Assembly: GCF_947499565.1 (NCBI RefSeq)
Contig: NZ_CANMOV010000006.1
Source: an uncultured Croceitalea sp.
Lineage (GTDB): Bacteria > Bacteroidota > Bacteroidia > Flavobacteriales > Flavobacteriaceae
Reading direction: 5' to 3' (one strand)
DNA length: 64,000 nt
In this document: piece after piece, positions 1 to 64,000 of the stretch
Position numbering within the stretch: position 1 is the first letter of the stretch
How the letters are laid out: every line of letters begins with the position of its first letter
Translations under genes and position numbers: made by a program
The notes under the pieces: generated by a model
What the model was told of the DNA's origin: nothing
The model's database searches: none
Seen by the model: the letters and a program-made list of their open reading frames with translations, nothing else

Positions 1-588
1 TTCTTTATGCATACAGAAGTAGATATCTTTTTAAAGTACAGCATTTTTAAAACTCAAGAGAATCCATGCTATGCCATGGAAACAGAAGCTATAGCATCTG
101 GCAAAACCTATTTAAACTTAATATCAAAAGAGCTATCAAATAGGGCTCGTTTTGGTTTTGAAGATTCTATTCGGTTTTTATTAAAATGTTTTCTTATTAA
201 TCTTGAAAGAGTGCATCAAAAAAGAGATACAAAGACTGCTAATCGAAACGATTCATACACCCTACAGCTATACCAATTTAAAGAGATGGTAGAGGCAAAC
301 TATAAAAATGGATTAACTATAAACGAATATGCAGACTTAATGCACATCTCTTCAAAAACCTTAAATACCATTACAAAAACAGTTGTAAACAAATCTCCTT
401 CGCTATTAATTGCAGAACGGATTATTTTAGAAGCAAAACGATTATTAAAATTCACTTCACTCCAAATAGGTGAGATTGCATACAAGCTCGGTTTTGAAGA
501 CCCTTCTTATTTTATCAAGTACTTTAAAAGACATGTAAAAGTAGCTCCACTTGTATTTCGTAATAAAAGTGGTTTGGGCAATAGCTAA
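1..588 (+). CDS. AraC-family transcriptional regulator, probably 5'-truncated by the window edge
   Basis: C-terminal AraC HTH signature (EAKRLL...IGEIAYKLGFEDPSYFIKYFKR); frame is open back to base 1. Confidence 0.85.
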   Translation, partial: FFMHTEVDIFLKYSIFKTQENPCYAMETEAIASGKTYLNLISKELSNRARFGFEDSIRFLLKCFLINLERVHQKRDTKTANRNDSYTLQLYQFKEMVEANYKNGLTINEYADLMHISSKTLNTITKTVVNKSPSLLIAERIILEAKRLLKFTSLQIGEIAYKLGFEDPSYFIKYFKRHVKVAPLVFRNKSGLGNS

Positions 589-640
589 CTTTATTCTTCG
601 GTTTTTATTTTACTTTAAAAAACCCTAGCTTAGAATCCCA

Positions 641-2071
641 ATGGAGCTAAGTAAAAAACTAGGTCTGCTACTAGGCCCAATCGTATTTTTAATTCTTGTT
701 AACCTACCTGTACAATTAGTTTCTGAACAGGGTGATGCTGTAATCGCCGTTGCATCTTGGATGCTTATCTGGTGGATTACAGAAGCTGTTTCTATTTCGG
801 TTACCGCATTACTCCCACTTTTACTTTTTCCCCTGCTAAAAATAATACCCATTGCCGAAGTTGGTGCAAATTATGGCAGCCCAATTATATTTTTGTTTTT
901 TGGTGGCTTTGTTATGGCTTTAGCATTAGAAAAAGTAAACCTTCATAAACGTATTGCGCTTAATATTATAAAACTTACAGGCACTACGCCTAACAAAGTG
1001 GTCTTAGGTTTTATGATTGCAACTGCTTCATTAAGTATGTGGATAAGTAACACCGCCAGTACCGTAGTAATGTTACCTATAGCTTTATCGGTTATTAATT
1101 TATTGGTTAATGATGAAGATGGATTTACTAAGAGCGATCAAAACTTCGCGCTAAGTGTAATGTTAGGGATAGCTTTTTCAGCAAATGCAGGAGGAATTGC
1201 AACGGTAATTGGTACTCCACCAAACTCCGTATTAATTGGACTACTAGAAAATGAATATAACATTCAAATCTCATTTTTAAAATGGATGACTATTGGACTG
1301 CCTTTCGCTATAGTAATGATTACTATTACCTACTTTGTATTGGTAAAATGGATGTTCCCTAACAAGGATTTAAAGTTTAATGCTTCAAAAGAGGTAATAC
1401 ACACAGAATTAAAAAAATTAGGCTCAACCTCTGGTAAAGAAAAAATGGTTCTTGTAATTTTTGCCGTAACAGTTTTTCTATGGATTTTTAGAACACTTAT
1501 TAATACCATATTTCCTACACTGGGTCTCTCCGACACTATGATTAGCATTTTTGCTGCTATCGCATTATTCTCAATTCCATACAATATTAAAAAAGGAGAT
1601 TTTATTATTCAATGGAAAGATACTTCTAAACTAGCATGGGGTATTTTAATCTTATTTGGCGGTGGGTTAGCATTAGCAAAAGGAATGTCCACAAGTGGAA
1701 TTGTTGACTTAGTTTCTAGCGCGATAGCTAGTAGTGAGATTAGTATTTTATTTACAGCAGCTCTTTTGATTATATTAATGTTGTTCATGACAGAATTAAT
1801 GAGCAATGTTGCCTTAGTAGCAGTTTTAGCTCCAGTAGTTGCAGGTATTGCTATTGGGTTAGAAATTCCATTATTATATCTATTAATTCCGGTTACTATG
1901 GCTAGCAGCTGTGCCTTTATGTTACCAATGGCTACACCTCCCAACGCTATAGTATTTGCAAGCGGCTATGTAAAAGTTCCGCAAATGGCACGTGTGGGTA
2001 TTGTTTTAAACTTAATTGCTGTAGCATTACTAATCTTAGTATTTCAGTTTGTAATCCCATTACTATTCTAA
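641..2071 (+). CDS. SLC13/DASS family Na+:dicarboxylate/sulfate symporter
   Basis: 476-aa polytopic membrane protein with motifs LSMWISNTAST, GTPPN and AFMLPMATPPNAIVF. Confidence 0.92.
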   Translation: MELSKKLGLLLGPIVFLILVNLPVQLVSEQGDAVIAVASWMLIWWITEAVSISVTALLPLLLFPLLKIIPIAEVGANYGSPIIFLFFGGFVMALALEKVNLHKRIALNIIKLTGTTPNKVVLGFMIATASLSMWISNTASTVVMLPIALSVINLLVNDEDGFTKSDQNFALSVMLGIAFSANAGGIATVIGTPPNSVLIGLLENEYNIQISFLKWMTIGLPFAIVMITITYFVLVKWMFPNKDLKFNASKEVIHTELKKLGSTSGKEKMVLVIFAVTVFLWIFRTLINTIFPTLGLSDTMISIFAAIALFSIPYNIKKGDFIIQWKDTSKLAWGILILFGGGLALAKGMSTSGIVDLVSSAIASSEISILFTAALLIILMLFMTELMSNVALVAVLAPVVAGIAIGLEIPLLYLLIPVTMASSCAFMLPMATPPNAIVFASGYVKVPQMARVGIVLNLIAVALLILVFQFVIPLLF

Positions 2072-2076
2072 AAAGA

Positions 2077-2100
2077 AAAAGGCTCCAATTGGAGCCTTTT
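2077..2100. terminator. Bidirectional intrinsic terminator
   Basis: AAAAGGCTCC-aatt-GGAGCCTTTT perfect hairpin between convergent genes. Confidence 0.8.
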
Positions 2101-2120
2101 CTTTAAAAATTTTTTATGAT

Positions 2121-2867
2121 TTAGTCCTGGTAGTCTTCAAACTCTAATTTAGATAAACCTTCTTGAGTTTTTGTAAAGTCTATAGGTAATACATTACCAT
2201 TTTTTAATTTAAAGTCTGTCAATACCAACTGTTGTTTAGATAATGCTCTTAAACCATTCATATCCGAAAACTTGTTATTGGATAAGTAAAGCTTTTTAAG
2301 CTTCTTTAAGTTTTCCATTCCTGCTGGCATAGAACCATTTAAATCGTTATTAGCAAGAGCTAAAGTATTTAACTTACCAAGCTCATTAATAGTCTGCGGT
2401 AATGTTCCTTCCAACTTATTGTTACTTAAGTTTAACTCCTCTAAATTTTGAAGCTTGTTAATAGAACTAGGAATAGTACCAACCAATTTATTATCCTCAA
2501 AATTTACTGCTTTTAAGTTTTTAAATTTTCTAAAAAGACCTGGGATTTTTCCGGTAATATTATTTTGAGATAAATCTAGCGTTTCTAAATTTTTAAGGTT
2601 ACCAATAGTAATTGGGATTTTACCTTGAAGATTATTGTTAGAAAGGTCTAGTCCAACTACTTTACCGTCTTTTATTGTTACTCCATACCAATCAGAAATT
2701 GGAGTATCGGTATCCCATTGGTTTGTCCATTGCTCTCCTTTAGTCTTAGCTCTTAATTCCAGAAGTGCAATAGCTTCACGTTCACTAATTCCAAGTTGTG
2801 CAGTTAGCAGATTAAAACATAATAAGAATAATCCTAAGAAGGAACAGGTAATTTTAGAAATTCTCAT
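2121..2867 (-). CDS. Secreted leucine-rich-repeat protein with plant-type LRRs
   Basis: Signal peptide; N-cap (W..WYGVT...GKVVGLDL); 24-aa repeats LxLxxNxLxGxIP. Confidence 0.85.
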   Translation of the reverse strand: MRISKITCSFLGLFLLCFNLLTAQLGISEREAIALLELRAKTKGEQWTNQWDTDTPISDWYGVTIKDGKVVGLDLSNNNLQGKIPITIGNLKNLETLDLSQNNITGKIPGLFRKFKNLKAVNFEDNKLVGTIPSSINKLQNLEELNLSNNKLEGTLPQTINELGKLNTLALANNDLNGSMPAGMENLKKLKKLYLSNNKFSDMNGLRALSKQQLVLTDFKLKNGNVLPIDFTKTQEGLSKLEFEDYQD

Positions 2868-2998
2868 AGTTAAATAGATTTGGTGTTAGTTATAAAACTC
2901 ACATAAGTAGGTACTTACCTATGTGCAACGAGCAAAATAGGTAAAAAATGTATTTAACATCTATGAATTCCCCATTTATTCGATGAAATGCAAAACAA

Positions 2999-3030
2999 AG
3001 CCCAATTCTCAAAAGATTGAGAGTTGGGCT
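2999..3030 (-). terminator. Intrinsic terminator after the 99-aa repeat protein gene
   Basis: AGCCCAATTCTCAA-aaga-TTGAGAGTTGGGCT hairpin, with an A-run on the left that reads as a U-tract on the minus strand. Confidence 0.65.
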
Positions 3031-3057
3031 CCGTGATAATAACTAAAATTTGTGGAA

Positions 3058-3357
3058 CTATCTTTCATAGGCATTAAAGTCTTCTGGTAAAAATTCAGAA
3101 GTATCAAAGCCTAAGTCAGTATTTTCTTCTTCCATAAAATTAATTCCACTAACTGGAACCTCTTCTTTATAAGGATTAAAGCCTTCTGGAAGATAATCAT
3201 TGGTATCAAAACCTAATTCTATTTGCTGCTCTTCTTCAATAAATTTTATTGTACTCACATCAAAGCCTTCTACATTGGAGGAGGTTGATTTTGCGCTTAA
3301 AAGCGGTAATAAAAGAACTGCTAAAAAGGCTGTAGATATATATTTTTTGTATTTCAT
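3058..3357 (-). CDS. Secreted acidic repeat protein (2 copies of I.F.EEE..LGFDT..YLPE.FN.Y)
   Basis: Signal-peptide-like N-terminus; repeat shared with the neighbouring 241-aa ORF. Confidence 0.75.
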   Translation of the reverse strand: MKYKKYISTAFLAVLLLPLLSAKSTSSNVEGFDVSTIKFIEEEQQIELGFDTNDYLPEGFNPYKEEVPVSGINFMEEENTDLGFDTSEFLPEDFNAYER

Positions 3358-3621
3358 GTCGTTGTTTTAATAATTTGAGACAAAGGTAAAACTGTAAAAA
3401 ATGGGTATTCGTATGTTTTAAGTTTTGTTAACAATGCGTTATAAATAGTGTAAGAAAAGTATTTGCATTATTCTATTTCAAATACTCTTAATGTGGTAAT
3501 TCTTATTTGTAAAAATTATGAAAATGATAATTTTGATTTACTTTTTTTAACAAATACACTTGGTCGATTTTTATGTTATCTTTTTGTTAAGTGTATTTCA
3601 TCGAAGTTTTTGGGATTGAAA

Positions 3622-3645
3622 AATCCCGGTGTGGACCGGGACTTT
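3622..3645 (-). terminator. Intrinsic terminator after the 241-aa repeat protein gene
   Basis: AAATCCCGGT-gtgg-ACCGGGACTT hairpin 45 nt past the stop codon. Confidence 0.6.
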
Positions 3646-3689
3646 CAACTAACTAATTCAAAAAATTTGATAAAATAAAAACATCCTAT

Positions 3690-4415
3690 CTAGTTTGATC
3701 TTACATAAGGATCAAAGTTTTCTGGGAGATACTTAGCAGTATTAAAACCCAATTCAAATTCTTCATCTTCCATAAAGTTAACCGTATTCATGGCTACTTC
3801 ATTTGTAAAGGCATTGAAACCAACTGGAAGGTATTTTGAAGTATCAAAACCTAAGTCGTACTCTAATTCTTCTCCAAACTTTATACTTCTAATATCAAAG
3901 TAAACTTCGTAAGGGTCAAAACCTTCAGGAAGGTAATCTGCGGTATTAAAGCCTAGATCAATAGTATCTTCTTCTTCCATAAAATTGATAGAATTTATAG
4001 CTACAATACTGTTGTAAGGGTTAAATCCTTCTGGCAAATACTCAGAAGTATCAAAATCTAAGTCTGTTGTCTCCTCTAAGTCTACAAACTCCACAGAAGC
4101 AATCTCAAAATTCGCTTCGTAAGGATTAAAGCCTTCTGGTAAATATTCGGCAGTATCAAAACCAAGTTCTAGTTCATCTTCTACTTCTAAGAACTCAATA
4201 TCTTTAATATCGAAAGCTGTTACTGCTTCACTAAAAGCTAAAGTTTTGTTTGTTTCTTCAGCACTAATATCCAATGCTGTTAAGTTGTGTTCTAATGTAC
4301 GCGTAGTTTCTGTTTTGTCGTTTGCTTGGGTAACAGTTACCGTACTTTCTTGTTGATCTACTATGGGCGAACCACTAAAGAGTGCGTATCCATAAATTAA
4401 TAATAATTTGTTCAT
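3690..4415 (-). CDS. Secreted acidic repeat protein (5 copies of a ~35-aa unit)
   Basis: Five tandem units ending LGFDTxxYLPEGF(N/D)PY; hydrophobic N-terminus. Confidence 0.8.
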   Translation of the reverse strand: MNKLLLIYGYALFSGSPIVDQQESTVTVTQANDKTETTRTLEHNLTALDISAEETNKTLAFSEAVTAFDIKDIEFLEVEDELELGFDTAEYLPEGFNPYEANFEIASVEFVDLEETTDLDFDTSEYLPEGFNPYNSIVAINSINFMEEEDTIDLGFNTADYLPEGFDPYEVYFDIRSIKFGEELEYDLGFDTSKYLPVGFNAFTNEVAMNTVNFMEDEEFELGFNTAKYLPENFDPYVRSN

Positions 4416-4682
4416 TTTTTGATTGATTTGATGATTGATGTTGTATGCTTATAAGACTAGCCAAAAAGATAAATGTTACAGTCTTTTCTCTTTTTTAACA
4501 AATTTTACTCGGCACTTCATCCTAGTTATAATGGGCGTTTCAACGGGAACCATCAGTAAAACGCAATATTCCCAGAGGTTGAGCTTTCTTGGAAAAAAAT
4601 TAAGAGTTAATATATATTTAACAGAAGATTTTGGTTATTTTTTGGTTCTTTGGAAGATTACGACAATTCAAACTGACATTAA

Positions 4683-7184
4683 ATGATGAAAAAATTACTT
4701 CCAAAGTTGCTTTTGGTATTATTTACCCTTGCAAGTTTTCAAACTACCGAAGCACAACTCTTCAAAAAGAAAAAGAAAAACTCCGAACAGAAAGCTCCTT
4801 CAAAACCAAAAAAAGGAGACATTCAACCTTATGATAAGGTAATTACCAAGGATGCAGAAACAGATGAGGGTCTTTTTCATGTTCACACTGTAGAAGACAA
4901 ACATTTTTATGAAATCCCGGATTCACTTTTTAACCGCGAGATGTTAATGGTGAGTAGAATCTCTAAAACCGCAACAGGAATTGGTTTTGGTGGTGGAAAA
5001 ATAAATACACAAGTACTGCGCTGGGAGAAAAAACCTAAAAAAGTATTACTACGTGTAGTTTCTTATGGAAATGTTGCGGCCGATTCACTTCCTATTCATG
5101 AAGCTGTGGTAAATTCTAATTTTGAACCTGTTCTTTATGCTTTTGATATAAAAGCTATAAATAAAAAAGATTCGCTTAACCCAGCAACAGTTATTGAGGT
5201 TGACCCATTATTTACAAAAGACGTAAATGCTTTAGGTATGCCAGATTTCTATAGAACCAGATACAAGGTTAGTCGTTTAGACGGCGATAGAAGTTATATT
5301 GAAAGTATTAAAAGTTATCCTTTAAATGTAGAAGCTAGACATGTAAAAACGTATTCCGCTAAGTCTGCACCTAGTAATCAGAGTTTAGGTTCTATTTCTA
5401 TTGAGATTAATAACTCCATGATTTTGTTACCTGCTGAACAAATGAAGAGACGTTATTTTGACAAGCGTGTGGGTTGGTTTGCTCGTGGTCAGGTAGATTA
5501 TGGCCTAGATGCACAAGAGAGTAAAAGAGTTACCTATTTAGATAGATGGCGTTTAGAAGTTAAGGACGAGGACATGGCTAAATTTAAAGCTGGAGAATTG
5601 GTAGAACCTAAAAAACAGATTGTATACTATATAGATAGAGCTACACCAAAAGTGTGGGTGCCCTTTATTAAACAAGGTATAGAAGATTGGCAAGTTGCTT
5701 TTGAAGCCGCTGGTTTTAAAAATGCAATTATAGCTAAAGACCCTCCATCAGTTGAGGAAGATCCAGAATGGTCTCCAGAAGATGTACGTTATTCCGTAGT
5801 ACGTTATTTAGCTTCACCTATACCTAATGCAAACGGCCCTCACGTAAGTGACCCAAGAAGTGGAGAGATTTTAGAGTCTGATATTAATTGGTACCATAAT
5901 GTAATGACCTTATTGCGCAATTGGTTCTTTGTACAAACGGCTGCTATTAACCCAGAAGCTAGAGGGGTCGAATTTAAAGATGAAATTATGGGACGTTTAA
6001 TCCGTTTTGTATCTGCCCATGAAGTTGGTCACACTTTGGGCTTACCGCACAATATGGGAAGCAGCGTAGCTTACCCTGTAGATTCTTTACGTTCCAAGGA
6101 ATTCACCAAGAAATATGGTACAGCACCATCTATTATGGATTATGCCCGTTTTAACTACGTAGCACAACCCGGTGATGAGGGAGTAGCGCTAATGCCAGAT
6201 ATTGGGGTTTATGACAAGCATGCTATCAACTGGGGATACCGTCCAATTTTGGATAAATCTGCAAAAGAAGAAAAAGCAACTTTAGATAGTTGGATTCTTA
6301 AGCATGCGGATGACCCAATGTACCGTTTTGGCCACCAACAAGTAGGTGATATCCACGATCCAAGCTCACAAACAGAAGATTTAGGTGATGATGCTGTAAA
6401 AGCTAGCTTATATGGTATCGCAAATCTTAAGCGTATTGTACCAAACTTAAATGAATGGATAGCGGAAGATGGCAAAAATTACGATGACTTAGGCACCTTG
6501 TACGGACAAGTGGTAAGCCAATTTAACAGGTATATGGGACACGTAGCTAATAATATTGGTGGCGTTTATGAGTACAATAAAACCTTTGACCAAGAAGGAG
6601 CTGTTTATACGCATGTAGACAAAGCGCACCAGAAAAAATGTATGAATTTTATTCAGGAGCAATTGTTTAAAACTCCAGAATGGATGCTAGACCAAGAAAT
6701 CTTTAATAAGATTCAATATTCAGGTTCTGTAGAGCGTGTTCGTTCAGTACAAACAAGAACTTTAAATACCATGTTAAGTTTGGGCAAATTGGCAAGAGCT
6801 ATCGAAAATGAAACTATTAATGGAAACGATGCCTACAAAATAACTGACATTATGGGAGATCTTAGAAAAGGCATCTGGTCAGAGACTAGAAGTGGTAAAA
6901 CTATAGATACCTATCGTAGAAACTTACAAAAAGCACATATTGATAGATTGGGGTATTTAATGACAGCCAAAAACCAACGCAAGCAACCAAGCTTTGGAGG
7001 ATATCAAAAATCAACTGTTGTTAATACAAGCCAGTCAGATATTCGCTCAGTTGCGCGTGCAGAATTAAATAACTTAAAAAGAGACATTAGAAACGGGTTA
7101 GCAAGAACTTCTAACAGCATGAGCAGATATCATTTGCAAGATGCTTTAGAGCGTATAGATGCTATTTTAAATCCAAATGGATAA
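4683..7184 (+). CDS. Secreted zinc metalloprotease, Met-zincin (DUF5118/DUF5117/DUF4953, EcxA-like)
   Basis: Signal peptide; HEVGHTLGLPHN zinc motif followed by the SIMDY Met-turn. Confidence 0.92.
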   Translation: MMKKLLPKLLLVLFTLASFQTTEAQLFKKKKKNSEQKAPSKPKKGDIQPYDKVITKDAETDEGLFHVHTVEDKHFYEIPDSLFNREMLMVSRISKTATGIGFGGGKINTQVLRWEKKPKKVLLRVVSYGNVAADSLPIHEAVVNSNFEPVLYAFDIKAINKKDSLNPATVIEVDPLFTKDVNALGMPDFYRTRYKVSRLDGDRSYIESIKSYPLNVEARHVKTYSAKSAPSNQSLGSISIEINNSMILLPAEQMKRRYFDKRVGWFARGQVDYGLDAQESKRVTYLDRWRLEVKDEDMAKFKAGELVEPKKQIVYYIDRATPKVWVPFIKQGIEDWQVAFEAAGFKNAIIAKDPPSVEEDPEWSPEDVRYSVVRYLASPIPNANGPHVSDPRSGEILESDINWYHNVMTLLRNWFFVQTAAINPEARGVEFKDEIMGRLIRFVSAHEVGHTLGLPHNMGSSVAYPVDSLRSKEFTKKYGTAPSIMDYARFNYVAQPGDEGVALMPDIGVYDKHAINWGYRPILDKSAKEEKATLDSWILKHADDPMYRFGHQQVGDIHDPSSQTEDLGDDAVKASLYGIANLKRIVPNLNEWIAEDGKNYDDLGTLYGQVVSQFNRYMGHVANNIGGVYEYNKTFDQEGAVYTHVDKAHQKKCMNFIQEQLFKTPEWMLDQEIFNKIQYSGSVERVRSVQTRTLNTMLSLGKLARAIENETINGNDAYKITDIMGDLRKGIWSETRSGKTIDTYRRNLQKAHIDRLGYLMTAKNQRKQPSFGGYQKSTVVNTSQSDIRSVARAELNNLKRDIRNGLARTSNSMSRYHLQDALERIDAILNPNG

Positions 7185-7208
7185 TAAATAAAAACAGTTT
7201 TATCGATG

Positions 7209-7235
7209 AAAGGGGCAATTTGATTGCCCCTTTTT
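7209..7235 (+). terminator. Intrinsic terminator
   Basis: AAAGGGGCAAT-ttg-ATTGCCCCTTTTT after the protease stop codon. Confidence 0.8.
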
Positions 7236-7325
7236 ATTTTGACCTACATAAATCGCTGTTTCACAACATATCTAAATTTGGTTTGCTATAAATTCCTACA
7301 TTTAGAAACCCAAATCTCAAATCTT

Positions 7326-7511
7326 ATGAAGTCCTACAAAATCAAAAGCTTTATTTACTTTTTACTATTCGCTATAGCAGCATTCTTCTACAATAACATA
7401 GAGCAAGAACAAAAATTCCAAGATCAGATTACGTCAAGTGAGGTTGTTGATATCGACACGGAGCAACTTGAAGACGCAGATTCTGATGAGCTCGAAACCC
7501 CAGTAAAATAA
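7326..7511 (+). CDS. Small membrane-anchored hypothetical protein (61 aa)
   Basis: ATG at 7326 (MKSYKIKSFIYFLLFAIAAFFY...): N-terminal TM helix plus acidic tail; shorter than the ORF-track call. Confidence 0.6.
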   Translation: MKSYKIKSFIYFLLFAIAAFFYNNIEQEQKFQDQITSSEVVDIDTEQLEDADSDELETPVK

Positions 7512-7606
7512 TATCCTTACCTGTTAAAAGCTTCATAAACTTTTAAACTGATTAAACCTATTTGTTCCAATAAGGTCAAATAGACAAATCATTTAAAATC
7601 TATAAC

Positions 7607-8053
7607 ATGAAGAATTTAGTTTTAACAATGGCTATGCTATTGAGTCTTACCGCTATAGCACAGCAAGGAAATCGTGAGCGTCATCACAAAAAAGCAATGG
7701 CAGAAATGACTGCTGAACAAGTAGCAACGCTTCACACAAAGAAAATGGCTTTGGCTTTGGATTTAACGTCCAAGCAACAAGATGAAGTTTTAAAAATTAA
7801 TCTAGAAGAAGCAGAATTTCGTAAAGCAAAAATGGCAGAACGAAAGGCGAGAAAAGAAAGTGATGAAGCTAAGAGGCCCACAAGCGATGAAAGGTTTAAA
7901 ATGCAAAACGAACTATTGGACCGCAAACTGGCACAACAAGAAAAATTAAAAGAAATACTTACCGATGAGCAATTTCAGCTTTGGAAAAAAGCACGCAATC
8001 GAAAAGGTATGCACAGCAAAAAGAAAATGCAGAGAGAAGGCAGAAGGGGATAA
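7607..8053 (+). CDS. Periplasmic helical protein, Spy/CpxP-like (LTXXQ/DUF4890-like)
   Basis: Signal peptide; motifs LDLTSKQQ and ILTDEQFQLW; highly charged helices. Confidence 0.7.
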   Translation: MKNLVLTMAMLLSLTAIAQQGNRERHHKKAMAEMTAEQVATLHTKKMALALDLTSKQQDEVLKINLEEAEFRKAKMAERKARKESDEAKRPTSDERFKMQNELLDRKLAQQEKLKEILTDEQFQLWKKARNRKGMHSKKKMQREGRRG

Positions 8054-8072
8054 CTATTTTTTGTTGATTTTG

Positions 8073-8104
8073 AAAGGCCTCTAACGTTCGTTAGGGGCTT
8101 TTTT
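8073..8104 (+). terminator. Intrinsic terminator
   Basis: AAGGCCTCTAAC-gttc-GTTAGGGGCTTTT hairpin plus T-tract. Confidence 0.65.
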
Positions 8105-8129
8105 CTTTTGAACTTATTGTATGTAACAG

Positions 8130-8205
8130 TATCGGTTATTTTATCGATATCTTAAATTATCGGTTATTTTACCGATATTTTGTATTATCGGCAATTTTAC
8201 CGATA
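8130..8205. promoter_or_regulatory. Three tandem 20-bp palindromes TATCGG-N8-(C/T)CGATA at exact 28-bp period; putative operator array
   Basis: Copies at 8130-8149, 8158-8177 and 8186-8205, ending 9 nt before the SatD-family start codon. Confidence 0.75.
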
Positions 8206-8214
8206 TTTGCATTC

Positions 8215-8823
8215 ATGAAACTAGTAACAGCTATATTAACGGGTGATATTATCAACTCCCAAATGGTTGCTCCCGAAAATTGGCTCCCCCATTTAAAGGA
8301 GGTTCTTAGCGTCTATGGTACCGAACCAAAGTCATGGGAAATCTATCGAGGAGATAGCTTTCAACTAGAGGTTCCCTCAAAGGTCGCTCTTAAAGCGGCC
8401 ATTCATCTTAAAGCAGCTATAAAACAAGAAAAAGCATTAGATGTACGTATTGCTGTAGGCCTTGGGGAAAAGAAATATAGTTCAGAAAAAATAACAGAAG
8501 CTAACGGTTCTGCATTTGTAAATTCTGGACAATGTTTTGAAAATCTTAAAAAAACAACCCTCGCCATAAAATCTGATTCAGAAGACCTTGATGCTACCAT
8601 CAACATAATGCTACAATTGGCATCGCTCAGCATGGATAATTGGCTACCTGCTACTTCAAGAATTGTAAAAGCTGCCATAGAACACCCTAACGCAAATCAA
8701 AAGCAACTAGCAGCTTTATTGGAAAAATCACAAAGCAGTATCAGTGAAGCACTAATACGGGCAGGTTTTGATGAAATCCAAAAAATGATGCAATTTTATA
8801 CCACTCAACTCCATCAACTATGA
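8215..8823 (+). CDS. SatD-family protein (nucleotide-cyclase-like N-domain plus C-terminal HTH)
   Basis: Motifs LTGDIINS, YRGDSFQ and VRIAVGLG; C-terminal NQKQLAALLEKSQSSISEAL helix-turn-helix. Confidence 0.8.
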   Translation: MKLVTAILTGDIINSQMVAPENWLPHLKEVLSVYGTEPKSWEIYRGDSFQLEVPSKVALKAAIHLKAAIKQEKALDVRIAVGLGEKKYSSEKITEANGSAFVNSGQCFENLKKTTLAIKSDSEDLDATINIMLQLASLSMDNWLPATSRIVKAAIEHPNANQKQLAALLEKSQSSISEALIRAGFDEIQKMMQFYTTQLHQL

Positions 8824-9584
8824 TCCTACTAGCCCTAAAACTTGTTCTGGCACACTTCCTTGGCGATTTTGTTTTTCAACCTGCAAAATGGGTAGCGCAC
8901 AAACTAAAGAAAAAAGGAAAATCCAAATACCTGTACTACCACATTGGGGTACATCTATTAGCTCTTATCGTTTTATTACAATTTAAATGGGGTATTATCG
9001 CCATAATCATAGTATCACACTACCTTATCGATTTAGGCAAATTAACCTTCACCAACAAAAAGAACCATCGTTGGCTTTTTACTTTGGACCAAATGCTACA
9101 TCTAGGGGTAATTGCAGCAGTAGTCTACTTTTATGAGCCCTTTTCCATAGACTCTAGTTCATTATTAACGCCTAAACTGCTTCTATTCTTTAGTATGCTT
9201 GCTTTTGTAACTTATGTCTCTGCCATTCTAATTAAAATGATGCTAGTTCCCTATATTAAGGAACTAGAAGACGACCAAGAAAAAGAAGCTAAACGTAAAA
9301 AGAAGCTTGGCGAATATGATGAGAACGAAGGCACTTCCCTTAAAAATGCCGGGCGTTATATTGGTATGTTGGAGCGTATTTTTGTCTTTGCCTTTATTCT
9401 TTTACACCAATGGGCAGCCATTGGATTGTTAATTACAGCAAAATCTGTATTCCGGTTTGGCGACCTCAATAAAGGAAAAAACAGAAAACTGACCGAGTAT
9501 GTGCTTATTGGCACTTTACTCAGTTTTGGCCTCGCTATTTTGGCAGGGCTTGCCTATAATTACCTTAGCACACATCTATCATGA
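8820..9584 (+). CDS. DUF3307 membrane protein
   Basis: His/Asp motifs AHFLGDF, HIGVH, SHYLID and DQMLH in TM helices; C-terminal AGRYIGMLER...AKSVFRF; ATGA overlap with the upstream gene. Confidence 0.82.
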   Translation: MILLALKLVLAHFLGDFVFQPAKWVAHKLKKKGKSKYLYYHIGVHLLALIVLLQFKWGIIAIIIVSHYLIDLGKLTFTNKKNHRWLFTLDQMLHLGVIAAVVYFYEPFSIDSSSLLTPKLLLFFSMLAFVTYVSAILIKMMLVPYIKELEDDQEKEAKRKKKLGEYDENEGTSLKNAGRYIGMLERIFVFAFILLHQWAAIGLLITAKSVFRFGDLNKGKNRKLTEYVLIGTLLSFGLAILAGLAYNYLSTHLS

Positions 9585-9997
9585 AAGACATTTTCAATAC
9601 CTATACCCCAGAAGGATTTGGTACCGTAAACACCTACTTATTTACAGAGGACCCGCAACATTTAATAGACTTCCTTAAAAAAGCATTTTACGCAGAAGAA
9701 ATTAACCGTTCCATACATCCAGAAAATGGTGACATAGGTAATTGTATCCTAAAAATTGGGGACAGCTGTTTTATGATTAGTCAGGCTAGAGGAATGTTTA
9801 TGGGTATGCGTACCGCCATGTATCTTTATGTAAACGATGTGGACACTTTGCAAGCGAATGCATTGGCACATGGTGCCGAAGAAGTATTTGCACCAGCAGA
9901 TATGGATTATGGTGACCGCCAAGGTGGGGTAAAAGACCCAGCAGGCAACTATTGGTGGATTTCTAAACGCTTGGAAGAAAAAGGGTATCATGAGTAG
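9581..9997 (+). CDS. VOC/glyoxalase (PhnB-like) protein
   Basis: Motifs LKIGDSCFMIS and YGDRQGGVKDPAGNYWWI. Confidence 0.85.
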   Translation: MKDIFNTYTPEGFGTVNTYLFTEDPQHLIDFLKKAFYAEEINRSIHPENGDIGNCILKIGDSCFMISQARGMFMGMRTAMYLYVNDVDTLQANALAHGAEEVFAPADMDYGDRQGGVKDPAGNYWWISKRLEEKGYHE

Positions 9998-11033
9998 ACG
10001 TAATCTGCGCATTCTTAGGTTTTATATTGTTGGATGGACTCTCGCCATGTTATTTTTAGCTATTGTTCGCGGTGTAGGTACGGAGGAATTGGGAGAACTC
10101 CAATTCGATTTTAAATCTAGTATACTTATTAGTATAACTCTGGGACCAATCTTCGGGGTGATTTCAGGTTTCGCATCTATTTGGGTAGAGAAAAACCTCT
10201 ATCGAAAATTGACTATTGGCAGACTGCTAATCTACAGAACGCTATATGCCATTGGCTTTATCCTCTTTATGATTATCATAGCTTATTCGGTATATCAAGT
10301 GTATTTTGGGACAGAAATTAGCATTATCACCTTTGCGATTGACGATGGCAGTGGTGCTATTTACCTCTACATTTTGGCTACAGATTTTTTTATGACCATA
10401 CTAAGACAAGTAAGTCTTATGCTAGGTGAAGGGAATCTTACTAAAATGATTCGTGGAAAGTTTTATACACCCCGTGAAGAAAGTCGCATTTTCATGTTCA
10501 TAGATCTGCAGGCTTCTACTGCGCTAGCTGAACGTTTAGGACACGTAAAATACAGCATGCTTATACAGGATTGTTTTAATGATTTAGGGATTGCCGTAGA
10601 ACAAAATAATGCGGAAATCTATCAGTATGTTGGGGACGAAGCCGTATTAACATGGTCGCTCAAAGAAGGATTAATTAAACAAAATTCCCTAAAAGCTTAT
10701 TTTAATTTTTCAGAATTACTAAAAAAGAAAAGCGCGTATTATCAAAAAAAATATGATTGTCAGCCCTTTTTTAAAGCAGGATTGCATTCTGGAATAGTAA
10801 CAGTGACCGAAGTAGGCAAATACAAAAAGGAGATTGCTTACCATGGCGATACTATAAATACAGCGGCTCGTATCCAGGGACAATGCAATGCGCTTAATGC
10901 GCAATTATTAATTTCAGAAGCGCTCAAAAACCAATTACCTACAACTGATTTTGTTTTTATGGAAAAAGGAGAGGTCCCGTTAAAAGGCAAAAAGAAAGAT
11001 ATTATCATTTATGCTGTTTCCAGAAAACAATAA
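9990..11033 (+). CDS. Membrane-anchored class III nucleotidyl cyclase
   Basis: Four N-terminal TM helices; FMFIDLQAST, YQYVGDE, FKAGLHSG and GDTINTAARIQ motifs. Confidence 0.9.
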   Translation: MSRRNLRILRFYIVGWTLAMLFLAIVRGVGTEELGELQFDFKSSILISITLGPIFGVISGFASIWVEKNLYRKLTIGRLLIYRTLYAIGFILFMIIIAYSVYQVYFGTEISIITFAIDDGSGAIYLYILATDFFMTILRQVSLMLGEGNLTKMIRGKFYTPREESRIFMFIDLQASTALAERLGHVKYSMLIQDCFNDLGIAVEQNNAEIYQYVGDEAVLTWSLKEGLIKQNSLKAYFNFSELLKKKSAYYQKKYDCQPFFKAGLHSGIVTVTEVGKYKKEIAYHGDTINTAARIQGQCNALNAQLLISEALKNQLPTTDFVFMEKGEVPLKGKKKDIIIYAVSRKQ

Positions 11034-11059
11034 AAGGCAAGCATTACTGCCTGCCTTTT
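11032..11059. terminator. Bidirectional terminator
   Basis: AAAAGGCAAGCA-ttac-TGCCTGCCTTTT between convergent genes. Confidence 0.7.
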
Positions 11060-11078
11060 CTAACCAGCGCATTTAAAT

Positions 11079-11915
11079 TTACGCTTCTACTGGCTGGTTC
11101 CAAACTCCGGTTGCGGCGGTTTCTACTACATAATCTGAAAAATCTTTAGCCTTACGTCCTAAAACCTTTTCAATATCATGACTAATAATTTGGTTGTTTT
11201 CATTATCCAATACCTCAACAAACAAATAATTAATCAACCAGATATAATCTTCAGGAACACCATGCATTGTTAGCATTTCGGTATATTCTGGAAGTGTAAT
11301 TGCCGTAAACGCAAGCTCACTTCCAGTGGCATTGGCAATCTCAGCAGTTACTTCTCTAAAAGTTAATAGACGCGAACCTGTAAGCTCATAGATTTGTCCA
11401 TTATGCTTAGTATCCAACAAAGCTTCAACAGCAACATCTGCAATATCCTCAGCATCAACATAAGGTACTTTTGTATCTGCTTGTGGTAAAGCTACATGAC
11501 CGTGCAAGATAGGTTCCAAAAAAAAGCTTTCACTAAAATTTTGGCTAAACCAACTTGCACGTACAATGGTATAATCCAAACCGGAATTGATGACCAATTG
11601 TTCACAAGCTTCCGCTTCTACTTCCCCTTTCCCAGATAACAACACCAGCTTTTGTACTCCTTGGTCCTTTGCTACTCTAGTTAATGCTTCAATCGCCTCT
11701 TTTGCCCCAGGTACAGCTAAGTCTGGTTGGTACGTAATGTAAATACTGTCCATTCCTTCTAAAACAGCTGGCCAATCCGCTGGTTTGTCCCAATCAAATG
11801 CTGGGTTCTCACTTCGGGAGCCTACACGAACCTTATGTCCTAATTCATTCAAGCGTGCTACAATTCGCCTTCCCGTTTTTCCTTTTCCTCCTAATACTAA
11901 AATGTTTTTTTTCAT
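11079..11915 (-). CDS. NmrA-like NAD(P)H-binding SDR protein
   Basis: ILVLGGKGKTGRRI Rossmann motif; ATG at 11915 preferred over the TTG at 11924. Confidence 0.88.
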   Translation of the reverse strand: MKKNILVLGGKGKTGRRIVARLNELGHKVRVGSRSENPAFDWDKPADWPAVLEGMDSIYITYQPDLAVPGAKEAIEALTRVAKDQGVQKLVLLSGKGEVEAEACEQLVINSGLDYTIVRASWFSQNFSESFFLEPILHGHVALPQADTKVPYVDAEDIADVAVEALLDTKHNGQIYELTGSRLLTFREVTAEIANATGSELAFTAITLPEYTEMLTMHGVPEDYIWLINYLFVEVLDNENNQIISHDIEKVLGRKAKDFSDYVVETAATGVWNQPVEA

Positions 11916-11930
11916 GATTTTCAATTTTTG

Positions 11931-11952
11931 GTGCTTCGACTACGCTCAGCAC
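11931..11952. repeat. Stand-alone family C palindromic repeat (reverse orientation)
   Basis: GTGCTTCGACTACGCTCAGCAC; the core CTTCGACTACGCTCAG is the exact reverse complement of CTGAGCGTAGTCGAAG at 25287-25302. Confidence 0.7.
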
Positions 11953-12058
11953 TTGTGTTTATACTTGTTTATTATTTACTTATTTGCTTCAAATCGTCTA
12001 TTCTCTATACCCTTCGATTAAAAATCAAAGCACTCAAATTGACAGGTTTTATACAGTT

Positions 12059-12550
12059 TTATTTACCAATACCTGCAATTAGTAGTAAAGCGAACGATAT
12101 CATGGACGTGATAATCCGAATGATGTGAAATCGATTCCACGGATTTTCAAATCGTTTCCTAAGTACTCGTAGCTCTTCTAAAGAACTATTTGCTAAATCG
12201 GTCTTATCTAAAATTTGATTCAAGGGTACGTTTCCAAAAATGGTTACGAGCACTACTCCCAAAAAGTAAAGGCTTATGGCTAGTAAAACCAACCTAAAAT
12301 GCTCTGTCGACATCCCTTTACTGGTAAAAATGGTGGCAATTCCAACCAAAAATGACCCAAAGAATACCGCAAAAAATAGCGGATTTTCAATACTGCGATT
12401 CATTTTCTGAAAAGCCTGTAGGTAGTCCAGGTCGTTTAATTGTCCTATTCCTGGAGTTACTGCATTCCCCCAGGTAAAACATAATCCTGCAGTAAGTCCA
12501 ATTAATAGTGTTGCTGCGAACAGGCTTAGATTGCTTATTGATAGTTCCAT
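12059..12550 (-). CDS. DUF1772 (anthrone oxygenase-like) membrane protein
   Basis: YLQAFQKMNRSI, GNVPLNQIL and WNRFHIIR motifs; start moved to ATG 12550 to remove the overlap with the upstream gene. Confidence 0.82.
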   Translation of the reverse strand: MELSISNLSLFAATLLIGLTAGLCFTWGNAVTPGIGQLNDLDYLQAFQKMNRSIENPLFFAVFFGSFLVGIATIFTSKGMSTEHFRLVLLAISLYFLGVVLVTIFGNVPLNQILDKTDLANSSLEELRVLRKRFENPWNRFHIIRIITSMISFALLLIAGIGK

Positions 12551-12569
12551 GATTCTAGATTCTGATTGA

Positions 12570-12968
12570 TTAAACTGTTCTTTGAGTCTTGCGTACTCCC
12601 TTAAAATGCCCATACAATATGGCGGTGGTGATAAAAACACCACCTATAAGCCAAAAGTCCGGGTCGCTAAAAAAAACATAGTGGCTACCCCCTTGAGGCA
12701 CAAATAGCAAAGGCACGGTAATCAAGGCATCTAAAATGGAGGCAACACCAAAAAATGTGATTCCAATCCACATACCATGCGTTTTATCATCCTTTTTGTA
12801 GTACACCTTTGAACCAAACCAAACTAATGGTATTGCAGCTATAAGCAGCACCAAGTTGGCTTGCTGTTCTAAATTTTTTAGAACTGGGATAAAAAAGGAA
12901 AGTGAAAAAGCGCTTACCCCAAGTATCCAAATTATTACTCCTATACTAATTGCTCTAAAAGTGTTCAT
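12570..12968 (-). CDS. DUF5367-like 4-TM membrane protein
   Basis: Four hydrophobic helices; LDALITVPL...FFSDPDFW motif. Confidence 0.7.
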   Translation of the reverse strand: MNTFRAISIGVIIWILGVSAFSLSFFIPVLKNLEQQANLVLLIAAIPLVWFGSKVYYKKDDKTHGMWIGITFFGVASILDALITVPLLFVPQGGSHYVFFSDPDFWLIGGVFITTAILYGHFKGVRKTQRTV

Positions 12969-13064
12969 GACTGTTTGTTTTTTAATTACAAGACAAAACT
13001 AGAGCAGCCCCAATCGCGGCATTTGTTTAAAAAGGAGAATGATCTGTTCGAAAAGGAGTATTTA

Positions 13065-13925
13065 CTATGAAACCTTTATTTCACTGGGTCGAAATCCAAA
13101 TTTTTTAGTGAAAGCATTGGAAAAAGAGCTCAGACTATCATAACCTACATGCCACGCTGCTTCTTGTACCGTCGCGCTTTTACTGCGAATAAGGTCATGG
13201 GCAGTGGTCATGCGTTCATTTTGCAAGTATTTAAACACGGGCACCCCAAATAACTCTTTAAAATCTTTTTTGAGTTTAAAGGTATTAAGGCCAATCTGGC
13301 GAGAAAGCTCTGTTAAGGAAGGCGGTGTGTCTAAGTTTTTCGAGAGGATTTCTTTTGCCTGATATAGTTTTTCCCGCTCTTTAGATTTTATTTCACTGGT
13401 GGACAAGGTTGCTAATTGCCAAAAGAAATGAGATAATAAAGCCGTAATTTGGCTTCGGAAAAACATCATCTTCGCTTTTCCTTCGTACTGGTTGTTAAAA
13501 ATATTATCCACAATATGTTCCATCTCTGGTGTCATAAAAAAACGTGGGCCTTCCACGTAGGAATCCGACGGATTCACCAATTCTTTTAATAAGTCTATAA
13601 ATAGCTCTCCTTCTCCATTGGGTAAGTTCTCCAGATTCTTAGGTGCGGTGGCAATTAAGATGCATTGCAAGGCTTTATCGGGTGAAACTGTGTGTACACA
13701 ATCAACGGTCTCATCCGCATAAAAAGAAACGGCCAAGCCCTTGGTGTTCTCATAAGGTACTTTCTTATCTCCATGGTCCATAGACAAATGCACATTACCA
13801 GATCCGTAAAACGCAACGGCAATTAAAGGTTCATCAAACTTACAAGTGTCAATAATGACCTTATCAGAATTAGCCTCTTCAATTAAAATGATAAAATCAT
13901 TGATATTGATTACATCCCTTGTCAT
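13065..13925 (-). CDS. AraC-family regulator
   Basis: PPSLTELSRQIGLNTFKLKKDFKELFG...VGYDSLSSFSNAFTKKFG; sits upstream of the DUF5367-DUF1772-NmrA operon. Confidence 0.92.
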   Translation of the reverse strand: MTRDVININDFIILIEEANSDKVIIDTCKFDEPLIAVAFYGSGNVHLSMDHGDKKVPYENTKGLAVSFYADETVDCVHTVSPDKALQCILIATAPKNLENLPNGEGELFIDLLKELVNPSDSYVEGPRFFMTPEMEHIVDNIFNNQYEGKAKMMFFRSQITALLSHFFWQLATLSTSEIKSKEREKLYQAKEILSKNLDTPPSLTELSRQIGLNTFKLKKDFKELFGVPVFKYLQNERMTTAHDLIRSKSATVQEAAWHVGYDSLSSFSNAFTKKFGFRPSEIKVS

Positions 13926-14031
13926 AGTGCTACTAAAATTAGCTAATATTCAAATTATGAACAACACTAATAAATTCTCAACTTTTAAAAAGTAACTTTA
14001 TAGCAATCAAAAAACGAAAATCCAATCTTAA

Positions 14032-15408
14032 ATGAAATCTCAAATACGCTTTTCAGCATTCTTATTACTATGTTTCTTAACTAGCAATGCCCAAAACATA
14101 TACAGAACTGCATGCCAAGGGAATATTTCTCGCTTGGACAGTCTACTACAAAAAACAACAGTGAATACGCCAGATAACCGTGGTCGTTCGCTATTACATT
14201 GGGCAGTTGCCTGTAATCAAAAAGAAGTATTTGGACATTTGTTACAAAAAGGAATCACACCTAATTTAGAAGATGAAGAGGGAGTAACTCCCCTATTTAT
14301 GGCGGTTCGGTTTAAACGCATGGAGTTCTTCAATCAGCTAGTAAGGCTTGAGACGGACACAAGCTGGAAACAGAAATATGGAGGACAATTGTTCGCAAAA
14401 GCTATTTTAAACAAAGACACTGTTTTTGTTCAAAAGCTTACCGAAATTGGGGTATCCGTTAACAGCAAAAATAAAAGAGGTAATACACCATTAGAAATTG
14501 CGCTAAAAACCAATGCCACCAAAATAGCTGACTTTCTAAAGGCGAACGGTGCAGATGAAACTTTGGTTCGTAACCTCATAGTAAAAGGAGCTTATATGGG
14601 TCAAAAATCACCAGGAACGGTTTCCAAAATTTTTGCTCCTAATGTAATTTCTACGGAAGAATATGAATTTGGTTCGGTATTTAATAAAGCTGGTACCGAG
14701 TTTTACTATGGTGTCGATGTCAATGGAAAGACCGAAATCCGTTATTCGGAACTGCAAGGAGACACATGGACAAGCCCAAAAATTATACTGTCGCATAAAC
14801 AATATGGGTATAATGACCCCTTTTTATCACCAGATGAAAATCGATTGTACTTTATCTCGAACAGCGCCATGGATGGCAAAGGAGAGCAAAAAGATATTGA
14901 TATTTGGTATGTAAATCGAGCAGGTAGTGGTTGGTCAGAACCTGTAAATGCAGGACCAAACATCAATACTAGTAATGAGGAATACTACATATCGTTCACT
15001 AGAGACGGTACTATGTATTTTTCTACAGATGCTTACAGTGATAAGAACAACCGCAATCATGATATTTACTATTCAAAATTTGTGAATGGCGAATTTCAAA
15101 AAGCAGTTCGATTGGGCGATGCTATAAATACCAATGCTTATGAAGCTGATGTTTTTGTAGCTCCAGATGAAAGCTATATAATTTTTTGCGCCATGCGCTC
15201 AGAAGGTATGGGCAGGGGCGACCTTTATATTAGTTTTAAAAAAGAAGATGGGTCTTGGTCGCAATCCGTTAACATGGGTGATGCTATAAACACAGAAGGT
15301 CACGAGTTATGCCCTTTTGTAACCCATGATGGTAAATATCTTTTCTATACGAGTAAACAAGATATTTATTGGGTAAGTACAGCGGTTTTTAAGTCGTTAA
15401 AGAAATAA
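14032..15408 (+). CDS. Secreted ankyrin-repeat plus PD40 (TolB-like beta-propeller) protein
   Basis: Ankyrin motifs GRSLLHWAV, GVTPLFMAV and GNTPLEIAL; PD40 repeats (DPFLSPDENRLYF, CPFVTHDGKYLFY). Confidence 0.85.
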   Translation: MKSQIRFSAFLLLCFLTSNAQNIYRTACQGNISRLDSLLQKTTVNTPDNRGRSLLHWAVACNQKEVFGHLLQKGITPNLEDEEGVTPLFMAVRFKRMEFFNQLVRLETDTSWKQKYGGQLFAKAILNKDTVFVQKLTEIGVSVNSKNKRGNTPLEIALKTNATKIADFLKANGADETLVRNLIVKGAYMGQKSPGTVSKIFAPNVISTEEYEFGSVFNKAGTEFYYGVDVNGKTEIRYSELQGDTWTSPKIILSHKQYGYNDPFLSPDENRLYFISNSAMDGKGEQKDIDIWYVNRAGSGWSEPVNAGPNINTSNEEYYISFTRDGTMYFSTDAYSDKNNRNHDIYYSKFVNGEFQKAVRLGDAINTNAYEADVFVAPDESYIIFCAMRSEGMGRGDLYISFKKEDGSWSQSVNMGDAINTEGHELCPFVTHDGKYLFYTSKQDIYWVSTAVFKSLKK

Positions 15409-15424
15409 TTGCCTGACCAAATTA

Positions 15425-15825
15425 GTCACTTAGAGTGTTTTCAAACCAACGATAGTGCGAATGAAAGTGTATAGAGAAGCTGGTGTTCCAAAAAGTTCTC
15501 GATACAATTTGCTAGAAGCAAATCACTCGAACTGACATTTTATACTAAATTACAAACCAAATCTAGTGTCACTTCGAGTGGATTTTGCGACCTTTTTCAG
15601 AAGCAAAATTTGTATCGAGAAGCCAACACGTTCCAAAAGGTTCTCGATACAATTTGCTTGCAGCAAATCACTCGAACTGACATTTTATTTAAATTACAAA
15701 CAAATCCTAGCGTCACTTCGAGTGGATTTTGCAACTTTTTTCGGGAGCAAAATTTGTACAGAGAAGCCAACACGTTCCAAAAGGTTCTCGATACAATTTG
15801 CTTGCAGCAAATCACTCGAACTGAC
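15425..15825. repeat. Tandem array of three family B REP doublets (~113-bp unit, 143-144-bp period)
   Basis: Units at 15425-15536, 15568-15681 and 15712-15825, each GTCACTTCGAGTG...TATCGAGAA-spacer-TTCTCGATAC...CACTCGAACTGAC. Confidence 0.9.
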
Positions 15826-15985
15826 ATCTTCGTTTAGGATTCATATTACTGTTAAGGATTTTATAAATGCCGTAATTCACCTAAAATATCATACTTTTCA
15901 TCGATGGTGAAGGCCAGAAGTATTGCTTTCAGGGTAAGTATTAAAGAGACCGCTATTGGTCTATGTTCATTTAAATTTTAATACT

Positions 15986-16789
15986 ATGAAAGCAAAACAG
16001 ATGTTATCCATCCTTACCATACTAGCCATCTGTTTCTTTGCAAACGCTCAAGAAAAGTCGCACTGCATTTACGATGATTGTGGTTTTGAACCTGGGCAAA
16101 CCGTTTACCTTTTTGGGGACCAAGTGCAATTGCGCGAGGCACCTACTACCGAGAGCAAAGTGCTCAAAACTTTATCTATTGGCATGCCTATGAAAGTACA
16201 AGAAAAGCACAAAAATTCTTGGCGCTATAAAGGCGTGGACCATCATTTTTACAAGGTGAATTACAATGGTTTAGAAGGTTATGTCCTAGGTGGATTATTG
16301 GCCTTAGAAAAGAAGACCATTAACAATGTGGTGCATCTCTTTGGGAGGGCAAAAACAGGTAATGAAGATTACCTGCTTATTCGAACCTTAAAAGACGACG
16401 GTTCCTTTATAGAAAAGTCTACACGGTTACACAACGGGCAGTTTTATTTGACAGACATCGGCACCAAAGGTTTACCAAATATAGAAGGCGCCTTACTAGT
16501 AGATTATGTTGCCAAAGCTTTTGGCACGGAAGGAGGTGGTATTTACCTATTTCAGGAAGAAGGGGAACTGCATCAGGTAGCGCGGCTATCGCAGGTGTCC
16601 GATGCAGGAGCCTATTATCTGTGGGAAGAATTTATATTTCCTGAAGATAAAAACGGTGTAGCGGGCAGAATACGCTACAAAAAAGAAGTTGGTGAAAGTT
16701 ATAATAGCAATGCCCAATGGAAAAAGAAAAGTATAGAGACCAAAGAACTGGTCTGGGTAAATGCAAGCTTAGAGCTGGCACAGCAATAG
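15986..16789 (+). CDS. Secreted SH3b-domain protein
   Basis: Signal peptide MKAKQMLSILTILAICFFANA; SH3b-like VQLREAPTTESKVLKTL...YKVNYNGLEGYV; ATG 15986 preferred. Confidence 0.75.
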   Translation: MKAKQMLSILTILAICFFANAQEKSHCIYDDCGFEPGQTVYLFGDQVQLREAPTTESKVLKTLSIGMPMKVQEKHKNSWRYKGVDHHFYKVNYNGLEGYVLGGLLALEKKTINNVVHLFGRAKTGNEDYLLIRTLKDDGSFIEKSTRLHNGQFYLTDIGTKGLPNIEGALLVDYVAKAFGTEGGGIYLFQEEGELHQVARLSQVSDAGAYYLWEEFIFPEDKNGVAGRIRYKKEVGESYNSNAQWKKKSIETKELVWVNASLELAQQ

Positions 16790-16808
16790 TCACTATTAGA
16801 TAGTTTAT

Positions 16809-16835
16809 AACCGAGGGACACCCCTCGGTTTTTTT
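16809..16835 (+). terminator. Intrinsic terminator
   Basis: AACCGAGGG-aca-CCCTCGGTT hairpin followed by a T-run. Confidence 0.8.
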
Positions 16836-16881
16836 AGCAATTGGATATAATCTTAGTACATTAGAAGGACAAACAAACGCC

Positions 16882-17961
16882 ATGCTAGCTCCCAAAACGA
16901 AAAGATATATCCTTAAAATACTCCCTTTTGGTATCATCACCGGAGTTTTTTATTTGGTCTACGCACTAGTAGAACATGGAATTTTAGGAGATCACCCCAT
17001 ATATCCCTCCACCAAAAATCCCTATAATTTCTCCATATGGGTGCCCACAATTATATCCTTCATTATAGGACTGCTTATAGGTCTTTTTGAAGTACGGTTT
17101 TTAAGTCAAACCTTTTTAAAAAGCAGTTTTACCAAGAAAATCATTTTTAAGACACTCATTTACCTATTGGTGATTATGGTAGCAACGGTCACCATTGCTG
17201 TGGTAAATAATACTATTGAATTCGGGGTAAGTCCACTGTCTTCGCGCGTTTGGAATGGCGTCTATCGGTTTTTCTCCAACTTTGCGTTTTGGAGCATCAT
17301 CTCCTACTATACCGTAGGTCTAACTACCTGCCTTTTTTATACAGAGATTAGTGATAATGTAGGTCAGAATGTATTGCTTAATTTCTTTACGGGGAAGTAT
17401 CACCATCCGGTAGAAGAGGAACGGGTGTTTCTATTTTTAGATATGAAATCTTCTACTACCATTGCGGAGCAATTGGGGCATATCACCTATTTTAAATTGT
17501 TACGCGATTATTATTCCGATTTATCGGAAGCCATCATCACCTTTGGGGGAGAAATCTACCAATATGTAGGTGATGAAATTGTAGTCACCTGGCAGTTAAA
17601 ACCAAACCAAAAACATACGGAGAGTGTCGCTTGTTTTTTTGCTATGAAAGCTGCGCTAAATGCAAAGTCTGATAGCTATATAGCTAAGTATGGACTGGCT
17701 CCAACCTTTAAAGCGGGTATCCATTTGGGTAAGGTAACCACTGGTGAAATTGGAAAAATCAAAAAAGACATTGTCTTTACGGGCGATGTATTAAATACCA
17801 CTGCGCGCATTCAAGGGCTTTGTAATGAGTACAATGTAGCATTGCTACTCTCAAAAAAGTTAGTAGATACCTTGGATTTAAAAGCTTCTTATGAAGTTTA
17901 TGAACTTGGCGAAACTGAACTCCGTGGACGAGATGAAAAAATTACGCTGTACTCCATTTGA
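16882..17961 (+). CDS. Membrane-anchored class III nucleotidyl cyclase (paralogue of 9990..11033)
   Basis: Four TM helices; FLFLDMKSST, YQYVGDE, FKAGIHLG and GDVLNTTARIQ motifs. Confidence 0.9.
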   Translation: MLAPKTKRYILKILPFGIITGVFYLVYALVEHGILGDHPIYPSTKNPYNFSIWVPTIISFIIGLLIGLFEVRFLSQTFLKSSFTKKIIFKTLIYLLVIMVATVTIAVVNNTIEFGVSPLSSRVWNGVYRFFSNFAFWSIISYYTVGLTTCLFYTEISDNVGQNVLLNFFTGKYHHPVEEERVFLFLDMKSSTTIAEQLGHITYFKLLRDYYSDLSEAIITFGGEIYQYVGDEIVVTWQLKPNQKHTESVACFFAMKAALNAKSDSYIAKYGLAPTFKAGIHLGKVTTGEIGKIKKDIVFTGDVLNTTARIQGLCNEYNVALLLSKKLVDTLDLKASYEVYELGETELRGRDEKITLYSI

Positions 17962-18004
17962 GAACTCTTAGTTGAAATTAAACATAAACTAAATAAGACC
18001 TAAT

Positions 18005-18066
18005 GTCAGTTCGAGTGATTTGCTTAAAAAAGCTTGTCCTGAGCTCTGCCGAAGGGTATCGAGAAC
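18005..18066 (+). repeat. Family B REP carrying a nested family C element
   Basis: GTCAGTTCGAGTGATTTGC...[CTTGTCCTGAGCTCTGCCGAAGG]GTATCGAGAAC. Confidence 0.8.
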
Positions 18067-18096
18067 ATCGTTTGGAAAAGTAACCCTTGTTTGTGA

Positions 18097-18208
18097 GGGA
18101 TTTCTCAATCGTCGCCGAGCCTGTCCTTAGCAAAGTCGAAGGGCTCCTCATGTCGAAATGACTAAAAAAGAACACGATTTTCATTTCTAAGTGAATATGA
18201 GAAATCCC
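18097..18208. repeat. Orphan family A REP doublet (same unit as those flanking the GIY-YIG gene at 25.4 kb)
   Basis: Perfect 11-bp terminal inverted repeat GGGATTTCTCA...TGAGAAATCCC; the left half nearly matches 25259-25325. Confidence 0.88.
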
Positions 18209-18252
18209 ATAATAGTTTTCTTAAGTATCTTTAAACCAACAACTCCTTGTTT

Positions 18253-18687
18253 ATGAAAAAGAGCCGCAACATAGCTATAGTTTTTCTAGCCATTTCGCTA
18301 GTGCTTGGTGTGGTCTTTTTCTTGAATACTACATACCCAAAAGGGCTAAACAACTATTTTAAAGCGGAATACTACAACCAATTTGGGCCTTTGGCCATAT
18401 GTGTAGAATTGTTGGTTGCTGGCTACTACTTATTTGTAAAAAATACTAAAGCCAATTTTGCATTGGCTGTTTTTGCCTTTACCGCTCTTTTAGACCCTAT
18501 TTTTAATGTCACCGGACTTTTTAGCAGTTTGGTACCCCTTTATGCTACCATACTTTTTGTGATTTGCGCCTTGGTAGCACTCTGGCTTTCTTTTACCGAC
18601 ACTTTTGGGCTTGGTAAGATTTCTATGTGGGCTGCTTTTGGTAGTTTTTTGCTGGGTACTGCTGTAGAGTTGTTTTTTAATCTGTAG
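18253..18687 (+). CDS. Hypothetical 4-5 TM membrane protein
   Basis: Hydrophobic ORF between repeat clusters; ATG at 18253. Confidence 0.7.
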   Translation: MKKSRNIAIVFLAISLVLGVVFFLNTTYPKGLNNYFKAEYYNQFGPLAICVELLVAGYYLFVKNTKANFALAVFAFTALLDPIFNVTGLFSSLVPLYATILFVICALVALWLSFTDTFGLGKISMWAAFGSFLLGTAVELFFNL

Positions 18688-18700
18688 CAACCCTCCGCTT

Positions 18701-18890
18701 GTCAGTCCGAGTGTTTTGTTTAAAAGCTTGTCCTGAGCTCTGCCGAAGGGTATCGAGAACATCGTTAGTTCCAGTGTCTTCTTTGAAAATGCCTGTCCTG
18801 AGCTCTGCCGAAGGGTATCGAGAACCTCTTTAGTTCGCGTGTCTTCTTTAAAAACACCTGTCCTAAGCTCTACCAAAGGGCATCCAGAAC
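18701..18890 (+). repeat. Tandem array of three B+C composite repeats (63-65-bp period), progressively degenerate
   Basis: Units at 18701-18760, 18764-18825 and 18829-18890, each ending C(C/T)TGTCCTGAGCTCTGCCGAAGG-GTATCGAGAAC or a decayed version. Confidence 0.85.
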
Positions 18891-19067
18891 AACACCAATT
18901 CCTTTAATTTTCTATGGAAAATTGTGTCAAAAACCACAGTAAAACCATAAAAATTTAGGGTTTTCACCTATTGTAAAATAGAGACATTCCTTATATATTG
19001 AAAATTGATTTCACCTCCCCCAATTTAAATCAAAAAAGTATGCTTTACCTACTAATATTGGCAGCTA

Positions 19068-19104
19068 TAGTTACTAGTACGTATACACAATTGTTATGCA
19101 CAAT
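19068..19104 (+). mobile_element. Right-half attC-like site (R'-like GTTATGCAC) opening cassette 1
   Basis: ...GTATACACAATT-GTTATGCACAAT, 13 nt before the ATG; nearly complementary (8/9) to GTGTATAAC at 19873. Confidence 0.5.
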
Positions 19105-19113
19105 TAAGCGAAT

Positions 19114-19870
19114 ATGGAGAAAAAAGAGATTTGGAATTACATCCGTATTGGAACTGACTTAAGATATCTTCAAGATGTTACTACTGAGTTTCCGATAATA
19201 TTTGAAGATGGTCCTCGAGACAATTTGAGAAGGCTTTTAGAAGCTTTTGACGAACTAAGGTTTAGACGTAACGTTAAGGGCTTCATCAGGTCTTATTTCG
19301 TTCCTTAAAAAACTTGACGAAATTCAAGAAGAGCGTAAATTATCTACCGAAGAAGTTAAAGAACTTAAAGAGGAATTGAAATACTCAAGATGGACAATGT
19401 CTGCAGAATGTAGAGGTATCTTTGCCTACATCACCTCCGAAAAAAGATATGATGTCTCAAAACTATCTGATTCTATTGAACGTCTTTTTTCACCTGACAC
19501 ATACAATAACCTTCCTGATATGGCACAATACGACTTTAGTGAAGCTGGTAAATGCATCGTATTTGAACGCTCAACTGCTGCAGCTTTTCATATATTGAGA
19601 GGTACTGAAGTATTGGTAAGAATGTATTATAAGAAGTATTTACGTAAAAAACCAGATGGAAAAACTTGGGGACAACTTTTGAACGAATTAAAAAATAAAT
19701 CCTCAGGAAAAAAGCCCAATCCAATAACGGTAAACCACTTAATCAACATTAAAGACTCTTTCAGAAACCCTACTCAGCACCCAGATAAAGTGTATGATAT
19801 TCAAGAAGTTCAAGACCTTTTAAGTGTCTGTATTGACGTAGTAAATAAGATGGTTGAAGAAATAAAATAA
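19114..19870 (+). pseudogene. HEPN-motif (DUF4145-like) putative RNase split by a single frameshift near 19257
   Basis: Frame 1 reads to ...FDEL; the second frame is open from 19259 (GLDVTLRASS...) to 19870. Removing one A from CTAAGGTTTA joins them into a ~250-aa protein with EAGKC...TAAAFHILRGTE and RNPTQH (RxxxxH). Confidence 0.7.
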
Positions 19871-19872
19871 AA

Positions 19873-19938
19873 GTGTATAACAACACCTATACGCAATGCC
19901 CTTCGGGACACTGCGCATAGCCAAACCGTGTATGTAAT
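19873..19938 (+). mobile_element. Complete attC-like site between cassettes 1 and 2
   Basis: GTGTATAAC begins 2 nt after the stop; hairpin CTATACGCAATG-CCC/ttc/GGGACACTGCGCATAG with one extrahelical base and two mismatches that become G.T on the bottom strand; decayed right end GTGTATGTAAT. Confidence 0.6.
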
Positions 19939-19962
19939 ATAACTGATTAAAAAAAATAAAAA

Positions 19963-20544
19963 ATGAGTGAATGGCTACAGTACCTTATGATACCATTAAT
20001 AGTAACTATTTTAGGTGGTGTCATAATTTTGATTCTAAAAACCATGAGACTTAGAAGAGCTATGGTTTCTGGAATGGTAAATGAAATTAATGCAATTATC
20101 ACGCAAGCTAGACAAATACAAGAATATTTATCTAAAGAAAATCATGAATGGTACATGGAGGGAAAAATTCTCGACGAACCACCAATATTTACACCAGAGA
20201 AAAATTTAATTTACGAAACCTTTATCGAGTATCTTTATTTGTTGAAAAAAAATGAAATAAATAAAATCACTCTGTTTTATGGTAAAGCACTTTCTTGTAC
20301 TAATAGGGTAGTAATACTTTTTCACAGAATTCAACAACAAAGTGACTCAAAAAAAGCACTTACAAAAAAACAAATATCAATGAATAAACTTAGAGCTAAA
20401 AAAGTATATCATAGTTTGGAAGCTCTTTGCAACATCTCTAATCATAGTATTAAAAAATTATCAGACTTACCTGAAATATATAATGAAATTGATACTACTG
20501 AAATAGACAGAAAGATGAATGATGTTAAAAAAACTGCTAATTAA
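19963..20544 (+). CDS. Hypothetical protein, N-terminal TM anchor plus helical domain (cassette 2)
   Basis: Very AT-rich ORF bounded by attC-like sites; no recognisable motif. Confidence 0.7.
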   Translation: MSEWLQYLMIPLIVTILGGVIILILKTMRLRRAMVSGMVNEINAIITQARQIQEYLSKENHEWYMEGKILDEPPIFTPEKNLIYETFIEYLYLLKKNEINKITLFYGKALSCTNRVVILFHRIQQQSDSKKALTKKQISMNKLRAKKVYHSLEALCNISNHSIKKLSDLPEIYNEIDTTEIDRKMNDVKKTAN

Positions 20545-20549
20545 ATACT

Positions 20550-20593
20550 GCACACAGCATTGGCTATAAGTAATTGCTTGTTCTAGACTACTT
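20550..20593 (+). mobile_element. Left-half (truncated) attC-like site closing cassette 2
   Basis: GCACACAGC-ATTGGCTATA-AGTAATTGCTTG..., same 9+10-nt spacing to CTATA as the site at 19873; no matching right arm follows. Confidence 0.45.
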
Positions 20594-20697
20594 AAAAATT
20601 ATAATACTTTATAAACATCATTACCCAAAACCCAACCCATATTGTCCCTAATATCCCAGCTCCTATTCGTATACAAGAATATGGTGCAGGTATTTTT

Positions 20698-21483
20698 ATG
20701 GAGGTTCCAACAAAATCTGCATTCAAAAAAGCTTTAAAGAAAGGCTATCTTACTGTAAATAGTGAAGTGGCTGACACAGCAACTATGCTATCTGGCGGAG
20801 AGGAACTCGTGTTGATCATTCCAGGAAAAGCAAGTCCCAAGAAAAAACTGGTCTTTCCCCTTACTGTTTTATATGAGGATGAACACTTAGCAGTCATCCT
20901 AAAACCTGCTGGTATTTTGGTAAGTGGGAATACCTTTAAAACTATTGCCGCTGCCCTGCCCCAAAACCTAAAACCAAGTACCTTGGCAGATGCGACCATA
21001 CCACAACCTGTGCATCGCTTAGATTATGCCACCACAGGTATTTTATTGGTGGGGAAAACAAGTAGCGCCATTCGTGCACTAAACAAGTTGTTTGAGGAAA
21101 AAGTCATTACAAAAACCTATTACGCAGTTACGATTGGAGACATGCTGCCAAATGGAGAAATCATTTCAACAATAGGCGGTAAACAAGCACAATCTAGCTA
21201 TGTGGTGGAGCAAACCGAGCCTTCAGAACGCTTTGGCTGCCTTAATTTGGTAAAACTAAGCCCTAAAACCGGGAGAAGGCATCAACTACGCAAACATCTT
21301 TTAAGCATTGGCAGTCCCATTCTTGGGGATGCAACTTACAATCATGAGCATCTAATTTTAAAAGGCAAAGGTTTGTATCTACATGCCTATTCCCTAGAAT
21401 TTATACATCCATTTACCAAGGAAGCAATGCATATAACAGCCAAACTTCCAGAAAAATTTAAACGTATTTTTAGTACTTTATAA
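20698..21483 (+). CDS. RluA-family pseudouridine synthase (true start probably upstream, frame open from 20605)
   Basis: VHRLDYATTG catalytic Asp motif, KPAGILV, TGRRHQLRKHL and LHAYSLEF. Confidence 0.9.
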   Translation: MEVPTKSAFKKALKKGYLTVNSEVADTATMLSGGEELVLIIPGKASPKKKLVFPLTVLYEDEHLAVILKPAGILVSGNTFKTIAAALPQNLKPSTLADATIPQPVHRLDYATTGILLVGKTSSAIRALNKLFEEKVITKTYYAVTIGDMLPNGEIISTIGGKQAQSSYVVEQTEPSERFGCLNLVKLSPKTGRRHQLRKHLLSIGSPILGDATYNHEHLILKGKGLYLHAYSLEFIHPFTKEAMHITAKLPEKFKRIFSTL

Positions 21484-21509
21484 TCCGTTTTACATTTTGG
21501 TAGAAATTC

Positions 21510-21639
21510 GTCAATTCGAGTGATTTTTTTAAACTGCGTTCAGCAGAATTCCACCTGTCTGCCTGCAGACAGGTAGAGAATCAGAATTTTTAAAAAACCG
21601 TCAGTTCGAGTTTTTTCCTAAAGAAAAAGTATCGAGAAC
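21510..21639 (+). repeat. Two family B REPs; the first contains a nested perfect palindrome (family D)
   Basis: GTCAATTCGAGTG...[ACCTGTCTGC-ct-GCAGACAGGT 21553-21574]AGAGAA; second copy GTCAGTTCGAG...GTATCGAGAAC at 21600-21639. Confidence 0.78.
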
Positions 21640-21726
21640 AAGGTTTTTTTAGCTAAATACATATTCAAAATGAACAAATACTTTATTGTTTAATTTAAAG
21701 CACTATAAAAAAGTAGCACCCATCTT

Positions 21727-22284
21727 ATGATATATATCATTAGCGGAGCATCACGGGCAGGGAAAACTTTAGTCGCACAGCAACTAGCGGCACAAAAAGG
21801 CATTTCCTATTTTTCACTGGATTGGTTGGTCATGGGTTTTACCAATGGGATTCCGGAATACGGAGTTCATGACCTCTTGTTCCCAGATGAAATAGCAGAA
21901 CGCTCTTGGAGTTTTATCAAAGCTATGCTAGAAAGTATGCTTTATAGCGATATAGATTACATAATAGAAGGGGAAGCCATTCTCCCAGAGTTATTTACCC
22001 AACTGTTGGAAAAACATCCCAATAAACTAAATATATGCTTCCTCGGTTTTACCCAAGTAGATCCAAACGAGAAAATGAGTTCCATAAAAAAGTATAGCAC
22101 AGGAGAAACCGATTGGCTAAGCGATAAAACGGATGCCTATATTCTAGACCATATAAAGAACATGATAGCGCATAGTATTAAAATAGAAAAGTCTTGCGCA
22201 GCAACTGGCCTTACTTATTTTGATACGTCTAAAGATTTTACCGCTACTATGGAACGTGCCATAAGCTATTTGCTGGATGAATAG
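21727..22284 (+). CDS. P-loop NTPase / kinase-like protein
   Basis: N-terminal Walker A IISGASRAGKT; YIIEGEAILP. Confidence 0.75.
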   Translation: MIYIISGASRAGKTLVAQQLAAQKGISYFSLDWLVMGFTNGIPEYGVHDLLFPDEIAERSWSFIKAMLESMLYSDIDYIIEGEAILPELFTQLLEKHPNKLNICFLGFTQVDPNEKMSSIKKYSTGETDWLSDKTDAYILDHIKNMIAHSIKIEKSCAATGLTYFDTSKDFTATMERAISYLLDE

Positions 22285-22339
22285 AACAGATTATCTTAGC
22301 TACTAAGAATCACTTTTAGCTAAAAAAAAGCATTCACCT

Positions 22340-22684
22340 ATGAAATCTAACAAAGAGTTATGTCTTCTATACCTAAAGAAATATGCTGAAAAGGACCTAA
22401 CAGGTGTAGCGGAACTTTTTGCAGATGATATTAGTTTATGAGATTGGAAGATTCACGTAGTTGGAAAAGAAAATGCACTTAGCGAGACACGCAAAAATTT
22501 TGAAGCAGCGGATTCCATTGCGATAGAAGTGCTTTCTACCTATGAAAATAAAAATACCGTCGCGGCGGAGTTAAAAATAACCGTTAATTCAACCGAAGAA
22601 CTCTATGTAGTAGATGTGATTACGTTTAATTCCAATGCGCAAATAGTATCTATACGCGCGTATTTAGGAAGGGGAGATTCATAA
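22340..22684 (+). pseudogene. SnoaL/NTF2-like protein with one in-frame TGA at codon 34 (missed by the ORF track)
   Basis: MKSNKELCLLYLKKYAEKDLTGVAELFADDISL*DWKIHVVGKE...VVDVITFNSNAQIVSIRAYLG; stop at 22439-22441; frame otherwise intact for 114 codons. Confidence 0.8.
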
Positions 22685-22704
22685 ATAAAAGGCTTACAAT
22701 AGCT

Positions 22705-23037
22705 ATGAAGGGCACAGTTTTATATAGAAAAGGATCGCATATTACGGATATAAGCATTCAGTCTAAAGGTCGCATCTGTATTATGAGTGGTGGTGTTGGC
22801 GGTGAATTCGTACTCTATATTCCTACTGCCTCAGAACCTGCTTTATTTAATGCCTTATGCAGTACTAGTGAGCGTGTGCGAAACAGGCTTCTTGGTAAAA
22901 AAGGAAGCAAACAAGAAATTTTTGACCGTATGGTGGCCAAGTTTTCCTCAAAAGAGCGCGACCCAGAAGATGCTATCCGTGCCTTTTTAGCGAAGCATAA
23001 GATACCTTATACCAGCGAATATTGGCCAAATAGATAA
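22705..23037 (+). CDS. Hypothetical protein
   Basis: 110-aa ORF that fits between its neighbours; no motif recognised. Confidence 0.55.
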   Translation: MKGTVLYRKGSHITDISIQSKGRICIMSGGVGGEFVLYIPTASEPALFNALCSTSERVRNRLLGKKGSKQEIFDRMVAKFSSKERDPEDAIRAFLAKHKIPYTSEYWPNR

Positions 23038-23064
23038 CCCAGCATACCCCACAATTATTCTAAA

Positions 23065-24054
23065 ATGATTTCTTTACGCCCGGCTACACTAAAAGACCTT
23101 GAGCTCCTAGAATATTGGGATACCCAAGCCCATGTGATTGCGGGCGACCCAGATGATGATTGGGATTGGAAAAAGGAATTGGCAGTAGATCCTCCATGGC
23201 GCGAACAATTGATAGCAGAATTAGATGGGCAAGCCATAGGGTGTATACAAATTATAGACCCTGCAGAAGAGGAAACCCATTACTGGGGTAAGGTTCCTAA
23301 AAACCTGCGTGCTTTAGATATTTGGATTGGAGAAGCACACCACCTCAGCAAAGGTTACGGCACCCAAATGATGAAGCAGGCCATAGCGCGATGTTTTAGT
23401 CACCCCGCAGTTGAAAAAATCTTAATAGATCCTTTAAAGAATAATGTAAAAGCCCATCGGTTTTATGAGCGTTTGGGGTTTAAGTTCGCAGAAGAAAGAA
23501 GTTTTAATGGCACCGCCTGTTTTGTGTATGAGTTAGAAAGAGTAGCAACATTCCTTCTAAGCACAGAACGTTTAGTGGTAACCGAGGTTTCCCTAAAAGA
23601 CGATACGTTTATCCTAGAACTGGTAAACAGTCCCAATTGGATAGCATTTATTGGAGACAGAGGTATTCGCACTTTAGAAGATGCTCAGAAATACATTCAA
23701 GAGAGTTTACGAAACTCCTACCAAAAACATGGTTTTGGCTTGTACAAAATGTCTTTAAAGTCTAACAATGCACCCATTGGTATTTGCGGTTTTTTAAAAA
23801 GAGATTATTTAGATTTCCCAGATATTGGTTTTGCCACTTTACCTGCCTATGAAGGGAAAGGATATACCTATGAGGTTGCCAAAGCAACCATTATTTATGG
23901 GACAAATAATTTAAATCTAGAGACTATTTTAGCCATAACCACAGAAGCCAATACAAAGTCTAAAAACCTTTTAACTAAATTAGGTCTGGTCCTAAAGGAT
24001 AACATTGTAGATGATGCAAAAAAAGAGTTACTCCTATATACAAATAGCCCTTAA
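23065..24054 (+). CDS. Tandem double GNAT acetyltransferase
   Basis: Domain 1: LDIWIGEAHHLSKGYGT...AHRFYERLGF. Domain 2 (RimJ/RimL-like): DIGFATLPAYEGKGYTYE...NTKSKNLLTKLG. Confidence 0.85.
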   Translation: MISLRPATLKDLELLEYWDTQAHVIAGDPDDDWDWKKELAVDPPWREQLIAELDGQAIGCIQIIDPAEEETHYWGKVPKNLRALDIWIGEAHHLSKGYGTQMMKQAIARCFSHPAVEKILIDPLKNNVKAHRFYERLGFKFAEERSFNGTACFVYELERVATFLLSTERLVVTEVSLKDDTFILELVNSPNWIAFIGDRGIRTLEDAQKYIQESLRNSYQKHGFGLYKMSLKSNNAPIGICGFLKRDYLDFPDIGFATLPAYEGKGYTYEVAKATIIYGTNNLNLETILAITTEANTKSKNLLTKLGLVLKDNIVDDAKKELLLYTNSP

Positions 24055-24096
24055 AATAGTTCTTAGCTTTAAACAGAAATCATGAGTACTCATTAA

Positions 24097-24615
24097 ATGA
24101 CAGAAATAAAACTCTATAAATCTAAAAAAAGAGCCATCCTAGTAATGGCGATGTGTGCTCCCTTTGTGGTACTTGGTGTTTTAATACTCGGCAAGAATCC
24201 CTGGATAGGATGGCTAAGTATAGGTTTCTTTGGTCTTGCCTTTCCCTTAGGAATTTTTAATTTGCTGGATAAAAGACCTGCGATAGTACTTAATGAACTT
24301 GGCATTTTTGACCGCAGCATCAACAAAGATTTCATTAATTGGGAGCTTATAAAAGATGCTTACCCCATTAGCATAAACAAGCAAAAATTTATCTGTTTGC
24401 TGATAGATGAAAAATTTAAGCCTTCTAAAAAGAAAGGACAGTTTTACAAAAGCGTCGCAAAATTAAATGAAGCTATTGGGGCACAGGAATTAAACATCAA
24501 TTTAGGGCAGATTCAAAAAATTGATGAAGTAGCACTAACGCAATTTATCCTAAAAATGTCCAAAGCCACCAAAACAGATAAGGCTACACTACTAAAAGAA
24601 TTGGAAATCGCTTAA
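24097..24615 (+). CDS. STM3941-like membrane protein
   Basis: Two N-terminal TM helices followed by PAIVLNELGIFD...INWELI. Confidence 0.6.
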   Translation: MTEIKLYKSKKRAILVMAMCAPFVVLGVLILGKNPWIGWLSIGFFGLAFPLGIFNLLDKRPAIVLNELGIFDRSINKDFINWELIKDAYPISINKQKFICLLIDEKFKPSKKKGQFYKSVAKLNEAIGAQELNINLGQIQKIDEVALTQFILKMSKATKTDKATLLKELEIA

Positions 24616-24649
24616 AGCCTTATTTTTATCATATCAAAAGAAAAACATC

Positions 24650-25102
24650 ATGAAAAAACTACTATTAATAGCCCTAATCCTTTCTTGTTTTACAAGCTAT
24701 GCGCAAAGCGAGGCGTACCAAAAACAAAAAGCAGAAAAAATAGCCAAAGGCTCCGTTTTTACTAAGATTATTAATAGAGAGCTTCCGGCAACTATAGTTT
24801 ATGAAGATGATGAAATTATTGCTTTTGTTCCCTTACGACCACAAGCGCCAGTACATTACTTAATAGTTCCTAAGAAGGAGATTCATACCATAAATGATGC
24901 GGTGGAAGAAGATGCTTTGGTTTTGGGCAAGCTATTTTTAGTAGCTAAAAAACTGGCAAAAGAAAACGGTATTGCGGAAACGGGGTATCGCTTGGCCATG
25001 AACATTAATGAAGACGCTGGACAATCTGTGTTTCACTTACACATGCATTTTTTAGGGGGAGAAAAATTAGCTCCAATGCTTCCTAGAAAGGAAAAGGAGT
25101 AA
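24650..25102 (+). CDS. HIT (histidine triad) nucleotide hydrolase with an N-terminal signal peptide
   Basis: GQSVFHLHMHFLGG triad; PQAPVHYLIVPK; leader MKKLLLIALILSCFTSYA-Q. Confidence 0.9.
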   Translation: MKKLLLIALILSCFTSYAQSEAYQKQKAEKIAKGSVFTKIINRELPATIVYEDDEIIAFVPLRPQAPVHYLIVPKKEIHTINDAVEEDALVLGKLFLVAKKLAKENGIAETGYRLAMNINEDAGQSVFHLHMHFLGGEKLAPMLPRKEKE

Positions 25103-25108
25103 CATATA

Positions 25109-25376
25109 GGATTTCTCAATCGTTGCCGAGCCTGTCCTGAGCGCAGTTGAAGGGCAACTCATGTCGAAATGACTAAAACAGAACTCACAGTCATTTCGAA
25201 CCGAATACAATGAGTGTGAGAAATCTAAAAACTTAACCTAAACACTCTTATTGGTCTTGGATTTCTCAATCGTCGCCGAGCCTGTCCTGAGCGTAGTCGA
25301 AGGGCTCCTCATGTCGAAATGACTAAAATAGAACCCAATGTCATTTCGAACCGAATGTAATGAGCGTGAGAAATCT
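25109..25376. repeat. Two family A REP doublets (118 bp each, 150-bp period) downstream of GIY-YIG-1
   Basis: 25109-25226 and 25259-25376: GGATTTCTCA...TCGAAATGAC-16 nt-GTCATTTCGA...TGAGAAATCT. Confidence 0.92.
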
Positions 25377-25674
25377 AAATGACGTCGTTATTTAAAAATT
25401 CCCACTCTGGATTAAAAGAAGAAATCAAGTTATCCTTTTTCTCTCTTCTCCATTTTTTCAATTCCTTTTCTCTAAGAATTGCTGACTCTATGGATTCAAA
25501 ACCTTCATAGTAGACAAGATGATAACAGTTGTATTTGCCGGCAAATGATTTTCTAGCATTTTGACTATCAAAATAATGTTGGGAAAGTCTTCGCTGGATA
25601 TCGTTTGTTACGCCAATATAAAGTGTGGTTTTGTTTTCATTAGTTACTATGTAGACAAAGTAGTTAGATAACAT
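25375..25674 (-). CDS. Small stand-alone GIY-YIG nuclease (GIY-YIG_unchar_3-like), copy 1
   Basis: FVY...LYIGVTND..RRL.QH, REKELKKWRREKK, FNPEW; catalytic Y/R/E/N appear intact; the TAG stop overlaps the repeat end. Confidence 0.92.
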   Translation of the reverse strand: MLSNYFVYIVTNENKTTLYIGVTNDIQRRLSQHYFDSQNARKSFAGKYNCYHLVYYEGFESIESAILREKELKKWRREKKDNLISSFNPEWEFLNNDVI

Positions 25675-25694
25675 CTTTTAAAAATAGTTTATTT

Positions 25695-25813
25695 AGATTT
25701 CTCAATCGTTGCCGAGCCTGTCCTGGGACGCAGTTGAAGAGCAACTCATGTCGAAATGACTAAAATGGAACCCGCAGTCATTTCGAACCGAATACTAGGA
25801 GCGTGAGAAATCT
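25695..25813. repeat. Family A REP doublet upstream of GIY-YIG-1
   Basis: AGATTTCTCA...TCGAAATGAC...GTCATTTCGA...TGAGAAATCT, 119 bp. Confidence 0.92.
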
Positions 25814-25857
25814 AAAAAATTAAACTAATCACTATCTTAGTCCAAAGCATTAAAATC

Positions 25858-26340
25858 ATGAAAAGAATAGTTCTCCTAGTATTCCTAGCCCTTTTTATAT
25901 CAACAACGAGCCAAGCTCAAGAACAAGAAATTGAAATGAAGGTCAATTTTTGGGGTTATAAATTTATGAAAGATGGTGAACGTCTTAATTGGAAAGCGTT
26001 ACAAGAAGCTACTACAGCAGTGGAAAATGCCAACTTACTTATTAAAAAGGCAAGAGGGCAACATACTACAAGTATAATTTTGGCGGTTGTTGGCGGAGGT
26101 TTAATTGGCTGGAATCTTGGACAAGCCAGTAATGAAGATGACCCAAATTATACCTTGTCCTATGTAGGGGCAGGTATTGCAGCAGTTGGTATGGGATTTT
26201 CTATAAGTTCTTTTAATAGAGTAAATAAAGGGGTAGATATGTATAACCTTGCTGTTAATAAAACAGCACACTATCAGTTTCAACCCGAATTGCTCGTAGT
26301 TTCAAATAGTAATGGTATTGGATTATCCATGCGGTTTTAA
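25858..26340 (+). CDS. Hypothetical exported/membrane protein
   Basis: Signal peptide plus two Gly/Ala-rich TM helices and a C-terminal Phe. Confidence 0.7.
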   Translation: MKRIVLLVFLALFISTTSQAQEQEIEMKVNFWGYKFMKDGERLNWKALQEATTAVENANLLIKKARGQHTTSIILAVVGGGLIGWNLGQASNEDDPNYTLSYVGAGIAAVGMGFSISSFNRVNKGVDMYNLAVNKTAHYQFQPELLVVSNSNGIGLSMRF

Positions 26341-26403
26341 TCTTTTCTTTATTCGATAAAACTTATAATTAATTATCTTTAATTCAGCTATTTATATGCT
26401 ATA

Positions 26404-27213
26404 ATGAAACGGATTGAGCTATTCGAATTTGAAGATTTTAGCTGGTTGCCTAGCGCTGTTAGAAGCGGAGCCACCAACCTCATTATCATCTTTCACAAAA
26501 TTATGGGCACTACAGAAGTGCTTGTTCAATTACTGCTCAGCATCAAAGAAAAACATAACTTTAATCAAATTGTGGACATGGGCTCTGGTTCTGGGGGTCC
26601 AATGCCAGCGGTTGTTACAGAATTGAACAAAACAATTTCCGAAGAACCTGTCTCACTTATCCTTTCGGATTTGCACCCAAACCCCCAAATAGTAGCAGCA
26701 ATAAATAACAAGAATCTAGATACCATAAGCTACCATAAAGAATCTGTAAATGCTGCAGAAATTGCTAATGCACCCGAGGGGTTAAAAACGATGATCGCAA
26801 GTTTTCATCATATGAATCCTTCCATTGCTAAGAAGATTTTACAATCCGCCGAAGAAAATAAGGAGCCCATCTTAATTTACGAATTGGCAAAAAACAATAT
26901 ACCGCTACTTATTTGGTGTTTACTTCTGCCCATTTCGCTTACCATACTTATTATTATGAGTTTGGTAATGACGCTTTTTGTTCGTCCGTTATCCCTAAGT
27001 CAAATTGTATTTACGTATCTAATACCTTTAATCCCTATTGTTTATGCATGGGACGGTCAAGCATCATTAATGCGTACTTACACCTTTAAAGATATTCAAC
27101 AGCTACTGGGCGAAAACAAAAACCCAAATTACAAATGGACCATTGCCGAGGCTACCAAAGCAAATGGAAAGAAGCTTGGGTATTACATCAGTGGCATTCC
27201 AATAGGTGACTAG
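26404..27213 (+). CDS. Class I SAM-methyltransferase-like protein
   Basis: IVDMGSGSGG motif I; ASFHH; IVYAWDGQAS. Confidence 0.65.
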   Translation: MKRIELFEFEDFSWLPSAVRSGATNLIIIFHKIMGTTEVLVQLLLSIKEKHNFNQIVDMGSGSGGPMPAVVTELNKTISEEPVSLILSDLHPNPQIVAAINNKNLDTISYHKESVNAAEIANAPEGLKTMIASFHHMNPSIAKKILQSAEENKEPILIYELAKNNIPLLIWCLLLPISLTILIIMSLVMTLFVRPLSLSQIVFTYLIPLIPIVYAWDGQASLMRTYTFKDIQQLLGENKNPNYKWTIAEATKANGKKLGYYISGIPIGD

Positions 27214-27214
27214 C

Positions 27215-29638
27215 TTATAATTCTATTTGAACAATTTGCTTGATATCTCTAGATGATGCAGCAGCTTTAATAGCATAAATGCCTTTTTCCATAGCCCAAG
27301 CTTTGTTTTCCTCATTCCAATACCGTAGCTCCTTTACTGGGATTTGGATGGCTATACTGTCTATTGCCCCAGGAAGCAAGCTTTCTGTTTTTGCAAAAGC
27401 TTTAAGTTCTTGCACTGGTCTATCAATAGTAGTATTCAACTTTTCCGAATATACCTGTATGACTTCTTTTCCTGTTGCAGTACCAATATTTTTAATAGTT
27501 AATGCCAGATTTATGGTGTCATTTTCAACAACCACATCCATAGCCCCATATTCAAAATTAGTATAGGATAGCCCATAGCCAAAAGGATAGGAAACGTCCA
27601 TGCTCTTTTTATCAAAATGACGATATCCTATATAAACGCCTTCATCATAATGGGTATAATCCCGATTACGCACTTTTTTAGCTTCTGGTCGTTCGTCTGG
27701 TGGAAACATAAGTCCTGTTAACATTTGCGGTAATGACCAAGTATCGCCACCTTCTGGGAAATTAGCGTGGGATGCGTGATCTGCCAAATTCACTGGAAAT
27801 GTCACTGGAAGTTTACCACTAGGATTCACTTTTCCGCTCAAAATATCAGCTACAGAATTTCCACCTTCTTGCCCGCCCTGCCATGCCAAAACAATAGCAT
27901 CTGGTTTTGCTTTCCAAGAAGCAGTTTCTACGACACCTCCAATATTTAATACTACAATCAATTTTTTACCTGTATTCTGAAAAGCAGCACTTGCAGCTTC
28001 AATTAGAACTTGTTCTTCGTTAGACATTAAAAAGTCGTTAACCTCAACACGGTCGCCACCTTCACCAGCATTTCTTCCAAGAGTTAAAATTCCAATATCT
28101 GATGTAGCAACAATCTCGTCCAATTGCGCCGAAGTATAATTCATCTCAGGTGGCGTAAAGGGATTAAAAATAGCATCCATGCCCTCAGGTTTTTTAAAAG
28201 CTTCGAGGTTAGCAGCTTTATGAGCCATATAGGCATCACTTGCTTTTTGATTTACTTTATACCCAGCATTGGAAAGACCTTCTTCCAAAGAAATGGTATA
28301 TGCTTCGTTTACATCACCAGAACCCGTTCCACCTGCTATAAAATTATATGATGTAGTTCCTAAGAGTGCTATATTTAGACCTGGACTAAGCGGTAGCGCA
28401 TTTTCATTTTTAAGTAATACCATACCTTCTGCAGCAGACTGACGCGTAACCTCAGCATGTGCTTTTAAGTCCGGATTGTTACCAAACCTATAATTCTCCA
28501 TTTTTTTGGTATTAAATATCAAGGTAAGGATACGACGAGCTGCTCTATCTATAGCTGCCTCTGGTAATTCTCCATTTTCAGCAGCTTCGGTTATAGCTTT
28601 CCATTGTCTATTGGTGCCAGGTTCTAATAAATCGTTTCCTGCGCTAATCATGGCAACCGGGTCCCTGCCACCAAACCAATCGGACATTACCAAACCTTTA
28701 AAATTCCAATCGTTTCTTAATACATCCGTCAATAAATATTCGCTCTCCGCAACATAAGTTCCATTCACCTTATTGTAAGAAGACATAATAGTCCATGGCT
28801 GCGCTTTTTCCACAATAATCTCAAAACCCTTTAAGTAAATTTCGCGCATAGCACGTTCAGACACTTTAACATCATTAAAAGTCCTTTCCGTTTCTTGGTT
28901 GTTAGCTACGTAGTGTTTTACGGCTGTCCCTATACCGTTAGATTCTATACCATTTACAATAGCAGCTCCCATATATCCACTTAGCAAAGGGTCCTCCGAA
29001 TAATACTCAAAATTACGCCCGCATAAGGGATGGCGGTGCATGTTAGCACCTGGACCCAAAATAACATCAATCCCATACGCTAAAGCTTCTTTACCCATGG
29101 CATTACCCACTTCACCCACCAAATCTTGATTCCATGAAGAAGCCAAAAGTGTCGCAATGGGGAAAGCGGTACAATAGTAGGTATTCTCATCCCCTTCTCG
29201 AGTAGGTTGAATACGAAGTCCTGCAGGTCCATCTGATAAATAAACGGTAGGAATGCCCAGTCTTGGTGTAGGTACAATAGTCCCAACAGCGCCAGCGATG
29301 CCTTCACCCGGTTCTGTCCGGCCCATTGCAGAAGCCAAGCCCGAGCCTTTTAGCAAATGGAGCTTCTCTTCCATTGTCATTTTAGATAATACATCGTTCA
29401 CGCGCTCCTGAATAGTTTTTCTGTTATCTTCATATACATCCAGTTCTCCATTAGCATTTCTATCTAAAAAGGTATAACCAGCTACGGTTAGTTCCTTAAA
29501 ATCTTTTTTCTCAGCATAATCATCTTCAAAACTTAAAAAGGTTTTGCTAAAATGGCGTGCCATAAAAAATCCTGCGATTACTAACAAGAGCACTAAAACC
29601 CCTAAAATCTTTAAAGCGAGAACTATTTTTTTCTTCAT
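27215..29638 (-). CDS. GH3 beta-glucosidase with N-terminal anchor and C-terminal Fn3-like domain
   Basis: DGPAGLR, GRNFEYYSEDP, KHYVANNQE, VMSDW nucleophile, PFGYGLSYT; ATG 29638 (MKKKIV) preferred. Confidence 0.93.
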   Translation of the reverse strand: MKKKIVLALKILGVLVLLLVIAGFFMARHFSKTFLSFEDDYAEKKDFKELTVAGYTFLDRNANGELDVYEDNRKTIQERVNDVLSKMTMEEKLHLLKGSGLASAMGRTEPGEGIAGAVGTIVPTPRLGIPTVYLSDGPAGLRIQPTREGDENTYYCTAFPIATLLASSWNQDLVGEVGNAMGKEALAYGIDVILGPGANMHRHPLCGRNFEYYSEDPLLSGYMGAAIVNGIESNGIGTAVKHYVANNQETERTFNDVKVSERAMREIYLKGFEIIVEKAQPWTIMSSYNKVNGTYVAESEYLLTDVLRNDWNFKGLVMSDWFGGRDPVAMISAGNDLLEPGTNRQWKAITEAAENGELPEAAIDRAARRILTLIFNTKKMENYRFGNNPDLKAHAEVTRQSAAEGMVLLKNENALPLSPGLNIALLGTTSYNFIAGGTGSGDVNEAYTISLEEGLSNAGYKVNQKASDAYMAHKAANLEAFKKPEGMDAIFNPFTPPEMNYTSAQLDEIVATSDIGILTLGRNAGEGGDRVEVNDFLMSNEEQVLIEAASAAFQNTGKKLIVVLNIGGVVETASWKAKPDAIVLAWQGGQEGGNSVADILSGKVNPSGKLPVTFPVNLADHASHANFPEGGDTWSLPQMLTGLMFPPDERPEAKKVRNRDYTHYDEGVYIGYRHFDKKSMDVSYPFGYGLSYTNFEYGAMDVVVENDTINLALTIKNIGTATGKEVIQVYSEKLNTTIDRPVQELKAFAKTESLLPGAIDSIAIQIPVKELRYWNEENKAWAMEKGIYAIKAAASSRDIKQIVQIEL

Positions 29639-29648
29639 GATATTATAA

Positions 29649-29698
29649 TTGTGACAATTGGACACAAATATAATATTTTTTGTGACGAAACGCCACAA
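29649..29698. promoter_or_regulatory. Two TTGTG-N9-CACAA palindromes (31-bp period); putative NrtR-family operators
   Basis: 29649-29667 and 29680-29698 in the 77-nt gap between the divergent GH3 and Nudix-regulator genes. Confidence 0.65.
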
Positions 29699-29715
29699 AA
29701 CAGTATTTTTGCATT

Positions 29716-30426
29716 ATGGAGATTAAAAAAATTCTAGAAAATGGTGCCGATTATTTCCTATCCAACCTATCTATAGACCTTGTAATCATTGGGTATAAAG
29801 ACAATAAGTTAAAATGTCTTTTGCTACAACTAGGTGAAAAATGGGTGCTCCCTGGTGGATATATTAAACTAGATGAATCTGTAGATAATGCTGTTACTAG
29901 AATTTTAAAGGAGCGTACCCTTTTAAACGAGCCCCATTTTAAGTTTTTATCTGTTTTTGGAAATAAAGACCGAAAGTTCACGGACGAGTTTAAACAGTAT
30001 TTTGATAGGAATGGGCTAGAATGGAGTAATGATTATTGGATTAATAATCGTTTTGTGACGCTTGCTTACTATTCCTTAGTGGACATAGAAAACACCCATC
30101 CTATTCCCGGAGAGTTTGATGATGCTGTTGCTTGGTTTGATTTTGATGATTTACCCGAAATGTGGTTAGACCATAAAACCATAGCTACTACTGCTAGAAA
30201 TCGACTTAAAGAAGATGTTCAAAAAGAGCATTTAACGTATAATTTACTCCCAGATGAGTTTACCATGCCGGAACTACATCGACTGCACCAAACCGTATTA
30301 AACGAAAAATTAGACCGTAGTCGATTTCAAAAAAAGATATTGTCCACAGGAATTTTTGAACGGCTTCCAAAGCTTAAAAAAGAGACCCCCGGAAGTAACC
30401 CTTATCAATATCGATTAAAAGAATAA
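29716..30426 (+). CDS. NrtR-family (Nudix plus winged-helix) regulator
   Basis: WVLPGGYIKLDESVDNAVTRILKE Nudix-like box; C-terminal FTMPELHRLHQTVL..LDRSRFQKKI wHTH. Confidence 0.88.
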   Translation: MEIKKILENGADYFLSNLSIDLVIIGYKDNKLKCLLLQLGEKWVLPGGYIKLDESVDNAVTRILKERTLLNEPHFKFLSVFGNKDRKFTDEFKQYFDRNGLEWSNDYWINNRFVTLAYYSLVDIENTHPIPGEFDDAVAWFDFDDLPEMWLDHKTIATTARNRLKEDVQKEHLTYNLLPDEFTMPELHRLHQTVLNEKLDRSRFQKKILSTGIFERLPKLKKETPGSNPYQYRLKE

Positions 30427-30487
30427 GGCATGATATAGAACTTTTAGGCACGAAGTTTTATTTAAGAGATTGTCTTATTTTTAAGGA

Positions 30488-30868
30488 ATGAACCTCAACC
30501 AAATTACCGTTCCTTCTAAAGATATTCCGAAATCCATTCTTTTCTATAAAGCTTTAGGCCTAGAGCTTATTGTTGAAGCTTTACCCCATTACGCTCGTTT
30601 TGTATGCCCAATTGGCAATGCCACATTCTCCGTGCATTTAGTTGAAGAACTTCCAAAAGGAGATGGTATTTATGTTTATTTTGAGTGTGAGGATTTGGAT
30701 GCCCTTGTTGGAAAACTAGCCTCAAAAGGTATTCCGTTTGATGAATTGCCTAACGATAAATCTTGGTTATGGCGTGAAGCTCGACTAAAAGATCCCGACG
30801 GAAATAACATAATCCTATACTTTGCTGGCGAAAATCGTTTGAATCCTCCTTGGCGAATTAAATCCTAA
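30488..30868 (+). CDS. VOC/glyoxalase protein
   Basis: SILFYKALGLE; WLWREARLKDPDGNNIIL. Confidence 0.88.
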   Translation: MNLNQITVPSKDIPKSILFYKALGLELIVEALPHYARFVCPIGNATFSVHLVEELPKGDGIYVYFECEDLDALVGKLASKGIPFDELPNDKSWLWREARLKDPDGNNIILYFAGENRLNPPWRIKS

Positions 30869-30902
30869 ATTTTCAATAACAATAATCCAGTTATTCCCCA
30901 CC

Positions 30903-32069
30903 ATGAAAGTTCCAAAACACATTCTACCCATTATAGTTGTTGCGCAATTTTTTTGTACTTCGCTCTGGTTTGCTGGTAACGGCGTTTTGATTTCCTTAAT
31001 TGGTCATTTTAACTTAGGAGAAAATAGTTTTGGTAATATTACTGCTGCCGTGCAGCTTGGTTTTATTATTGGTACATTACTTTTTGCCATGCTAACCCTA
31101 ACGGACCGTTATTCCCCTTCAAAAGTATTTTTGTGGTGCGCTGTTCTTGGCGCAATTTTTAATCTGGGAATAGTTTGGGAAGGTAATGGTTGGACAAGCA
31201 TATTGCTATTCCGCTTTTTTACAGGCTTTTTTCTGGCAGGTATTTACCCGGTAGGGATGAAGATAGCTGCGGATTATTTTGATAAAGGTTTGGGCAAATC
31301 CCTAGGTTACCTTGTAGGGGCTTTGGTTCTGGGAACAGCACTTCCACATCTTTTAAAATGGCTCTCAGCTGTATTCCCTTGGCAGTATGTAATTTATGCA
31401 ACATCTGCACTAGCAATCTTGGGCGGGTTACTCATGGTCTTTTTAGTCCCCAATGGACCTTATAGAAAACAGAGTCAACAACTAAATTTTACGGCTTGCT
31501 TTTCGGTGTTTAAAAAGAAAGATTTTAGGGCTGCTGCCTTTGGCTATTTTGGACATATGTGGGAACTCTATACTTTTTGGGCGTTTGTTCCTTTTTTACT
31601 TGGCCTACATGCCGAGTTGCAGGGCAACTACGCTTTCCCAGTTTCATTCTGGTCCTTTTGGGTAATTGCAGTTGGCGGAATGGCATGTGTACTTGGAGGC
31701 TATATATCTGAACGCAGCGGTATCAAACGTACCGCAGCAACAGCATTATTTCTCTCTGGCATATGCTGCTTGGTATCCCCGTTACTTTTGCTTTATGCCC
31801 CTACTCCGGTTTTTATAGTGTTCTTGTTGTTTTGGGGAATGGTCGTGATTGCAGATTCTCCATTATTTTCTACACTAGTAGCACAAAACGCTCCAATAGA
31901 AATAAAAGGAACGGCACTAACTATTGTTAATAGTATAGGTTTTGCTATTACTATTGTGAGTTTACAGGTAATTCCCTTACTACAAAAACTAATCACAAAT
32001 GAATACCTATTTATGTTTCTAGCCTTAGGGCCTCTTTTTGGTTTAATAGCATTAAGAAAAAAGCACTAA
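30903..32069 (+). CDS. MFS transporter (YbfB-like)
   Basis: 12-TM pattern; AGIYPVGMK, GYFGHMWELY and ADSPLFS motifs. Confidence 0.88.
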   Translation: MKVPKHILPIIVVAQFFCTSLWFAGNGVLISLIGHFNLGENSFGNITAAVQLGFIIGTLLFAMLTLTDRYSPSKVFLWCAVLGAIFNLGIVWEGNGWTSILLFRFFTGFFLAGIYPVGMKIAADYFDKGLGKSLGYLVGALVLGTALPHLLKWLSAVFPWQYVIYATSALAILGGLLMVFLVPNGPYRKQSQQLNFTACFSVFKKKDFRAAAFGYFGHMWELYTFWAFVPFLLGLHAELQGNYAFPVSFWSFWVIAVGGMACVLGGYISERSGIKRTAATALFLSGICCLVSPLLLLYAPTPVFIVFLLFWGMVVIADSPLFSTLVAQNAPIEIKGTALTIVNSIGFAITIVSLQVIPLLQKLITNEYLFMFLALGPLFGLIALRKKH

Positions 32070-32203
32070 GCATTATTTTTCTAATCAGAAAATCATTAAA
32101 AACATACCATTCACACAAAAGTGGGTTTAAGCCCAAAACAGTTTAACTATCTTGTTATCAGTCTTTTCCATTAAGACCTTTCAATTTAAACAACGCATAC
32201 AAA

Positions 32204-32935
32204 ATGGAAAAATACAAGAGCCTGCACCTATGGATGATTATTCCTATGGTGTTTATGCAATTCGGAATTTTTAGGGATTATTGGGGTGATTTCACAGATA
32301 ATGGGTGGTCTGTGCACATTCATTATTGGACTGGAACCATTTGGTATTTATATCTTATTATTCAACCATACTATGCTACACATGGCCAATTGGTAAAACA
32401 TCGCACTAATGGTATAATAGGAATGTTTCTAGCTGGTGGTGTCTGCATTACTGCCTTAAGCATGATGTTTAGAGATATTACAAACGCTAATGATGCTGCT
32501 CAGTTTGCTGATAGATTTGGACCTTTTGAACCTTGGTTCTTTATTGGTGTCGCCGCTGTAGAAATTCCAATGATACTAGCTTTTGGCTACGCTGTAATTA
32601 TGGGGATTGTCCATAGAAAAAATCTAGAAAGCCATGCCTGGTGGCTTATTAGTACTGTTTTTTTAATTATGATGCCCGCCCTAGGCAGAGGTATTCAAAA
32701 TATTTATGTTTTTAAAAATCTTGAAGATTGGCCTAATATTAATATAATGGGGCCAACCTATTTTACTCAGTTTTTGATTATCTCAATGATTCTAATAGCA
32801 GCATGGAAGCTTAAAAAACTTAAGCATCCTGCCACTTATCTTGCTGTGGCTATTAATATTTACACTTGCTTTTTGGAACCCTTAGGTAAATCAGAAATGG
32901 TAGAGCTATTTTTACGAACCGTAATCAGGGATTAA
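32204..32935 (+). CDS. Hypothetical polytopic membrane protein
   Basis: Several TM helices with His residues (VHIHYW, KHRTNG, HAWW). Confidence 0.7.
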   Translation: MEKYKSLHLWMIIPMVFMQFGIFRDYWGDFTDNGWSVHIHYWTGTIWYLYLIIQPYYATHGQLVKHRTNGIIGMFLAGGVCITALSMMFRDITNANDAAQFADRFGPFEPWFFIGVAAVEIPMILAFGYAVIMGIVHRKNLESHAWWLISTVFLIMMPALGRGIQNIYVFKNLEDWPNINIMGPTYFTQFLIISMILIAAWKLKKLKHPATYLAVAINIYTCFLEPLGKSEMVELFLRTVIRD

Positions 32936-32940
32936 AATAT

Positions 32941-32981
32941 AAAGACGGGCAACTAGTTTTAAAAAACAATTACCCGTCTTT
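32941..32981. terminator. Probable bidirectional terminator
   Basis: AAAGACGGG...CCCGTCTTT inverted repeat between convergent genes. Confidence 0.55.
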
Positions 32982-33001
32982 ATATTGAAAAAAAATGACT
33001 A

Positions 33002-33778
33002 TTACTGCTCAAAAATAGTATTGGCAAAACTATCCTTTCTTTCTCCATTATAATCACTTACCATTTCTACAAGAGCCTCTAAAAAAGGTAGGTCACAGTT
33101 GGCTGAAAACGATGCTTGCCTCTGAAACTGTACTCTAAATTCATAATCCCCATCCTGAAATTTTTGTAGGATCTCTGTATTATCTCCAAACAAATTTTTA
33201 AGATTGGCATTTCTGATATTTCTTGGGTTCTTGCTTTTATCTTTTTGATATAAAATTTCAAAATTACTAGTCATAAAATCTATATGCTCTGGGCCACCTG
33301 CTAGCCTAGAATCCATAACAGGTTTATAAATAAAACCATTCTGGGTCCTGTAATACTTTCTATAAATAGTAATATCTCCATCCGCAACTACCTCTAGCAG
33401 GTAACGCTTTGGCAACATATCCGAATTCTTGCTTGAAAGCATATTGGCATATTTTATCTGACGGAATTCCCTACCACTCTCAAGTACAAAACCTCTTATA
33501 TGCTTGGTTTTATATTTTTCAATAGCCTTCTTTTTTATCTTTTTCCCCTTTTTATATTTCTTATAAGACTTTTCGTTGATTGTTCTTAAACTTTGCTGAA
33601 ATAGGTGAGGATTACAATAGTCTACATAAATGTATGCTTCTAATGTCTTACCATTCTTTAGGGTAATTGTGCCTTTTTCATAGTTGGCACAGCGCTTGGT
33701 CTCCACATCAGAGGCGAATCCATTTGATAAGATGGTAATACTTAACAATAAAGTAAGTAAGTAGTTTTTTAATTTCAT
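33002..33778 (-). CDS. Hypothetical secreted protein
   Basis: Signal peptide; GTITLKNGKTLE N-terminal beta motif typical of Bacteroidetes exported proteins. Confidence 0.7.
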   Translation of the reverse strand: MKLKNYLLTLLLSITILSNGFASDVETKRCANYEKGTITLKNGKTLEAYIYVDYCNPHLFQQSLRTINEKSYKKYKKGKKIKKKAIEKYKTKHIRGFVLESGREFRQIKYANMLSSKNSDMLPKRYLLEVVADGDITIYRKYYRTQNGFIYKPVMDSRLAGGPEHIDFMTSNFEILYQKDKSKNPRNIRNANLKNLFGDNTEILQKFQDGDYEFRVQFQRQASFSANCDLPFLEALVEMVSDYNGERKDSFANTIFEQ

Positions 33779-33961
33779 GATTAACTTGATTTAAGGTTTA
33801 ATAAAAACGTAAATCATTGCCTTTTAGTGTGTTGAGTCTTATTTTGACAAATAAAACAGTGCCAAGATTATTCCAGTAAGATTTTAACCCTATCTTAAAT
33901 CATCAATTTTAAATTCTATCCTTTTTCTTTGTTTTTTGAATAAGGCTAACCAATCTCTTAT

Positions 33962-34534
33962 ATGAAACGCACGCTAAAAAACTTATTACTAATTGGCATA
34001 CTTGCCGAAATTGTAATTTTTATCCTTTGTTACCTCACTCAACCTTCTATTGAAGAAACTTTTAGATACGCTGCTAGATATTCTGGACGCTTATCATTTG
34101 GTGTATTTTTAATTACTTTTTACCGCTTTGCTTCTGCACATCCAAAACCGCTAAAAGAAAACACCCCACTGCGTAATTGGTTGTTGCTTTTTGCAGTAGT
34201 GCATATAATACATTTTGGATTTTTAGCTACCAATGTTATTTTAAACAATATCCCTATTGTTCCAATAAAACTTACTGGTGGTGCCTTGGCATATCTTATG
34301 ATTGTTTTAGCACCATTACTACTTCATAAAATTAAACTAGGGCTACAGCTCGTCTATTTTTACTATGTGAGCATCGTGATGATAATTACCTATGTCGCGC
34401 GTGTAAAAGGTGATTTTGAAGGTGCAGCGCCTTTTTGGTTTCACTATTTGGCTTTAGGAGTTTTGGTTTTTTCTTGTCTGTTTTTTGGATGGAAAATATG
34501 GAGGTCTAAAACACCTTACCAACCGCCTCAATAG
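33962..34534 (+). CDS. Membrane protein resembling a ferric-reductase/MsrQ-type TM domain
   Basis: ARYSGRLS and FAVVHIIHF motifs in TM helices; 3' end overlaps hemL by 29 nt. Confidence 0.55.
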
Positions 34535-35783
34535 TATTATCCAAATCTGCATAGCTTATTGCATCATTTAAGAAGTAACTTTCAAATGCTGAAGGTGGTA
34601 AATAAATGCCTTGATCTAACATGCCATGAAAGTATTTTTTAAAAGTATCATTATTACCTTTTGCAGAAGATGAAAAATCAACAACTGGCTCCTCGCAAAA
34701 GTGTACCGAAATCATACTTCCAAATCGGTTGATTTGGTGTGTAACGCCTTTCTCAGTTAAAACCTCAGCAATACCTTTATGTAAGTATTCGGTTTTAGCA
34801 GCTAAGCTTGTAAAGGTCTCTGGCTTGTTATTAAGTTCTGTAAGCATTGCTAAACCAGCACTCATCGCCAATGGATTTCCGCTTAAAGTTCCTGCTTGGT
34901 ATACTGGTCCTTCCGGAGCTAAATGACTCATAATTTCTGCTCGCGCTGCAAAAGCGCCAACAGGTAAACCTCCGCCAATTACTTTTCCGAACATTACAAT
35001 ATCCGCATCTATTCCCAAAGCTTCTTGCGCACCACCTTTACCCATTCTAAACCCGGTCATCACCTCATCAAAAAGCAATAAAATCCCTTCTTGGGTGCAA
35101 AGTTCCCTAAGCCCTTTAATAAACGCATCCGAAGGAATAATACAACCCATATTACCCGCTACGGGCTCTATAATAATGGCGGCAATCTCTCCTTTATTTG
35201 CTGCAGCTAAGGTTTTCACCCCTTCCAAGTCGTTATAATCAGCTAACAAAGTATCTTTCGCCGTACCTGCTGTAACTCCAGGACTGTTAGGACTACCAAA
35301 AGTTACTGCTCCACTCCCAGCTTGAATTAAAAATGAATCTGAATGTCCGTGATAACAACCAGAGAACTTAATGATTTTATCTTTTCCTGTATACCCTCGC
35401 GCTAAACGCACTGCACTCATACAGGCTTCCGTCCCAGAATTTACGAAACGGATTTTATCAATATTGGGAACCATGCTTACTGCAAGTTTGGCAAGCTCAG
35501 TTTCTATTTCCGTAGGAATACCAAAAGAAGTTCCTTTTTTAGCTTTATCAATTACCGCGTTTAAAACGGGTTCATGGGCGTGTCCTAAAATTAGCGGACC
35601 CCAAGAAGCAATATAGTCGATATATTTATTATCGTCTTCATCATAGAGGTAAGCCCCCTTAGCTTCCTTGATAAAAATAGGCTCACCACCTACGGCTTTA
35701 AATGCTCTTACTGGAGAATTTACTCCACCCGGAATATATTTTTTTGCTTCTGCAAATAAGGCACTGCTTCTTTGGTATCGCAT
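34506..35783 (-). CDS. hemL: Glutamate-1-semialdehyde 2,1-aminomutase
   Basis: [40 protein letters not shown] and AGTLSGNP motifs. Confidence 0.97.
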
Positions 35784-35804
35784 GTACTAGTGTATCTACT
35801 ATTC

Positions 35805-35861
35805 GTCAGTTAGAGTGAAATTCTAAAAGAATTTTGTATCCAGAACTACACTCAAATTGAC
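35805..35861. repeat. Compact family B repeat between hemL and the glucosaminidase gene
   Basis: GTCAGTTAGAGTG...TGTATCCAGAACTA-CACTCAAATTGAC. Confidence 0.65.
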
Positions 35862-35873
35862 AAGTTTCTATAT

Positions 35874-36728
35874 TTATTTATTTTTCGCTTTTCTTAGGTT
35901 AATGACTTGGCCTATAGCGAGATTCGTACTATCCAAGTTATTTAGTTGCATAATCTCATCAACCGAAATGGTGTATTTTTTTGACAGTCCATAAAGCGTA
36001 TCACCTTTTTCGATTACATGAGTAAATACATCGTACTCTTTTGGTTCACGGACCGTATCTAAACCATTACGAACCACTTCCTCGTCATAAGCATCTAAAT
36101 CATATCTCTCAATTAAAGCAATTAACTTTTGAGGATATTTTTTATCGGTTGCATACCCCGCCTGTCGCAGTCCATAAGCCCATTTTTTATAGTCGTCCCT
36201 ACGATAATTAAATAAAAAACGATACCGTGAGCGTGAAGCTAGAAAGATGCTATGGTCCCGAAAAGAAAACATGGGGTGATTGTACTTTCTAAAACACTCC
36301 CCTTTGGCATCATCATCATGGAAGTCGTACTCCCCTTGCCAACCTGTATGGCATTTTATTCCAAAATGATTGTTGGTTTTTAAGGTTAATTGTCCTTTTC
36401 CAGAACCACTTTCTAATATCCCTTGAGCAAGTGTAATACTAGCAGGAATTCCAAAAGCACGCATTTCATATTGCGCTATTTCAGCGAATTCCTCTATATA
36501 TTCTGCAGTAGAGTTGATAGGGAACATTACAAATCTTCCTGGGTCAGCAGGCAAAGGATATAATTCAGATTTATTAAATTTTGTTCCAGCTATACCATCA
36601 TTTGGCTTATAGACACCCTTCTTTCTCTCAACGGTAGTAACTTTAGTGTTAGATGTAGCTCGTTTTTTAGCCTTACAGCCTACTAAAAGCATTAACACCA
36701 AGATTATATAACCAAAACGTTTTATCAT
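35874..36728 (-). CDS. GH73 glucosaminidase plus LysM lipoprotein
   Basis: Lipobox LLVGC; IPASITLAQGILES, NNHFGIKC, GYATD; C-terminal LysM (HVIEKGDTLYGLSKKY). Confidence 0.92.
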   Translation of the reverse strand: MIKRFGYIILVLMLLVGCKAKKRATSNTKVTTVERKKGVYKPNDGIAGTKFNKSELYPLPADPGRFVMFPINSTAEYIEEFAEIAQYEMRAFGIPASITLAQGILESGSGKGQLTLKTNNHFGIKCHTGWQGEYDFHDDDAKGECFRKYNHPMFSFRDHSIFLASRSRYRFLFNYRRDDYKKWAYGLRQAGYATDKKYPQKLIALIERYDLDAYDEEVVRNGLDTVREPKEYDVFTHVIEKGDTLYGLSKKYTISVDEIMQLNNLDSTNLAIGQVINLRKAKNK

Positions 36729-37627
36729 TTCAATTGGGGTAAATTTTTCTCTTTTAATACTATATTCATGCCAGAAATGCCTTGTAAACCGCCACTATGT
36801 ATTGCAAGTATTTTTGTTCCTTTTTTAAAGTAATCTTTAGAAATTAAATCTAGTAAGCCATAAAATAGCTTCCCAGTATAAATAGGTTCTAATGGAATTT
36901 CTGTTTGTACTTTAAAGTCACTAACAAAATTTACTAATTCAGCAGTAAACTTGGCATAACCTCCAAAATGATAATCAGAAATCAGTTCCCAATTTTCATT
37001 TTGGGCAAATTTACGAATATCGTTCTTTAGAAAATCACCCTTTAACGCAGGAAAACCTAAAACTGTTTGATTAGGTCTTGCAGCGTTAATTAAACCAGCT
37101 AAAGTGCCACCAGTTCCAACACAGCTGCAGATTATATCAAAATTGACATCTTTAGCGTTTAGTATTTCTTTACAACCCTTAACAGCAAGTTCATTTGTGC
37201 CACCCTCGGGTATTAGATAAAAGTCTCCGAATTTTTTCTTGAGCGCCTTTAAAAATTCAGGGGCTTCTTTTTTTCTATAATTTTCTCTAGAAACAAAATG
37301 AAAACGCATTCCATGTTCCTTCGCTAATTTAAGAGTAGGATTAGCCCTCCATTTGCCTACTAATTCTTCGCCTCTAATAACCCCAATGGTTTTAAGCTCC
37401 TGTTCTTTTCCTGCACATGCAGTTGCCGCTATATGATTGGAGTATGCGCCACCAAAAGTAAGAAGGGTTGACACGCTCTTCTTTTTAGCTTCTTGGATAT
37501 TGTATTTAAGCTTTCGGTATTTGTTCCCTGATATAAGAGGGTGAATAGTATCTTCTCGTTTTACAAAAAGGCTTATCCCCTTTTCATCCAATAACGGTAA
37601 ATCAATTTTCTGATTTGCTACATTCAA
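36725..37627 (-). CDS. ACC deaminase/D-cysteine desulfhydrase family PLP enzyme
   Basis: SGNKYRKL, TFGGAYSNH, IPEGG, GTGGTLAG and LEPIYTGK motifs. Confidence 0.9.
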   Translation of the reverse strand: MNVANQKIDLPLLDEKGISLFVKREDTIHPLISGNKYRKLKYNIQEAKKKSVSTLLTFGGAYSNHIAATACAGKEQELKTIGVIRGEELVGKWRANPTLKLAKEHGMRFHFVSRENYRKKEAPEFLKALKKKFGDFYLIPEGGTNELAVKGCKEILNAKDVNFDIICSCVGTGGTLAGLINAARPNQTVLGFPALKGDFLKNDIRKFAQNENWELISDYHFGGYAKFTAELVNFVSDFKVQTEIPLEPIYTGKLFYGLLDLISKDYFKKGTKILAIHSGGLQGISGMNIVLKEKNLPQLK

Positions 37628-37630
37628 AAG

Positions 37631-37963
37631 TTAAGGACGAAAAATATAGTTTAAAAAGCTGTAGGGTTTTCTTCGTTGCGTGTAACTCAAATCCTTTTCA
37701 TTTGCATAAGCTTCTCGCTCAAATGAAATATTCTGATACGCACGGTACGTATCTAAATACAGTACGGTTCTATACAACCACTCGCCAACATACCAGAGGT
37801 AAAAAGGTAGTATAAAAAGCTCCAATTGTTGTTTTAAGTGAATCTTTTCGTGATTTATTAATACCACATCTTCTTTGAGACCATCTTCTTTAACAAAGAT
37901 AAAAGGCCAAAGTGTAAGACCTACATAGTTTCTGCGAAAAAAATGTTTAAATACTAAAACCAT
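37631..37963 (-). CDS. Small membrane protein with HExxH motif (possible metallopeptidase)
   Basis: NHEKIHLKQQ...ISFEREAY. Confidence 0.65.
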   Translation of the reverse strand: MVLVFKHFFRRNYVGLTLWPFIFVKEDGLKEDVVLINHEKIHLKQQLELFILPFYLWYVGEWLYRTVLYLDTYRAYQNISFEREAYANEKDLSYTQRRKPYSFLNYIFRP

Positions 37964-38125
37964 TTGCTATTCTTGAAACGAGGGATACTCAAATATATTA
38001 GTTCAATTCGTTTAATGGTAAGAATACTCGATGTTATTACTAACAAAATCGGTGGATAACCTAATCGCAGCTATTAGAATCCTATCATTTATTTTCAAAA
38101 CATGTACCTTTAAGGACATAATTAG

Positions 38126-38293
<168 letters not shown>

Positions 38294-38367
38294 TAAAATG
38301 TCAATTTTCGGCATAGTCTTTGTGGTTTAAATAGTGTGGATTTTGGTTTAACTGAAAAAAAATTGAT

Positions 38368-38952
38368 ATGAAAAACATTAAATTTCTTGCCTTGCCTTTA
38401 CTTGCGGTCTTATTTTTAAGTTCCTGCGTCTCTGTACGTGTAGTTTCTGATTATGATCGCGAAACTGACTTTAAAGAATATAAGACCTATGCGTTTTACA
38501 AAACTGGAATTGATAAAGCTCAAATTTCTGACCTTGACAAAAAACGAATTCTAAAAGCTATAGATTTAGAAATGTCTTCTCGTGGTTTTACCAAGTCACA
38601 AAACCCCGATATACTGGTGAGCATATTTACTAAAGAACGTGAACAAGTAGATGTTTACAACAACAACTTTGGCTGGGGCGGCTGGGGTTGGGGCTGGGGA
38701 GGTTTCTACAGTCCATGGGCCTGGGGTCCTGGTTTTGGTTGGGGCGGTGGCTTTGGTCCTAACGTATCTACGAGAACAGAAGGCTCCTTATATATAGACC
38801 TTATTGATACCAAAAGCAAGGAACTAGTTTGGCAAGGTCGTGGTGCAGGTACCTTAAATAATACTAAAAACATTGAAAAGAAAGAAGAGCGTATTAAAGA
38901 ATTTGTTTCTCAAATTCTTGAAGCATATCCCCCTGCAATAGCAGCTAATTAA
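38368..38952 (+). CDS. DUF4136 lipoprotein
   Basis: Lipobox FLSSC; DFKEYKTYAF; Gly/Trp-rich loop; EGSLYIDLID...LVWQG. Confidence 0.88.
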   Translation: MKNIKFLALPLLAVLFLSSCVSVRVVSDYDRETDFKEYKTYAFYKTGIDKAQISDLDKKRILKAIDLEMSSRGFTKSQNPDILVSIFTKEREQVDVYNNNFGWGGWGWGWGGFYSPWAWGPGFGWGGGFGPNVSTRTEGSLYIDLIDTKSKELVWQGRGAGTLNNTKNIEKKEERIKEFVSQILEAYPPAIAAN

Positions 38953-38971
38953 TACGCATACTTCAGAAGTG

Positions 38972-39035
38972 AGCGAAGTAGTTGCATAACTAAGTTTGAG
39001 TGTTTATGTGGCAAAAGTGAAACAACTACTTCGCT
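38972..39035. repeat. 13-bp perfect inverted repeat with a 38-nt spacer
   Basis: AGCGAAGTAGTTG (38972-38984) / CAACTACTTCGCT (39023-39035). Confidence 0.6.
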
Positions 39036-39122
39036 TTATTTTATAAAAAGGATTAGGCATTAACCTAGACTTTTTTCATCTCGATGTATTCCTCTTAAAG
39101 TATGCTATCGCAGTACTTATAG

Positions 39123-41189
39123 CTAATACTCCAAAAGCGCTATAAGTTTATTTTTTATCTTCTCTGTAGAAGGAATCATTGTAGTTTCCAAGGTTGAATT
39201 TAATGGTATTGCCGGTAAGTTCTCACTACCAATAGTCATTACTGGAGCATCTAAATAGGTAAAACATTCTTCTTGTATTTTGCCTGCCAATGCTCTAGCA
39301 AAACTATTGTTGGAAGGTTCTTCCGTAACTACTAAACATTTCCCTGTTTTTTTAACCGATGTCATTACAGTAGCCTCATCCAATGGTGCTAAAGTTCTTA
39401 AATCGATTACCTCAACTTTACTGCGCAACCCTTTTGAAGCATTCATAGCCCAATGCACACCCATCCCATAACTTACAATGGTTACGGTTTCTTCATTCTC
39501 TTGTTTCCATATTTCCTGTAAGACATTAGCTTTCCCAAAAGGCAAAACGTAATCTTCTGATGGTTCTATTGAAGTTGCACCTTTTGTTCCTGGTACTTTA
39601 CTCCAGTACAAGCCTTTATGCTCTAAAATAACTACCGGATTGGGATCATAATATGCTGCTTTAAGCAAGCCCTTAAGGTCAGCTCCATTGCTTGGGTAAG
39701 CAATTTTAATGCCTCTTATATTGGTAATCACACTTTCTACGGACGAAGAGTGGTAAGGCCCTCCACTGCCATAAGCGCCAATTGGGACTCTTAAAATCAT
39801 ACTAACTGGCCATTTTCCATTGGACAGATAGCAGCTTCTACTTACTTCTGTAAAGAGCTGATTCAGCCCTGGCCAGATATAGTCTGCAAACTGCACTTCT
39901 ACAATGGGTTTGAGTCCTACAGCACTCATCCCAACTGTTGAACCTACAATAAAAGCTTCTTGGATTGGTGTATTAAATACCCTATCATCCCCAAACTTTT
40001 GTGCTAAGGTTGCTGCTTCTCTAAAAACACCGCCTAACCTGCCACCAACATCTTGACCATATAAAAGACATTCCTTGTGTTTTTTCATCAGCTCTTCCAC
40101 GGCAAATAAAGCACAGTCTACCATTACAACTTTTTCTCCATCCACACGCGCTGGGGAGCGCTCTCCAAGTTCTTCCACTATAGGGGTAGGCGCCAAATCA
40201 TGGGTAAACAAATCTTCAGGCCCTGGATCTTGGGCCTGCAAAGCTTTTTCAAAATCGGTTTTTACCTTCTGTTCTGCCTCTGACTCGATATTTTTGATTT
40301 CATCCTCGGTAAAACCATTATCTAAAAGTTGCTGCTTTAATACTGGATATGGATCTCTAGAACGTGCTTCTTCCAAATCGTCTCGATACCATTCCATCCG
40401 AACTCCTGAAGTATGGTGATTTAACAACGGAACTTTAGCATGCACCAAAAATGGTCGTCGTTCTTTTCGGATTGTCTTAATTACTTTTTCCAGGGCTTCA
40501 TAACTTTCTATAAAATTGGCACCATCTATAGAAATAGCTTCCAATCCTTTAAAGCCCTGAGCATATTCATACGCGTTTTGAGCTCTAGTTTCTGCTTCAT
40601 TTGCAGAAATGTCCCAACCATTATCTTGTACTAAATATAGAATAGGCATTTGCTTTAGCGCTGCCATTTGAAAAGCTTCCGCTATTTCACCCTCAGTAAC
40701 CGATGCATCTCCTAAGGAGCATATGGTAATAGGGTTTTCTTTGGAACTACTACTTTTAGTGATAGGATTTTCTAAACCTTGCTTTTCTAGATACTGCATT
40801 CCCATAGCAACACCGGTAGCTGGAATAGTCTGCATTCCAGTTGCTGAAGATTGGTGTGGGATTTTCGGTTTATCATCATCTTTTAAGCTAGGATGCGAAT
40901 AATAAGTTCTTCCTCCAGAGAAGGGGTCTTCTTTTTTGGCTAATAGCTGCAGCATTAAATCATAAGGTTGCATCCCTATTGCAAGCAACATCGCATCATC
41001 CCTATAATACGGAAAGGCATAATCTTGCGGCAGCAATTGCATCCCTAAAGCAATCTGTATGGCTTCATGTCCTCTAGACGTAGCATGCACATATTTGGAG
41101 ACTGTTTTAAAATTCTCCTCGTACAATAGTGTCATCGCCTTGGCAGTGCAAAGTTTGTTAAAACCTATTTTTAATGCTTGTTTCTTCAT
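39123..41189 (-). CDS. 2-oxoacid dehydrogenase E1, fused alpha+beta (branched-chain/aromatic type)
   Basis: TPP motif GDASVTEGE...DN; YGQDVG, FNTPIQE, EVQFADY and HSSS motifs. Confidence 0.93.
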   Translation of the reverse strand: MKKQALKIGFNKLCTAKAMTLLYEENFKTVSKYVHATSRGHEAIQIALGMQLLPQDYAFPYYRDDAMLLAIGMQPYDLMLQLLAKKEDPFSGGRTYYSHPSLKDDDKPKIPHQSSATGMQTIPATGVAMGMQYLEKQGLENPITKSSSSKENPITICSLGDASVTEGEIAEAFQMAALKQMPILYLVQDNGWDISANEAETRAQNAYEYAQGFKGLEAISIDGANFIESYEALEKVIKTIRKERRPFLVHAKVPLLNHHTSGVRMEWYRDDLEEARSRDPYPVLKQQLLDNGFTEDEIKNIESEAEQKVKTDFEKALQAQDPGPEDLFTHDLAPTPIVEELGERSPARVDGEKVVMVDCALFAVEELMKKHKECLLYGQDVGGRLGGVFREAATLAQKFGDDRVFNTPIQEAFIVGSTVGMSAVGLKPIVEVQFADYIWPGLNQLFTEVSRSCYLSNGKWPVSMILRVPIGAYGSGGPYHSSSVESVITNIRGIKIAYPSNGADLKGLLKAAYYDPNPVVILEHKGLYWSKVPGTKGATSIEPSEDYVLPFGKANVLQEIWKQENEETVTIVSYGMGVHWAMNASKGLRSKVEVIDLRTLAPLDEATVMTSVKKTGKCLVVTEEPSNNSFARALAGKIQEECFTYLDAPVMTIGSENLPAIPLNSTLETTMIPSTEKIKNKLIALLEY

Positions 41190-41218
41190 ATTAATTTCCC
41201 AAGAAGTAGGAATCTTTT

Positions 41219-42283
41219 TTAAGCTGTTTCTTTTTCTATTGCCACCATCCAGTTATGTGTATCTGAATATTCCCCTGAACGAATTCCATTTATTTTATCT
41301 AGTACTAACTGTCCTACTTTATTCCCTTTAGTCAGAGTAATAGTCTGGTTTTTATAACCTATTTCATTAATCATGGCGATACCGACAGCCGTTCCTGTGC
41401 CAAAAGCTTCCTCCAAAGTACCCTCTTTTGATGCTCTTAAAAGTTCGTTTATGGTAATTGGATTTTCGTTTACTTGATATCCTTCAGCTTTTAGCAATTC
41501 TATTACACTCTTTCTAGTAATGCCATCTAATATAGCACCGTCTAGGCTTGGGGTATAGAACGTTCCTTTTATCTTAAAAAAGATATTCATTGTTCCAACC
41601 TCTTGAATATAGTTGAAGTCTTTACCATCTAACCACAAAACCTGATTATACCCTTTTTCTTTGGCCAGTTCAGTAGGTCTAATGGCTGCTGCATAATTTC
41701 CTGCTGCTTTTGCCTCTCCTGTTCCCCCTTCAATTGCTCGTATGTATTTAGTCTCCGCATACAATCTTATAGGTTTAGAGAAGAAAGGTCCTGCAGGCGA
41801 GGCCATAATGATAAATTTGTATTTGGTAGAGGCGCGCATTCCAATAAAAGCCTCATCTGCATACATAAAAGGCCTAAGGTAAAGTGCACTTCCTTTTTGG
41901 GGTGGAATCCAGTTTTCTTCTAGCGCTACCAGTTTTTCTAAACCTTCTACAAACAAGTCTTCAGGAAATTCTGGCATCCCCATGCGCCTAGCACTAAAAT
42001 TTAAGCGCGCAGCATTTAATGTTGGTCTAAACAATAAAGGAGTCCCATTTATATGTTTAGTGGCTTTCATACCCTCAAAAATTGCCTGTCCATAATGCAA
42101 TGCCATTGCTGCTGGATGCGTAGGAATTAAAGCCAAAGGTTCTATTCTTGGATTTAACCATTCTCCATTTTCATAATCACAAATAAACATATGATCCGTA
42201 AATGTGGTCCCAAGAGGGATGTTGTTAAAATCCAACAAATCCACTTTAGATGTAGTGGTTTTAGTAATTGAAATATGCCTCAT
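41219..42283 (-). CDS. ilvE: Class IV (branched-chain/aromatic) amino-acid aminotransferase
   Basis: LHYGQAIFEGMKA, GEAKAAGNYA, EVGTMN, ILDGITR and EAFGTGTA motifs; 1-nt overlap with E2. Confidence 0.9.
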   Translation of the reverse strand: MRHISITKTTTSKVDLLDFNNIPLGTTFTDHMFICDYENGEWLNPRIEPLALIPTHPAAMALHYGQAIFEGMKATKHINGTPLLFRPTLNAARLNFSARRMGMPEFPEDLFVEGLEKLVALEENWIPPQKGSALYLRPFMYADEAFIGMRASTKYKFIIMASPAGPFFSKPIRLYAETKYIRAIEGGTGEAKAAGNYAAAIRPTELAKEKGYNQVLWLDGKDFNYIQEVGTMNIFFKIKGTFYTPSLDGAILDGITRKSVIELLKAEGYQVNENPITINELLRASKEGTLEEAFGTGTAVGIAMINEIGYKNQTITLTKGNKVGQLVLDKINGIRSGEYSDTHNWMVAIEKETA

Positions 42284-43587
42284 TAAATTGTTCTATTAGT
42301 ATCAAACTTTTCTAAATAATCTCCCACTCTTCTTAAAAATGAACCCCCCAAATAACCATCCACAACCCTATGATCAAAAGAAAGCGATAAGTACATCATG
42401 CTACGGATAGCTATTTCGTCACCTTTTTCCGTGGTTAGTACTTCTGCTCTTTTTTTGATGATGCCCAGTGCAAGTATGGCAACTTCAGGTTGATTAATAA
42501 TAGGTGTCCCCATTAAACTCCCAAAAGTGCCTACGTTAGAAATGGTAAAAGTGCTTCCCTTAATATCATCTCCACTTAATGTATTCTCCCTGGCTTTTGC
42601 TGCCAGTTTATTTACCTCTGAAGCAAGTTCTTTAAGGTTCTTTTGATTTGCATTTTTTACAACAGGAACAATTAGATTGCCACTTGGTAAAGCTGTAGCC
42701 ATACCAATGTTAATGTCTTCTTTAACAATGATGTTGTTCCCATCAACAGAAACATTAATCATGGGAAAATCCTTAACTGCCTTTGAAACAGCTTCTACAA
42801 ATAATGGTGTAAAGGTTAATCGTTCTCCATATTTTTCCTGGAACTTTTCCTTATTGTCATTTCTCCAATTTACCATATCCGTAAGGTCTGCTTCTACATA
42901 TGCTGTCACATGCGGCGATGTGTGTTTGGAATACACCATATGGTCCGCAATCATTTGGCGCATTCGGTCCATCTCAACAATCTTACCAGTGCCTTTATCT
43001 AGATTTAGTTGCGGAATTCTGTATGCCGTTGGATCAGGTTCTGCCACTGGTTGTACAAATTGGTATGGCCTGCCTTCATTAATATAGTTGAATAAATCGC
43101 TCTTCTTAAGACGGCCATCAGCTCCCGTAGCCGGGATTCTAGCCAACTCTTCATAACTAACATGTTGTTCTTTGGCAATTCCGACAATTAAAGGAGAGTA
43201 AAATGTATTATTTCGTATCGCATTGGAAGTTGCAACAGACTTTACTTTCTTAGTTTTTAATCTTTGTTTAGATGTTGTCTCTTTTGAAATCTGAGCATCG
43301 GATGTTTTCTCCTCTTTAGCAACGCTGCTGCCCTCCGCAACTTCTCCATCTAGTTCTAAAATAGCAATGACCTCTCCTACTTGTACTACATCTTTTGGAT
43401 TAAACAAGGTTTTAACCAAAACACCGGAGGCATTAGCAGGCACTTCGTTATCAACTTTATCGGTAGCAACTTCCAAAAGAATATCACCTTCTTTAAAAGA
43501 ATCACCTTCTTTAACAATCCAATCAATGATTGTTCCCTCCGTAATGCTTTCGCCCATTCTGGGCATTTTTAGTTCCAGCTTCGACAT
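42283..43587 (-). CDS. 2-oxoacid dehydrogenase E2 (dihydrolipoamide acyltransferase)
   Basis: Lipoyl motif EVATDKVDNEV; E3-binding TGADGRLKKSD; catalytic FDHRVVDG. Confidence 0.95.
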   Translation of the reverse strand: MSKLELKMPRMGESITEGTIIDWIVKEGDSFKEGDILLEVATDKVDNEVPANASGVLVKTLFNPKDVVQVGEVIAILELDGEVAEGSSVAKEEKTSDAQISKETTSKQRLKTKKVKSVATSNAIRNNTFYSPLIVGIAKEQHVSYEELARIPATGADGRLKKSDLFNYINEGRPYQFVQPVAEPDPTAYRIPQLNLDKGTGKIVEMDRMRQMIADHMVYSKHTSPHVTAYVEADLTDMVNWRNDNKEKFQEKYGERLTFTPLFVEAVSKAVKDFPMINVSVDGNNIIVKEDINIGMATALPSGNLIVPVVKNANQKNLKELASEVNKLAAKARENTLSGDDIKGSTFTISNVGTFGSLMGTPIINQPEVAILALGIIKKRAEVLTTEKGDEIAIRSMMYLSLSFDHRVVDGYLGGSFLRRVGDYLEKFDTNRTI

Positions 43588-43592
43588 TAGTT

Positions 43593-43610
43593 AACTAGCG
43601 TTTGTTAGTT
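43593..43610. promoter_or_regulatory. PaaR-like operator copy 2, upstream of E2-aminotransferase-E1
   Basis: AACTAGCGTTTGTTAGTT, 16/18 identical to the palindrome at 55685; 5 nt from the E2 start codon. Confidence 0.65.
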
Positions 43611-43647
43611 TATACATTGTATCTTCTTTTTTAAAGAATATCTCGTC

Positions 43648-44244
43648 TTACTTATTCATGAAATCCCTAAGGGTATCATACAAAGCTTCTTGCTTTTTTC
43701 TATCTTCCGGAACTTCTCTCAGAGGTTCTACTGGTTTTAGACTCTCGTGACATTCTGCCGGCAACTTCTGATACAATTGCGTTCCTTTAGTTTTCCAGGC
43801 AATCATATCATCGCTAACTTGTTTTATTACTTTAGCGGGATTCCCAACAACCAAACTACGTTTAGGTATTTTAGTTCCTGCTTTTACGAAAGCCATTGCT
43901 CCTACGATACTCTCATCGCTAATTTCTGCATCATCCATAATTACAGTATTCATCCCCACCAATACATTACGTCCAATATTGGCGCCATGAATAATAGCTC
44001 CATGACCTATATGCGCACTTTCTTTTAAGGTTATAGATTTTCCAGGAAACATATGTACCGTGCAATTTTCTTGTACATTAACGCCATCCTCTAAAACAAT
44101 CTGTCCCCAATCTCCCCTTATAGCAGCTCCTGGTCCTATATAACAGTCTTTTCCAATGATTACATTACCGGTTATAGCAGCCAAAGGATGCACAAAACTA
44201 CTTTCATGTATTACAGGTATGTATCCTTTAAAACTGTATACCAT
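43648..44244 (-). CDS. paaY: PaaY gamma-carbonic-anhydrase-like hexapeptide protein
   Basis: IRGDWG, NVQENCTVH and IGHGAIIHG motifs; paa cluster context. Confidence 0.85.
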   Translation of the reverse strand: MVYSFKGYIPVIHESSFVHPLAAITGNVIIGKDCYIGPGAAIRGDWGQIVLEDGVNVQENCTVHMFPGKSITLKESAHIGHGAIIHGANIGRNVLVGMNTVIMDDAEISDESIVGAMAFVKAGTKIPKRSLVVGNPAKVIKQVSDDMIAWKTKGTQLYQKLPAECHESLKPVEPLREVPEDRKKQEALYDTLRDFMNK

Positions 44245-44246
44245 TA

Positions 44247-44999
44247 CTAATTATATCTTTTCAAGGTTTCTTTGGTAAAATCACTTAAAACTAAGGTTCC
44301 ACTAATGACAGCACGTTCCATAAGTAAAGTATCCCAATCCTCTGTACCTTTCCAAAACATCGCTTTCATTTTAGACATTGCTTCTGGATTGTAGGTACAT
44401 AAGTTTTTAGCAAATGCCAATACCTCTTTATCTAAAGTTGCTGTATCCTCAAAAACTTTAGTAAAAAGCCCCTTATCTCTTGCCCATTCTGCTGGGTAAA
44501 ATGAGTTGGCATCAATAGCAATTTGAGACATTCCACTTAGTCCCAGTTTCCTTTCAACCGCTGGCCCTACTACAAAGGGGCCAATACCAATATTTAACTC
44601 GCTCAATTTTATAGCAGCAAATTTTGTTGCCATGCAATAATCTGTTGCAGAGGCTAATCCAACACCACCACCAACAGTTTTTCCTTGCACTCTACCGATA
44701 ATAAATTTTGGACACTTTCGCATCGCATTAATAACATTAGCAAAGCCTGAAAAAAAGGTTTTACCTGTTTCTGCATCATTAATCGCAACAAGTTCTTTAA
44801 AGCTGGCTCCTGCGCAAAAAGTCCTGTCTCCGCCGCTTTTTAAAACGATTACTTTTATAGCATCATCTTTTCCAGCATTCGTAATTGTTTGCGCTAATTC
44901 TGCCAGAATATCCCCTGGAAGTGAATTATGGGCTGGATGAAAAAATTCTATAAATCCTATCTGTTCCTCAACAGTTAATGTAACATAAGGTGCTGTCAT
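44247..44999 (-). CDS. Enoyl-CoA hydratase/isomerase (possibly the PaaF-equivalent)
   Basis: FCAGASF and GGGVGLASATD crotonase motifs; ATG at 44999. Confidence 0.85.
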   Translation of the reverse strand: MTAPYVTLTVEEQIGFIEFFHPAHNSLPGDILAELAQTITNAGKDDAIKVIVLKSGGDRTFCAGASFKELVAINDAETGKTFFSGFANVINAMRKCPKFIIGRVQGKTVGGGVGLASATDYCMATKFAAIKLSELNIGIGPFVVGPAVERKLGLSGMSQIAIDANSFYPAEWARDKGLFTKVFEDTATLDKEVLAFAKNLCTYNPEAMSKMKAMFWKGTEDWDTLLMERAVISGTLVLSDFTKETLKRYN

Positions 45000-45008
45000 C
45001 ACGCTTTT

Positions 45009-45032
45009 GTGTTCCCGAGTAATCGGGAATCT
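45009..45032 (+). repeat. Family F REP hairpin downstream of GIY-YIG-2
   Basis: GTG-TTCCCGA-gtaa-TCGGGAA-TCT. Confidence 0.8.
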
Positions 45033-45044
45033 ATTTTAAGATTA

Positions 45045-45332
45045 TTATTTCAAAATTTCATATAAATCCGTCCAATCGGGATTCGTTTTTTCTATTAATT
45101 CAATTTTCCAAGCCCTGTTCCATTTCTTCATTTGTTTCTCTTTCAATCTAGCTTCTCCTTCTGTTTTAAATTGTTCAAAGTAAACTACTTTATCCAAATT
45201 ATACCTCGCCGAGAATGTTGTTGGATGAGCTTTAGTTTTATGTTGATATATTCTTGTTTTTAATCTTTTAGTTTTTCCGATATATAGAACACCCCGCTTT
45301 TTATTTGTAATTATGTAAACATAGTGTTTCAA
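45045..45332 (-). CDS. Small stand-alone GIY-YIG nuclease (GIY-YIG_unchar_3-like), copy 2
   Basis: YVY...LYIGKT..LKTRIYQH, KEKQMKKWNRAWKIELIEKTNPDW; TTG start; inserted inside the paa cluster. Confidence 0.92.
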   Translation of the reverse strand: MKHYVYIITNKKRGVLYIGKTKRLKTRIYQHKTKAHPTTFSARYNLDKVVYFEQFKTEGEARLKEKQMKKWNRAWKIELIEKTNPDWTDLYEILK

Positions 45333-45354
45333 AATTTCAATTCTTATTTTAAAC

Positions 45355-45378
45355 GGCTCCCGATGACTCGGGAGTCAC
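45355..45378 (-). repeat. Family F REP hairpin upstream of GIY-YIG-2, inverted relative to 45009
   Basis: The minus strand reads GTGA-CTCCCGA-gtca-TCGGGAG-CC. Confidence 0.8.
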
Positions 45379-45396
45379 CTTGAACAATTCAGTTTG

Positions 45397-47895
45397 TTAT
45401 AGCAAATTGAATTGTTCAAAATGATGATTTAAATGCTTTCGCTCCAATAGCGCCCATTCATATCTATTTAAGAATCCAAAGACAGGGTTTTTTGTTCTTT
45501 CTTCTGGATTTGCATTAAAAAATTCTAAATATTGCTCTCTAGCCTCTAACATCCTTTCTTTTGCTATAGTCAAATTCTCATGCTTGGGGTTATTTATATC
45601 TGATTTTTCAGCTAGGGGAAAATCATAATCATGCGGCATCTTATCATAATTATATAAGGTAGCGTGCACTTTTTCTATAATTTTCTCTGGTGTAGAAATT
45701 TTAAAATCTTGAATTTCTCCTGAAGCAATTCGATAACTATATTCCAAGTGTTCTACCAAGCATTGCGCACTAATATTCCCCCATGTAGGTGTAGTTTTTT
45801 CATCAAGTTTAGCAAAACACTCCTTAATTTTAGTTTCGGTCATTTCTACAAAAGTTTCTTGTTTCTTTTGAACCATGGTGAGGATTGTTGCAATAGCAAC
45901 CAACTCATCTTCTGTGTCAAAAACCTCAACAAACCATTTTACGATACCGCTTGGATGTTCTGCTCCCGCAACATCTCGATCTACTTTTTGCTTACAGGTT
46001 AGTCTTACATAAATGGTATCGTTATGGTAAAGCGGTCTTAGGAAACGACACTCTTCTAAGCCATAGTTTGCAGCAACCGGTCCTTTATTTGGATAAACAA
46101 ATAATCCCGCCGCAGCTGAAATGATAAAATATCCATGCGCGGTACGCTTTTCAAATATGCTCCCATCTAAGGACGTTATATCGGTATGAGCATAAAAATG
46201 GTCCCATGTAACATTTGCAAAGTTGATGATGTCGGTATCGGTCAACGTACGTTTATGTGTTTTTAAGGACATTCCTGCTTCAATATCTTCCCAATGATAT
46301 TTGAACGGGTGTTGTGCCGCTTCTTTATATTTTGCATTGGCCTGATATATTCCGGTAATCTCCGTTAAAGTTGTTGGGGTTCCTTGGATAGCTGTACGTT
46401 GCAAATAATGTTTTATACCACGCATACCACCCATTTCTTCTCCTCCTCCTGCTCTACCTGGGCCTCCATGGACTAGATTAGGCAATGGAGAACCATGTCC
46501 TGTACTTTCCTTGGCGTTTTCTCTATTTAAAACCAAAATACGGCCATGATGACTTGCTGCATTTACTACATATTCCTTAGCAATCTTATCATCAAAAGTG
46601 GTGATTGACGACACTAAAGAACCTTTACCCATTTGTGCCAAAGTAATAGCCTCACCCAAATTCTTATAAGGCATAATGGTACTAACAGGACCAAAAGCTT
46701 CACGCTCGTGGATAATTGTATTCTGAAAAGGATGGTCCGCCCGTAATAAAATTGGGCTAATAAATGCTCCTTTTTTAGCGTCTGCTCCAATAGTTTCAAT
46801 CTTATCTAAATCACCGTAAACTATTTCTGCTTCTTTTGCTAAATCGTTTACAGAATCTCGTACCGCCTGTACCTGTTGTTGACTTACCAAAGAACCCATT
46901 CTTACTTCTTTTAATCTTGGATCTCCAATAGTTACTTTGTCCAATGCCTTTCCAAGAGCAATCTGCACATCCTCAACAAGATTTTCAGGAACTATAATTC
47001 GTCTTATAGCTGTACATTTTTGTCCGGCTTTCACCGTCATCTCCTTTCGCACTTCCTTTACGAACAAATCAAATTCGGGAGTCCCAGGAACTGCATCTTG
47101 TCCTAAAATAGAAGCATTTAAAGAATCTGCTTCCATAGTAAAAGGCACTGCTTCTTCAATCAAACGCGGATGTGCTTTTAACAAACGTCCTGTTGTTGCA
47201 GAACCAGTAAATGTTACCACATCTTGCGATGTTACCGTATCGAGTATCGTTTTAACCGTTCCATTAATAATCTGTAAAGCACCTTCTGGTAAAATGCCTG
47301 AATTTATTATTTCTCTAGCTACTGCTTCTGCTAAATACGAAGAAGACGGTGCAGGTAACACCACAGCTGGCATTCCTGCCATCCAATTGACAGCACATTT
47401 CTCTAACATACCCCAAACAGGAAAGTTAAAGGCGTTAATATGGACAGCTACTCCTTTTTTAGGTACCATAATGTGATGTGCCATAAATCTGCCTCCCCTA
47501 GATAAATCTATAGGGTCTCCTTCCACATGAAACGGTTGATTTGGAAACAGCTTACGCAAAGATGCATTGGCAAAAAGATTACCAAAACCACCTTCTATAT
47601 CAATCCAACTATCTACTCTGGTAGCTCCAGTCCTGTAACTTAAGTCATAAAATGCTTCCTTTCTTTTATTTAAGTAAAGTGCTAGTTTCTTAAGCATATT
47701 ACCTCTTTCTTGGAAAGTCATTTTGCGAAGAACAGCTCCTCCTTTATTTCTTCCATATTCTAAGGTTTCCGGAATATCTAAACCTTCAATAGCGATACTG
47801 GTAAAAGCTTCTCCTGTTACGGCATCAAGAACTGGTGTTCCTTCTTCTTTACCTTCTACCCATTGCCCTTTTATATAATGTGGTACTTTTTTCAT
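45397..47895 (-). CDS. paaZ: PaaZ (ALDH plus MaoC hydratase) with an extra C-terminal DinB/DUF1569-like domain
   Basis: [30 protein letters not shown] and RTAHGYF motifs; extension [13 protein letters not shown]...HLNHHFEQF; ATG 47895. Confidence 0.93.
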
Positions 47896-47897
47896 AA

Positions 47898-49103
47898 TCA
47901 CACTCTTTCTATAATCGCAGCATAGCCTTGTCCTACACCTATGCACATTGTAACTAAAGCGTACTTTTTTTGTTGTTCATGTAATTCCAAAGCGGCGGAA
48001 TATGCAATTCTAGCACCCGTTACACCTAAAGGATGACCTATAGCTACAGAACCGCCATTTGGATTCAATCTCGGGTCATTATCCGCCAATCCCCATGCCC
48101 GAGTACAAGCCAATGCTTGGGCAGCAAATGCTTCGTTCAATTCTATGACATCCATATCTTCCATGGTCAATCCAGCTTTTGCCAATGCCTTATTAGAGGC
48201 TTCAACAGGACCAATACCCATTATCCTTGGTTCCACACCTACCACTGCAGAACTTACTATTCTTGCCAAGGGTTTAAGATTGTATTTTTTAATGGCATCT
48301 TCAGATGCTATAATGGTTGCCGCAGCGCCATCATTTAATCCAGAAGAATTTCCTGCAGTTACACTACCTCCTTCTTTTTTAAATGCTGGACGCAGTTTTG
48401 CTAAAATCGCTTTTGTTGTTGTTGGTTTTACAAATTCATCTTTAGAAAATAGGATAGGATCTTTTTTACGCTGTGGAATTTCAACAGTGACAATCTCCTT
48501 AGCCAAACGCCCATTTTCTTGAGCTTTAGTAGCTTTCATTTGACTCCAATATGCAAATGCGTCTTGGTCTTCTCGAGAGATGTTATATTTTTCTACTAAA
48601 TTTTCGGCAGTATTTCCCATACCGTCTGTTCCGTAGAGTTTTTGCATTTTAGGGTTGATAAAACGCCATCCAAAGGTAGAATCGTACATTTTGGAATCTC
48701 CACCAAATCCCGTAGATGGTTTTGCAATAACATAAGGGCCTCTAGTCATATTCTCTACTCCACCGGCTATAAAAACATCTCCGTCACCGGCCTTAATAGC
48801 TCGGTTTGCATGAATCATAGCAGATAAGCCCGAACTGCATAATCGGTTCACAGTTTCTCCAGGAACTGTAAAGGGTAATCCAGCTAAAAGTGATGCCATA
48901 CGCCCTACATTGCGGTTATCTTCACCTGCCTGGTTTGCGCAACCCATAATTACATCATCATAAGCTTCTTTAGGAATATTTGGATTACGAGCTACTACCT
49001 CTTTAATTACCAATGCTCCCAAATCATCCGTTCTTACAGCAGACAAGGTTCCTTTATAGTTGCCTATTGGTGTTCTAATACCGTCTATTATATATGCTTC
49101 CAT
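47898..49103 (-). CDS. pcaF: 3-oxoadipyl-CoA / 3-oxo-5,6-dehydrosuberyl-CoA thiolase (PcaF/PaaJ)
   Basis: NRLCSSG, GNSSGLNDGA, ELNEAFA, AIGHPLG and CIGVGQG motifs. Confidence 0.92.
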   Translation of the reverse strand: MEAYIIDGIRTPIGNYKGTLSAVRTDDLGALVIKEVVARNPNIPKEAYDDVIMGCANQAGEDNRNVGRMASLLAGLPFTVPGETVNRLCSSGLSAMIHANRAIKAGDGDVFIAGGVENMTRGPYVIAKPSTGFGGDSKMYDSTFGWRFINPKMQKLYGTDGMGNTAENLVEKYNISREDQDAFAYWSQMKATKAQENGRLAKEIVTVEIPQRKKDPILFSKDEFVKPTTTKAILAKLRPAFKKEGGSVTAGNSSGLNDGAAATIIASEDAIKKYNLKPLARIVSSAVVGVEPRIMGIGPVEASNKALAKAGLTMEDMDVIELNEAFAAQALACTRAWGLADNDPRLNPNGGSVAIGHPLGVTGARIAYSAALELHEQQKKYALVTMCIGVGQGYAAIIERV

Positions 49104-49111
49104 TCAAAATA

Positions 49112-49184
49112 TAAAAGTTGAAATGTAAAAGTTGAAATGTAAAAGTTGATTTTAATACCTTGCATTTCTATAATTTTACATTTA
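49112..49184. repeat. Short tandem and inverted repeats downstream of the four-helix-bundle gene
   Basis: TAAAAGTTGAAATG x2.7 (49112-49149), then an imperfect inverse CATTTCTATAATTTTACATTTA (49163-49184). Confidence 0.7.
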
Positions 49185-49556
49185 TTATTTTTCGATTCTT
49201 TTATTTGTTGTTTTAATACTTGAGGTGAAAATAGCGACCAGCTCATTACATTCTTTAATGATTAATTCAAAAACCTCTTTATTCTCTACTAAATTTGATT
49301 TTTCAAGAATTTGTAAATTAACTTGTGACTCTCGCAATTCTTTTAAACATATTTTCATTTTATGAATAAAATCTCTTTTTGATTCAGCGCCTTGGGCTTC
49401 TCCATAATTTAGAGCAGATGAAGTTACAGAACGAATTAATTGTTTTATTAAGTGCTCTGTTGCAAAGCCTTTCTTCAAAATAGAAACATTGGAAATAATT
49501 AATGCCGAAAACACTACTAATCTCTCTTGCAGATTATATTTGGAATTACTTTTCAA
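49185..49556 (-). CDS. Four-helix-bundle protein (23S rRNA IVP / TIGR02436-like)
   Basis: QLIRSVTSSALNYGEAQGAESKRDFIHKMKICLKELRES signature. Confidence 0.9.
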   Translation of the reverse strand: MKSNSKYNLQERLVVFSALIISNVSILKKGFATEHLIKQLIRSVTSSALNYGEAQGAESKRDFIHKMKICLKELRESQVNLQILEKSNLVENKEVFELIIKECNELVAIFTSSIKTTNKRIEK

Positions 49557-49587
49557 TTTATTATTTTAAATTTTTCAGTTTTAACTT

Positions 49588-49995
49588 TCATTTTTCCCAA
49601 TCCTTTTGAGTTCTATAAACCACACCTTTAAAAAGTGCCACTAATTCTTCCTTACGTTTAACTTCTATAATATTGAAACCCAATTTATTATTTACTTTTT
49701 CTATTACCGATTCCGCTACCAACTCATCACCTTCATTTAATGCTTCAATATGATTGATGCTTGTTTCTATTGAAACCGCATATTTACCATGCGTATTCGC
49801 GGCAAATCCAAAAGCCGTATCTGCTAATGCATAGCTGATTCCTCCATGGGCTTTGCCCATACTATTTAGCATTTCTTTTCTTACCGTCATCCCAACTTTA
49901 CACCGCCCTATTTCACATTCCAAAATTTCAATACCCAACCAACTGCTATAAGGGTCTTGAGATAACATCTTATATGGAATAGTTTCTCCTTTCAT
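49588..49995 (-). CDS. paaI: PaaI hotdog thioesterase
   Basis: NSMGKAHGGISYALADTAFG motif; true start ATG 49995. The ORF-track extension runs through a repeat. Confidence 0.9.
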   Translation of the reverse strand: MKGETIPYKMLSQDPYSSWLGIEILECEIGRCKVGMTVRKEMLNSMGKAHGGISYALADTAFGFAANTHGKYAVSIETSINHIEALNEGDELVAESVIEKVNNKLGFNIIEVKRKEELVALFKGVVYRTQKDWEK

Positions 49996-50007
49996 AATAT
50001 ATTCATC

Positions 50008-50086
50008 GTCATTTCGAGTGATTTTTGAAAAAAAATTATATCGAGAACTCTCGTTTGTTCCCGATACGCTTTGCACTCGAACAGAC
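50008..50086. repeat. Family B REP doublet between paaH and paaI
   Basis: GTCATTTCGAGTG...TATCGAGAAC-spacer-GTTCCCGATAC...CACTCGAACAGAC. Confidence 0.82.
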
Positions 50087-50087
50087 G

Positions 50088-51245
50088 CTAGTTAAAAAAT
50101 TTCTTTTTTCCTCTATTCATCTTACGCAATAACGGACTGCAGCGATATCTATCTTCATGGTATTCATTGTATAGTTCGTCCAATTGCGAAACACACCAAT
50201 CAATTCCTTTTTCATCTGCCCATGCCAATAAGCCTTTTGGATAATTCACCCCTTTAGTCATGGCATTATCTATGTCTTCTGCTGATGCTATCTTTAAAAA
50301 TAAAGCATCCGCTGCTTCATTAATTAACATTACTAAAACACGATTAAATATTTTTTCCGCTAATGCTTTATCCTCTATGGGATTCGGTTTTGATGCACCT
50401 TCCGAATAATCGTAATAGCCTCTTCCAGATTTGCGCCCTAAATATCCTGCTTCTGAAAAACGTTTTTGCGTAAATGCTGGCTTATATCTTGCATCGAAAT
50501 AAAATGCCGTGAATACAGTTTCGGTCACCGTATAATTCACATCGTTTCCTATAAAATCCATCAATTCAAATGGTCCCATTCTAAAACCACCTAAGGTTTT
50601 TAAACTCCAATCAATCGTTGCAAAATCTGCAATACCTTCCTCATAAACACGTAAAGCTTCTCCATAAAAAGGTCTCGCTACTCGATTAACAATAAAACCA
50701 GGGGTGTCTTTAGCAACAGCCACTACTTTTTTCCAATCTGAAATCGTTTGAATTGCCTTATCTAAAACTTCTTTTGATGTTTGTATTGCAGGAATTACCT
50801 CCACCAATTTCATTAACGGTGCAGGGTTAAAAAAATGAATTCCAACACAACGTTCTGGTTTTTTAAGAGATGCAGCTATTGATGCTATGGATAAACTTGA
50901 AGTGTTTGAAGCGATGATACAATCATCAGAAACATAAGCCTCTATTTCTGAAAACAATTTCTGTTTGATATTCAAATTTTCAACAATAGCTTCAATGGTT
51001 AAATTAGAATCACCTAAGTCTTTAAGGCTATCTACATAAGAGATATTTGCTTGAATTCTATTTTTTTCATTGGCATCAATTCGTCCTTTTTCAATAAGAC
51101 GATTTAATATTTTTCCAAGATTGGTTTTAGCGTTATTTAAAGCCTCTTGACTTGTATCGTATAATTTAACCTTACAATCTGCAGTAGCTGCAACTTGCGC
51201 AATTCCACTGCCCATTGTACCAGAGCCTATAATCCCAACATTCAT
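50088..51245 (-). CDS. paaH: 3-hydroxyadipyl-CoA dehydrogenase
   Basis: GSGTMGSGIA, ASNTSSL, HFFNP, PGFIVNR and MGPFELMD motifs. Confidence 0.9.
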   Translation of the reverse strand: MNVGIIGSGTMGSGIAQVAATADCKVKLYDTSQEALNNAKTNLGKILNRLIEKGRIDANEKNRIQANISYVDSLKDLGDSNLTIEAIVENLNIKQKLFSEIEAYVSDDCIIASNTSSLSIASIAASLKKPERCVGIHFFNPAPLMKLVEVIPAIQTSKEVLDKAIQTISDWKKVVAVAKDTPGFIVNRVARPFYGEALRVYEEGIADFATIDWSLKTLGGFRMGPFELMDFIGNDVNYTVTETVFTAFYFDARYKPAFTQKRFSEAGYLGRKSGRGYYDYSEGASKPNPIEDKALAEKIFNRVLVMLINEAADALFLKIASAEDIDNAMTKGVNYPKGLLAWADEKGIDWCVSQLDELYNEYHEDRYRCSPLLRKMNRGKKKFFN

Positions 51246-52022
51246 TTATTCTCCTTTAAAATTTGGTTTGCGTTTTTCAATAAAAGCTGAGACTCCTTCA
51301 TTATAATCTTTGCTTTCAGAAGCTTCTATTTGATATTTTGATTCTAAGATTAATTGTCCTTCCAAATCATTACCTAAAGACGCGTTCAATGCTTTTTTAA
51401 TTAGACCTAAAGCTTTGGTCGGCATTTTGCCCACTTTAATTGCAAGATTTCTCACATATTCGTCAAAATCGTTAGAAGCTACTGCCTTATATATCATACC
51501 CATTTTTTCAGCTTCCTCAGCTGAAATCTTATCTCCTAACATTGCTAGTGCGCTTGCTTTTTGAAAACCTATTAGTCTAGGCAAGAAAAAAGTTCCTCCA
51601 CTATCTGGAATCAACCCTATCTTACTAAAAGCCTGAATAAAGCTAGCATTAGTATTCGCAACTACAATATCACAAGCTAAAGCAATATTTGCACCTGCAC
51701 CTGCTGCAACTCCATTAACAGCAGCTATTATAGGTTTCTCTATTTTTCTGACACGTCTAATTATAGGGTTATAGTGTTCTTCCAGAATATTTTTAAATCC
51801 CGGATTCTCTTCGGGATTGGTTACTTCTTTTAGGTCTTGCCCAGCACAGAAAGCCTTCCCATTTCCTGTTAAAACTATAGCTCTTACCTGTGAATTAGTT
51901 TCGCATTCATCTAAGGTATTTTGAAGCTTAAGTGCCATTTCTCTATTAAAACTATTGAAAACTTCGGGCCTATTTAAAGCTATGTATGCTACTCCTTCTT
52001 CAATTTGTACTGCTATCGACAT
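51246..52022 (-). CDS. paaG: Ring 1,2-epoxyphenylacetyl-CoA isomerase
   Basis: AFCAGQDL, GAGANIALACD and GLIPDSGG motifs. Confidence 0.88.
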   Translation of the reverse strand: MSIAVQIEEGVAYIALNRPEVFNSFNREMALKLQNTLDECETNSQVRAIVLTGNGKAFCAGQDLKEVTNPEENPGFKNILEEHYNPIIRRVRKIEKPIIAAVNGVAAGAGANIALACDIVVANTNASFIQAFSKIGLIPDSGGTFFLPRLIGFQKASALAMLGDKISAEEAEKMGMIYKAVASNDFDEYVRNLAIKVGKMPTKALGLIKKALNASLGNDLEGQLILESKYQIEASESKDYNEGVSAFIEKRKPNFKGE

Positions 52023-52026
52023 AGTA

Positions 52027-52527
52027 TTATTTTAAGCATTTGAAATAATCGAACGGTTCTAGGCATTCGTTACATTGAAACTGTGCTTTACATGCTGTTG
52101 AACCAAACTGACTCACCATTCTTGTATTTTTGGAACCACAGTTGGTACATTTTACCAATTGCTTACCTCCCAGTAAAACACTTTTATCTGCCTCCTCATC
52201 TAGCGGAGCTGCAATACCGTATTCTTCTAACATTCTTCTGCCTTTTGGCGTAATCCAATCCGTAGTCCACGCTGGGGCTAATATTAGCTCTACCTCCGAC
52301 TTATAATTAGCTTCGAAAAGTGCTTTTTTAATATCATCTCCAATTACATCCATAGCAGGACATCCACTATATGTTGGAGTAATCTGTATTAAAGCAATAC
52401 CTTCTTCTATTATAGCAGAACGCACCACTCCCATATCCATAATAGATAATACTGGTATCTCTGGATCTGATACTTTTTCCAATATTAGACTTAAGCGTTC
52501 ATCAATATTTTGTGCTGTAGCTACCAT
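52027..52527 (-). CDS. paaD: Phenylacetyl-CoA epoxidase subunit D
   Basis: DPEIP, TPTYSGCPA, WTTDW, CTNC...FGSTACKA and CLEPFDYFK motifs. Confidence 0.93.
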   Translation of the reverse strand: MVATAQNIDERLSLILEKVSDPEIPVLSIMDMGVVRSAIIEEGIALIQITPTYSGCPAMDVIGDDIKKALFEANYKSEVELILAPAWTTDWITPKGRRMLEEYGIAAPLDEEADKSVLLGGKQLVKCTNCGSKNTRMVSQFGSTACKAQFQCNECLEPFDYFKCLK

Positions 52528-52574
52528 AATAACTAGTCATAAACTTGAAAGACTCCAGTCCTTACAAGAATTTA

Positions 52575-53330
52575 TTACCATTCCATATTTGGATAGGTAC
52601 GTTGCATAAATTGCATATCATTTAACAAGTAACCCATATGCTCCGTATGTATGCCTTCTTTACCTCCTTTTTGAAACCACTTGGAATCCGGAATAACAAT
52701 ATTAGCCTCAGTAAGAAGTGTATTTACTATCTTATAATACTTAGATTTAAGCACTGTAACATCAACTCCAATACCTTCTTTCACCATAGCCTTATCTGCA
52801 TCTGTTAGGTGAAATAACTCATCTGTATACGTCCAAAGATTATCTACAGCTTCTTGTACTTTTAAATTGCTTTCTTTAGTACCATCACCTAGACGTTTTA
52901 CCCAATCCGATGAAAATCGTCTATGATAACTTACCTCTTTAATACTTTTCTTCGCAATTGCAACTAAAGTGATATCATGGCTCTTCTGTAATTCTTCTAA
53001 AAAGAGATTATTATAGATATCAAATAAAAATTGCCGAACAATTGTATAAGCAAAATCAGTGTTTGGTTGCTCTACCAAAAGAACGTTTACATATTCTTTC
53101 TCTTTTCTTAAAAAAGCAATGCTATCTTCTGTTACATTATCTCCTTTTAATTTTGAAGCATATTGATAATAACTTCGCACTTGACCTAATAAATCTAAAG
53201 AGATATTAGTACATGCAATATCTGTTTCCAGACTTGGTCCATGACCGCAAAGTTCCCCTAAACGCTGTCCTAGAATAAGGTTATTATCCGCTATACCAAG
53301 AATATAATTATATAGGTTTTCGTTTTTCAT
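52575..53330 (-). CDS. paaC: Phenylacetyl-CoA epoxidase subunit C
   Basis: LGQRLGELCGHGPSLETD, KEVSYH and HTEHMG motifs. Confidence 0.95.
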   Translation of the reverse strand: MKNENLYNYILGIADNNLILGQRLGELCGHGPSLETDIACTNISLDLLGQVRSYYQYASKLKGDNVTEDSIAFLRKEKEYVNVLLVEQPNTDFAYTIVRQFLFDIYNNLFLEELQKSHDITLVAIAKKSIKEVSYHRRFSSDWVKRLGDGTKESNLKVQEAVDNLWTYTDELFHLTDADKAMVKEGIGVDVTVLKSKYYKIVNTLLTEANIVIPDSKWFQKGGKEGIHTEHMGYLLNDMQFMQRTYPNMEW

Positions 53331-53614
53331 TACATATGCTTTACATCATCAGGCAAGTCATAAAAAGTAGGGTGTCTGTACACCTTATCTTGCGCTGGCT
53401 CAAACAACTCTCCATTATTCTCAGGATTGGAGGCAGTAATATGTCTAGATTCTACTACCCAGATACTTACTCCTTCATTTCTTCTTGTATATACATCACG
53501 TGCATTTTCTAGAGCCATAGCTTCATCTGCAGCATGTAAGCTTCCAAAATGACGGTGCTCTAAACCATTTTTACTCCGAACAAAAACTTCCCAAAGTGGC
53601 CAATTCTTTTTCAT
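53330..53614 (-). CDS. paaB: Phenylacetyl-CoA epoxidase subunit B
   Basis: WEVF...HFGSLHA...ARDVYTRR.EGVSIWVV...YRHPTFY. Confidence 0.96.
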   Translation of the reverse strand: MKKNWPLWEVFVRSKNGLEHRHFGSLHAADEAMALENARDVYTRRNEGVSIWVVESRHITASNPENNGELFEPAQDKVYRHPTFYDLPDDVKHM

Positions 53615-53615
53615 C

Positions 53616-54572
53616 TTAAACTACTTTTTCTATTTTTTTATTAGACTGCTTTTCCGCATATGCCATGGCGGCATCGCGAACCCAAGCACCTTTTTCCCAT
53701 GCGCCTTTTCTTGCATTTAGACGTTCTTTATTACAAGGGCCATGACCTTTTACAACTTGCCAAAACTCATCCCACTGAATTTCACCAAAATTATAATGTC
53801 CAGTTTCTTCATTCCATTTTAAATCTGTATCGGGAATTTTTAAGCCAAGAATATCTGCTTGTGGCACTGTTTGATCTATAAATTGCTGTCGTAATTCGTC
53901 ATTTGTTTTACGCTTTAGCTTCCATTTCATGGATTGCTCCGTATGCACAGATTCCGCATCTGTTGGCCCTAACATCATTAAAGATGGCCACCACCATCTA
54001 TTTAATGCATCTTGTGCCATTTCTTTTTGCTCAGGAGTGCCATTACACAACTTATACATAATCTCAAACCCTTGTCTTTGATGAAAACTTTCTTCCTTAC
54101 AAACACGAACCATAGCTCTAGCATAAGGTCCAAAAGAAGTACTACAAAGTGGCACTTGATTAATAATTGCAGCACCATCTACCAACCAACCAATAGCTCC
54201 CATATCTGCCCATGTAAGCGTAGGGTAGTTAAAAATACTAGAGTATTTAGCTTTTCCAGAGTGTAATTGTTCATACAATTCGTCTCTTGAAACTCCTAAG
54301 GTTTCACAAGCACTATATAAATACAATCCATGTCCTGCTTCATCTTGCACTTTTGCCAACAAGGCGACTTTTCTTCTTAAAGAAGGTGCTCTAGTAATCC
54401 AGTTCCCCTCAGGAAGCATCCCTACAATCTCTGAGTGGGCATGCTGAGAAATTTGCCGAATATGAGTCTTTCGGTATTTTTCTGGCATCCAATCTTTAGG
54501 TTCAATTTTTTCATCACGTGCAATACGCGCATCAAAATCTGCTTCTAAACTCTTTATCTGTTCTTCACTCAT
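53616..54572 (-). CDS. paaA: Phenylacetyl-CoA epoxidase subunit A
   Basis: [25 protein letters not shown] and KEESFH di-iron motifs. Confidence 0.97.
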
Positions 54573-54594
54573 AGCTTATGTTATTTGCGAATTG

Positions 54595-55668
54595 TTAAAC
54601 ATCAAAATCAACTTTAACCGCATTACTGGTAGGAACGGCCTGGCAACTAAGTACTAGGTTTTTTGCAACTTCATCTTCTTCTAATGCATAATTAACCTTC
54701 ATTTCTACAGAACCTTCTACTATTCTACATTTACAGGTGCTACATACTCCCCCTTTACATGCAAATGGTAAATCTGCTCCAGCAGCCAAGGCACCATCAA
54801 GAATAGTATCAAAATCATCATCCATGACAAAATGGAATTCTTTGCCCGCATCTATAATAGTAACTTCTGTTCCTTCAACTTTTTGTTCAAGAGCCGCTGC
54901 AATTTGTATTTCTGAAGCTTCAGTAGTCCCCGTAAAAAACAGTTCAAAATGAATCTTTTCTTTTGCTAAACCAGCTTCTTGTAAAGTATCCCTTATTAAA
55001 AAAACCATTTCTTGTGGACCACATAAAAAACAGTTTGAAGTATCTTCTATATCAATAAAAGTTTTTGTTAGTATGGCCAACTTTTCCTGATCAAATCTGC
55101 CGTTTAAAAAAGGGATATCCCGCTTTTCTTTAGTTAAAAAGTAAAATACCTGGAAACGTCCAAAAAACTGATTCTTAAGCCTTTCTATTTCTTCTTTAAA
55201 GATAATGGATTTAACCGTTCTATTTAGATAGAATAGTTTAAAGGTACTTTCTGGCTCTTTAGCTAGATGCGTTTTTATTATAGAAAGTATAGGAGTTATT
55301 CCACTTCCTGCTGCAAAAGCAATATGGTTTTTTGCTTTATTTTCTTCAACGTCTACATAAAACTTACCAGCAGGAGGCATTACTTCTATACTATCACCAT
55401 GCTCCAACACCTCATTCGCATAAGTAGAAAAAATTCCACCAGGAATCCGTTTAATAGCTACCTTCCATTTATTTTCCAACGGACTAGAACAAAGGGAATA
55501 TGATCTTCTAACTTCTTCTCCGCGTATTTTTTTACGTAAGGTTAAATATTGACCCTGCTTAAATGAAAATTTATCATGTAAATTCTCTGGAATTGCAAAA
55601 GAGACCACACTGCAATCTTTAGTCTCTTTATAAACCTCAGCGATTTTGACTTCGTAAAAATTAGACAT
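54595..55668 (-). CDS. paaE: Phenylacetyl-CoA epoxidase reductase subunit
   Basis: RRSYSLCS FAD motif, AAGSGITP, and 2Fe-2S motif ACKGGVCSTC...C. Confidence 0.94.
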   Translation of the reverse strand: MSNFYEVKIAEVYKETKDCSVVSFAIPENLHDKFSFKQGQYLTLRKKIRGEEVRRSYSLCSSPLENKWKVAIKRIPGGIFSTYANEVLEHGDSIEVMPPAGKFYVDVEENKAKNHIAFAAGSGITPILSIIKTHLAKEPESTFKLFYLNRTVKSIIFKEEIERLKNQFFGRFQVFYFLTKEKRDIPFLNGRFDQEKLAILTKTFIDIEDTSNCFLCGPQEMVFLIRDTLQEAGLAKEKIHFELFFTGTTEASEIQIAAALEQKVEGTEVTIIDAGKEFHFVMDDDFDTILDGALAAGADLPFACKGGVCSTCKCRIVEGSVEMKVNYALEEDEVAKNLVLSCQAVPTSNAVKVDFDV

Positions 55669-55684
55669 ATAAAACTAATTAACT

Positions 55685-55702
55685 AACTAACGATTGTTAG
55701 TT
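55685..55702. promoter_or_regulatory. PaaR-like operator copy 1, upstream of paaE
   Basis: Palindrome AACTAAC-GATT-GTTAGTT; its core CTAACGATTGTTAG has one mismatch to the CNAACGNNCGTTNG consensus recalled for Thermus PaaR. Confidence 0.75.
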
Positions 55703-55709
55703 TAATAAA

Positions 55710-55717
55710 CAAAGCTA
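55710..55717 (-). promoter_or_regulatory. Bacteroidetes sigma-A -7 element for the paa operon
   Basis: TAGCTTTG (TAnnTTTG) on the minus strand, 7 nt upstream of the operator. Confidence 0.6.
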
Positions 55718-55726
55718 CAAAAAAAA

Positions 55727-56296
55727 TTATATTGCTATCCCGTTTATTAACACTTTACTGAGTTCTTTAGCGAGTTTTTCCGGATTAAGATCTTCCTTTT
55801 TAGGAATCCATAAATACAGTGACCTTAAAGTAGAAAGTACAGAAAATAGAATAACATCCACGCTTACAGCTGTAATCTCCTTTTTAAAAACCCCGTCCTT
55901 TATAATAAACCGTATATCGTCTTCATAATCTAATCGTAGCTTTAAATAGTATTCTAACTTCTCTTCCAAATGCATCCAATCATTGTTTAAGGAAGCCATA
56001 CCATCCGTATTGGAGCTCGTAATTTTTATATGTAAGGCTACTATTGCCTCCATTTTCTCTAAACTAGTTGCTTGCGAATTTTTAATCTTGGTTAAACCAT
56101 TTGTAAATGCCTCAGCTAGCTTAATAATGATATCTTTTAATATATCCTGTTTAGAACTTATATGATTGTATAAACTTGCCGCTTTCATATCCATGTCCGT
56201 AGCAATATCTCTCATGGTAACCGCACTATACCCCTTTTCTTTAAATAAAGCCGCAGCCACTTTTATTATTTCTTCTTTTCGAGTCTCTTTTTTCAT
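55727..56296 (-). CDS. TetR-family regulator (PaaR-like)
   Basis: AAALFKEKGYSAVTMRDIA...AASLYNHISSK HTH; lies directly upstream of the paa operon. Confidence 0.9.
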   Translation of the reverse strand: MKKETRKEEIIKVAAALFKEKGYSAVTMRDIATDMDMKAASLYNHISSKQDILKDIIIKLAEAFTNGLTKIKNSQATSLEKMEAIVALHIKITSSNTDGMASLNNDWMHLEEKLEYYLKLRLDYEDDIRFIIKDGVFKKEITAVSVDVILFSVLSTLRSLYLWIPKKEDLNPEKLAKELSKVLINGIAI

Positions 56297-56300
56297 AAAA

Positions 56301-56927
56301 TCATTCTATCAAAACACGCATAGGTTTAATTAAGCTTTCCAAATTATCTACTTTTTGCTCTTTGTACACTAGCTTCCAACCCATAGCATCGGTGAGTACT
56401 AAAAATTTTCCAAGCTCGCTTATCAATCGATTTTGCGCATTGGATTTTAGTGATGAGTTTTCTATTTTTTTTAATAAGGAAGCATTTACATTGCGCTTAA
56501 TGGTATTGTAATCTTCCGCTCCAAACTGATTTAGGTAATCTGCACTTACATCATAGTACTCAAAATCTGGACTTATCTTAATTTCTGGGTCTGGAATATT
56601 TTTTAGATAAAGTGTCTTTTGATCTTCGGCAATATCAAACGTAATTTTACTTAAATCGTAAGCAATCGTAACATCAGCATTAACAACCACCAATGCTTTT
56701 TTATCTGCTGTAATAAGTGGGCCAAAAAGTTCCTTAGAATCCGCATAGGTATATACCTCAGCAAAATGCCCTTCTGTTACAACTAGCTTAGAAACATTCT
56801 TAATCTGTTGCTCTAGGAGCATCGAATTTTCTTTAAGTACTTTCTTATTGGAGTTAGCATCCGTACATGATTTATAAATCAAGACCGATGCAAGGGCAAT
56901 GACAGCTCCAACTAGTACTTTTTTCAT
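56301..56927 (-). CDS. DUF4230 domain protein
   Basis: N-terminal TM; KLVVTEGHF and VNADVTIAYDLSKI motifs. Confidence 0.82.
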   Translation of the reverse strand: MKKVLVGAVIALASVLIYKSCTDANSNKKVLKENSMLLEQQIKNVSKLVVTEGHFAEVYTYADSKELFGPLITADKKALVVVNADVTIAYDLSKITFDIAEDQKTLYLKNIPDPEIKISPDFEYYDVSADYLNQFGAEDYNTIKRNVNASLLKKIENSSLKSNAQNRLISELGKFLVLTDAMGWKLVYKEQKVDNLESLIKPMRVLIE

Positions 56928-56928
56928 A

Positions 56929-59544
56929 TCATTTTAAATATTCCTTTACCTTTTCCAATGCTTCTGGGATACCTGATGGATTTTTTCCGCCAGCAGTGGC
57001 AAAGAAAGGTTGTCCGCCTCCGCCTCCTTGAATGTATTTACCTAACTCACGAACAATAGTTCCCGCATTAAGGTTACGTTCAAAAGTCAATTCTTTAGAG
57101 ATATAACAGGAAAGAATTGCTTTTCCATCTTTTTCTGAAGCCAGTAATAAAAATAGGTTGTCCTTGTTCTGCCCCATTTCAAACGAAAGGTCTTTAATTC
57201 CTCCAGCGTCCAAATCCACTTTTTTAGCTAAAAATTTTACCTCGTTAATGGTAGTAAGCTCTCCTAGCAATTCTGTTTTTAAACCTTTAGCTTTATCCTT
57301 AAGCAAGCTTTCTACCTGCTTCTTTAACTGTATGTTTTCTTCTTGTAACGCTGTAACCGCTTTAACTGGATCTTGCGCATTGTTAAGTAAATCTTTTACC
57401 TCAAAAAGCAACCTGTTATTCTTAAAATAGAAATCTTTAACAGCATCAGACGTAATAGCTTCAATTCTTCGTATCCCCGCAGCTACCGCACCTTCTGAAG
57501 TGATTTTAAAATGCCAAATATCACCAGTGTTCTTTACATGAGTTCCCCCGCATAATTCTATAGATTGCCCAAAACGCACTGTGCGCACTGTATCACCATA
57601 TTTTTCACCAAATAGCGCCATTGCACCTTGTTCCATAGCATCCTTAATAGGGATGTTCCTATGCTCCTCAAAAGGTAATTGCCCTTCTATACGTGCATTT
57701 ACAAAATTCTCAACAGCCCTAAGTTCCTTTGTACTCAACTTTGAAAAGTGAGAAAAGTCGAATCGGAGGTATTTAGAATGCACCGCAGAGCCTTTTTGCT
57801 CTACATGCTCTCCTAATATTTCTCGCAATGCCTGATGCAGCAAGTGTGTAGCTGTATGATTGCTCTCCGTCCTACGACGCTGCTTTTCATCAACTGCTGC
57901 CTTAAAAGAACCTGAAACGTTTTTAGGAAGCGTTTCTGAAAAATGCACAATCTCATTATTCTCTCTTTTAGTATCTACGATATAAGTAACATCTCCATTT
58001 GGAGCTTCCAGATAACCTTTGTCGCCTACTTGCCCTCCACCTTCTGCATAAAATGGGGTAAGGTTAAATACCAAATGATACTGATCTCCATCTTTTTTAC
58101 TAGATACCTTTCTATACTTAACCAATTTAACTTCGGATTGTAAGCTATCATAACCTATAAACTCTTGTTCAGCATCTTCTAAAAGAATAGTCCAATCTTC
58201 TTTTGAAGTTTCTGATGCTGCTCGGGAACGGTCTTTTTGGGCTTGCAAAGCTTTTTCAAAACCTTCAACATCCAATCCGTAACCTTTCTCTTCTAGAATT
58301 AAGGCGGTTAAATCTATTGGAAAACCAAAAGTATCATATAACTCAAAAGCTTTTTGACCATCAATTGTTTTGCTTTTAGCAGATTTAATTACGGAATCCA
58401 ACAATACAAGACCTTGTTCTAAGGTACTTAAGAAAGAATTCTCTTCTTCTTTAACTACATTTTCTATTAACTGGTATTGTTCTTTTAATTCTGGGAAAGC
58501 TTTCCCCATAGATTCTCCAAGGACTTTTACCAATCTATAAATGAATGGTTTTTTAGTGTCCAAAAAAGTAAATCCATAGCGAACTGCTCTTCTTAAGATT
58601 CTTCTAATTACATAACCTGCTCCAGTATTGCTGGGCAATTGTCCATCCGCAATCGAAAAAGCTACTGCGCGTATATGGTCTGCAATAACTCTAATTGCAA
58701 TATCCGTTTGTTCGTCTTTTCCATATTTATGATTTGTTATGGCCTCTATTTCTCTAATAAGTGGTGTAAAGACATCAGTTTCATAATTAGATTGCACTCC
58801 TTGTAACACCATGCATAAACGCTCAAAGCCCATGCCTGTATCTACATGTTTCTCTGGTAAACTTTCCAATTCACCATTTGCTTTGCGATTGTATTGCATA
58901 AAAACCAAATTCCAAATCTCTACTACCAATGGATGGTCCTGATTTACCAGAGAGGCACCTGATACTTTAGCTTTTTCCTCGACAGAACGAATATCTACAT
59001 GTATTTCTGAACAAGGACCGCAAGGACCTTGGTCTCCCATTTCCCAAAAATTGTCCTTTTTATTGCCCATAATAATTCGGTCCTTAGGAACAATAGCACT
59101 CCAAAGATCAAAGGCTTCTTGGTCCATTTCTAGCTTATCCGAATCATTACTTCCCTCAAAAACAGAGACATATAGGCTATCTTTATCAATCCCATAGACT
59201 TCTGTTAAGAGTTCCCATGCCCAATGAATAGCTTCTTTCTTAAAATAATCACCAAAGCTCCAATTGCCTAACATTTCGAACATGGTATGGTGGTAGGTGT
59301 CCTTACCAACTTCTTCTAGGTCATTATGTTTTCCGCTTACTCGAAGACATTTTTGCGTGTCTGTGATTCGTTTTGATTTTGAAACAGTATTCCCCAAGAA
59401 GAATTCTTTAAACTGGTTCATCCCCGCATTGGTGAATAATAAAGTGGGGTCATTTTTCATGACCATAGGAGCCGAAGGAACAATTTTATGTTCTTTCGAT
59501 TTAAAAAAGTTTAAAAACTGTTCTCTAACCTTTTGCGATGTCAT
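56929..59544 (-). CDS. alaS: Alanine--tRNA ligase
   Basis: [56 protein letters not shown] and GGGGG motifs. Confidence 0.99.
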
Positions 59545-59649
59545 CTTGTGAGTTAAGCTTTAAATAATTTTAACAGATTCAACAAAACAATTTTTATATT
59601 TGTTTGTTATCAAAAAAATGAATGACCAAAAATAGGATAAAATCCACTC

Positions 59650-60627
59650 ATGTCTAAGGTAAAATACTATTACGATCCAGATACACTTTCATACCGAAAG
59701 ATTGAACCGAAAAAATCTAAACGGTATCGTAATCTATTCTTCTTTCTTTTAGGCTCTGCACTTTTTGGATTACTTGGTTTAGTAATTCTTTTAAATACTG
59801 ACATTTTAAATACACCGCGAGAACTTTCTTTGGCGAGAGAAGTAGAAAACTATGAGCTTCAGTTTGATATTTTAGGAAAGAAAATGGAGCAAATGGAGCA
59901 GGTACTTGCAAATATTGAAGATCGCGACAATAACATTTACAGATTGTATTTTGAAGCCAACCCTATCCCTGAAGAACAAAGAAGGGCTGGTTTTGGGGGT
60001 ATAAATAGGTACAAATCTTTGGAAGGTTTTAATAATTCTAAGATTATCACGGATGCCACCCAACGATTAGATATTATCCAAAAGCAAATGGTAATCCAGT
60101 CTAAATCTTTAGATGAGATTGCTATTTTGGCCGAAGAAAAGGAAAAATTCTTAGAAGCTATTCCTGCCATTCAACCTGTTCGTAATAAGGATTTAAAGCG
60201 AATGGCTTCTGGCTATGGATGGCGTACGGATCCATTTACAAAAGCAAGAAAAATGCATCGTGGGATGGATTTTACCGCACCAAGAGGCACTCCTGTTTTT
60301 GCTACGGGAAACGGTAAAATAACTCGTGCAGATAACAATTCCTCCGGATTTGGAAAACATATACGTATAGACCATGGTCATGGTTATTTAACCATATATG
60401 CGCATTTAAGTAAATACAATGTAACCAAGGGTCAAAAAGTTAAACGTGGTGATTTAATAGGTTTTGTTGGAAACACTGGGCGTTCAGAAGCTCCTCACCT
60501 TCATTATGAAGTTTGGAAAGATAAAGAGCGTATTAATCCTATCAACTTTTACTACGGGAGTTTATCTCCAAAAGAGTTTGAGAATATGCTTAAATATGCA
60601 ACTCAAGAGAACCAATCCCTGGATTAA
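59650..60627 (+). CDS. M23-family metallopeptidase
   Basis: HRGMDF, YAHL and PHLHYEV motifs; TATATTTG -7-like element at 59595-59602. Confidence 0.93.
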   Translation: MSKVKYYYDPDTLSYRKIEPKKSKRYRNLFFFLLGSALFGLLGLVILLNTDILNTPRELSLAREVENYELQFDILGKKMEQMEQVLANIEDRDNNIYRLYFEANPIPEEQRRAGFGGINRYKSLEGFNNSKIITDATQRLDIIQKQMVIQSKSLDEIAILAEEKEKFLEAIPAIQPVRNKDLKRMASGYGWRTDPFTKARKMHRGMDFTAPRGTPVFATGNGKITRADNNSSGFGKHIRIDHGHGYLTIYAHLSKYNVTKGQKVKRGDLIGFVGNTGRSEAPHLHYEVWKDKERINPINFYYGSLSPKEFENMLKYATQENQSLD

Positions 60628-60956
60628 TGCACATAGAACTTCCTGAAAAAAGATATTACGGTATTGGCGAAGTGGCCAAAGCTTTTGGGGTAAATACATC
60701 TCTCATCCGGTTTTGGGAAAAAGAATTCGATGCTATTAAACCAAAGAAAAATGCAAAGGGGAACAGAAAATTCACTCCACAAGACATTAAAAATCTCCAG
60801 CTTATATACCATTTGGTAAAAGAACGAGGCTTTACTTTAGAAGGTGCTAAAATTCATTTAAAAGAAGAAAAACATAAGACGTTATCTAATTTTGAAGTGA
60901 TAGAAAAACTACAAAAGATACGTGCCGAACTTCTAAAGATTAAAGAACAACTGTAA
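60627..60956 (+). CDS. MerR-family HTH protein
   Basis: YYGIGEVAKAFGVNTSLIRFWEKEF...GNRKFT. Confidence 0.92.
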   Translation: MHIELPEKRYYGIGEVAKAFGVNTSLIRFWEKEFDAIKPKKNAKGNRKFTPQDIKNLQLIYHLVKERGFTLEGAKIHLKEEKHKTLSNFEVIEKLQKIRAELLKIKEQL

Positions 60957-60979
60957 ATAAACACTAAACACTTATTAAA

Positions 60980-61600
60980 ATGAAAAAAAAATTTCTTGGC
61001 TTAGGCTGTCTAGGTATTGGGATTATCGCCATAATTGTTATTGCCGTTGGCGGCATTGTGTTCTATGTTAACACCAACAACACCTTAGTAGATATGAAAG
61101 GGCAAGCCACAAAGCAATGGGCAAATGTTGAAAGTTCTTATCAACGAAGAAGTGATCTAATTGGCAATTTGGTTAAAACGGTACAAGGTGCTGCTGATTT
61201 TGAAAGAGGCACATTAAAAGATGTAATTGAAGCACGCTCTAAAGCTACATCGACAACAATAGACGCTAATAATCTAACCCCAGAAAAGCTTGCTGCTTTT
61301 CAACAAGCGCAATCTGGTTTATCATCTGCATTATCAAGACTTTTGGTTACTGTAGAACGTTATCCAGATTTAAAGTCCAATCAAAACTTCTTGGAATTAC
61401 AGTCCCAATTGGAAGGCACTGAAAACAGAATTAATGTTGAGCGTAATCGATTTAATGATTTGGCTGGTGAGTATAATATTAAGATTGAAAAAATACCAAC
61501 TAATTTCATTGCTAATATTGCGGGCTTCGAGGGCATGGCTTTATTTAGTTCAAAACCTGGTGCAGAAGATGCTCCAGATGTAGATTTTAATTTTGATTAA
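60980..61600 (+). CDS. lemA: LemA family protein
   Basis: YQRRSDLI, ERYPDLKSNQNF and EGTENRI motifs. Confidence 0.92.
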   Translation: MKKKFLGLGCLGIGIIAIIVIAVGGIVFYVNTNNTLVDMKGQATKQWANVESSYQRRSDLIGNLVKTVQGAADFERGTLKDVIEARSKATSTTIDANNLTPEKLAAFQQAQSGLSSALSRLLVTVERYPDLKSNQNFLELQSQLEGTENRINVERNRFNDLAGEYNIKIEKIPTNFIANIAGFEGMALFSSKPGAEDAPDVDFNFD

Positions 61601-61602
61601 GT

Positions 61603-62040
61603 ATGTCTAAAGTTGAAGCTTTTTTATCCTTTGAGGAAGAACAAGAAATTGTAAATGCTATCCTAGAGGCTGAAAAAAATACCTCTGGTGAGATTCGAGT
61701 ACATATTGAAGCTTCTGCCAAAATAGATCACTTTAGCAGAGCACAACAGGTATTTCATTTTTTAAAAATGGATAATACCAAAGACGAGAACGGTGTTCTA
61801 ATCTATGTTGCTGTAGAAGATAAAAAATTTGTAATCTACGGTGATAAGGGTATAGATAAAGCAGTACCTAGAGGTTTTTGGGATAATACCAAAGAAGTAA
61901 TTTCCAAACGATTTAAGGAAGGAGACTTTAAACAGGGCATAATAGAAGGTGTTCTAAAGGCTGGCAAGGAATTAGAAGCCCATTTTCCATGGAATCATAA
62001 TGATACTAATGAGTTGAGCGATGCAATTTCAAAAGGTTAG
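61603..62040 (+). CDS. TPM-domain protein
   Basis: AEKNTSGEIRVHIE and NGVLIYVA motifs. Confidence 0.88.
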   Translation: MSKVEAFLSFEEEQEIVNAILEAEKNTSGEIRVHIEASAKIDHFSRAQQVFHFLKMDNTKDENGVLIYVAVEDKKFVIYGDKGIDKAVPRGFWDNTKEVISKRFKEGDFKQGIIEGVLKAGKELEAHFPWNHNDTNELSDAISKG

Positions 62041-62809
62041 TATTTTACTGGCTTTATTTTTATCCTCACTTACTTGGGGGCAGTTTGCTATACCTGAAAA
62101 ACCTGCAAAACAGACTAGTGTTTACGATTACATCAATTTACTTTCTAGCGCTCAAAAATCTAATCTAGAACAAAAACTTATTCGCTACGCGGATAGTACA
62201 TCTTCGCAAATTGTGGTTGCTATAATTAGTTCTACTGAAGGTGAAAATATTAACTTTCTTGGTGCGCAATGGGGAGAAAAATGGGGTATTGGGCAAGCCA
62301 ATAAAGACAATGGTGTTTTGGTTTTATTGGCAAAAGATGACCGCAGAATCGCTATTAATACAGGTTATGGCGTTGAAGGTCTTTTGACCGATGCTATGAG
62401 CAAACGCATTATAGAATCCATCATTATTCCTGAGTTTAAAGCAGGGAGTTATTATACTGGCTTAGATAAAGGAGCAGATGCCATTTTTAAAGTGCTTACC
62501 GGTGCTTTTAAAGAAGAACGTAGTTTTAACAATAACCAAGGTTTTTCTTTTGAGTCCCTTTTACCATTCATTATATTTTTAGTGGTTTTCTTTATTATAA
62601 TTAATAGAAGAGGGCGCGGTGGAAAGGGAAATAATCGTGGTGGACGCGGAGGAATAGGAGGCGACTTACTAGATATTATTATTCTTAGTAATATGGGACG
62701 TGGAGGCTATCGCTCTGGTTCTTCAGGTGGTGGTTTTGGTAGCGGCGGATTTGGTGGTGGCTTTGGAGGCGGAGGCTTTGGAGGCGGAGGTGCTTCCGGC
62801 GGATGGTAA
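62021..62809 (+). CDS. TPM-domain (YgcG-like) protein with a Gly-rich tail
   Basis: VYDYINLL, WGIGQANKDNG and GYGVEG motifs; ends FGGGGASGGW. Confidence 0.9.
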   Translation: MQFQKVSILLALFLSSLTWGQFAIPEKPAKQTSVYDYINLLSSAQKSNLEQKLIRYADSTSSQIVVAIISSTEGENINFLGAQWGEKWGIGQANKDNGVLVLLAKDDRRIAINTGYGVEGLLTDAMSKRIIESIIIPEFKAGSYYTGLDKGADAIFKVLTGAFKEERSFNNNQGFSFESLLPFIIFLVVFFIIINRRGRGGKGNNRGGRGGIGGDLLDIIILSNMGRGGYRSGSSGGGFGSGGFGGGFGGGGFGGGGASGGW

Positions 62810-64000
62810 GGCTTCTATTTGAGACATAGCAAGACAATTTTTAATCACAGTATAAAGCTCTTTAGGGTCAAAAGGCTTAACCACCAGCCCATCCATTCCA
62901 GCTCTACTTAACTCTCCATTAGTTTTATCACCCGTTGAAGCTGTTAAAGCAATAATTGGGGTTTCGTAATTTGGATTTGTACTAGACTCCCGTATAGCTA
63001 AAGTTGCTTGAAATCCATTCATAACTGGCATCTCTATATCCATAAATATTAAGTCGTATTGTTTTTTTACAGACATCTCAAAACCAATTAACCCATTTTC
63101 AGCTATTTCATAGTTTATCCCCCATTTATCTAAAAATTTCTTAATGATGATTACATTAATTTTGTTGTCTTCTACAACCAAAATAGTTCCATCAAGTGAA
63201 TTCTCATATTCAGCATTCATCTGCTGAGATAGATTAACTGATTCCAGTGAATTCCCTTTGCCAAATGGGACTACAAATGAAAAGCTAGTACCTACGTTTT
63301 TCCCGCTTCTACATTTTAACTCGCTACCCATTATCTCAACTAAATTCTTACAGATAGCAAGACCTAATCCTGTACCTCCAAATAGCCTAGTAGTATTGGA
63401 ATTTGCCTGCGCAAATGGCTCGAATATTTTACCTTGGTTTTCCTTTGCTATGCCAATACCTGTGTCGGAAACCTTAAACTCTACAAAATACAAATCGTTC
63501 TTTTTCTTTTTTAAGGAAACTTCTAGCTCTACAAAACCTTCTTCCGTAAACTTTATGGCATTCCCGAGTAAATTTGTTAGTATTTGGCTTAGTCTATGTG
63601 TGTCACCTATAACTGTTTTTGGAATGTCCTTATCTAGGTTCACTTTAAAATCTAGCCCTTTTGAAGTCGCTTTTTGAGAAAACATTTGATGCTGCGCTTT
63701 CAAAGACTCCTTAAGACTAAAATCATCTTGCTCCATCACCAATGACCCAGAAACTATTTTATTATAATCCAAAATATCATTGACCAAGGTCAACAAATGT
63801 TTAGATGAATAGGTTAACACATTTAGGTTATCTATTTGATCTGGTTTTGGCTCTTCCATAAGCAACAAATTACTAACCCCAATAACGGCATTTAAAGGGG
63901 TACGTATTTCGTGGGACATTATGGATAAAAACTCATCTTTCGCTTTGTTGGCATCTATAAGTTTTTGTTCTGCAATTTTAAGTTCGGTTATGTCTGAAAT
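62723..64000 (-). CDS. Hybrid histidine kinase / response regulator, 5'-truncated by the window edge (PAS/PAC upstream)
   Basis: MSHEIRTPLN H-box, NLLGNAIKFT, DTGIGI, GGTGLGL and receiver FMDIEMP; frame open to 64000 (DITELKIAEQKL). Confidence 0.93.
   Translation of the reverse strand: MSDITELKIAEQKLIDANKAKDEFLSIMSHEIRTPLNAVIGVSNLLLMEEPKPDQIDNLNVLTYSSKHLLTLVNDILDYNKIVSGSLVMEQDDFSLKESLKAQHQMFSQKATSKGLDFKVNLDKDIPKTVIGDTHRLSQILTNLLGNAIKFTEEGFVELEVSLKKKKNDLYFVEFKVSDTGIGIAKENQGKIFEPFAQANSNTTRLFGGTGLGLAICKNLVEIMGSELKCRSGKNVGTSFSFVVPFGKGNSLESVNLSQQMNAEYENSLDGTILVVEDNKINVIIIKKFLDKWGINYEIAENGLIGFEMSVKKQYDLIFMDIEMPVMNGFQATLAIRESSTNPNYETPIIALTASTGDKTNGELSRAGMDGLVVKPFDPKELYTVIKNCLAMSQIEALPSAGSTSASKASASKATTKSAATKTTT

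Follow-up and report, generated by a model that had tools for sequence, protein, structure and literature searches.

Probable fossil of an integron-like gene-capture platform in a Croceitalea genome

The window, that is the whole 64,000-nucleotide stretch of Croceitalea DNA that was analysed, carries two neighbouring genes, ORF1 and ORF2, each followed by an attC-like site. The two sites are separated by 620 nt and both lie 3' of the remnant of a docking site (Table 1). The GC content of the two genes, which are both on the + strand, is 0.28-0.35 (0.28-0.32 over ORF2), compared with 0.38-0.41 in the flanks. No tyrosine recombinase is encoded anywhere on the 122-kb contig, in agreement with the original prediction, made from the sequence of this locus, that the window holds no integrase.

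Table 1. Positions of the leader, the docking-site remnant and the elements of the two cassettes in the window
Feature	Position	Strand	Basis
Leader	18927-19065	+	5' of docking site; blastn
attI-like docking-site remnant	19066-19096	+	blastn and alignment to post-recombinase regions
Cassette 1 start, GTT and cassette-specific bases, GTTATGCAC	19094-19102	+	homology onset; 8/9 complementary to 19873-19881
Cassette 1 cargo, HEPN-type gene (RNPTQH motif), frameshifted	19114-19870	+	translations, Pfam, DNA alignment
attC-like site 1, short type, 57 nt	19873-19929	+	cross-genus copies; nhmmer; fold energies
Cassette 2 start, GTATGTAAT, 3' of damaged GTT	19930-19938	+	complementarity to 20550-20558
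Cassette 2 cargo, intact 193-aa protein	19963-20544	+	translation; Pfam, PADLOC, protein search
Truncated attC-like site 2, mid type	20548-20593	+	similarity to ~125-nt sites; nhmmer

ORF1 can be read from 19114 to 19308 and from there in another frame on to 19870, its stop codon occupying 19868-19870. A DNA alignment with intact homologues of 251 aa places a 1-nt insertion (+1) near 19250, which could be an assembly error. The gene had been predicted to be a single open frame within a cassette bounded by sites; the cassette stands and the single frame does not, leaving a pseudogene whose match to the Pfam HEPN model is weak. The best of its 593 homologues (86% identical, 251 aa) is intact and is itself carried as a cassette in two different contexts. 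Comparing the window with both of these, the homology runs exactly from GTTATGC to ATAAC, the sequences 5' of it being unrelated, and the boxes at the two ends covary, GTTATGCGT/ACGCATAAC in the intact homologue versus GTTATGCAC/GTGTATAAC in the window. The HEPN cassette, which elsewhere is found with another site type, is traceable across genomes through its private boxes.

Site 1 opens 2 nt past the ORF1 stop with the R'' box GTGTATAAC (19873-19881), which is complementary at 8 of 9 positions to the cassette start GTTATGCAC (19094-19102), and continues into a hairpin at 19887-19920 with arms at 19887-19901 and 19905-19920. On the top strand the hairpin has one bulged base and two A.C mismatches that become G.T pairs on the bottom strand, and the DNA folding energies are -9.1 kcal/mol (z -1.8) for the top strand and -11.6 kcal/mol (z -2.6) for the bottom one. 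After the hairpin come CCAAACC and the crossover box, of which only GT remains (19928-19929), a T of GTT having been lost. Both the near-complementary 9-mers on either side of ORF1 and the hairpin with its extrahelical base and strand-dependent pairs had been pointed out in the original prediction and are present as described. Over 50 nt, site 1 is 100% identical to a copy in another genus; copies in four other genomes are 85-94% identical, and the profile of the short type matches it with an nhmmer E value of 3e-17.

The start of cassette 2 is weakly complementary to the box at 20550-20558 (7/10), all mismatches being transitions. ORF2, whose stop codon is at 20542-20544, encodes a protein with an N-terminal membrane helix, with no match in Pfam or PADLOC and no known domain; the PADLOC defence library gave nothing usable for ORF1 either. 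Just two homologues were found among 5.8 billion proteins, making ORF2 a rare orphan, and neither of these close homologues adjoins a recognisable intact site in its own context. Site 2 carries the R'' remnant GCACACAGC (20550-20558), in which AAC has become AGC, followed by ATTGGCTATAAGTAATTGCTTGTTCT, and breaks off near 20593. Its spacing is that of site 1, a 9-mer and 10 nt ending in CTATA, as had been predicted together with its truncation. Only the 5' arm is kept, about 46 of about 125 nt, the central hairpins and the GTT-bearing 3' arm being absent; with this arm the first ~50 nt of ~125-nt sites in nine genomes share 85-92% identity, and the nhmmer match is confined to profile positions 2-50. 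The lost T in site 1 and the AGC in site 2 bear out the view that the boxes of this locus are deviant and mutated.

Beyond what had been predicted, an attI-like site precedes cassette 1. Its remnant consists of an imperfect 20-nt palindrome (8/10 pairs), CACAATT and the GTT at 19094-19096, and blastn matches it to the 50 nt immediately 3' of a recombinase stop codon at seven loci of other genera. Alignment of about 60 such post-recombinase regions gives the order palindrome, CAATT-GTT (or TAC-GTT), variable bases, and the palindrome of complete systems lies 15-40 nt past the recombinase stop codon. The palindrome of the window is degraded and the docking-site core CAATTGTT is intact. The leader sits where complete systems have the 3' end of the recombinase gene, no such gene being present here; it is similar (72% identity) solely to the syntenic locus of Croceitalea rosinachiae and could carry a promoter.

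By itself the inverted 9-mer pair is at chance level, ranking 21st of 143 inverted repeats in 3.5 kb, and it becomes significant only through homology to sites in other genomes. Both site families flank single ORFs at other places in the genome studied here and in numerous genomes of Flavobacteriaceae. The copies are intergenic, each lying past the stop of one ORF and ahead of the start of the following one, and homology ends right past ...CCGTT. In one Croceitalea genome, 16 sites follow one another at intervals of 0.4-1.8 kb, delimiting 15 cassettes; for 13 of these, reverse-complementing the 7 variable bases behind GTT gives exactly the 7 that precede AAC in the cassette's own site. Among neighbouring site pairs of other genera, with pairs of docking site and first cassette included, 26 of 39 match at no fewer than 6 of 7 positions, versus 3.5% under random pairing, so that the complementarity of start and box suspected at the window locus is a rule of these arrays. 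AAC and GTT are invariant in all 34 mid-type sites, whose inner helix is ~98% (97.6%) paired with compensatory changes at 12 of 19 pairs, the set including related sequences that are not independent; none of 500 shuffles scored as high, and pairing falls to 28-51% in slid controls. Two G-T pairs, formed on the bottom strand only, are invariant or nearly so in these sites. Of 60 sites, 48 are more stable as the bottom strand, as are all 8 of the own genome, again counting related and non-independent sequences. The sites also have an asymmetric spacer and a bulged base. A loose regular expression for site ends was dropped for genome-wide use, as it gave 28 matches in the real and 34 in the reversed genome, and was kept solely for regions adjoining recombinases.

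These arrays bear directly on the explanation that there is no cassette system at all, the 9-mers being a coincidence and the hairpin a transcription terminator or a genomic repeat of the REP/MITE type. The chance-level rank of the 9-mer pair, the position of the hairpin directly past a stop codon, as in a terminator, and the abundance of other small repeats in the genome would fit such an explanation. The hairpin, however, lacks a T-run, the sites match no Rfam family in the window or in eight related loci (nor was a group II intron detected there), copies in other genera keep private flanks that are complementary across each ORF, the HEPN homology begins and ends exactly at the boxes, and the sites cluster downstream of one recombinase family, all of which renders this explanation the least probable of those weighed here. 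The terminator reading in particular was rejected on the missing T-run and on the conservation of the hairpin across genera together with the cassette logic. Transposon ends of the IS200/IS605 or IS110 type were considered as well, since many copies lie near contig ends, and were rejected since the copies, each with private complementary flanks, separate ORFs in ordered arrays.

Complete arrays begin just 3' of the gene for a 375-aa Xer-like tyrosine recombinase that is present in 72 of the 120 Flavobacteriaceae genera sampled, and the sites occur almost exclusively downstream of it, as do the eight in Maribacter sp. R77961 (CP138991); Croceitalea marina KCTC 52368 is a further example of an intact system. 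The catalytic R..K..HxxR..H..Y residues are present, the N-terminal region has ~105 extra aa, and some species have several copies per genome. Contigs often break just downstream of this gene. The enzyme scores 215-234 bits on NF040815 (cut-off 220), its best solved relatives being 4a8e and 5hxy.

That the sites might be canonical attC served by a true IntI, the window then being an ordinary CALIN of a classical integron, is suggested by their AAC...GTT frame, paired inner boxes, unpaired spacer and bottom-strand bias, all as in classical attC. The array-linked recombinase, however, reaches only 202-209 bits on the integron-integrase model TIGR02249 (cut-off 265), aligning in two stretches that skip profile positions ~181-240, and compared with VchIntIA (2a3v) it has 27 residues in place of the 70 of IntI, the ~43 missing ones falling exactly at the IntI-specific domain. 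No protein of the own genome or of five array-bearing relatives reaches the TIGR02249 cut-off, and neither does any in 121 Flavobacteriaceae genomes in a search run without a positive control. The boxes, moreover, depart from the R-box consensus RYYYAAC/GTTRRRY, retaining of it just AAC/GTT and a purine next to GTT, the observed cassette starts including GTTGTAC, GTTAGCA, GTTACCA and GTTATGC. We regard a classical integron as very improbable, and, judged by its sequence, the recombinase heading the arrays is not a canonical IntI. With site families bounding single ORFs in many Flavobacteriaceae and such an enzyme at their head, the original interpretation as gene cassettes of a non-canonical Bacteroidetes integron-like system is upheld.

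Had that interpretation been mistaken, similar sites would not be expected to bound single ORFs elsewhere and the two ORFs might be stable neighbours in relatives. Neither is what we found: such sites exist, and the syntenic locus of C. rosinachiae, with the same cyclase, small ORF and docking site, holds four unrelated cassettes, among them a SnoaL-like protein and coiled-coil proteins, while in a third species the locus is empty, the flanking genes being 140 bp apart. As for further copies in the own genome, a search for which had been suggested with the prediction, BLAST found no full second copy of site 1 or site 2 and at first suggested that they are unique; profile searches later revealed relatives, namely relic cassettes or site clusters at about eight places that follow the same complementarity rule.

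We propose that 19066-20593 is most probably the fossil of a Flavobacteriaceae integron-like gene-capture platform, made up of a docking site and two single-gene cassettes, and from the sequence comparisons we put the probability of this reading at roughly 0.88. As the recombinase is gone from both locus and genome, the palindrome is degraded, ORF1 is frameshifted, GTT is short of one T, AAC has turned into AGC and site 2 is cut after its 5' arm, the array is frozen; it is a fossil and not an active platform, and the system's recombinase has been lost from the genome. The 375-aa enzyme is absent from this genome, which is 97% complete, the best match being 39% identical. A 290-aa Xer-like gene lying 5 kb from the sites at C1:1429691 was rejected as the cognate enzyme, as its identity is just 39%, the N-terminal region is missing and the gene faces away from the sites. 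ORF1 is dead, ORF2 may still be expressed, and the order of the losses at the locus is our reconstruction.

A nearly intact site 1, with its 50 nt identical to a copy in another genus, the intact docking-site core, the presence of the recombinase family in congeners and the ~8 further site clusters kept in the own genome would also suit an array that is not dead, whose cassettes could be mobilised in trans by a related, horizontally acquired recombinase, the dispersed relics then forming a shared gene pool. Yet a T is gone from the site 1 crossover box, the entire 3' half of site 2 is missing, ORF1 is frameshifted and a 97% complete genome has no recombinase, and we consider mobilisation in trans unlikely. 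As a fossil, the array represents a natural end state, showing what the platform looks like once its recombinase is lost.

From the computed homology, cassette boundaries, complementarity, covariation, strand bias, linkage to the recombinase and turnover of the locus, the intact system consists of the gene of the 375-aa recombinase, a docking site within 15-40 nt of its stop codon, and co-directional, mostly single-gene cassettes. The docking site comprises a ~20-nt palindrome, CAATT or TAC, and GTT. Each cassette starts with GTT and ~6-7 private bases and ends in a foldable site of ~52, 125 or 190 nt that opens with the reverse complement of the private bases and AAC and closes with ...CATAGCC-NNNN-CGTT. 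Private start bases complementary to the cassette's own site are the hallmark of a circular form cut at G/TT. Cassettes would be excised as circles and inserted at the docking site. The recombinase probably acts on the folded bottom strand at the AAC/GTT box, as in integrons, both the recombination chemistry and the single-stranded substrate being proposed by analogy with these.

A wider reading, which we hold tentatively and at somewhat less than even odds, is that marine Flavobacteriaceae may carry out complete integron-type capture, from folded single-stranded sites through a circular cassette to insertion at a docking site, by means of a plain Xer-like recombinase that lacks a supposedly indispensable domain. 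If so, the mechanism would either be older than IntI or have arisen twice, the missing mechanism of the rAID-1 arrays of gut Bacteroidales would be supplied, and the relics would be stranded pieces of a pool of cassettes that genera have in common. In a major family of marine bacteria the full cassette logic accompanies an Xer-like enzyme in most of the genera sampled, with bearing on the evolution of integron integrases from Xer recombinases, on the assembly of the rAID-1 immunity arrays of gut Bacteroides, which are of medical interest, and on the exchange of accessory and defence genes among marine flavobacteria.

Among described systems, integrons and the rAID-1 arrays of gut Bacteroidales come closest. 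With integrons, especially sedentary chromosomal integrons and CALINs, the flavobacterial arrays share co-oriented, mostly single-gene cassettes, an imperfect-palindrome site at the cassette end framed by ...AAC and GTT..., a docking site adjoining the recombinase gene and the bottom-strand folding bias, and the spread of their site length classes, 52-190 nt, is reminiscent of that between the 59-base element and the Vibrio cholerae repeats. The paired outer R''/R' and inner L''/L' boxes of attC are found, site 1 of the window having this layout and site 2 its 5' arm only, and so is the G/TT boundary with private cassette-start bases complementary to the cassette's own R'' (in the window 8/9 for cassette 1 and 7/10 for cassette 2). 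Integrase-less relic clusters are likewise known from integrons; a CALIN, with at least two attC in a row and no integrase nearby, describes the window in a loose sense only, its sites not being canonical attC.

Unlike integron integrases, the flavobacterial recombinase is Xer-like, has an extra N-terminal region of ~105 aa and lacks the additional domain around patch III, which is treated as necessary for integron recombination in a passage of PMC9668308 citing Messier & Roy 2001. Its gene is co-directional with the cassettes, with the docking site past its stop codon and not between divergent genes, the intact docking site is a near-perfect palindrome, the boxes differ from the integron consensus beyond AAC/GTT, and the site spacer is asymmetric, with 3-5 nt in one arm and 6-7 nt in the other. 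IntegronFinder surveys report almost no integrons in Bacteroidetes (PMC9024848).

The rAID-1 arrays are from the same phylum, have a GC content below that of the host genome and contain conserved intergenic motifs that have been called reminiscent of integrons (Ross et al. 2019, bioRxiv 10.1101/471110; PMC12247911). At least two co-directional downstream genes, low GC and conserved intergenic motifs are all found in the window. By definition an rAID-1 array has at its 5' end a XerD-like recombinase that shares more than 44% identity with BF9343_RS08045 (Ross et al. 2019, bioRxiv 10.1101/471110); the arrays of the relatives have a 5' Xer-like recombinase, the window none. Comparing the systems by description, rAID-1 belongs to Bacteroidales and carries orphan T6SS immunity genes against interbacterial toxins, whereas the present array, from marine Flavobacteriaceae, carries a HEPN-type pseudogene and an orphan membrane protein with no recognisable domain. 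Folded sites, private complementary boxes, a crossover point and a mechanism are not described in the rAID-1 papers (bioRxiv 10.1101/471110, PMC12247911), and the biogenesis of the arrays is an open question according to PMC12247911. In sequence, the flavobacterial recombinase is closest to XerA/XerC-like enzymes of the Xer/dif systems (XerC/D, archaeal XerA), from which it differs by its N-terminal extension, by its multiple copies per genome in some species and by being tied to cassette arrays and not to a single dif site.

The array in the window is a decayed member of an integron-like, rAID-like system, and the interest lies mainly in that cassette system and less in the relic. The original prediction had described a 9-mer upstream of ORF1 with a near-complement 2 nt past its stop, a hairpin with one extrahelical base and two A.C mismatches, and a second, broken-off site behind ORF2 with equal spacing. 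All of these are present: GTGTATAAC (19873-19881) is complementary to GTTATGCAC at 8/9 positions, and the site behind ORF2 (GCACACAGC plus 10 nt ending in CTATA) repeats the spacing of site 1, the likeness stopping near 20593. One correction concerns ORF1, which is not one frame and consists of two, with one extra base relative to intact homologues. Taken alone, the inverted 9-mer pair is unremarkable (rank 21 of 143 inverted repeats within 3.5 kb), and BLAST found no full second copy of site 1 or site 2 in the genome itself. The site 1 hairpin is modestly more stable than shuffled sequence, the bottom strand being the better folder (-11.6 versus -9.1 kcal/mol for the top strand; z -2.6 versus -1.8).

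Features of the window and, for the ORF-less module, of contigs C1-C3 of the same genome outside the window
Feature	Position	Remark
Docking-site homologue	19066-19096	slightly degraded; sequence match to post-recombinase region
GTTATGCAC, cassette 1 start	19094-19102	11 nt upstream of ORF1 ATG
ORF1	19114-19308, then second frame to 19870	extra base, placed near 19250 by aligning the DNA to intact homologues
ORF1 stop codon	19868-19870	two bases, then GTGTATAAC
Site 1 hairpin	19887-19920	top strand: two A.C mismatches, one bulged base
ORF2 stop codon	20542-20544	then GCACACAGC and 10 nt with CTATA at end
~65-nt repeat	18005-18072, 18118-18143, 18699-18896, about 15425-15830, 25109-25794	
ORF-less module	C1:1430713-1431110, C1:1432508-1432875, C2:72308-72684, C2:74896-75222, C3:1652-1979, C3:3398-3725	

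A DNA search of 40 relatives with the window sequence matched the flanking genes and returned short, strong matches to both sites. A 50-base stretch of site 1 recurs with 100% identity in another genus (G016) and with 85-94% identity in four further genomes, and the ~50 nt at the start of site 2 are matched by many copies in at least 9 genomes, often near contig ends. The G016 copy (locus L021, G016:C6:495211-495260) adjoins genes unrelated to those of the window, and such identity across genera points either to recent horizontal movement or to a very strong constraint. When extracted and aligned, the copies always lay between two ORFs, past the stop codon of the first and ahead of the start of the second, with a sharp loss of similarity past ...CATAGCC-NNNN-CGTT; the full element has ~125 nt, of which site 2 of the window comprises the first third. 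A genome of the same genus (G005) carries 16 elements, all on one strand and spaced 0.4-1.8 kb apart, and in 13 of 15 cassettes the 7 variable bases after GTT correspond exactly, as reverse complement, to the 7 before the AAC of the cassette's own element, a signature left when a circular unit is cut at G/TT. Among 39 neighbouring pairs from loci of other genera, 26 agree in at least 6/7 positions (18 perfectly), as against 3.5% in random pairing, and the failures lie mostly across gaps of more than 2 kb, where a site was probably overlooked. The rule read from the window, that a cassette start is complementary to the box of its own site, thus extends well beyond it, and together with the same site families bounding ORFs in relatives it supports the view that the two ORFs are gene cassettes of an integron-like system.

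Profile searches also brought up the further copies looked for in the genome itself, about a dozen sites at ~8 places, each behind a single ORF and with neighbours that follow the box rule. Only within such clusters lies a module of ~380-400 nt that starts right at the crossover (GTT followed by CGAGTCAATTCACC), ends in ...GTTTAGCGCTGTAGTT with variable bases next, and resembles a cassette that has no ORF and a very long site; the C. rosinachiae array holds a related piece, and Rfam gave no match for the module. The ~65-nt repeat (core GTCCTGAGCTCTGCCGAAGGG), found in the window as single copies and tandem triplets and near the same genes in C. rosinachiae, is a genomic repeat resembling REP elements and has no relation to the cassette sites. 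A second short repeat, at 21481-21550 directly past the pseudouridine synthase gene, has copies 78-89% identical on contigs C5, C3 and C1 and in several Croceitalea genomes.

In two relatives a gene for a 370-375-aa tyrosine recombinase lies just upstream of the sites; the protein has SAM-like and catalytic domains and ~105 N-terminal residues without a known domain. It scored 215 and 234 bits against the NCBI XerA-type model (cut-off 220) and 202 and 209 bits against the integron-integrase model, below the cut-off of 265. A scan of reference genomes gave more than 460 relatives and identified G006 as Croceitalea marina and G001 as C. rosinachiae; of the 120 Flavobacteriaceae genera sampled, 72 have a homologue at E<=1e-60. 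Site-like patterns in these loci are nearly confined to the downstream side of the gene (Maribacter sp. R77961, for example, has eight there), and many contigs stop just past it, as expected if repeated sites break assemblies. The genome under study has no homologue at E<=1e-60 (best match 39% identical), and the integron-integrase cut-off was reached in 0 of 121 genomes in a search without a positive control. The reading of a non-canonical Bacteroidetes integron-like system, with no integrase in the window, is supported. Directly past the recombinase stop codon, ~60 loci share a ~20-nt palindrome, CAATT or TAC, GTT and variable bases, the latter matching the box of the first cassette's site in most loci. 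Judged by sequence match, the window clearly retains a homologue of this docking site, and its array therefore starts at an attI-like site minus the recombinase gene.

The sites fall into three length classes of about 52, 125 and 190 nt with common ends. A structure stated for the test (AAC/GTT, an asymmetric internal loop and a 16-bp inner helix) was scored on 34 mid-type sites from several genera, seven of them from the genome itself: 98% of cells were paired, with compensatory changes in 12 of 19 pairs, none of 500 shuffles reached the observed values, and sliding the partner columns left 28-51% pairing. Two G-T pairs are (nearly) invariant on the bottom strand, their top-strand equivalents being A.C mismatches, and the short site of the window has the first of them at the matching place. 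The bottom strand is more stable in 48 of 60 sites and in 8/8 tested from the genome itself; the sequences being related, covariation and strand counts overstate independence, and the direction of the result is clear despite this. By analogy with integrons, the folded bottom strand would be the recombination substrate, strand exchange would occur at the AAC/GTT box, and the cassette, as a circular intermediate, would be inserted at the docking site; from this analogy we infer a reaction mechanism as in integrons.

ORF1 is a member of a HEPN-type protein family characterised by a length of 251 aa and an R-x4-H motif (593 homologues; weak Pfam HEPN match). An intact homologue, 86% identical, is itself a cassette and occurs in two settings, behind unrelated DNA in one and behind the site of another cassette in the other. 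The stretch it shares with the window has GTTATGC and ATAAC as its exact limits, the private bases show covariation (GTTATGCGT/ACGCATAAC there, GTTATGCAC/GTGTATAAC in the window), and the inner part of its site is of another length class than site 1. ORF2 encodes an orphan protein of 193 aa that has a single membrane helix at its N-terminus and two homologues among 5.8 billion proteins; no intact site was found next to either homologue. On Logan contig SRR25654130_556117 a 73% identical homologue has on both sides a ~70-nt direct repeat (...TTTTAGATTA.AAATTTTAGTGTATTTTTAA...GACTTCCCCACTT...; 215-290 and 1055-1125), which differs in kind from the cassette sites and may be another cassette-type boundary. 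GC drops to 0.28-0.35 across the cassettes.

C. rosinachiae keeps the adenylate cyclase, the small membrane ORF and the docking site; behind them come four unrelated cassettes for which the box rule holds, and the last site is cut at the same point as site 2. This shared point (window 20580-20593; past the fourth cassette at L037, the C. rosinachiae locus) follows ...CCTACT / GACTACT, and the preceding cassettes and the DNA beyond differ between the two. It may be an old common truncation, with cassettes exchanged later, or else a point at which breakage or secondary recombination is favoured. The gap between the SH3-domain and pseudouridine synthase genes is a variable spot (window 16789-20628 versus loci L038 of G010 and L039 of G007): it measures 140 bp in G010, holds an unrelated ~1.2-kb gene in G007, contains the cyclase, the small ORF and the array in the window, and still more genes in C. 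rosinachiae. Stable synteny of ORF1 and ORF2 in relatives had been named as evidence against cassettes; as the content differs in C. rosinachiae, G010 and G007, the two are not stably syntenic.

We conclude that the window holds the fossil of an integron-like platform: what is left of the docking site, a HEPN cassette that is dead, and an orphan cassette whose site is truncated. The docking-site palindrome retains 8/10 pairs, the GTT at 19928-19929 is short of one T, AGC replaces AAC at 20556-20558, site 2 lacks its 3' two-thirds, ORF1 is frameshifted and the cognate recombinase is missing from the genome.

The IntegronFinder 2.0 survey lists for Bacteroidetes only In0 (integrase-only) elements and one complete integron, in Salinibacter ruber (PMC9024848), and full-text literature searches brought up no account of arrays of this type from Flavobacteriaceae. 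Integron recombination is said to need the IntI-specific domain (PMC9668308); unlike IntI, the array-linked recombinase matches the integron-integrase model in two pieces that skip the profile part with this domain, and against the Vibrio cholerae integrase structure it has 27 residues where IntI has 70. Compared by description, the closest system in the literature is rAID-1, from gut Bacteroidales, whose assembly mechanism was still called open in 2025 (PMC12247911); in it a XerD-like recombinase at the 5' end is combined with short genes, all in one direction, and with intergenic repeats 'reminiscent of integrons' (10.1101/471110).

What the first reader, a model, noticed from the sequence alone, without database searches (positions are those of the whole stretch)
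25109..25813. Candidate REP-associated GIY-YIG nuclease system, locus 1 (RAYT/REP-like architecture with a different nuclease fold)
Seen: a 99-aa GIY-YIG gene with apparently intact catalytic residues is bracketed by three near-identical 118-119-bp palindromic doublets. The innermost ends form a perfect 14-bp inverted repeat (TGAGAAATCTAAAT 25367-25380 / ATTTAGATTTCTCA 25691-25704), and the gene's TAG stop is partly supplied by the repeat. A fourth copy lies 7 kb away without the gene (18097-18208). Each half-unit is a GTC tag followed by ATTTC...GAAAT. Known: RAYT transposases are flanked by inverted REPs that spread as non-autonomous doublets (REPINs), and I recall CGTC-tagged REP families being reported without a dedicated transposase (needs a literature check). 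Inference: this small GIY-YIG family may be the cognate enzyme that cuts or propagates GTC-tagged REPs.
Basis: partly seen in the sequence, partly recalled or inferred. Interest (0 to 1): 0.88.

Follow-up and report, generated by a model that had tools for sequence, protein, structure and literature searches.

The report
Ssn nuclease flanked by hairpin repeats
A tiny GIY-YIG nuclease gene sits between copies of the GTC-tagged hairpin repeat it most likely recognises, but this gene-plus-repeat pairing was published in 2025 as the Ssn family of single-stranded-DNA nucleases, so this is a new Bacteroidota example and not a new kind of system.

Summary
A 99-aa single-domain GIY-YIG ORF (25375-25674, minus strand) is bracketed by three copies of a 116-117-nt repeat that are 87-92% identical. 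A fourth copy lies at 18099-18206. The 14-bp inverted repeat is perfect, and the TAG stop overlaps the repeat end.

The core interpretation is right but not new. Chenal et al. (Nat Commun 2025, PMC11893778) showed that small cd10448 GIY-YIG proteins ("Ssn") bind GTC-tagged hairpin repeats (NTS/SRM) as single-stranded DNA. They cut just upstream of the tag, and most ssn genes are flanked by these repeats. That paper also draws the IS200/RAYT-REP analogy.

The window's protein is 49% identical to rhizobial homologues whose flanks match the published SRM motif. In 76 of 80 Bacteroidota homologue loci a GTC-ATTTC...GAAAT-C box lies within 150 bp of the gene.

Three points appear incremental:
- This Bacteroidota box dialect is missed by the published search motif (0 of 80 loci).
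- The 117-nt units are head-to-head box dimers with a second hairpin type nested inside.
- Gene-less tail-to-tail doublets (GAGAAATC-TA-GATTTCTC) look like the locus minus its gene.

Copy number is low, at about 20-30 boxes. Whether the enzyme propagates the repeats remains untested.

The parts
25375..25674 (-). ssn-type gene: a 99-aa single-domain GIY-YIG nuclease. Y8, Y19 and E69 align with the residues mutated in N. meningitidis SsnA (Y6, Y17, E64).
   Evidence: ORF. Pfam PF01541 at E 3.2e-18. Alignment. 49% identity and E 9e-29 to a S. meliloti homologue flanked by canonical SRMs.
25340..25375 (+). Box abutting the gene's stop codon: GTCATTTCGAACCGAATGTAATGAGCGTGAGAAATC. This is the right half of repeat copy 2. 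Its tail C is the first base of the reverse-complement TAG stop.
   Evidence: C6:58156-58191.
25696..25760 (-). Box abutting the gene's start, read on the minus strand as GTCATTTCGACATGAG...CGATTGAGAAATC. This is the left half of repeat copy 3 and carries a nested second-type hairpin in its loop. Its tail points at the gene, giving the SRM(+)-gene-SRM(-) arrangement.
25260..25375 (+). Repeat copy 2: a head-to-head dimer of two boxes (minus-strand box 25260-25323, plus-strand box 25340-25375) with a 16-nt central spacer. It folds as one long hairpin.
   Evidence: DNA fold z-scores of -4.1 and -4.3.
25110..25225 (+). Repeat copy 1, a head-to-head box dimer lying directly after the HIT-family gene.
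25696..25812 (+). Repeat copy 3, a head-to-head box dimer upstream of the ssn start.
18099..18206 (+). Repeat copy 4, with no adjacent gene and a degenerate right half.
25286..25303 (+). Nested second-type hairpin CCTGAGCGTAGTCGAAGG inside the loop of the left box. The same module is at 25136-25153 and in copies 3 and 4. It is absent from the short-form box at the same site in relative G010.
25367..25380 (.). Left arm of the perfect 14-bp inverted repeat, TGAGAAATCTAAAT. The right arm is at 25691-25704. With the gene removed, the arms would form the palindrome seen in gene-less doublets elsewhere (GAGAAATC-TA-GATTTCTC).
25675..25712 (-). Inferred promoter region. In gene orientation it reads CGATTGAGAAATCTAAATAAACTATTTTTAAAAG-ATG, with a TAnnTTTA motif 4 nt before the ATG and a TTG inside the box tail. 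Similar TAnnTTTA motifs precede the ATG in many homologues. This is inference only.
   Evidence: Sequence and the upstream flanks listed. The Bacteroidota promoter consensus is from my own knowledge and was not tested.

Best explanation
Window 25110-25812 is an SRM-ssn-SRM locus. It holds a Bacteroidota member of the Ssn family of single-domain GIY-YIG nucleases, bracketed by its cognate GTC-tagged hairpin repeats.

By homology to characterised SsnA proteins, the 99-aa enzyme should do the following:
- Recognise the box GTC-ATTTC-GA...GA-GAAAT-C only when that strand is single-stranded and folded.
- Nick a few nucleotides 5' of the GTC tag.
- Ignore double-stranded DNA, RNA and the complementary strand.

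The 117-nt 'doublets' are head-to-head dimers of two such boxes. The left box carries a second hairpin type nested in its loop. The gene lies exactly between the tails of two inverted boxes.

Shown here: the family membership by sequence, the repeat anatomy, the association across 80 homologues, and presence/absence differences between congeners.

Inferred: the cleavage chemistry and specificity (from homologues) and the cellular role. The role could be restriction of incoming or exposed ssDNA, as in Neisseria, and/or maintenance of the repeats.
For: - **Domain and size:** GIY-YIG domain in a 99-aa protein.
- **Catalytic residues:** Y8, Y19 and E69 are invariant in an alignment with homologues whose numbering matches Nm SsnA Y6/Y17/E64.
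- **Homology to canonical members:** 49% identity, E 9e-29, to a S. meliloti homologue. That gene and two other rhizobial genes are flanked by boxes matching the published SRM motif, (+) upstream and (-) downstream.
- **Same arrangement here:** tails of both flanking boxes point at the gene.
- **Association across homologues:** 76 of 80 Bacteroidota loci have a GTC-A....-loop-complement-C box within 150 bp, and 65 have one on both sides. Box density is 10.2 per kb of nearby non-coding DNA against 1.9 per kb further away. Only 16% of other intergenic regions in the same loci hold a box.
- **Dispersed copies:** the exact box pattern occurs 20 times in this genome and in 37 of 151 Bacteroidota genomes. 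A reversed-pattern control gives 0 everywhere.
- **Hairpin support:** the stem covaries among genomes (ATTTC/GAAAT, ATGTC/GACAT, ATCTC/GAGAT, ATCCC/GGGAT, ATGCT/AGCAT).
- **Paralogue-specific pairs:** two further GIY-YIG paralogues in the genome are each flanked (+,-) by their own hairpin type.
- **Published biochemistry:** PMC11893778.
Against: - The published SRM search motif finds 1 hit in this genome against about 3 expected by chance. It finds none within 500 bp of any of the 80 Bacteroidota homologues. The cognate site here is therefore a different dialect, and specificity is extrapolated.
- The half-boxes next to this particular gene have long loops and do not fold stably on their own as DNA (z -0.9 and +0.7). 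Only the whole 121-nt unit folds well.
- CDD cd10448 assignment and direct comparison with N. meningitidis SsnA could not be run.
- No Bacteroidota Ssn has been assayed, and the paper's main text does not mention Bacteroidota.
- Copy number is low, at about 20-30 boxes.
Confidence: 0.85

Rival explanations
1. RAYT/REPIN-like or homing-like element. The nuclease is not only the reader of the boxes but the engine that spreads them and itself. Nicks next to boxes in exposed ssDNA would trigger repair that copies box doublets, with or without the gene, into new sites. This extends the best explanation and does not exclude it.
For: - The gene sits exactly at the centre of a tail-to-tail box pair. 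Gene-less doublets GAGAAATC-TA-GATTTCTC and close variants occur elsewhere in the genome and look like the locus minus the gene.
- In two same-family genomes most listed boxes are (+,-) pairs about 75 nt apart.
- The gene with its box ends lies at different loci in congeners. It is absent from the HIT site in G010, G011 and G006.
- In G004 it lies in a 1.4-kb segment missing from G000.
- One hairpin type is nested in the loop of another.
- The paper raises the same hypothesis.
Against: - GIY-YIG enzymes hydrolyse DNA and are not known to make the covalent intermediates that transposases use (my own knowledge).
- No target-site duplication or clean insertion boundary was found.
- The protein tree largely follows taxonomy and synteny is kept within genera. 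That fits vertical inheritance better than frequent transfer.
- Copy numbers are low here.
- Stem type does not resolve with protein clades inside Bacteroidota.
Confidence: 0.3
2. Chance neighbourhood. The repeats are generic intergenic palindromes such as terminators or REP-like fillers, and the GIY-YIG gene simply landed in a repeat-rich hot spot.
For: - The intergenic space after the HIT gene holds different repeat families in other congeners.
- This genome has several repeat families.
Against: - 95% of 80 homologues across many families have a box within 150 bp, against 16% of neighbouring intergenic regions.
- The stop codon repeatedly overlaps the box end.
- Proteobacterial homologues show the same arrangement with a different box sequence.
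Confidence: 0.03
3. The 117-nt units are structured non-coding RNAs or cis-regulatory RNA elements unrelated to the nuclease.
For: - The unit folds well as RNA on both strands (z -3.5 and -2.9).
- All four copies share one orientation.
Against: - No Rfam family matches, even at a permissive threshold.
- Both strands fold equally well, as expected for a DNA palindrome.
- The conserved feature across the phylum is the short box, in either orientation relative to genes, not the 117-nt unit.
- SsnA does not bind RNA (PMC11893778).
Confidence: 0.03

Closest known systems
Ssn family (SsnA of Neisseria meningitidis; CDD cd10448 GIY-YIG_unchar_3) with NTS/SRM hairpin repeats. Chenal et al., Nat Commun 2025, PMC11893778.
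   Same: - A single-domain GIY-YIG protein of about 95-100 aa with the same catalytic residues.
- The gene is bracketed by inverted hairpin repeats that have a GTC tag, a stem starting AT and a C after the stem.
- The same repeats are dispersed in the genome.
- Paralogue- and lineage-specific repeat dialects exist.
   Different: - The box here is GTC-ATTTC-GA-(7-30 nt)-GA-GAAAT-C, with a short stem, tandem G-A positions and a variable loop. The published degenerate SRM motif does not match it.
- There are tens of copies, not hundreds.
- The boxes adjoining this gene are embedded in 117-nt head-to-head dimers with a nested second hairpin.
- No biochemical data exist for any Bacteroidota member.
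CGTC-tagged REPs (Di Nocera et al., BMC Genomics 2013, PMC3733652).
   Same: - A (C/T)GTC tag at one end.
- A stem beginning AT.
- Occurrence as inverted dimers.
- Presence in Bacteroidetes.
- Described as lacking a dedicated transposase.
   Different: - Those families have 8-9-bp stems, 4-5-nt loops, a CCA tail and high copy number.
- Here the stem is 5 bp plus G-A pairs, loops are long and variable, and copy number is low.
RAYT/REPIN systems (Nunvar 2010; Bertels and Rainey 2011).
   Same: - A single gene flanked by inverted copies of a hairpin repeat.
- The repeat also exists as gene-less inverted doublets.
- Inheritance is largely vertical.
   Different: - The enzyme is a hydrolytic GIY-YIG nuclease, not an HUH/Y1 transposase.
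- The tag is GTC, not GTAG.
- Mobilisation has not been shown.
UPF0213 / YhbQ-type small GIY-YIG proteins (PDB 1zg2, 1ywl).
   Same: A stand-alone GIY-YIG domain of about 100 aa.
   Different: Only a weak match (E 4e-5, 27 bits). A third paralogue in this genome (C1:668158) looks closer to this type, yet it too is flanked by GTC-tagged hairpins.

Membership tests
Ssn (cd10448) site-specific ssDNA nucleases | Single-domain GIY-YIG protein of roughly 90-105 aa with no extra DNA-binding domain. | tested here: met
   99-aa ORF. PF01541 covers residues 4-80.
Ssn (cd10448) site-specific ssDNA nucleases | Catalytic residues equivalent to Nm SsnA Y6, Y17 and E64. | tested here: met
   Y8, Y19 and E69 are invariant in the alignment with rhizobial 94-aa homologues that carry Y6, Y17 and E64. 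The equivalence to the Nm protein itself rests on matching length and numbering, not on its sequence.
Ssn (cd10448) site-specific ssDNA nucleases | Assignment to CDD cd10448, or E below 1e-10 to N. meningitidis SsnA. | not testable with these tools
   No CDD search was available and the Nm sequence was not to hand. The paper's supplements are not held.
Ssn (cd10448) site-specific ssDNA nucleases | Clear homology to proteins whose genes are flanked by canonical published SRMs. | tested here: met
   49% identity and E 9e-29 to the S. meliloti protein. The flanks of three rhizobial genes match the published motif.
Ssn (cd10448) site-specific ssDNA nucleases | Gene flanked on both sides by inverted GTC-tagged hairpin repeats. 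| tested here: met
   Boxes at 25340-25375 (+) and 25696-25760 (-). 65 of 80 homologue loci are flanked on both sides.
Ssn (cd10448) site-specific ssDNA nucleases | Flanking repeats fit the published degenerate SRM motif HGTCWYN(0-2)YYVSBRHN(0-5)WNVSBRGN(0-2)RNCYNB. | tested here: not met
   1 hit in the genome against about 3 expected. 0 of 80 Bacteroidota loci match. The motif is a search tool built from 29 genomes and not a definition, so this marks a new dialect and does not exclude membership.
Ssn (cd10448) site-specific ssDNA nucleases | Binds and cuts only single-stranded DNA, upstream of the tag. | not testable with these tools
   Needs purified protein and oligonucleotide assays.
RAYT/REPIN | HUH/Y1 (IS200/IS605-type) transposase. 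| tested here: not met
   The only domain found is GIY-YIG.
RAYT/REPIN | Gene flanked by inverted repeats that also occur as gene-less inverted doublets. | tested here: met
   Tail-to-tail doublets at C1:566551, C5:116300, C2:385615 and C5:3464. (+,-) pairs in G075 and G079.
RAYT/REPIN | GTAG tag on the repeat. | tested here: not met
   The tag is GTC.
CGTC-tagged REPs | CGTC/TGTC tag followed by a stem starting AT. | tested here: met
   TGTCAT... and AGTCAT....
CGTC-tagged REPs | 8-9-bp stem, 4-5-nt loop and high copy number. | tested here: not met
   A 5-bp stem plus G-A positions, loops of 7-30 nt, and about 20-30 copies.
GIY-YIG homing endonucleases (I-TevI, Seg type) | GIY-YIG domain joined to a separate DNA-binding domain, cutting double-stranded targets. 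| tested here: not met
   The protein is a bare 99-aa domain. Cleavage of dsDNA was not testable.

The most novel reading that the evidence does not exclude
Ssn nucleases are the missing engine of GTC-tagged hairpin repeats. Nicking beside boxes in exposed single strands would drive repair-mediated copying of tail-to-tail doublets, with or without the gene. Under this reading the locus is a hydrolase-driven counterpart of RAYT/REPIN, and nested hairpins record past insertions into hairpin loops.
Probability: 0.3. Interest if true: 0.75.

Novelty: new member of a known kind. Interest (0 to 1): 0.3.

Why it matters
The central idea is that a small GIY-YIG nuclease is the cognate partner of GTC-tagged palindromic repeats. 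That idea was established experimentally in 2025, so this locus does not open a new field.

It still adds several things:
- The pairing holds across Bacteroidota, with a box dialect that the published search motif misses completely. Published association figures therefore probably undercount this clade.
- One genome can carry three paralogue/hairpin pairs, with one hairpin type nested inside another.
- Gene-less doublets look like the locus with the gene removed.

These features make Flavobacteriaceae a convenient place to test two open questions. One is how a 99-aa protein reads different hairpins. The other is whether Ssn actually spreads its repeats.

Tried and rejected
- **Rfam:** gathering and permissive thresholds gave nothing relevant.
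- **Published SRM motif:** it fails on this genome and on all 80 Bacteroidota loci, although it works on rhizobial loci. I rejected it as a detector here.
- **Looser 6-nt stem detector:** it mostly picked up pairing between neighbouring boxes, so I dropped it.
- **Co-phylogeny of stem type and protein:** the tree separates the Bacteroidota clade (ATTTC) from the rhizobial clade plus the window's second paralogue (ATCCY and TCCCGA types). Inside Bacteroidota the stem labels are not clustered more than chance for the minor types, and 101 alignment columns resolve little.
- **Clean empty site:** G010 keeps one short-form box at the HIT site and has unrelated sequence in place of the rest. The direction of the event cannot be read.
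- **Target-site duplications:** none are consistent around the four units.
- **PDB sequence search:** it found only weak UPF0213 matches.
- **Distant homologues:** The search for homologous proteins returned only close Flavobacteriaceae relatives and did not reach Proteobacteria. The plasmid tblastn did.
- The genome search closed, before I could cross-tabulate box counts against ssn presence in the same 151 genomes. The fetch from genomes closed, before I could read the G079 and G075 doublets.

Full report
**1. Observation**

The region reads as described. ORF 25375-25674 on the minus strand encodes 99 aa and matches Pfam GIY-YIG PF01541 at E 3.2e-18 over residues 4-80.

Three copies of a 116-117-nt unit lie at 25110-25225, 25260-25375 and 25696-25812. 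A fourth lies at 18099-18206. All are on the plus strand. A 16-nt core occurs four times against 0.1 expected.

The arms 25367-25380 and 25691-25704 form a perfect 14-bp inverted repeat. The stop codon is the reverse complement of CTA at 25375-25377. Its C is the last base of GAGAAATC.

Two corrections apply. The copies are 87-92% identical to each other. The whole 3.9-Mb assembly has only these four full-length units.

**2. Anatomy**

Each unit is a head-to-head dimer of two boxes of the form GTC-ATTTC-GA...GA-GAAAT-C. One box is on the minus strand (for example 25260-25323) and one on the plus strand (25340-25375). A 16-nt spacer separates the two GTC heads.

The left box carries a second hairpin, CCTGAGCGTAGTCGAAGG, in its loop. 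[quoted passage not shown]

The whole unit folds well as DNA on both strands (z -4.1 and -4.3). The two long-loop halves on their own do not (z -0.9 and +0.7).

The gene lies between the tails of two inverted boxes.

Elsewhere in the genome there are shorter boxes with 7-30-nt loops. The strict pattern GTCATTTCGA-N(4-34)-GAGAAATC gives 20 hits, against 0 for the reversed control.

Some boxes form gene-less tail-to-tail doublets such as GAGAAATC-TA-GATTTCTC (C1:566551 and C5:116300). These look like the ssn locus with the gene removed.

**3. Relatives**

A scan of genome contigs found 518 relatives, and the best 80 were kept. These are 55-85% identical and nearly all come from Bacteroidota: Flavobacteriaceae, Sphingobacteriaceae, Hymenobacteraceae, Cyclobacteriaceae, Chitinophagaceae, Prolixibacteraceae and Bacteroidales.

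Reading their flanks showed the same box, or covarying variants, directly next to the start and stop. The variants are ATGTC/GACAT, ATCTC/GAGAT, ATCCC/GGGAT and ATGCT/AGCAT. The stop codon often overlaps a box end, as TAG|ATTTCTC or TA|GTCATTTCGA.

| Measure | Result |
|---|---|
| Loci with a box within 150 bp of the gene | 76 of 80 |
| Loci with a box on both sides | 65 of 80 |
| Boxes lying within 250 bp of the gene | 334 of 560 |
| Box density in nearby non-coding DNA | 10.2 per kb |
| Box density in non-coding DNA more than 600 bp away | 1.9 per kb |
| Other intergenic regions in the same loci holding a box | 16% |

The exact box pattern occurs in 37 of 151 sampled Bacteroidota genomes, with zero hits for the reversed control.

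**4. What it is**

A literature search found that this pairing is published. Chenal et al. (Nat Commun 2025, PMC11893778) define the Ssn family, which is nearly synonymous with CDD cd10448 GIY-YIG_unchar_3. Their main findings are:

- N. meningitidis SsnA (94 aa) binds the hairpin repeat NTS (CGTCATTCCCGCGMAVGCGGGAATCYRG) only as single-stranded DNA.
- It cuts a few nucleotides upstream of the repeat.
- It does not act on dsDNA, RNA or the reverse strand.
- Y6A, Y17A and E64A abolish cutting.
- Homologues from three other species cut their own repeats.
- 71% of homologues have such a motif (SRM) nearby, and 42% have one on both sides.
- The authors note that NTS-ssnA-NTS resembles an IS and compare it with IS200/IS605 and REP/BIME.

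Di Nocera et al. 2013 (PMC3733652) had described CGTC/TGTC-tagged REPs whose stems begin with AT. These occur mostly as head-to-head dimers, are present in Bacteroidetes, and 'lack a dedicated transposase'.

**5. Membership**

I could not run CDD or obtain the Nm sequence, because the paper's supplements are not held.

As a substitute I ran tblastn against plasmids. This found rhizobial homologues at 45-49% identity. Three of their loci carry boxes that match the published SRM motif exactly, for example CGTCATCCTCGGGCTTGACCCGAGGATCCAT. The boxes lie (+) upstream and (-) downstream of the gene.

The window's protein aligns to the S. meliloti protein at 49% identity and E 9e-29. The window's second paralogue (45045-45332) aligns at 51% and E 2e-33.

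Y8, Y19 and E69 are invariant and correspond to Y6, Y17 and E64 of the 94-aa rhizobial proteins.

One listed feature fails. The published degenerate motif gives 1 hit in this genome against about 3 expected, and none near any of the 80 Bacteroidota genes. I read this as a different box dialect, because the motif is a search tool built from 29 genomes. It does mean that specificity here is extrapolated.

**6. More than one pair in one genome**

| Paralogue | Flanking hairpin type | Copies in genome |
|---|---|---|
| 25375-25674 | GTC-ATTTC-GA...GA-GAAAT-C | about 20-30 boxes |
| 45045-45332 | GTG-TTCCCGA-GTAA-TCGGGAA-TC and GTGA-CTCCCGA-GTCA-TCGGGAG-CC (DNA fold z -4.4 and -4.1) | only these two |
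| G000 C1:668158 | TGTCAnnCTGAGCYTGTCGAAGnn, with covarying stems, flanking the gene (+,-) | about 27 |

The hairpin nested inside the 117-nt units is of the third type.

**7. Mobility**

The evidence is suggestive only.

- G010 has the HIT gene and the downstream gene about 100 bp apart, with one short-form box and no ssn. G011 and G006 have another repeat family there.
- G004 carries a 79%-identical ssn copy at another locus, again between box ends. It has a single in-frame TAA at codon 27.
- That G004 copy lies in a 1.4-kb segment absent from the corresponding G000 site.
- Against frequent movement, the protein tree largely follows taxonomy and flanking genes are shared within genera.
- No target-site duplications were seen.

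**8. Verdict**

This is a new Bacteroidota member of the Ssn/SRM kind. It has a box dialect, a composite repeat architecture and a low copy number that differ from the published examples.

This prevented a genome-level cross-tabulation of boxes against ssn, and a reading of the doublets in G075 and G079.

Noticed in passing
window 45013-45376 (gene 45045-45332, minus strand): A second Ssn-type paralogue of 95 aa, 39% identical to the first, lies between a hydratase-like gene and a large paaZ-like gene. It is flanked by its own inverted hairpins, TTCCCGA-GTAA-TCGGGAA and CTCCCGA-GTCA-TCGGGAG, which occur nowhere else in the genome. In the tree it groups with rhizobial homologues, on a long branch.
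   Followed up: partly
G000 C1:668125-669018 (outside the window): A third GIY-YIG paralogue, closer to the UPF0213 type, is flanked (+,-) by a third hairpin family, TGTCAnnCTGAGCYTGTCGAAGnn. That family has about 27 copies with covarying stems. The open frame runs without a stop through three repeat-encoded SLRRAQTD-like stretches into a FabZ-like hotdog domain, 286 codons in all.
   Followed up: partly
G000 C2:662003-662251 (outside the window): A fourth, more distant GIY-YIG ORF of 82 codons is wedged into a tRNA gene region. An apparent duplicated 5' tRNA fragment lies upstream and the rest of a tRNA lies downstream.
   Followed up: no
window 25136-25153, 25286-25303, and the equivalent positions in the copies at 25696-25812 and 18099-18206: A hairpin of the third family type is nested in the apical loop of the left box of every 117-nt unit. 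The short-form box at the same site in relative G010 has GTCGC-TTT-GCAAC instead. This suggests insertion of one hairpin into the loop of another.
   Followed up: partly
L013 and L014 (G011, G006), the intergenic space after the HIT gene; also G000 C5:15300-15440: A different repeat family of about 110 nt (…GTCAGTTCGAATGG…CTCGAACTGACGG…) occupies the same post-HIT intergenic site in two congeners. A related sequence lies next to a half-box in G000.
   Followed up: no
L011 4185-4484 (G004): The congener's ssn copy has one in-frame TAA (Gln codon 27 to stop) in an otherwise intact 99-codon frame. This could be a recent pseudogene or a sequencing error.
   Followed up: yes
window 25675-25712 and the upstream flanks of the loci: A TAnnTTTA motif lies 4-10 nt before the ATG in many homologues, and a TTG lies within the box tail. 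This would fit a Bacteroidota-type promoter giving a nearly leaderless mRNA, with the box forming part of the promoter.
   Followed up: no
G154:C1:2188293-2189537 and 2210296-2211104: One Bacteroidota genome has boxes in same-strand tandem arrays with periods of about 112 nt and about 200-330 nt. This arrangement is unlike the inverted doublets seen elsewhere.
   Followed up: no

Follow-up and report, generated by a model that had tools for sequence, protein, structure and literature searches.

A candidate phenylpyruvate dehydrogenase module in a PaaK-less paa cluster of a Flavobacteriaceae genome

The window analyzed here, a stretch of 64,000 nucleotides from the genome of an uncultured Croceitalea sp., a marine flavobacterium, contains a paa cluster (39123-56296) that runs on the minus strand throughout. 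A TetR-family regulator gene is followed by paaEABCD, paaG, paaH, paaI, a thiolase gene, paaZ, a gene for a PaaF-like hydratase and paaY. After paaY, the 3' end of the same cluster carries genes for an E2 acyltransferase, a class-IV aminotransferase and a fused E1 alpha/beta protein (Table 1). Gene calls were checked by NCBIfam and Pfam profile searches, and these profiles bore out the content of paaABCDE, G, H, I, thiolase, Z and Y that an earlier note had read from this DNA. The PaaABCDE epoxidase of the Paa pathway is represented, with A, B, C and D above their cut-offs, as are PaaG, Z, J, F and H, PaaF being assigned by position and crotonase fold only. The position of this crotonase is kept in related loci.

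Table 1. Genes and operator-like repeats of the cluster, with the profile or domain matches behind each call.
Feature	Position	Strand	Evidence or remark
TetR-family regulator, PaaR-like	55727..56296	-	TetR_N and TetR_C_24 domains
Operator-like inverted repeat AACTAAC-N4-GTTAGTT, 18 bp	55685..55702	.	upstream of paaE
paaE (epoxidase reductase)	54595..55668	-	TIGR02160, 419.8 bits, cut-off 420.8 (1 bit short)
paaA	53616..54572	-	TIGR02156, 533 bits, above cut-off 280
paaB	53330..53614	-	TIGR02157, 155 bits, above cut-off 85
paaC	52575..53330	-	TIGR02158, 270.8 bits, above cut-off 133
paaD	52027..52527	-	TIGR02159, 173 bits, above cut-off 108
paaG (epoxide/oxepin isomerase)	51246..52022	-	TIGR02280 best match, 327 bits, slightly below cut-off 345
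Short PaaH-like 3-hydroxyacyl-CoA dehydrogenase, 385 aa	50088..51245	-	NF006124, 513 bits, above cut-off 508; TIGR02279, 475 bits, below cut-off
paaI-like hotdog thioesterase	49588..50076	-	TIGR02286, 100 bits, below cut-off 119; TIGR00369 above cut-off
3-oxoadipyl-CoA thiolase (PaaJ/PcaF)	47898..49103	-	NF006551, 606 bits, above cut-off 605
paaZ	45397..47946	-	TIGR02278, 876.7 bits, above cut-off 562.8, residues 22-694
Crotonase-family hydratase, PaaF-like by position	44247..45002	-	ECH_1 domain; no equivalog above cut-off
paaY-like hexapeptide-repeat protein	43648..44244	-	TIGR02287 best match, 243 bits, below cut-off 320
Second operator-like repeat, 16/18	43593..43610	.	6 nt upstream of E2 start
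E2 dihydrolipoyl acyltransferase	42283..43587	-	Biotin_lipoyl and 2-oxoacid_dh domains
Class-IV (IlvE type II) aminotransferase	41219..42283	-	NF009897, 378.5 bits, above cut-off 307
Fused E1 alpha/beta, thiamine-diphosphate enzyme, candidate phenylpyruvate dehydrogenase E1, 688 aa	39123..41189	-	E1_dh, Transket_pyr and Transketolase_C

The last three genes are arranged as the earlier note had claimed when it described a translationally coupled E2-aminotransferase pair and a fused E1 on the same strand: the stop codon of E2 overlaps the start codon of the aminotransferase in TAATG, and E1 follows the aminotransferase after a gap of 29 nt. The E2 has the features of a partner acyltransferase, with the lipoyl-lysine motif TDKV at residue 43 and the catalytic motif DHRVVDG at residue 405. 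The aminotransferase carries the catalytic lysine motif KAAGNY at residue 192 and also exceeds the cut-off of TIGR01123 (309.9 bits against 250), in keeping with an IlvE type II branched-chain aminotransferase (BCAT), a membership that does not settle its physiological substrate. E1 joins E1_dh (E-value 3e-35), Transket_pyr (1e-30) and Transketolase_C (4e-24) in a single chain of the alpha/beta type. Its thiamine-diphosphate and magnesium site is a variant of the GDG...NN type, with GDA and DNG separated by 26 residues (residues 160-191), as compared with the motif of human branched-chain 2-oxoacid dehydrogenase (BCKDH), and the active-site histidine pair is present in NHHTSG. The earlier note had placed E3 outside the window, and the genome indeed encodes two lipoamide dehydrogenases above the TIGR01350 cut-off, both on contig C1. 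No NCBIfam equivalog exceeded its cut-off for the cluster E1 or E2. By sequence, all three module proteins look like ordinary members of the BCKDH and BCAT families.

We located both copies of the 18-bp palindrome that had been noticed upstream of paaE and, at 16/18, upstream of E2, and no other comparably close copies occur genome-wide. The paaE-side repeat is the sole perfect copy in the 3.9-Mb genome, and the E2-side repeat is the only match with one mismatch when mismatches are counted in the arms. In at least 25 of 69 related loci this motif also precedes E2, at a distance of 4 to 77 nt (mostly 24-25 or 72-77 nt) from its inferred start. The full length of the regulator can be aligned with the Thermus thermophilus TetR 3vpr (E-value 2e-12), and the protein shares 32% identity, also over the full length, with the TetR that heads the paa operon of Saprospira, where a related palindrome is likewise found. 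With a TetR-fold regulator adjoining paa and a palindrome at the paa promoter, the cluster has the arrangement of PaaR-type control. A TAnnTTTG-like element can be read just upstream of the paaE-side repeat.

The distribution of the module was followed in 151 genomes of Flavobacteriaceae, each from a different genus. Fifty-nine of these are paaA-positive and 92 paaA-negative. Orthologs of E1 (58 genomes) and E2 (57 genomes) all fall within the 59 paaA-positive genomes and in none of the 92 others (0/92 for each), counts in which related genomes are non-independent samples. In the phylum sample, the class-level genomes with E1 orthologs, taken at 57% identity or more, are the same 32 that carry paaA (32/32), and this coincidence holds even in families where the genes are unlinked and up to 1.4 Mb apart. 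Nearly all of the 80 loci compared, which come from many genera, keep the order paaY-E2-(BCAT)-E1, and a Saprospira plasmid has the order TetR-E1-paaEABCD, with E1 between TetR and paaE and the related palindrome before E1. The aminotransferase is less tightly tied to paa than are E1 and E2: its ortholog is present in 31 of the 59 paaA-positive Flavobacteriaceae genomes, and three genomes without paa, E1 or E2 have it paired with the crotonase, which counts against the phenylalanine entry module proposed below. Beyond Flavobacteriaceae and Saprospira, E1 orthologs stand alone among unrelated neighbors, so that a dedicated E2 can be spoken of in Flavobacteriaceae only. At both genus and family level, the presence of E1 and E2 matches that of paaA almost perfectly.

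The family resemblance of these proteins raises the question of whether they form an ordinary branched-chain unit, a BCAT with a BCKDH paralog that happens to be a neighbor of paa and provides branched acyl-CoAs, either for catabolism or as iso-fatty acid primers. The aminotransferase scores above NCBI BCAT equivalog cut-offs, the closest solved E1 structures are branched-chain enzymes (BCKDH E1b), which counts against a phenylpyruvate substrate, and public annotations of E1 read 2-oxoisovalerate dehydrogenase. The crotonase-BCAT pair in the three paa-less genomes, and an Lrp/AsnC regulator upstream of E2 in Winogradskyella-type loci, as in bkd operons, point the same way. However, a second BCKDH set, which the earlier note had proposed to look for, does exist: scattered paralogs elsewhere in the genome share 29% (E1), 46% (E2) and 42% (BCAT) identity with the cluster proteins, so that the cluster E1 and E2 are not the sole BCKDH. 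Of the 151 Flavobacteriaceae genomes, 127 carry the other fused E1, of 658 aa, whether or not they have paaA, and together with a separate E2 it already fills the housekeeping role. We accordingly rejected the cluster module as the housekeeping BCKDH (EC 1.2.4.4) of this organism, the 658-aa E1 being widespread and the cluster E1 confined to paaA-positive genomes. The E1 and E2 orthologs never occur without paaA in 151 + 301 genomes and nearly always occur with it, E2 is preceded by a paa-type operator-like repeat, and the place of the Saprospira E1 inside the paa operon also argues against a branched-chain unit, which we consider quite improbable.

The earlier note had seen no paaK in the window, and a search of the whole genome (97.2% complete), window included, gave no TIGR02155 match at E<=1e-3. 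Phenylacetate could still be the true substrate of the cluster if it were activated by a ligase other than PaaK or by a CoA-transferase encoded elsewhere, E1 and E2 then serving another paa-associated need. The genome encodes four AMP-binding proteins, and a promiscuous acyl-CoA ligase may act on phenylacetate, which counts against a direct route from phenylalanine. Moreover, paaK and E1 are found together in three family-level and four class-level genomes and are therefore not mutually exclusive. Yet all four AMP-binding proteins are encoded on another contig, none of them near the cluster, and none is PaaK-like at E<=1e-3; no 2-oxoacid occurs among the intermediates of the paa pathway; and strong paaK matches are confined to 3 genomes of the family sample, so that about 95% of the paaA-positive Flavobacteriaceae (56/59), like 28 of the 32 paaA-positive class-level genomes (4 have paaK), do without one. 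An entry through phenylacetate has, in our view, very little chance of being correct.

As to other routes, no IOR and no phenylalanine hydroxylase were found in the genome, which has a homogentisate dioxygenase-like gene. This gene bears on a further alternative, in which the complex would be a broad dehydrogenase of arylpyruvates and bulky 2-oxoacids, accepting phenylpyruvate and also 4-hydroxyphenylpyruvate, indolepyruvate or the methionine keto acid. Phenylacetyl-CoA would then be one product among several, with PaaI and PaaY clearing dead-end aryl-acetyl-CoAs. Enzymes of the BCKDH family are promiscuous, PaaI-like and PaaY-like thioesterases are conserved beside the module, and an aminotransferase partner that is variable or missing in many loci suggests a loose amino-acid input. 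Against such breadth stand the strict link to paa, which takes phenylacetyl-CoA only, and the homogentisate dioxygenase-like gene itself, which suggests that tyrosine has a route of its own; we hold this alternative to be unlikely.

To our knowledge, phenylpyruvate is the only 2-oxoacid that gives phenylacetyl-CoA on oxidative decarboxylation, as established chemistry has it. We think it likely, from gene content and phyletic pattern, that the three 3'-end genes form a phenylalanine entry module that feeds paa and bypasses the ligase. In this putative route, the class-IV aminotransferase would convert phenylalanine to phenylpyruvate, which the fused E1 would decarboxylate on thiamine diphosphate; the resulting phenylacetyl group would move onto the lipoyl arm of the module's own E2. 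Transfer of this group to CoA by E2 would yield phenylacetyl-CoA, and the lipoamide would be reoxidized with NAD+ by one of the two E3 enzymes. Phenylacetyl-CoA would then enter the sequence PaaABCDE, G, Z, J, F and H, so that free phenylacetate and the ATP-consuming PaaK step would be skipped. The two related repeats are probably the sites through which the PaaR-like regulator represses the paaE promoter and the region of E2, and phenylacetyl-CoA probably releases it, by analogy with known PaaR systems. Comparative genomics supports the earlier interpretation of E1 and E2 as a putative phenylpyruvate dehydrogenase, each computational check proposed in the earlier note agreed with it, and the genomic evidence that they and the aminotransferase may convert phenylalanine directly to phenylacetyl-CoA is strong. 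We infer that E1 and E2 are specific for phenylpyruvate, and the phenotype predicted is growth on phenylalanine and none on phenylacetate. Our literature search found no published assay of this candidate phenylpyruvate dehydrogenase.

Extending this reading across the phylum, we lean, at somewhat better than even odds, toward the view that aerobic Bacteroidota generally enter paa through an NAD+-linked phenylpyruvate dehydrogenase complex rather than PaaK, with a fused E1 and, in Flavobacteriaceae, an E2 of its own and PaaR-type control. The "phenylacetate" pathway would then amount to a phenylalanine pathway, with two ATP equivalents saved and NADH gained. If the predicted phenylpyruvate dehydrogenase activity holds, arylpyruvates would be a new class of physiological substrates for 2-oxoacid dehydrogenase complexes, and the ability of most paa-positive Bacteroidota to manage without PaaK would be explained. 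The widespread annotation of E1 as 2-oxoisovalerate dehydrogenase, or even as tungsten formylmethanofuran dehydrogenase, would need correction, and pathway surveys anchored on paaK would change; one such survey from 2026 reported few complete pathways in Flavobacteriia. Engineering of tropone or phenylglycine production might also profit from an ATP-free path to phenylacetyl-CoA.

A direct route from phenylalanine to phenylacetyl-CoA that uses other enzymes has already been described (PMC7497051; PMC7089894). Ior1 of Phaeobacter inhibens and PPFOR of gut anaerobes convert phenylalanine-derived phenylpyruvate to phenylacetyl-CoA directly, with no free phenylacetate (PMC7497051), but these indolepyruvate/phenylpyruvate:ferredoxin oxidoreductases belong to an unrelated family that depends on Fe-S centers and ferredoxin, whereas the proposed cluster enzyme would be NAD+-linked, which suits aerobic conditions. 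For PglB/PglC of Streptomyces pristinaespiralis, a pyruvate-dehydrogenase-like E1 alpha/beta pair in the pristinamycin cluster that serves L-phenylglycine formation, conversion of phenylpyruvate to phenylacetyl-CoA has only been suggested (PMC7089894). The likeness to the cluster E1 is limited to this proposed reaction, since PglB/PglC are biosynthetic and actinobacterial, with separate alpha and beta subunits and no dedicated E2 in the operon. The BCKDH complexes (Thermus thermophilus E1b, 1UM9; Pseudomonas putida, 1QS0/2BP7), which supply the closest solved structures, share with the cluster their domain architecture, cofactor and lipoyl chemistry, the E2 lipoyl domain and DHRxxDG core, and a shared E3; the cluster differs in its E1 alpha/beta fusion and in a phyletic pattern that tracks paa and not general metabolism. 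Finally, the cluster encodes homologs of the PaaABCDE, G, Z, J, H, I and Y proteins found in the canonical paa systems of E. coli and Pseudomonas putida (PaaK with PaaX or PaaR), and has a TetR-type regulator with a palindromic operator-like repeat. It differs from them in that it lacks PaaK, has a regulator of the TetR type and not PaaX, carries the appended E2, aminotransferase and E1 genes, and encodes a short PaaH and a PaaZ extended at its C-terminus by about 155 aa, an extension that the Saprospira PaaZ does not share.

The window (G000:C6:32817-96816) belongs to a 3.9-Mb genome that is 97% complete and has a G+C content of about 36%; among public sequences it comes closest to Winogradskyella and other marine Flavobacteriaceae. 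Assignment of the cluster genes with NCBIfam and Pfam bore out the gene content described in the earlier note. The genes, all on the minus strand, run in the order TetR-family regulator, paaE, A, B, C, D and G, short PaaH-like dehydrogenase, PaaI-like thioesterase, small four-helix-bundle open reading frame (ORF), 3-oxoadipyl-CoA thiolase, paaZ, small GIY-YIG ORF, crotonase in the PaaF position and PaaY-like protein. Appended at the 3' end is a module of three genes, for an E2 acyltransferase, a class-IV aminotransferase and a fused E1 alpha/beta of 688 aa. The stop codon of E2 overlaps the aminotransferase start (TAATG), and 29 nt separate the aminotransferase from E1. All three module proteins look functional, because E2 carries the lipoyl-lysine and the DHRVVDG catalytic motif, the aminotransferase its catalytic lysine, and E1 the thiamine-diphosphate motif and a conserved His pair.

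Coordinates of the features discussed (window positions unless another sequence is named)
Feature	Position	Strand
Whole cluster	39123-56296	minus
E1 (fused alpha/beta)	39123-41189	minus
Aminotransferase	41219-42283	minus
E2	42283-43587	minus
Inverted repeat, E2-proximal copy	43593-43610	
Inverted repeat, TetR/paaE interval	55685-55702	
GIY-YIG ORF between paaZ and crotonase	45045-45332	minus
Second GIY-YIG copy	~25393-25662	
PaaZ C-terminal extension	45397-45860	minus
Four-helix-bundle ORF, paaI/thiolase interval	49185-49556	minus
PaaH-like dehydrogenase	50088-51245	minus
Saprospira grandis paa operon (L096, plasmid NC_016936.1)	19297-34030	
Lrp/AsnC regulator, Winogradskyella-type locus	L012:6654-7130	minus
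Crotonase-aminotransferase pairs, paa-less genomes	L097:8191-10067; L098:6925-8774; L099:5606-7441	
Biopterin_H protein, related genome G092	C3:769555-770361 (paaA at C3:772491)	
Biopterin_H protein, L097	L097:6438-8198	

The phenylacetate-CoA ligase (PaaK) that the earlier note had reported as absent from the window is also missing from the genome at large: the PaaK model TIGR02155 had no match at E<=1e-3 in the whole 97%-complete assembly, and 10 of the 14 control genomes searched in the same way did have one. The four AMP-binding proteins of the genome are all encoded on a contig other than that of the cluster. Neither an indolepyruvate ferredoxin oxidoreductase nor a biopterin-type phenylalanine hydroxylase was found in the genome; a homogentisate-dioxygenase-like gene is present. 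Two lipoamide dehydrogenase (E3) genes were found, neither of them among the cluster genes, as had been expected of an E3 encoded elsewhere. The module appears as the sole recognised route in this genome from Phe or phenylacetate to phenylacetyl-CoA.

A module of this composition could also be the cell's only branched-chain dehydrogenase (BCKDH). The genome search instead recovered a second set of components, namely a 658-aa fused E1 (29% identity to the module E1), an 803-aa fused E1, an E2 paralog (46% identity) and a type-II BCAT paralog (42% identity), all scattered as single genes, and PDH and OGDH components are present as well. The 658-aa E1 occurs in 127 of 151 Flavobacteriaceae genomes, whether paa is present or not. 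Judged by gene content, the module is not the housekeeping enzyme.

Several lines of genomic evidence support the reading of the module as a putative phenylpyruvate dehydrogenase. From family chemistry and context we infer that transamination would convert Phe to phenylpyruvate, that E1/E2/E3 would convert phenylpyruvate, CoA and NAD+ to phenylacetyl-CoA, CO2 and NADH, and that the paa enzymes would then open and degrade the ring. Such a route would save two ATP equivalents relative to one through a decarboxylase, an aldehyde dehydrogenase and PaaK, and off-pathway aryl-acetyl-CoAs may be cleared by PaaI and PaaY.

Nearly all of 80 related loci, which come from many genera, share the order paaZ-crotonase-paaY-E2-(aminotransferase)-E1; the aminotransferase is absent from 17 loci that have both E2 and E1 matches. 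Among 151 Flavobacteriaceae genomes, one per genus, 59 carry paaA, and orthologs of E1 (>=76% identity) and E2 (>=60% identity) occur in 58 and 57 genomes, respectively, all of them paaA-positive. A strong PaaK match was obtained in only 3 of the 151, and in two or more of these it adjoins the cluster. In a phylum sample of 301 genomes, E1 orthologs (>=57% identity) were found in exactly the 32 paaA-positive class-level genomes, spanning at least eight families, and PaaK in 4 of these 32. In many of those families E1 lies far from paaA, up to 1.4 Mb away, as a solitary gene with unrelated neighbours. Because the two genes co-occur even at such distances, their association is phyletic and not just positional. 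These counts are non-independent through kinship, yet presence and absence vary inside several families and always match. E1 matches of 38-41% identity in other classes of the phylum sample did not track paaA and were set aside as other paralogs. In f27, a Bacteroidota family outside the class, 32 of 49 genomes have paaA; a strong PaaK match was lacking there, as was any E1 match at E<=1e-120, a threshold that may miss weaker E1 homologs.

The arrangement differs again on a 55-kb plasmid of Saprospira grandis that carries a complete paa operon: there the TetR gene is followed by a fused E1 (69% identity) and then by paaEABCD and the remainder. A related palindrome precedes this E1, and PaaK was not found in the plasmid region examined. 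Saprospira aside, a plasmid search for cross-phylum E1 orthologs yielded just split BCKDH genes of about 30% identity. The same Saprospira plasmid carries purine and pyrimidine biosynthesis genes.

The pair of palindromes reported earlier was recovered as AACTAAC-N4-GTTAGTT between TetR and paaE and as a 16/18 copy 6 nt ahead of the E2 start. Scanning the 3.9-Mb genome gave these two as the sole matches with 0 and 1 arm mismatch, and each of the remaining 23 matches had two mismatches. About one such site per genome is possible by chance, so what carries weight is that both sites fall in the two 5' regions of a single cluster. Of 69 related loci, at least 25, in several genera, have the E2-proximal repeat at a distance of 4-77 nt, and mostly of 24-25 or 72-77 nt, ahead of the inferred start of E2. 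Along its entire length the cluster's TetR can be aligned with a T. thermophilus TetR of known structure, which we take to be a phenylacetate and fatty-acid regulator. The cluster's TetR would exert product-responsive control over the regions of both paaE and E2. Winogradskyella-type loci have a divergent Lrp/AsnC regulator between paaY and E2 in place of the operator-like repeat, which points to a different, amino-acid-type mode of control for this module. A sigma-70 promoter scan with terminators, which does not cover Bacteroidota promoters, returned 62 sites against 58 expected.

Aminotransferase orthologs (63-75% identity) are present in 31 of the 59 paaA-positive genomes and in three paa-less ones; a role as Phe transaminase is therefore plausible but not specific, and genomes without this gene must rely on other aminotransferases. 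In all three paa-less genomes the gene is still paired with the crotonase. Because genes flanking the window's cluster adjoin the pair in two of them (alaS in L098, DUF4136 in L097), these loci look like the window's locus without paa, paaY, E2 and E1. At one paa-less locus the aminotransferase abuts a 586-aa biopterin-hydroxylase-domain gene. We also considered whether phenylalanine hydroxylase and paa plus E1 are complementary and rejected this, the hydroxylase being present in 31 of 59 paaA-positive and 72 of 92 paaA-negative genomes. At least 20 paaA-positive Flavobacteriaceae genera encode, 2-3.5 kb from paaA, a Biopterin_H-domain (aromatic amino-acid hydroxylase) protein of about 590 aa; most paa-less genomes have it too, and it is absent from the genome studied here.

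A direct route from Phe to phenylacetyl-CoA is established in Phaeobacter, where it uses a ferredoxin oxidoreductase (PMC7497051) in contrast to the candidate E1/E2 dehydrogenase described here, and one has been suggested for the PDH-like PglB/PglC of Streptomyces phenylglycine biosynthesis (PMC7089894). No report or assay of a 2-oxoacid dehydrogenase complex linked to paa was found in the literature searched. A survey of paa evolution from 2026 took PaaK as its anchor and makes no mention of such a complex (PMC13186573), and in public records the E1 goes by the name of a generic or branched-chain enzyme.

The PaaH-like dehydrogenase, at 385 aa against about 505 model positions, is short and equal in length to Saprospira PaaH. 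PaaZ (849 aa) is extended at its C-terminus by about 155 aa, for which the only match is a weak DUF1569/DinB-like one (E 0.0016); Saprospira PaaZ (688 aa) lacks this extension, which, to judge from the distances between genes in related loci, appears to be conserved in Flavobacteriaceae. The four-helix-bundle ORF belongs to the 23S rRNA-intervening-sequence protein family (TIGR02436), and few related loci have one. The two GIY-YIG ORFs of the window share 39% identity, and such ORFs occupy varying positions in related paa loci, as expected of homing-endonuclease-type mobile elements.

Follow-up and report, generated by a model that had tools for sequence, protein, structure and literature searches.

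The window analyzed here is a stretch of 64,000 nucleotides from the genome G000 (3.89 Mb, 35% G+C; C6:32817-96816), and it contains a phenylacetate (paa) operon whose genes, from 41219 to 49103, are all encoded on the minus strand. The genome encodes T9SS sorting domains, which 14 control genomes all lack, and is on that ground taken as a Bacteroidota genome, probably of a flavobacterium. Within this operon, paaZ (aldehyde dehydrogenase plus MaoC) ends at 45397 and the enoyl-CoA hydratase gene starts at 44999. The interval between them is filled by a small predicted nuclease gene and a set of inverted-repeat structures, which are given here from paaZ toward the hydratase gene.

45403..45424, minus strand: left arm of a palindrome; the last 6-7 codons of paaZ, coding
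45397..45402, minus strand: loop of the palindrome; contains the paaZ stop codon TAA (45397-45399)
45375..45396, minus strand: right palindrome arm; repeats the paaZ 3' end in inverted form, is non-coding, and starts the inserted block
45000..45396, minus strand: the whole inserted block, relative to the tight paaZ/hydratase junction of relatives
45355..45378, minus strand: SRM-L, left Ssn-related hairpin; sense-strand reading GTGA / CTCCCGA-GTCA-TCGGGAG / CC
45333..45354, minus strand: leader of 22 nt from SRM-L to the TTG; too short for an obvious promoter of its own
45045..45332, minus strand: ssn-like gene; TTG start, 95 aa, predicted single-domain GIY-YIG nuclease
45009..45032, plus strand: SRM-R, right Ssn-related hairpin; antisense-strand reading GTG / TTCCCGA-GTAA-TCGGGAA / TCT
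45000..45011, plus strand: weak mini-hairpin, CAC..GTG with a 3-bp stem in G000, from SRM-R to the hydratase ATG
44247..44999, minus strand: enoyl-CoA hydratase gene, the downstream flank; its first ~35 nt lie within the exchanged tract

The earlier note on this DNA had placed a 95-aa GIY-YIG gene between paaZ and the hydratase gene, and this is confirmed: the open reading frame at 45045..45332 on the minus strand matches the Pfam family GIY-YIG (PF01541) over residues 2-77 with E = 1.7e-16. A Pfam search revealed no second domain and no DNA-binding domain in the protein, which is not an HUH Y1 transposase and whose Pfam matches are solely to GIY-YIG-type families. NCBIfam contains no specific family for it and PDB no solved structure, and the structures of UvrC and UPF0213 show weak similarity. 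Two GIY-YIG paralogues occur elsewhere in G000, one at locus 1 (protein 39% identical) and the other as a domain within a longer frame. A 13-nt direct repeat (GAAATTTTGAAA plus one base) at 45048-45060 and 45327-45339 overlaps the start and the last codons of the ssn gene; it is absent from the orthologous cassettes and therefore probably reflects chance in AT-rich sequence.

SsnA of Neisseria meningitidis, of the Ssn family (CDD cd10448), is a 94-aa single-domain GIY-YIG enzyme that binds the NTS hairpin as single-stranded DNA and in no other form, cutting a few nucleotides to its 5' side (Chenal et al., Nat Commun 2025, PMC11893778). Its residues Y6, Y17, and E64, mutated in that study (PMC11893778) as catalytic residues, have counterparts in Y6, Y17, and E65 of the window protein, and these three are, along with R27, invariant among 17 orthologues. 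Genome contigs were scanned for the exact NTS motif as a proxy for SsnA homology. On 2 contigs from distant phyla (L194 and L193), small GIY-YIG ORFs with canonical NTS beside them share 46% and 43% identity with the window ORF (E = 1e-22 and 1e-19, respectively). An inverted NTS pair on another contig, L121, encloses no GIY-YIG ORF. Neither the N. lactamica nor the N. mucosa genome, both reached via the NTS scan, contains a homologue of the window protein, and the small GIY-YIG gene that they do have, which by reading looks UPF0213/YhbQ-like, is of a different type with no NTS next to it.

The 2 hairpins that bracket the gene have 7-bp stems and read, as on the given strand, TTCCCGA-GTAA-TCGGGAA (45012-45029) and CTCCCGA-TGAC-TCGGGAG (45357-45374). 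A degenerate pattern describing them finds 2 matches versus 0.02 expected by chance. Their inverted orientation is evident from the loops (GTAA versus GTCA), from the GTG(A) on the 5' side, and from an alignment to 18 orthologous cassettes; both 3' sides face the ssn gene, as the earlier note had written, and one hairpin is readable on each strand. This orientation is found in all orthologues, with the right hairpin being degenerate in G019. The proposed likeness to dRS3-type repeats is real as far as the stem is concerned, TTCCCG..CGGGAA followed by TC as in dRS3/NTS hairpins, but it does not extend to the published SRM search motif: this degenerate motif, used as a regular expression, matches once in the whole G000 genome and not at all at this locus. 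It also has 0 matches in 113 related loci, near-NTS hairpins included; we therefore take the motif to be too narrow for these genomes and of no use in deciding the membership of these Bacteroidota hairpins. The window hairpins are without the GTC 5' element, which governs cleavage in N. meningitidis (PMC11893778). The idea that they belong to a repeat family did not survive, as a search of the 3.89 Mb genome with strict and relaxed patterns returned only the 2 local copies; a dispersed family in G000 is rejected, both copies being at the cassette. With a copy number of two, the genome offers no other obvious targets. A related hairpin pattern has 0-17 copies in 5 other genomes that carry this cassette.

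The paa cluster was compared in 7 genomes, and the junction between paaZ and the hydratase gene in 20 more. Relative to empty junctions, the insertion is ~397 bp long; in coordinate order, it begins right after the hydratase ATG and ends one base short of the paaZ stop. The genes overlap or are 0-20 nt apart in the congener G004 and in G022, G021, G283, G237, G150, G359, and G289, and these empty junctions are without a hairpin. Solo hairpins occupy the same spacer in other genomes. Three genomes (G048, G158, and G114), each a congener of a genome occupied by the clade of cassettes found in the window (clade A, delimited below), have in the same spacer an unrelated Ssn clade with different hairpins, and in G139 and G114 there are remnants of the clade-A palindrome without the clade-A gene. 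No target-site duplication was found at the block boundaries. The junction that received the cassette was once tight, and its genes were probably coupled in translation. The comparison proposed in the earlier note thus did find strains lacking the unit, such as the congener G004, and its description of a compact inserted unit stands on the empty and differently filled junctions of congeners and near relatives; its size of ~370 bp has to be corrected to ~397 bp (45000-45396).

Some junctions have a more elaborate content. On the G019 contig L062, a 1.5-kb gene with a lipoprotein-type signal peptide (9260-10816) lies between the clade-A cassette, here with the degenerate right hairpin, and the hydratase gene, indicating that an occupied junction took a further insertion. 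In G022, G004, and G017 (L061, L063, and L065), solo Ssn-type hairpins such as AGA-TTCCCAC-TTTT-GTGGGAA lie just upstream of start codons in several paa spacers, in the orientation of the cassette's right end.

The earlier note described 2 hairpins at the locus and missed a third structure, a palindrome at 45375-45424 with a 22-bp stem. This palindrome carries the paaZ stop codon in its loop and abuts SRM-L, its right arm overlapping the GTGA 5' flank of that hairpin, and a 12-bp core at 45408-45419 pairs perfectly with 45380-45391. The minus strand folds as 2 contiguous hairpins (dG = -21.8 kcal/mol, z = -7.9), which we refer to as the twin hairpin. A palindrome of 16-25 bp occurs in all 22 clade-A cassettes, and the right arm is missing from empty junctions. 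Detailed analysis of the 19 genome copies showed the stop codon within the loop or next to it and the palindrome directly against the left hairpin; 11 of these palindromes are perfect. In the 19-genome alignment, 98.5% of cells are paired, with compensatory changes at 17 of 25 pairs (89 cells). None of 500 shuffles paired as highly, and no slid register came close. Among the mismatches, read on the sense strand, there are 13 G.U (G.T) wobbles versus 2 A.C, so that it is on the sense strand that the structure matters, be it as mRNA or as the DNA that presents the left hairpin in readable form. Such structures are rare at other gene ends: in G000, a palindrome score of at least 10 is reached at 3 of 1,189 background gene ends and a score of at least 12 at none. 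To the right of SRM-R, a covarying mini-hairpin forms a weaker counterpart of the left palindrome in 7 of 18 copies, with 4-5 bp stems (CACGC/GCGTG, CACAC/GTGTG, CACAT/ATGTG, CGCT/AGCG) in 6 relatives besides G000.

Beside other Ssn clades, 1 of 87 gene ends has a palindrome that scores this high. This one, on the metagenome contig Ga0210057_1001644 (L255) at ~1120-1150, is a perfect 13-bp palindrome centered on the stop of a metK-like gene, 14 nt ahead of an NTS-type hairpin of a different Ssn clade. It may represent a second independent host-derived case, or it may be the metK-like gene's own terminator.

To establish how widely the cassette is distributed, the sample was extended to 401 genomes of the family from 302 genera, 207 of which have the orthologous hydratase gene. 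Homologues with at least 61% identity were found in 19 genomes, each of another genus, and all 19 lie between paaZ and the hydratase gene; 3 metagenome contigs with 64-76% identity have the gene in the same position. In a tree of 62 homologues, these copies form one clade (clade A), in which the weak TTG start is common, with a well-supported sister clade. The sister clade has the hairpin ATTCCTGC-GAAG-GCAGGAAT and occupies at least 5 other junctions (thiolase|paaZ, hydratase|paaY, paaY|E2, paaA|paaB, and non-paa sites), demonstrating that the family does change sites, while clade A has not. The mobility suggested by the earlier note is accordingly seen on an evolutionary scale and mainly in the sister clade; clade A is fixed at one position in 19 genera, and G000 has no other hairpin copies. 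The note had also argued for nuclease-repeat specificity from 2 nucleases with distinct repeats. This receives support from the 62 homologues, whose protein clades track different hairpin families, and from locus 1, where the repeats are composite and quite unlike the hairpins of the window cassette; the principle is not new, having been published in 2025 as Ssn/SRM (PMC11893778).

The nuclease gene is under purifying selection (dN/dS 0.135, versus 0.08 for the flanking genes), and 3 of the 19 orthologues have an internal stop and are pseudogenes. Cassettes are carried by 19 of the 207 sampled genomes with the orthologous hydratase gene, and their occupancy is scattered on the flank tree, forcing at least 10 changes. 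Three closest pairs differ in their junction allele (G418/G155, G342/G048, and G019/G289). In all 3 of them, the excess divergence of paaZ is limited to the last 12-24 nt; the first ~35 nt of the hydratase gene are also divergent in G418/G155 and G019/G289, and show no excess in G342/G048. Occupied alleles mostly end in FNLL or FDLL, most empty ones in FGLI, and the first 12 codons of the hydratase gene switch haplotype between alleles. Divergence confined to such short tracts is what allele exchange by homologous recombination between the conserved flanks would leave, and it does not point to transposition, of which the comparisons of junctions, alleles, and hairpin copies gave no evidence. 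In none of the genome pairs is the cassette markedly more similar than the flanking sequence. Being too short, the Ssn tree gives no resolution, Ssn and flank distances correlate with a Spearman coefficient of 0.47, and dS is saturated, a combination that fits either old vertical descent with losses or old lateral exchange. Read together, these patterns speak for a long stay at the junction and turnover by recombination, without signs of hopping in the manner of an insertion sequence. The cassette in G000 is a resident, not an actively spreading repeat family.

Further arrangements of such small units are found in other genomes and spacers. G146 (L088) has 3 Ssn units in a single paa cluster, one of clade B between paaZ and the hydratase gene and 2 of the sister clade, at hydratase|paaY and after paaY. 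In G021 (L004 / L066), a sister-clade Ssn unit at hydratase|paaY comes after a directly repeated copy of paaY codons 1-52 (87% identical) and before the full paaY, an arrangement that suggests homologous recombination at one end and an illegitimate join at the other. Distant GIY-YIG homologues in G014 (L018) and G028 (L021) lie between direct duplicates of tRNA-like 3' segments and were apparently inserted in or beside tRNA genes. In the window itself, the 487-bp spacer between paaI and the thiolase gene is filled by a 123-aa ORF (49185-49556, minus strand) that matches the family of 23S rRNA-intervening-sequence proteins (PF05635, E = 1.6e-12) and has short tandem 'acttttacatttca' repeats after it. 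Sequence judged by eye to resemble this spacer is also seen at paaB|paaC in G019 and at paaI|thiolase in G021; the PF05635 unit would be a second kind of small cassette colonizing paa junctions.

Taken as a whole, the block at 45000-45396 is probably an Ssn-type cassette, a nuclease gene between 2 cognate inverted hairpins. By analogy to SsnA, and with strand specificity and cut position taken over from 4 mostly proteobacterial Ssn homologues, the window nuclease would bind each hairpin only as single-stranded DNA, as exposed during replication, repair, or DNA uptake, and would nick a few nucleotides 5' of each hairpin, that is, at the outer edges of the cassette. On the left side, the same analogy would put the predicted nick within the right arm of the palindrome. 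Clade A has remained at this one junction while at least 19 genera diverged, its alleles probably being exchanged by homologous recombination in the conserved flanks and the twin hairpin being kept complementary on the sense strand. The most likely role of the twin hairpin, offered as a guess, is to stabilize or insulate the transcript upstream of it, with protection of the 3' end of that transcript, or to hide the predicted cut site in a duplex; another guess would make the palindrome a self-correcting fold-back scar. More specifically, the palindrome might be a mechanistic signature, in which a nick by Ssn lets the 3' end fold back on the end of the neighboring gene and prime a short inverted copy, the twin hairpin then serving as the working end of a cassette whose movement or defense depends on single-strand nicks and host repair. 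We regard this fold-back priming as rather unlikely. Were it true, Ssn cassettes would constitute a transposase-less class of mobile DNA.

The reading as an Ssn-type cassette has to be weighed against explanations that treat the hairpins quite differently. The gene could be a free-standing homing endonuclease gene similar to phage T4 Seg/Mob, which would cut the empty junction as double-stranded DNA and have the cassette and a short flank copied in by repair, leaving the hairpins as accessories. Much of the behavior of the locus would suit such a gene, including the strict site fidelity of clade A, the insertion between conserved genes, the short co-converted flanks (FNLL/FDLL versus FGLI ends and the 12-codon haplotype switch in the hydratase gene), and the unrelated second Ssn clade in the same spacer. 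The protein, however, is a bare 95-aa catalytic domain without a DNA-binding domain, and the 4 Ssn homologues tested, mostly proteobacterial, had no activity on double-stranded DNA (PMC11893778). A classical homing gene would have no need of hairpins, yet these covary and are retained in every copy, and the lack of any pair with a cassette much more similar than its flanks means that there is no sign of recent drive. We consider homing very unlikely. An ordinary small gene with simple terminators or chance palindromes at its sides has almost no chance of being the right description. The first hairpin (SRM-R) with its CTATTTT tail does look like a terminator on the plus strand, and the hairpins are unique to this locus in the genome, but the terminator-like reading is on the plus strand only, antisense to every gene within 8 kb. 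A T run follows neither hairpin on the sense strand, where they do not qualify as intrinsic terminators, and SRM-R lies inside the operon, 12 nt ahead of the hydratase start codon. The hairpins accompany the gene in 22 of 22 orthologous copies with compensatory changes, and just 0.02 matches are expected by chance.

A third alternative is that the cassette has become a domesticated part of the operon. The hairpins, chiefly the palindrome and SRM-L, would then act mainly in RNA by processing, stabilizing, or attenuating the paa transcript, and the nuclease would be retained because it serves the host, for instance by limiting recombination or transformation at the locus. Domestication was proposed for the Neisseria system by its discoverers (PMC11893778), and here the long residence under purifying selection, the excess of G.U over A.C mismatches on the sense strand, the lack of space for a promoter of its own, and the weak TTG starts common in the clade are all in keeping with it. 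Against this, only 19 of the 207 sampled genomes with the hydratase gene carry the cassette, close relatives lack it, and some copies are pseudogenes. The wobble bias cannot separate RNA from DNA, since SRM-L, as single-stranded DNA, is likewise readable on the sense strand. Domestication is therefore, in our judgment, unlikely, and the Ssn-type cassette residing at one junction is the interpretation that we carry forward.

The Ssn/SRM architecture as such is already published. The 2025 paper reported hairpins on both sides of the gene for 42% of homologues under its SRM motif; it likened NTS-ssnA-NTS to an insertion sequence and gave no evidence of mobility (PMC11893778). It established the action of Ssn in vitro and in Neisseria transformation and left open the mobility of the unit and its role in other bacteria (PMC11893778). 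What is new here is the off-motif, non-dispersed hairpins, the lineage confined to one junction in many genera, and the host-derived twin hairpin, points on which a literature search found no follow-up paper. A single junction that is tight in some genomes and occupied, replaced by another Ssn clade, or decayed in others provides a natural series, and the sister clade complements it across neighboring junctions of the same operon. The twin hairpin, as a sharply defined, strongly covarying, and host-derived structure, offers a direct experimental handle on the interplay of the nuclease with its own locus.

The closest comparison is to the Ssn/SRM system itself (PMC11893778). Both have a single-domain GIY-YIG protein of ~95 aa with the same catalytic Tyr/Tyr/Glu, both have the gene bracketed by 2 inverted hairpins of the TTCCCG..CGGGAA-TC type in the NTS-ssnA-NTS arrangement, and in both, protein lineages go with different hairpin families. 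The window hairpins differ in being off the published motif (GTG versus GTCA, and a shorter stem), and there are 2 copies in G000 compared to hundreds in Neisseria. Further differences are that clade A keeps to a single operon junction across at least 19 genera and that the left end of the window cassette bears an extra palindrome derived from the 3' end of the neighboring gene. Empty, replaced, and decayed sites document a turnover here that the paper had only hypothesized (PMC11893778).

REP/REPIN elements with their RAYT proteins (IS200/IS605-like Y1 HUH) also pair one small nuclease gene with inverted hairpins recognized as single-stranded DNA, as would by analogy be the case for the window cassette, and they have been the subject of the same debate on domestication versus selfishness. 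Unlike RAYT, the GIY-YIG fold hydrolyzes DNA and forms no covalent intermediate, and it can therefore carry out no strand transfer by itself; unlike REP/REPIN, there is no dispersed repeat population in G000, with its 2 copies in 3.89 Mb. Free-standing GIY-YIG homing genes (the T4 Seg family; I-TevI-like) have in common with the window gene the catalytic domain, a site between conserved genes, and short co-converted flanks. The window gene differs from them by having no DNA-binding domain, by its conserved hairpin ends, and by belonging to the Ssn family, for which no activity on double-stranded DNA is known. The twin hairpin also has a parallel in those enterobacterial REP sequences that lie beside stop codons and place a stable hairpin at or just after the stop of the upstream operon gene. 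At paaZ, unlike in those sequences, one arm of the hairpin is the gene's own coding end, and the structure occurs only together with an Ssn cassette.
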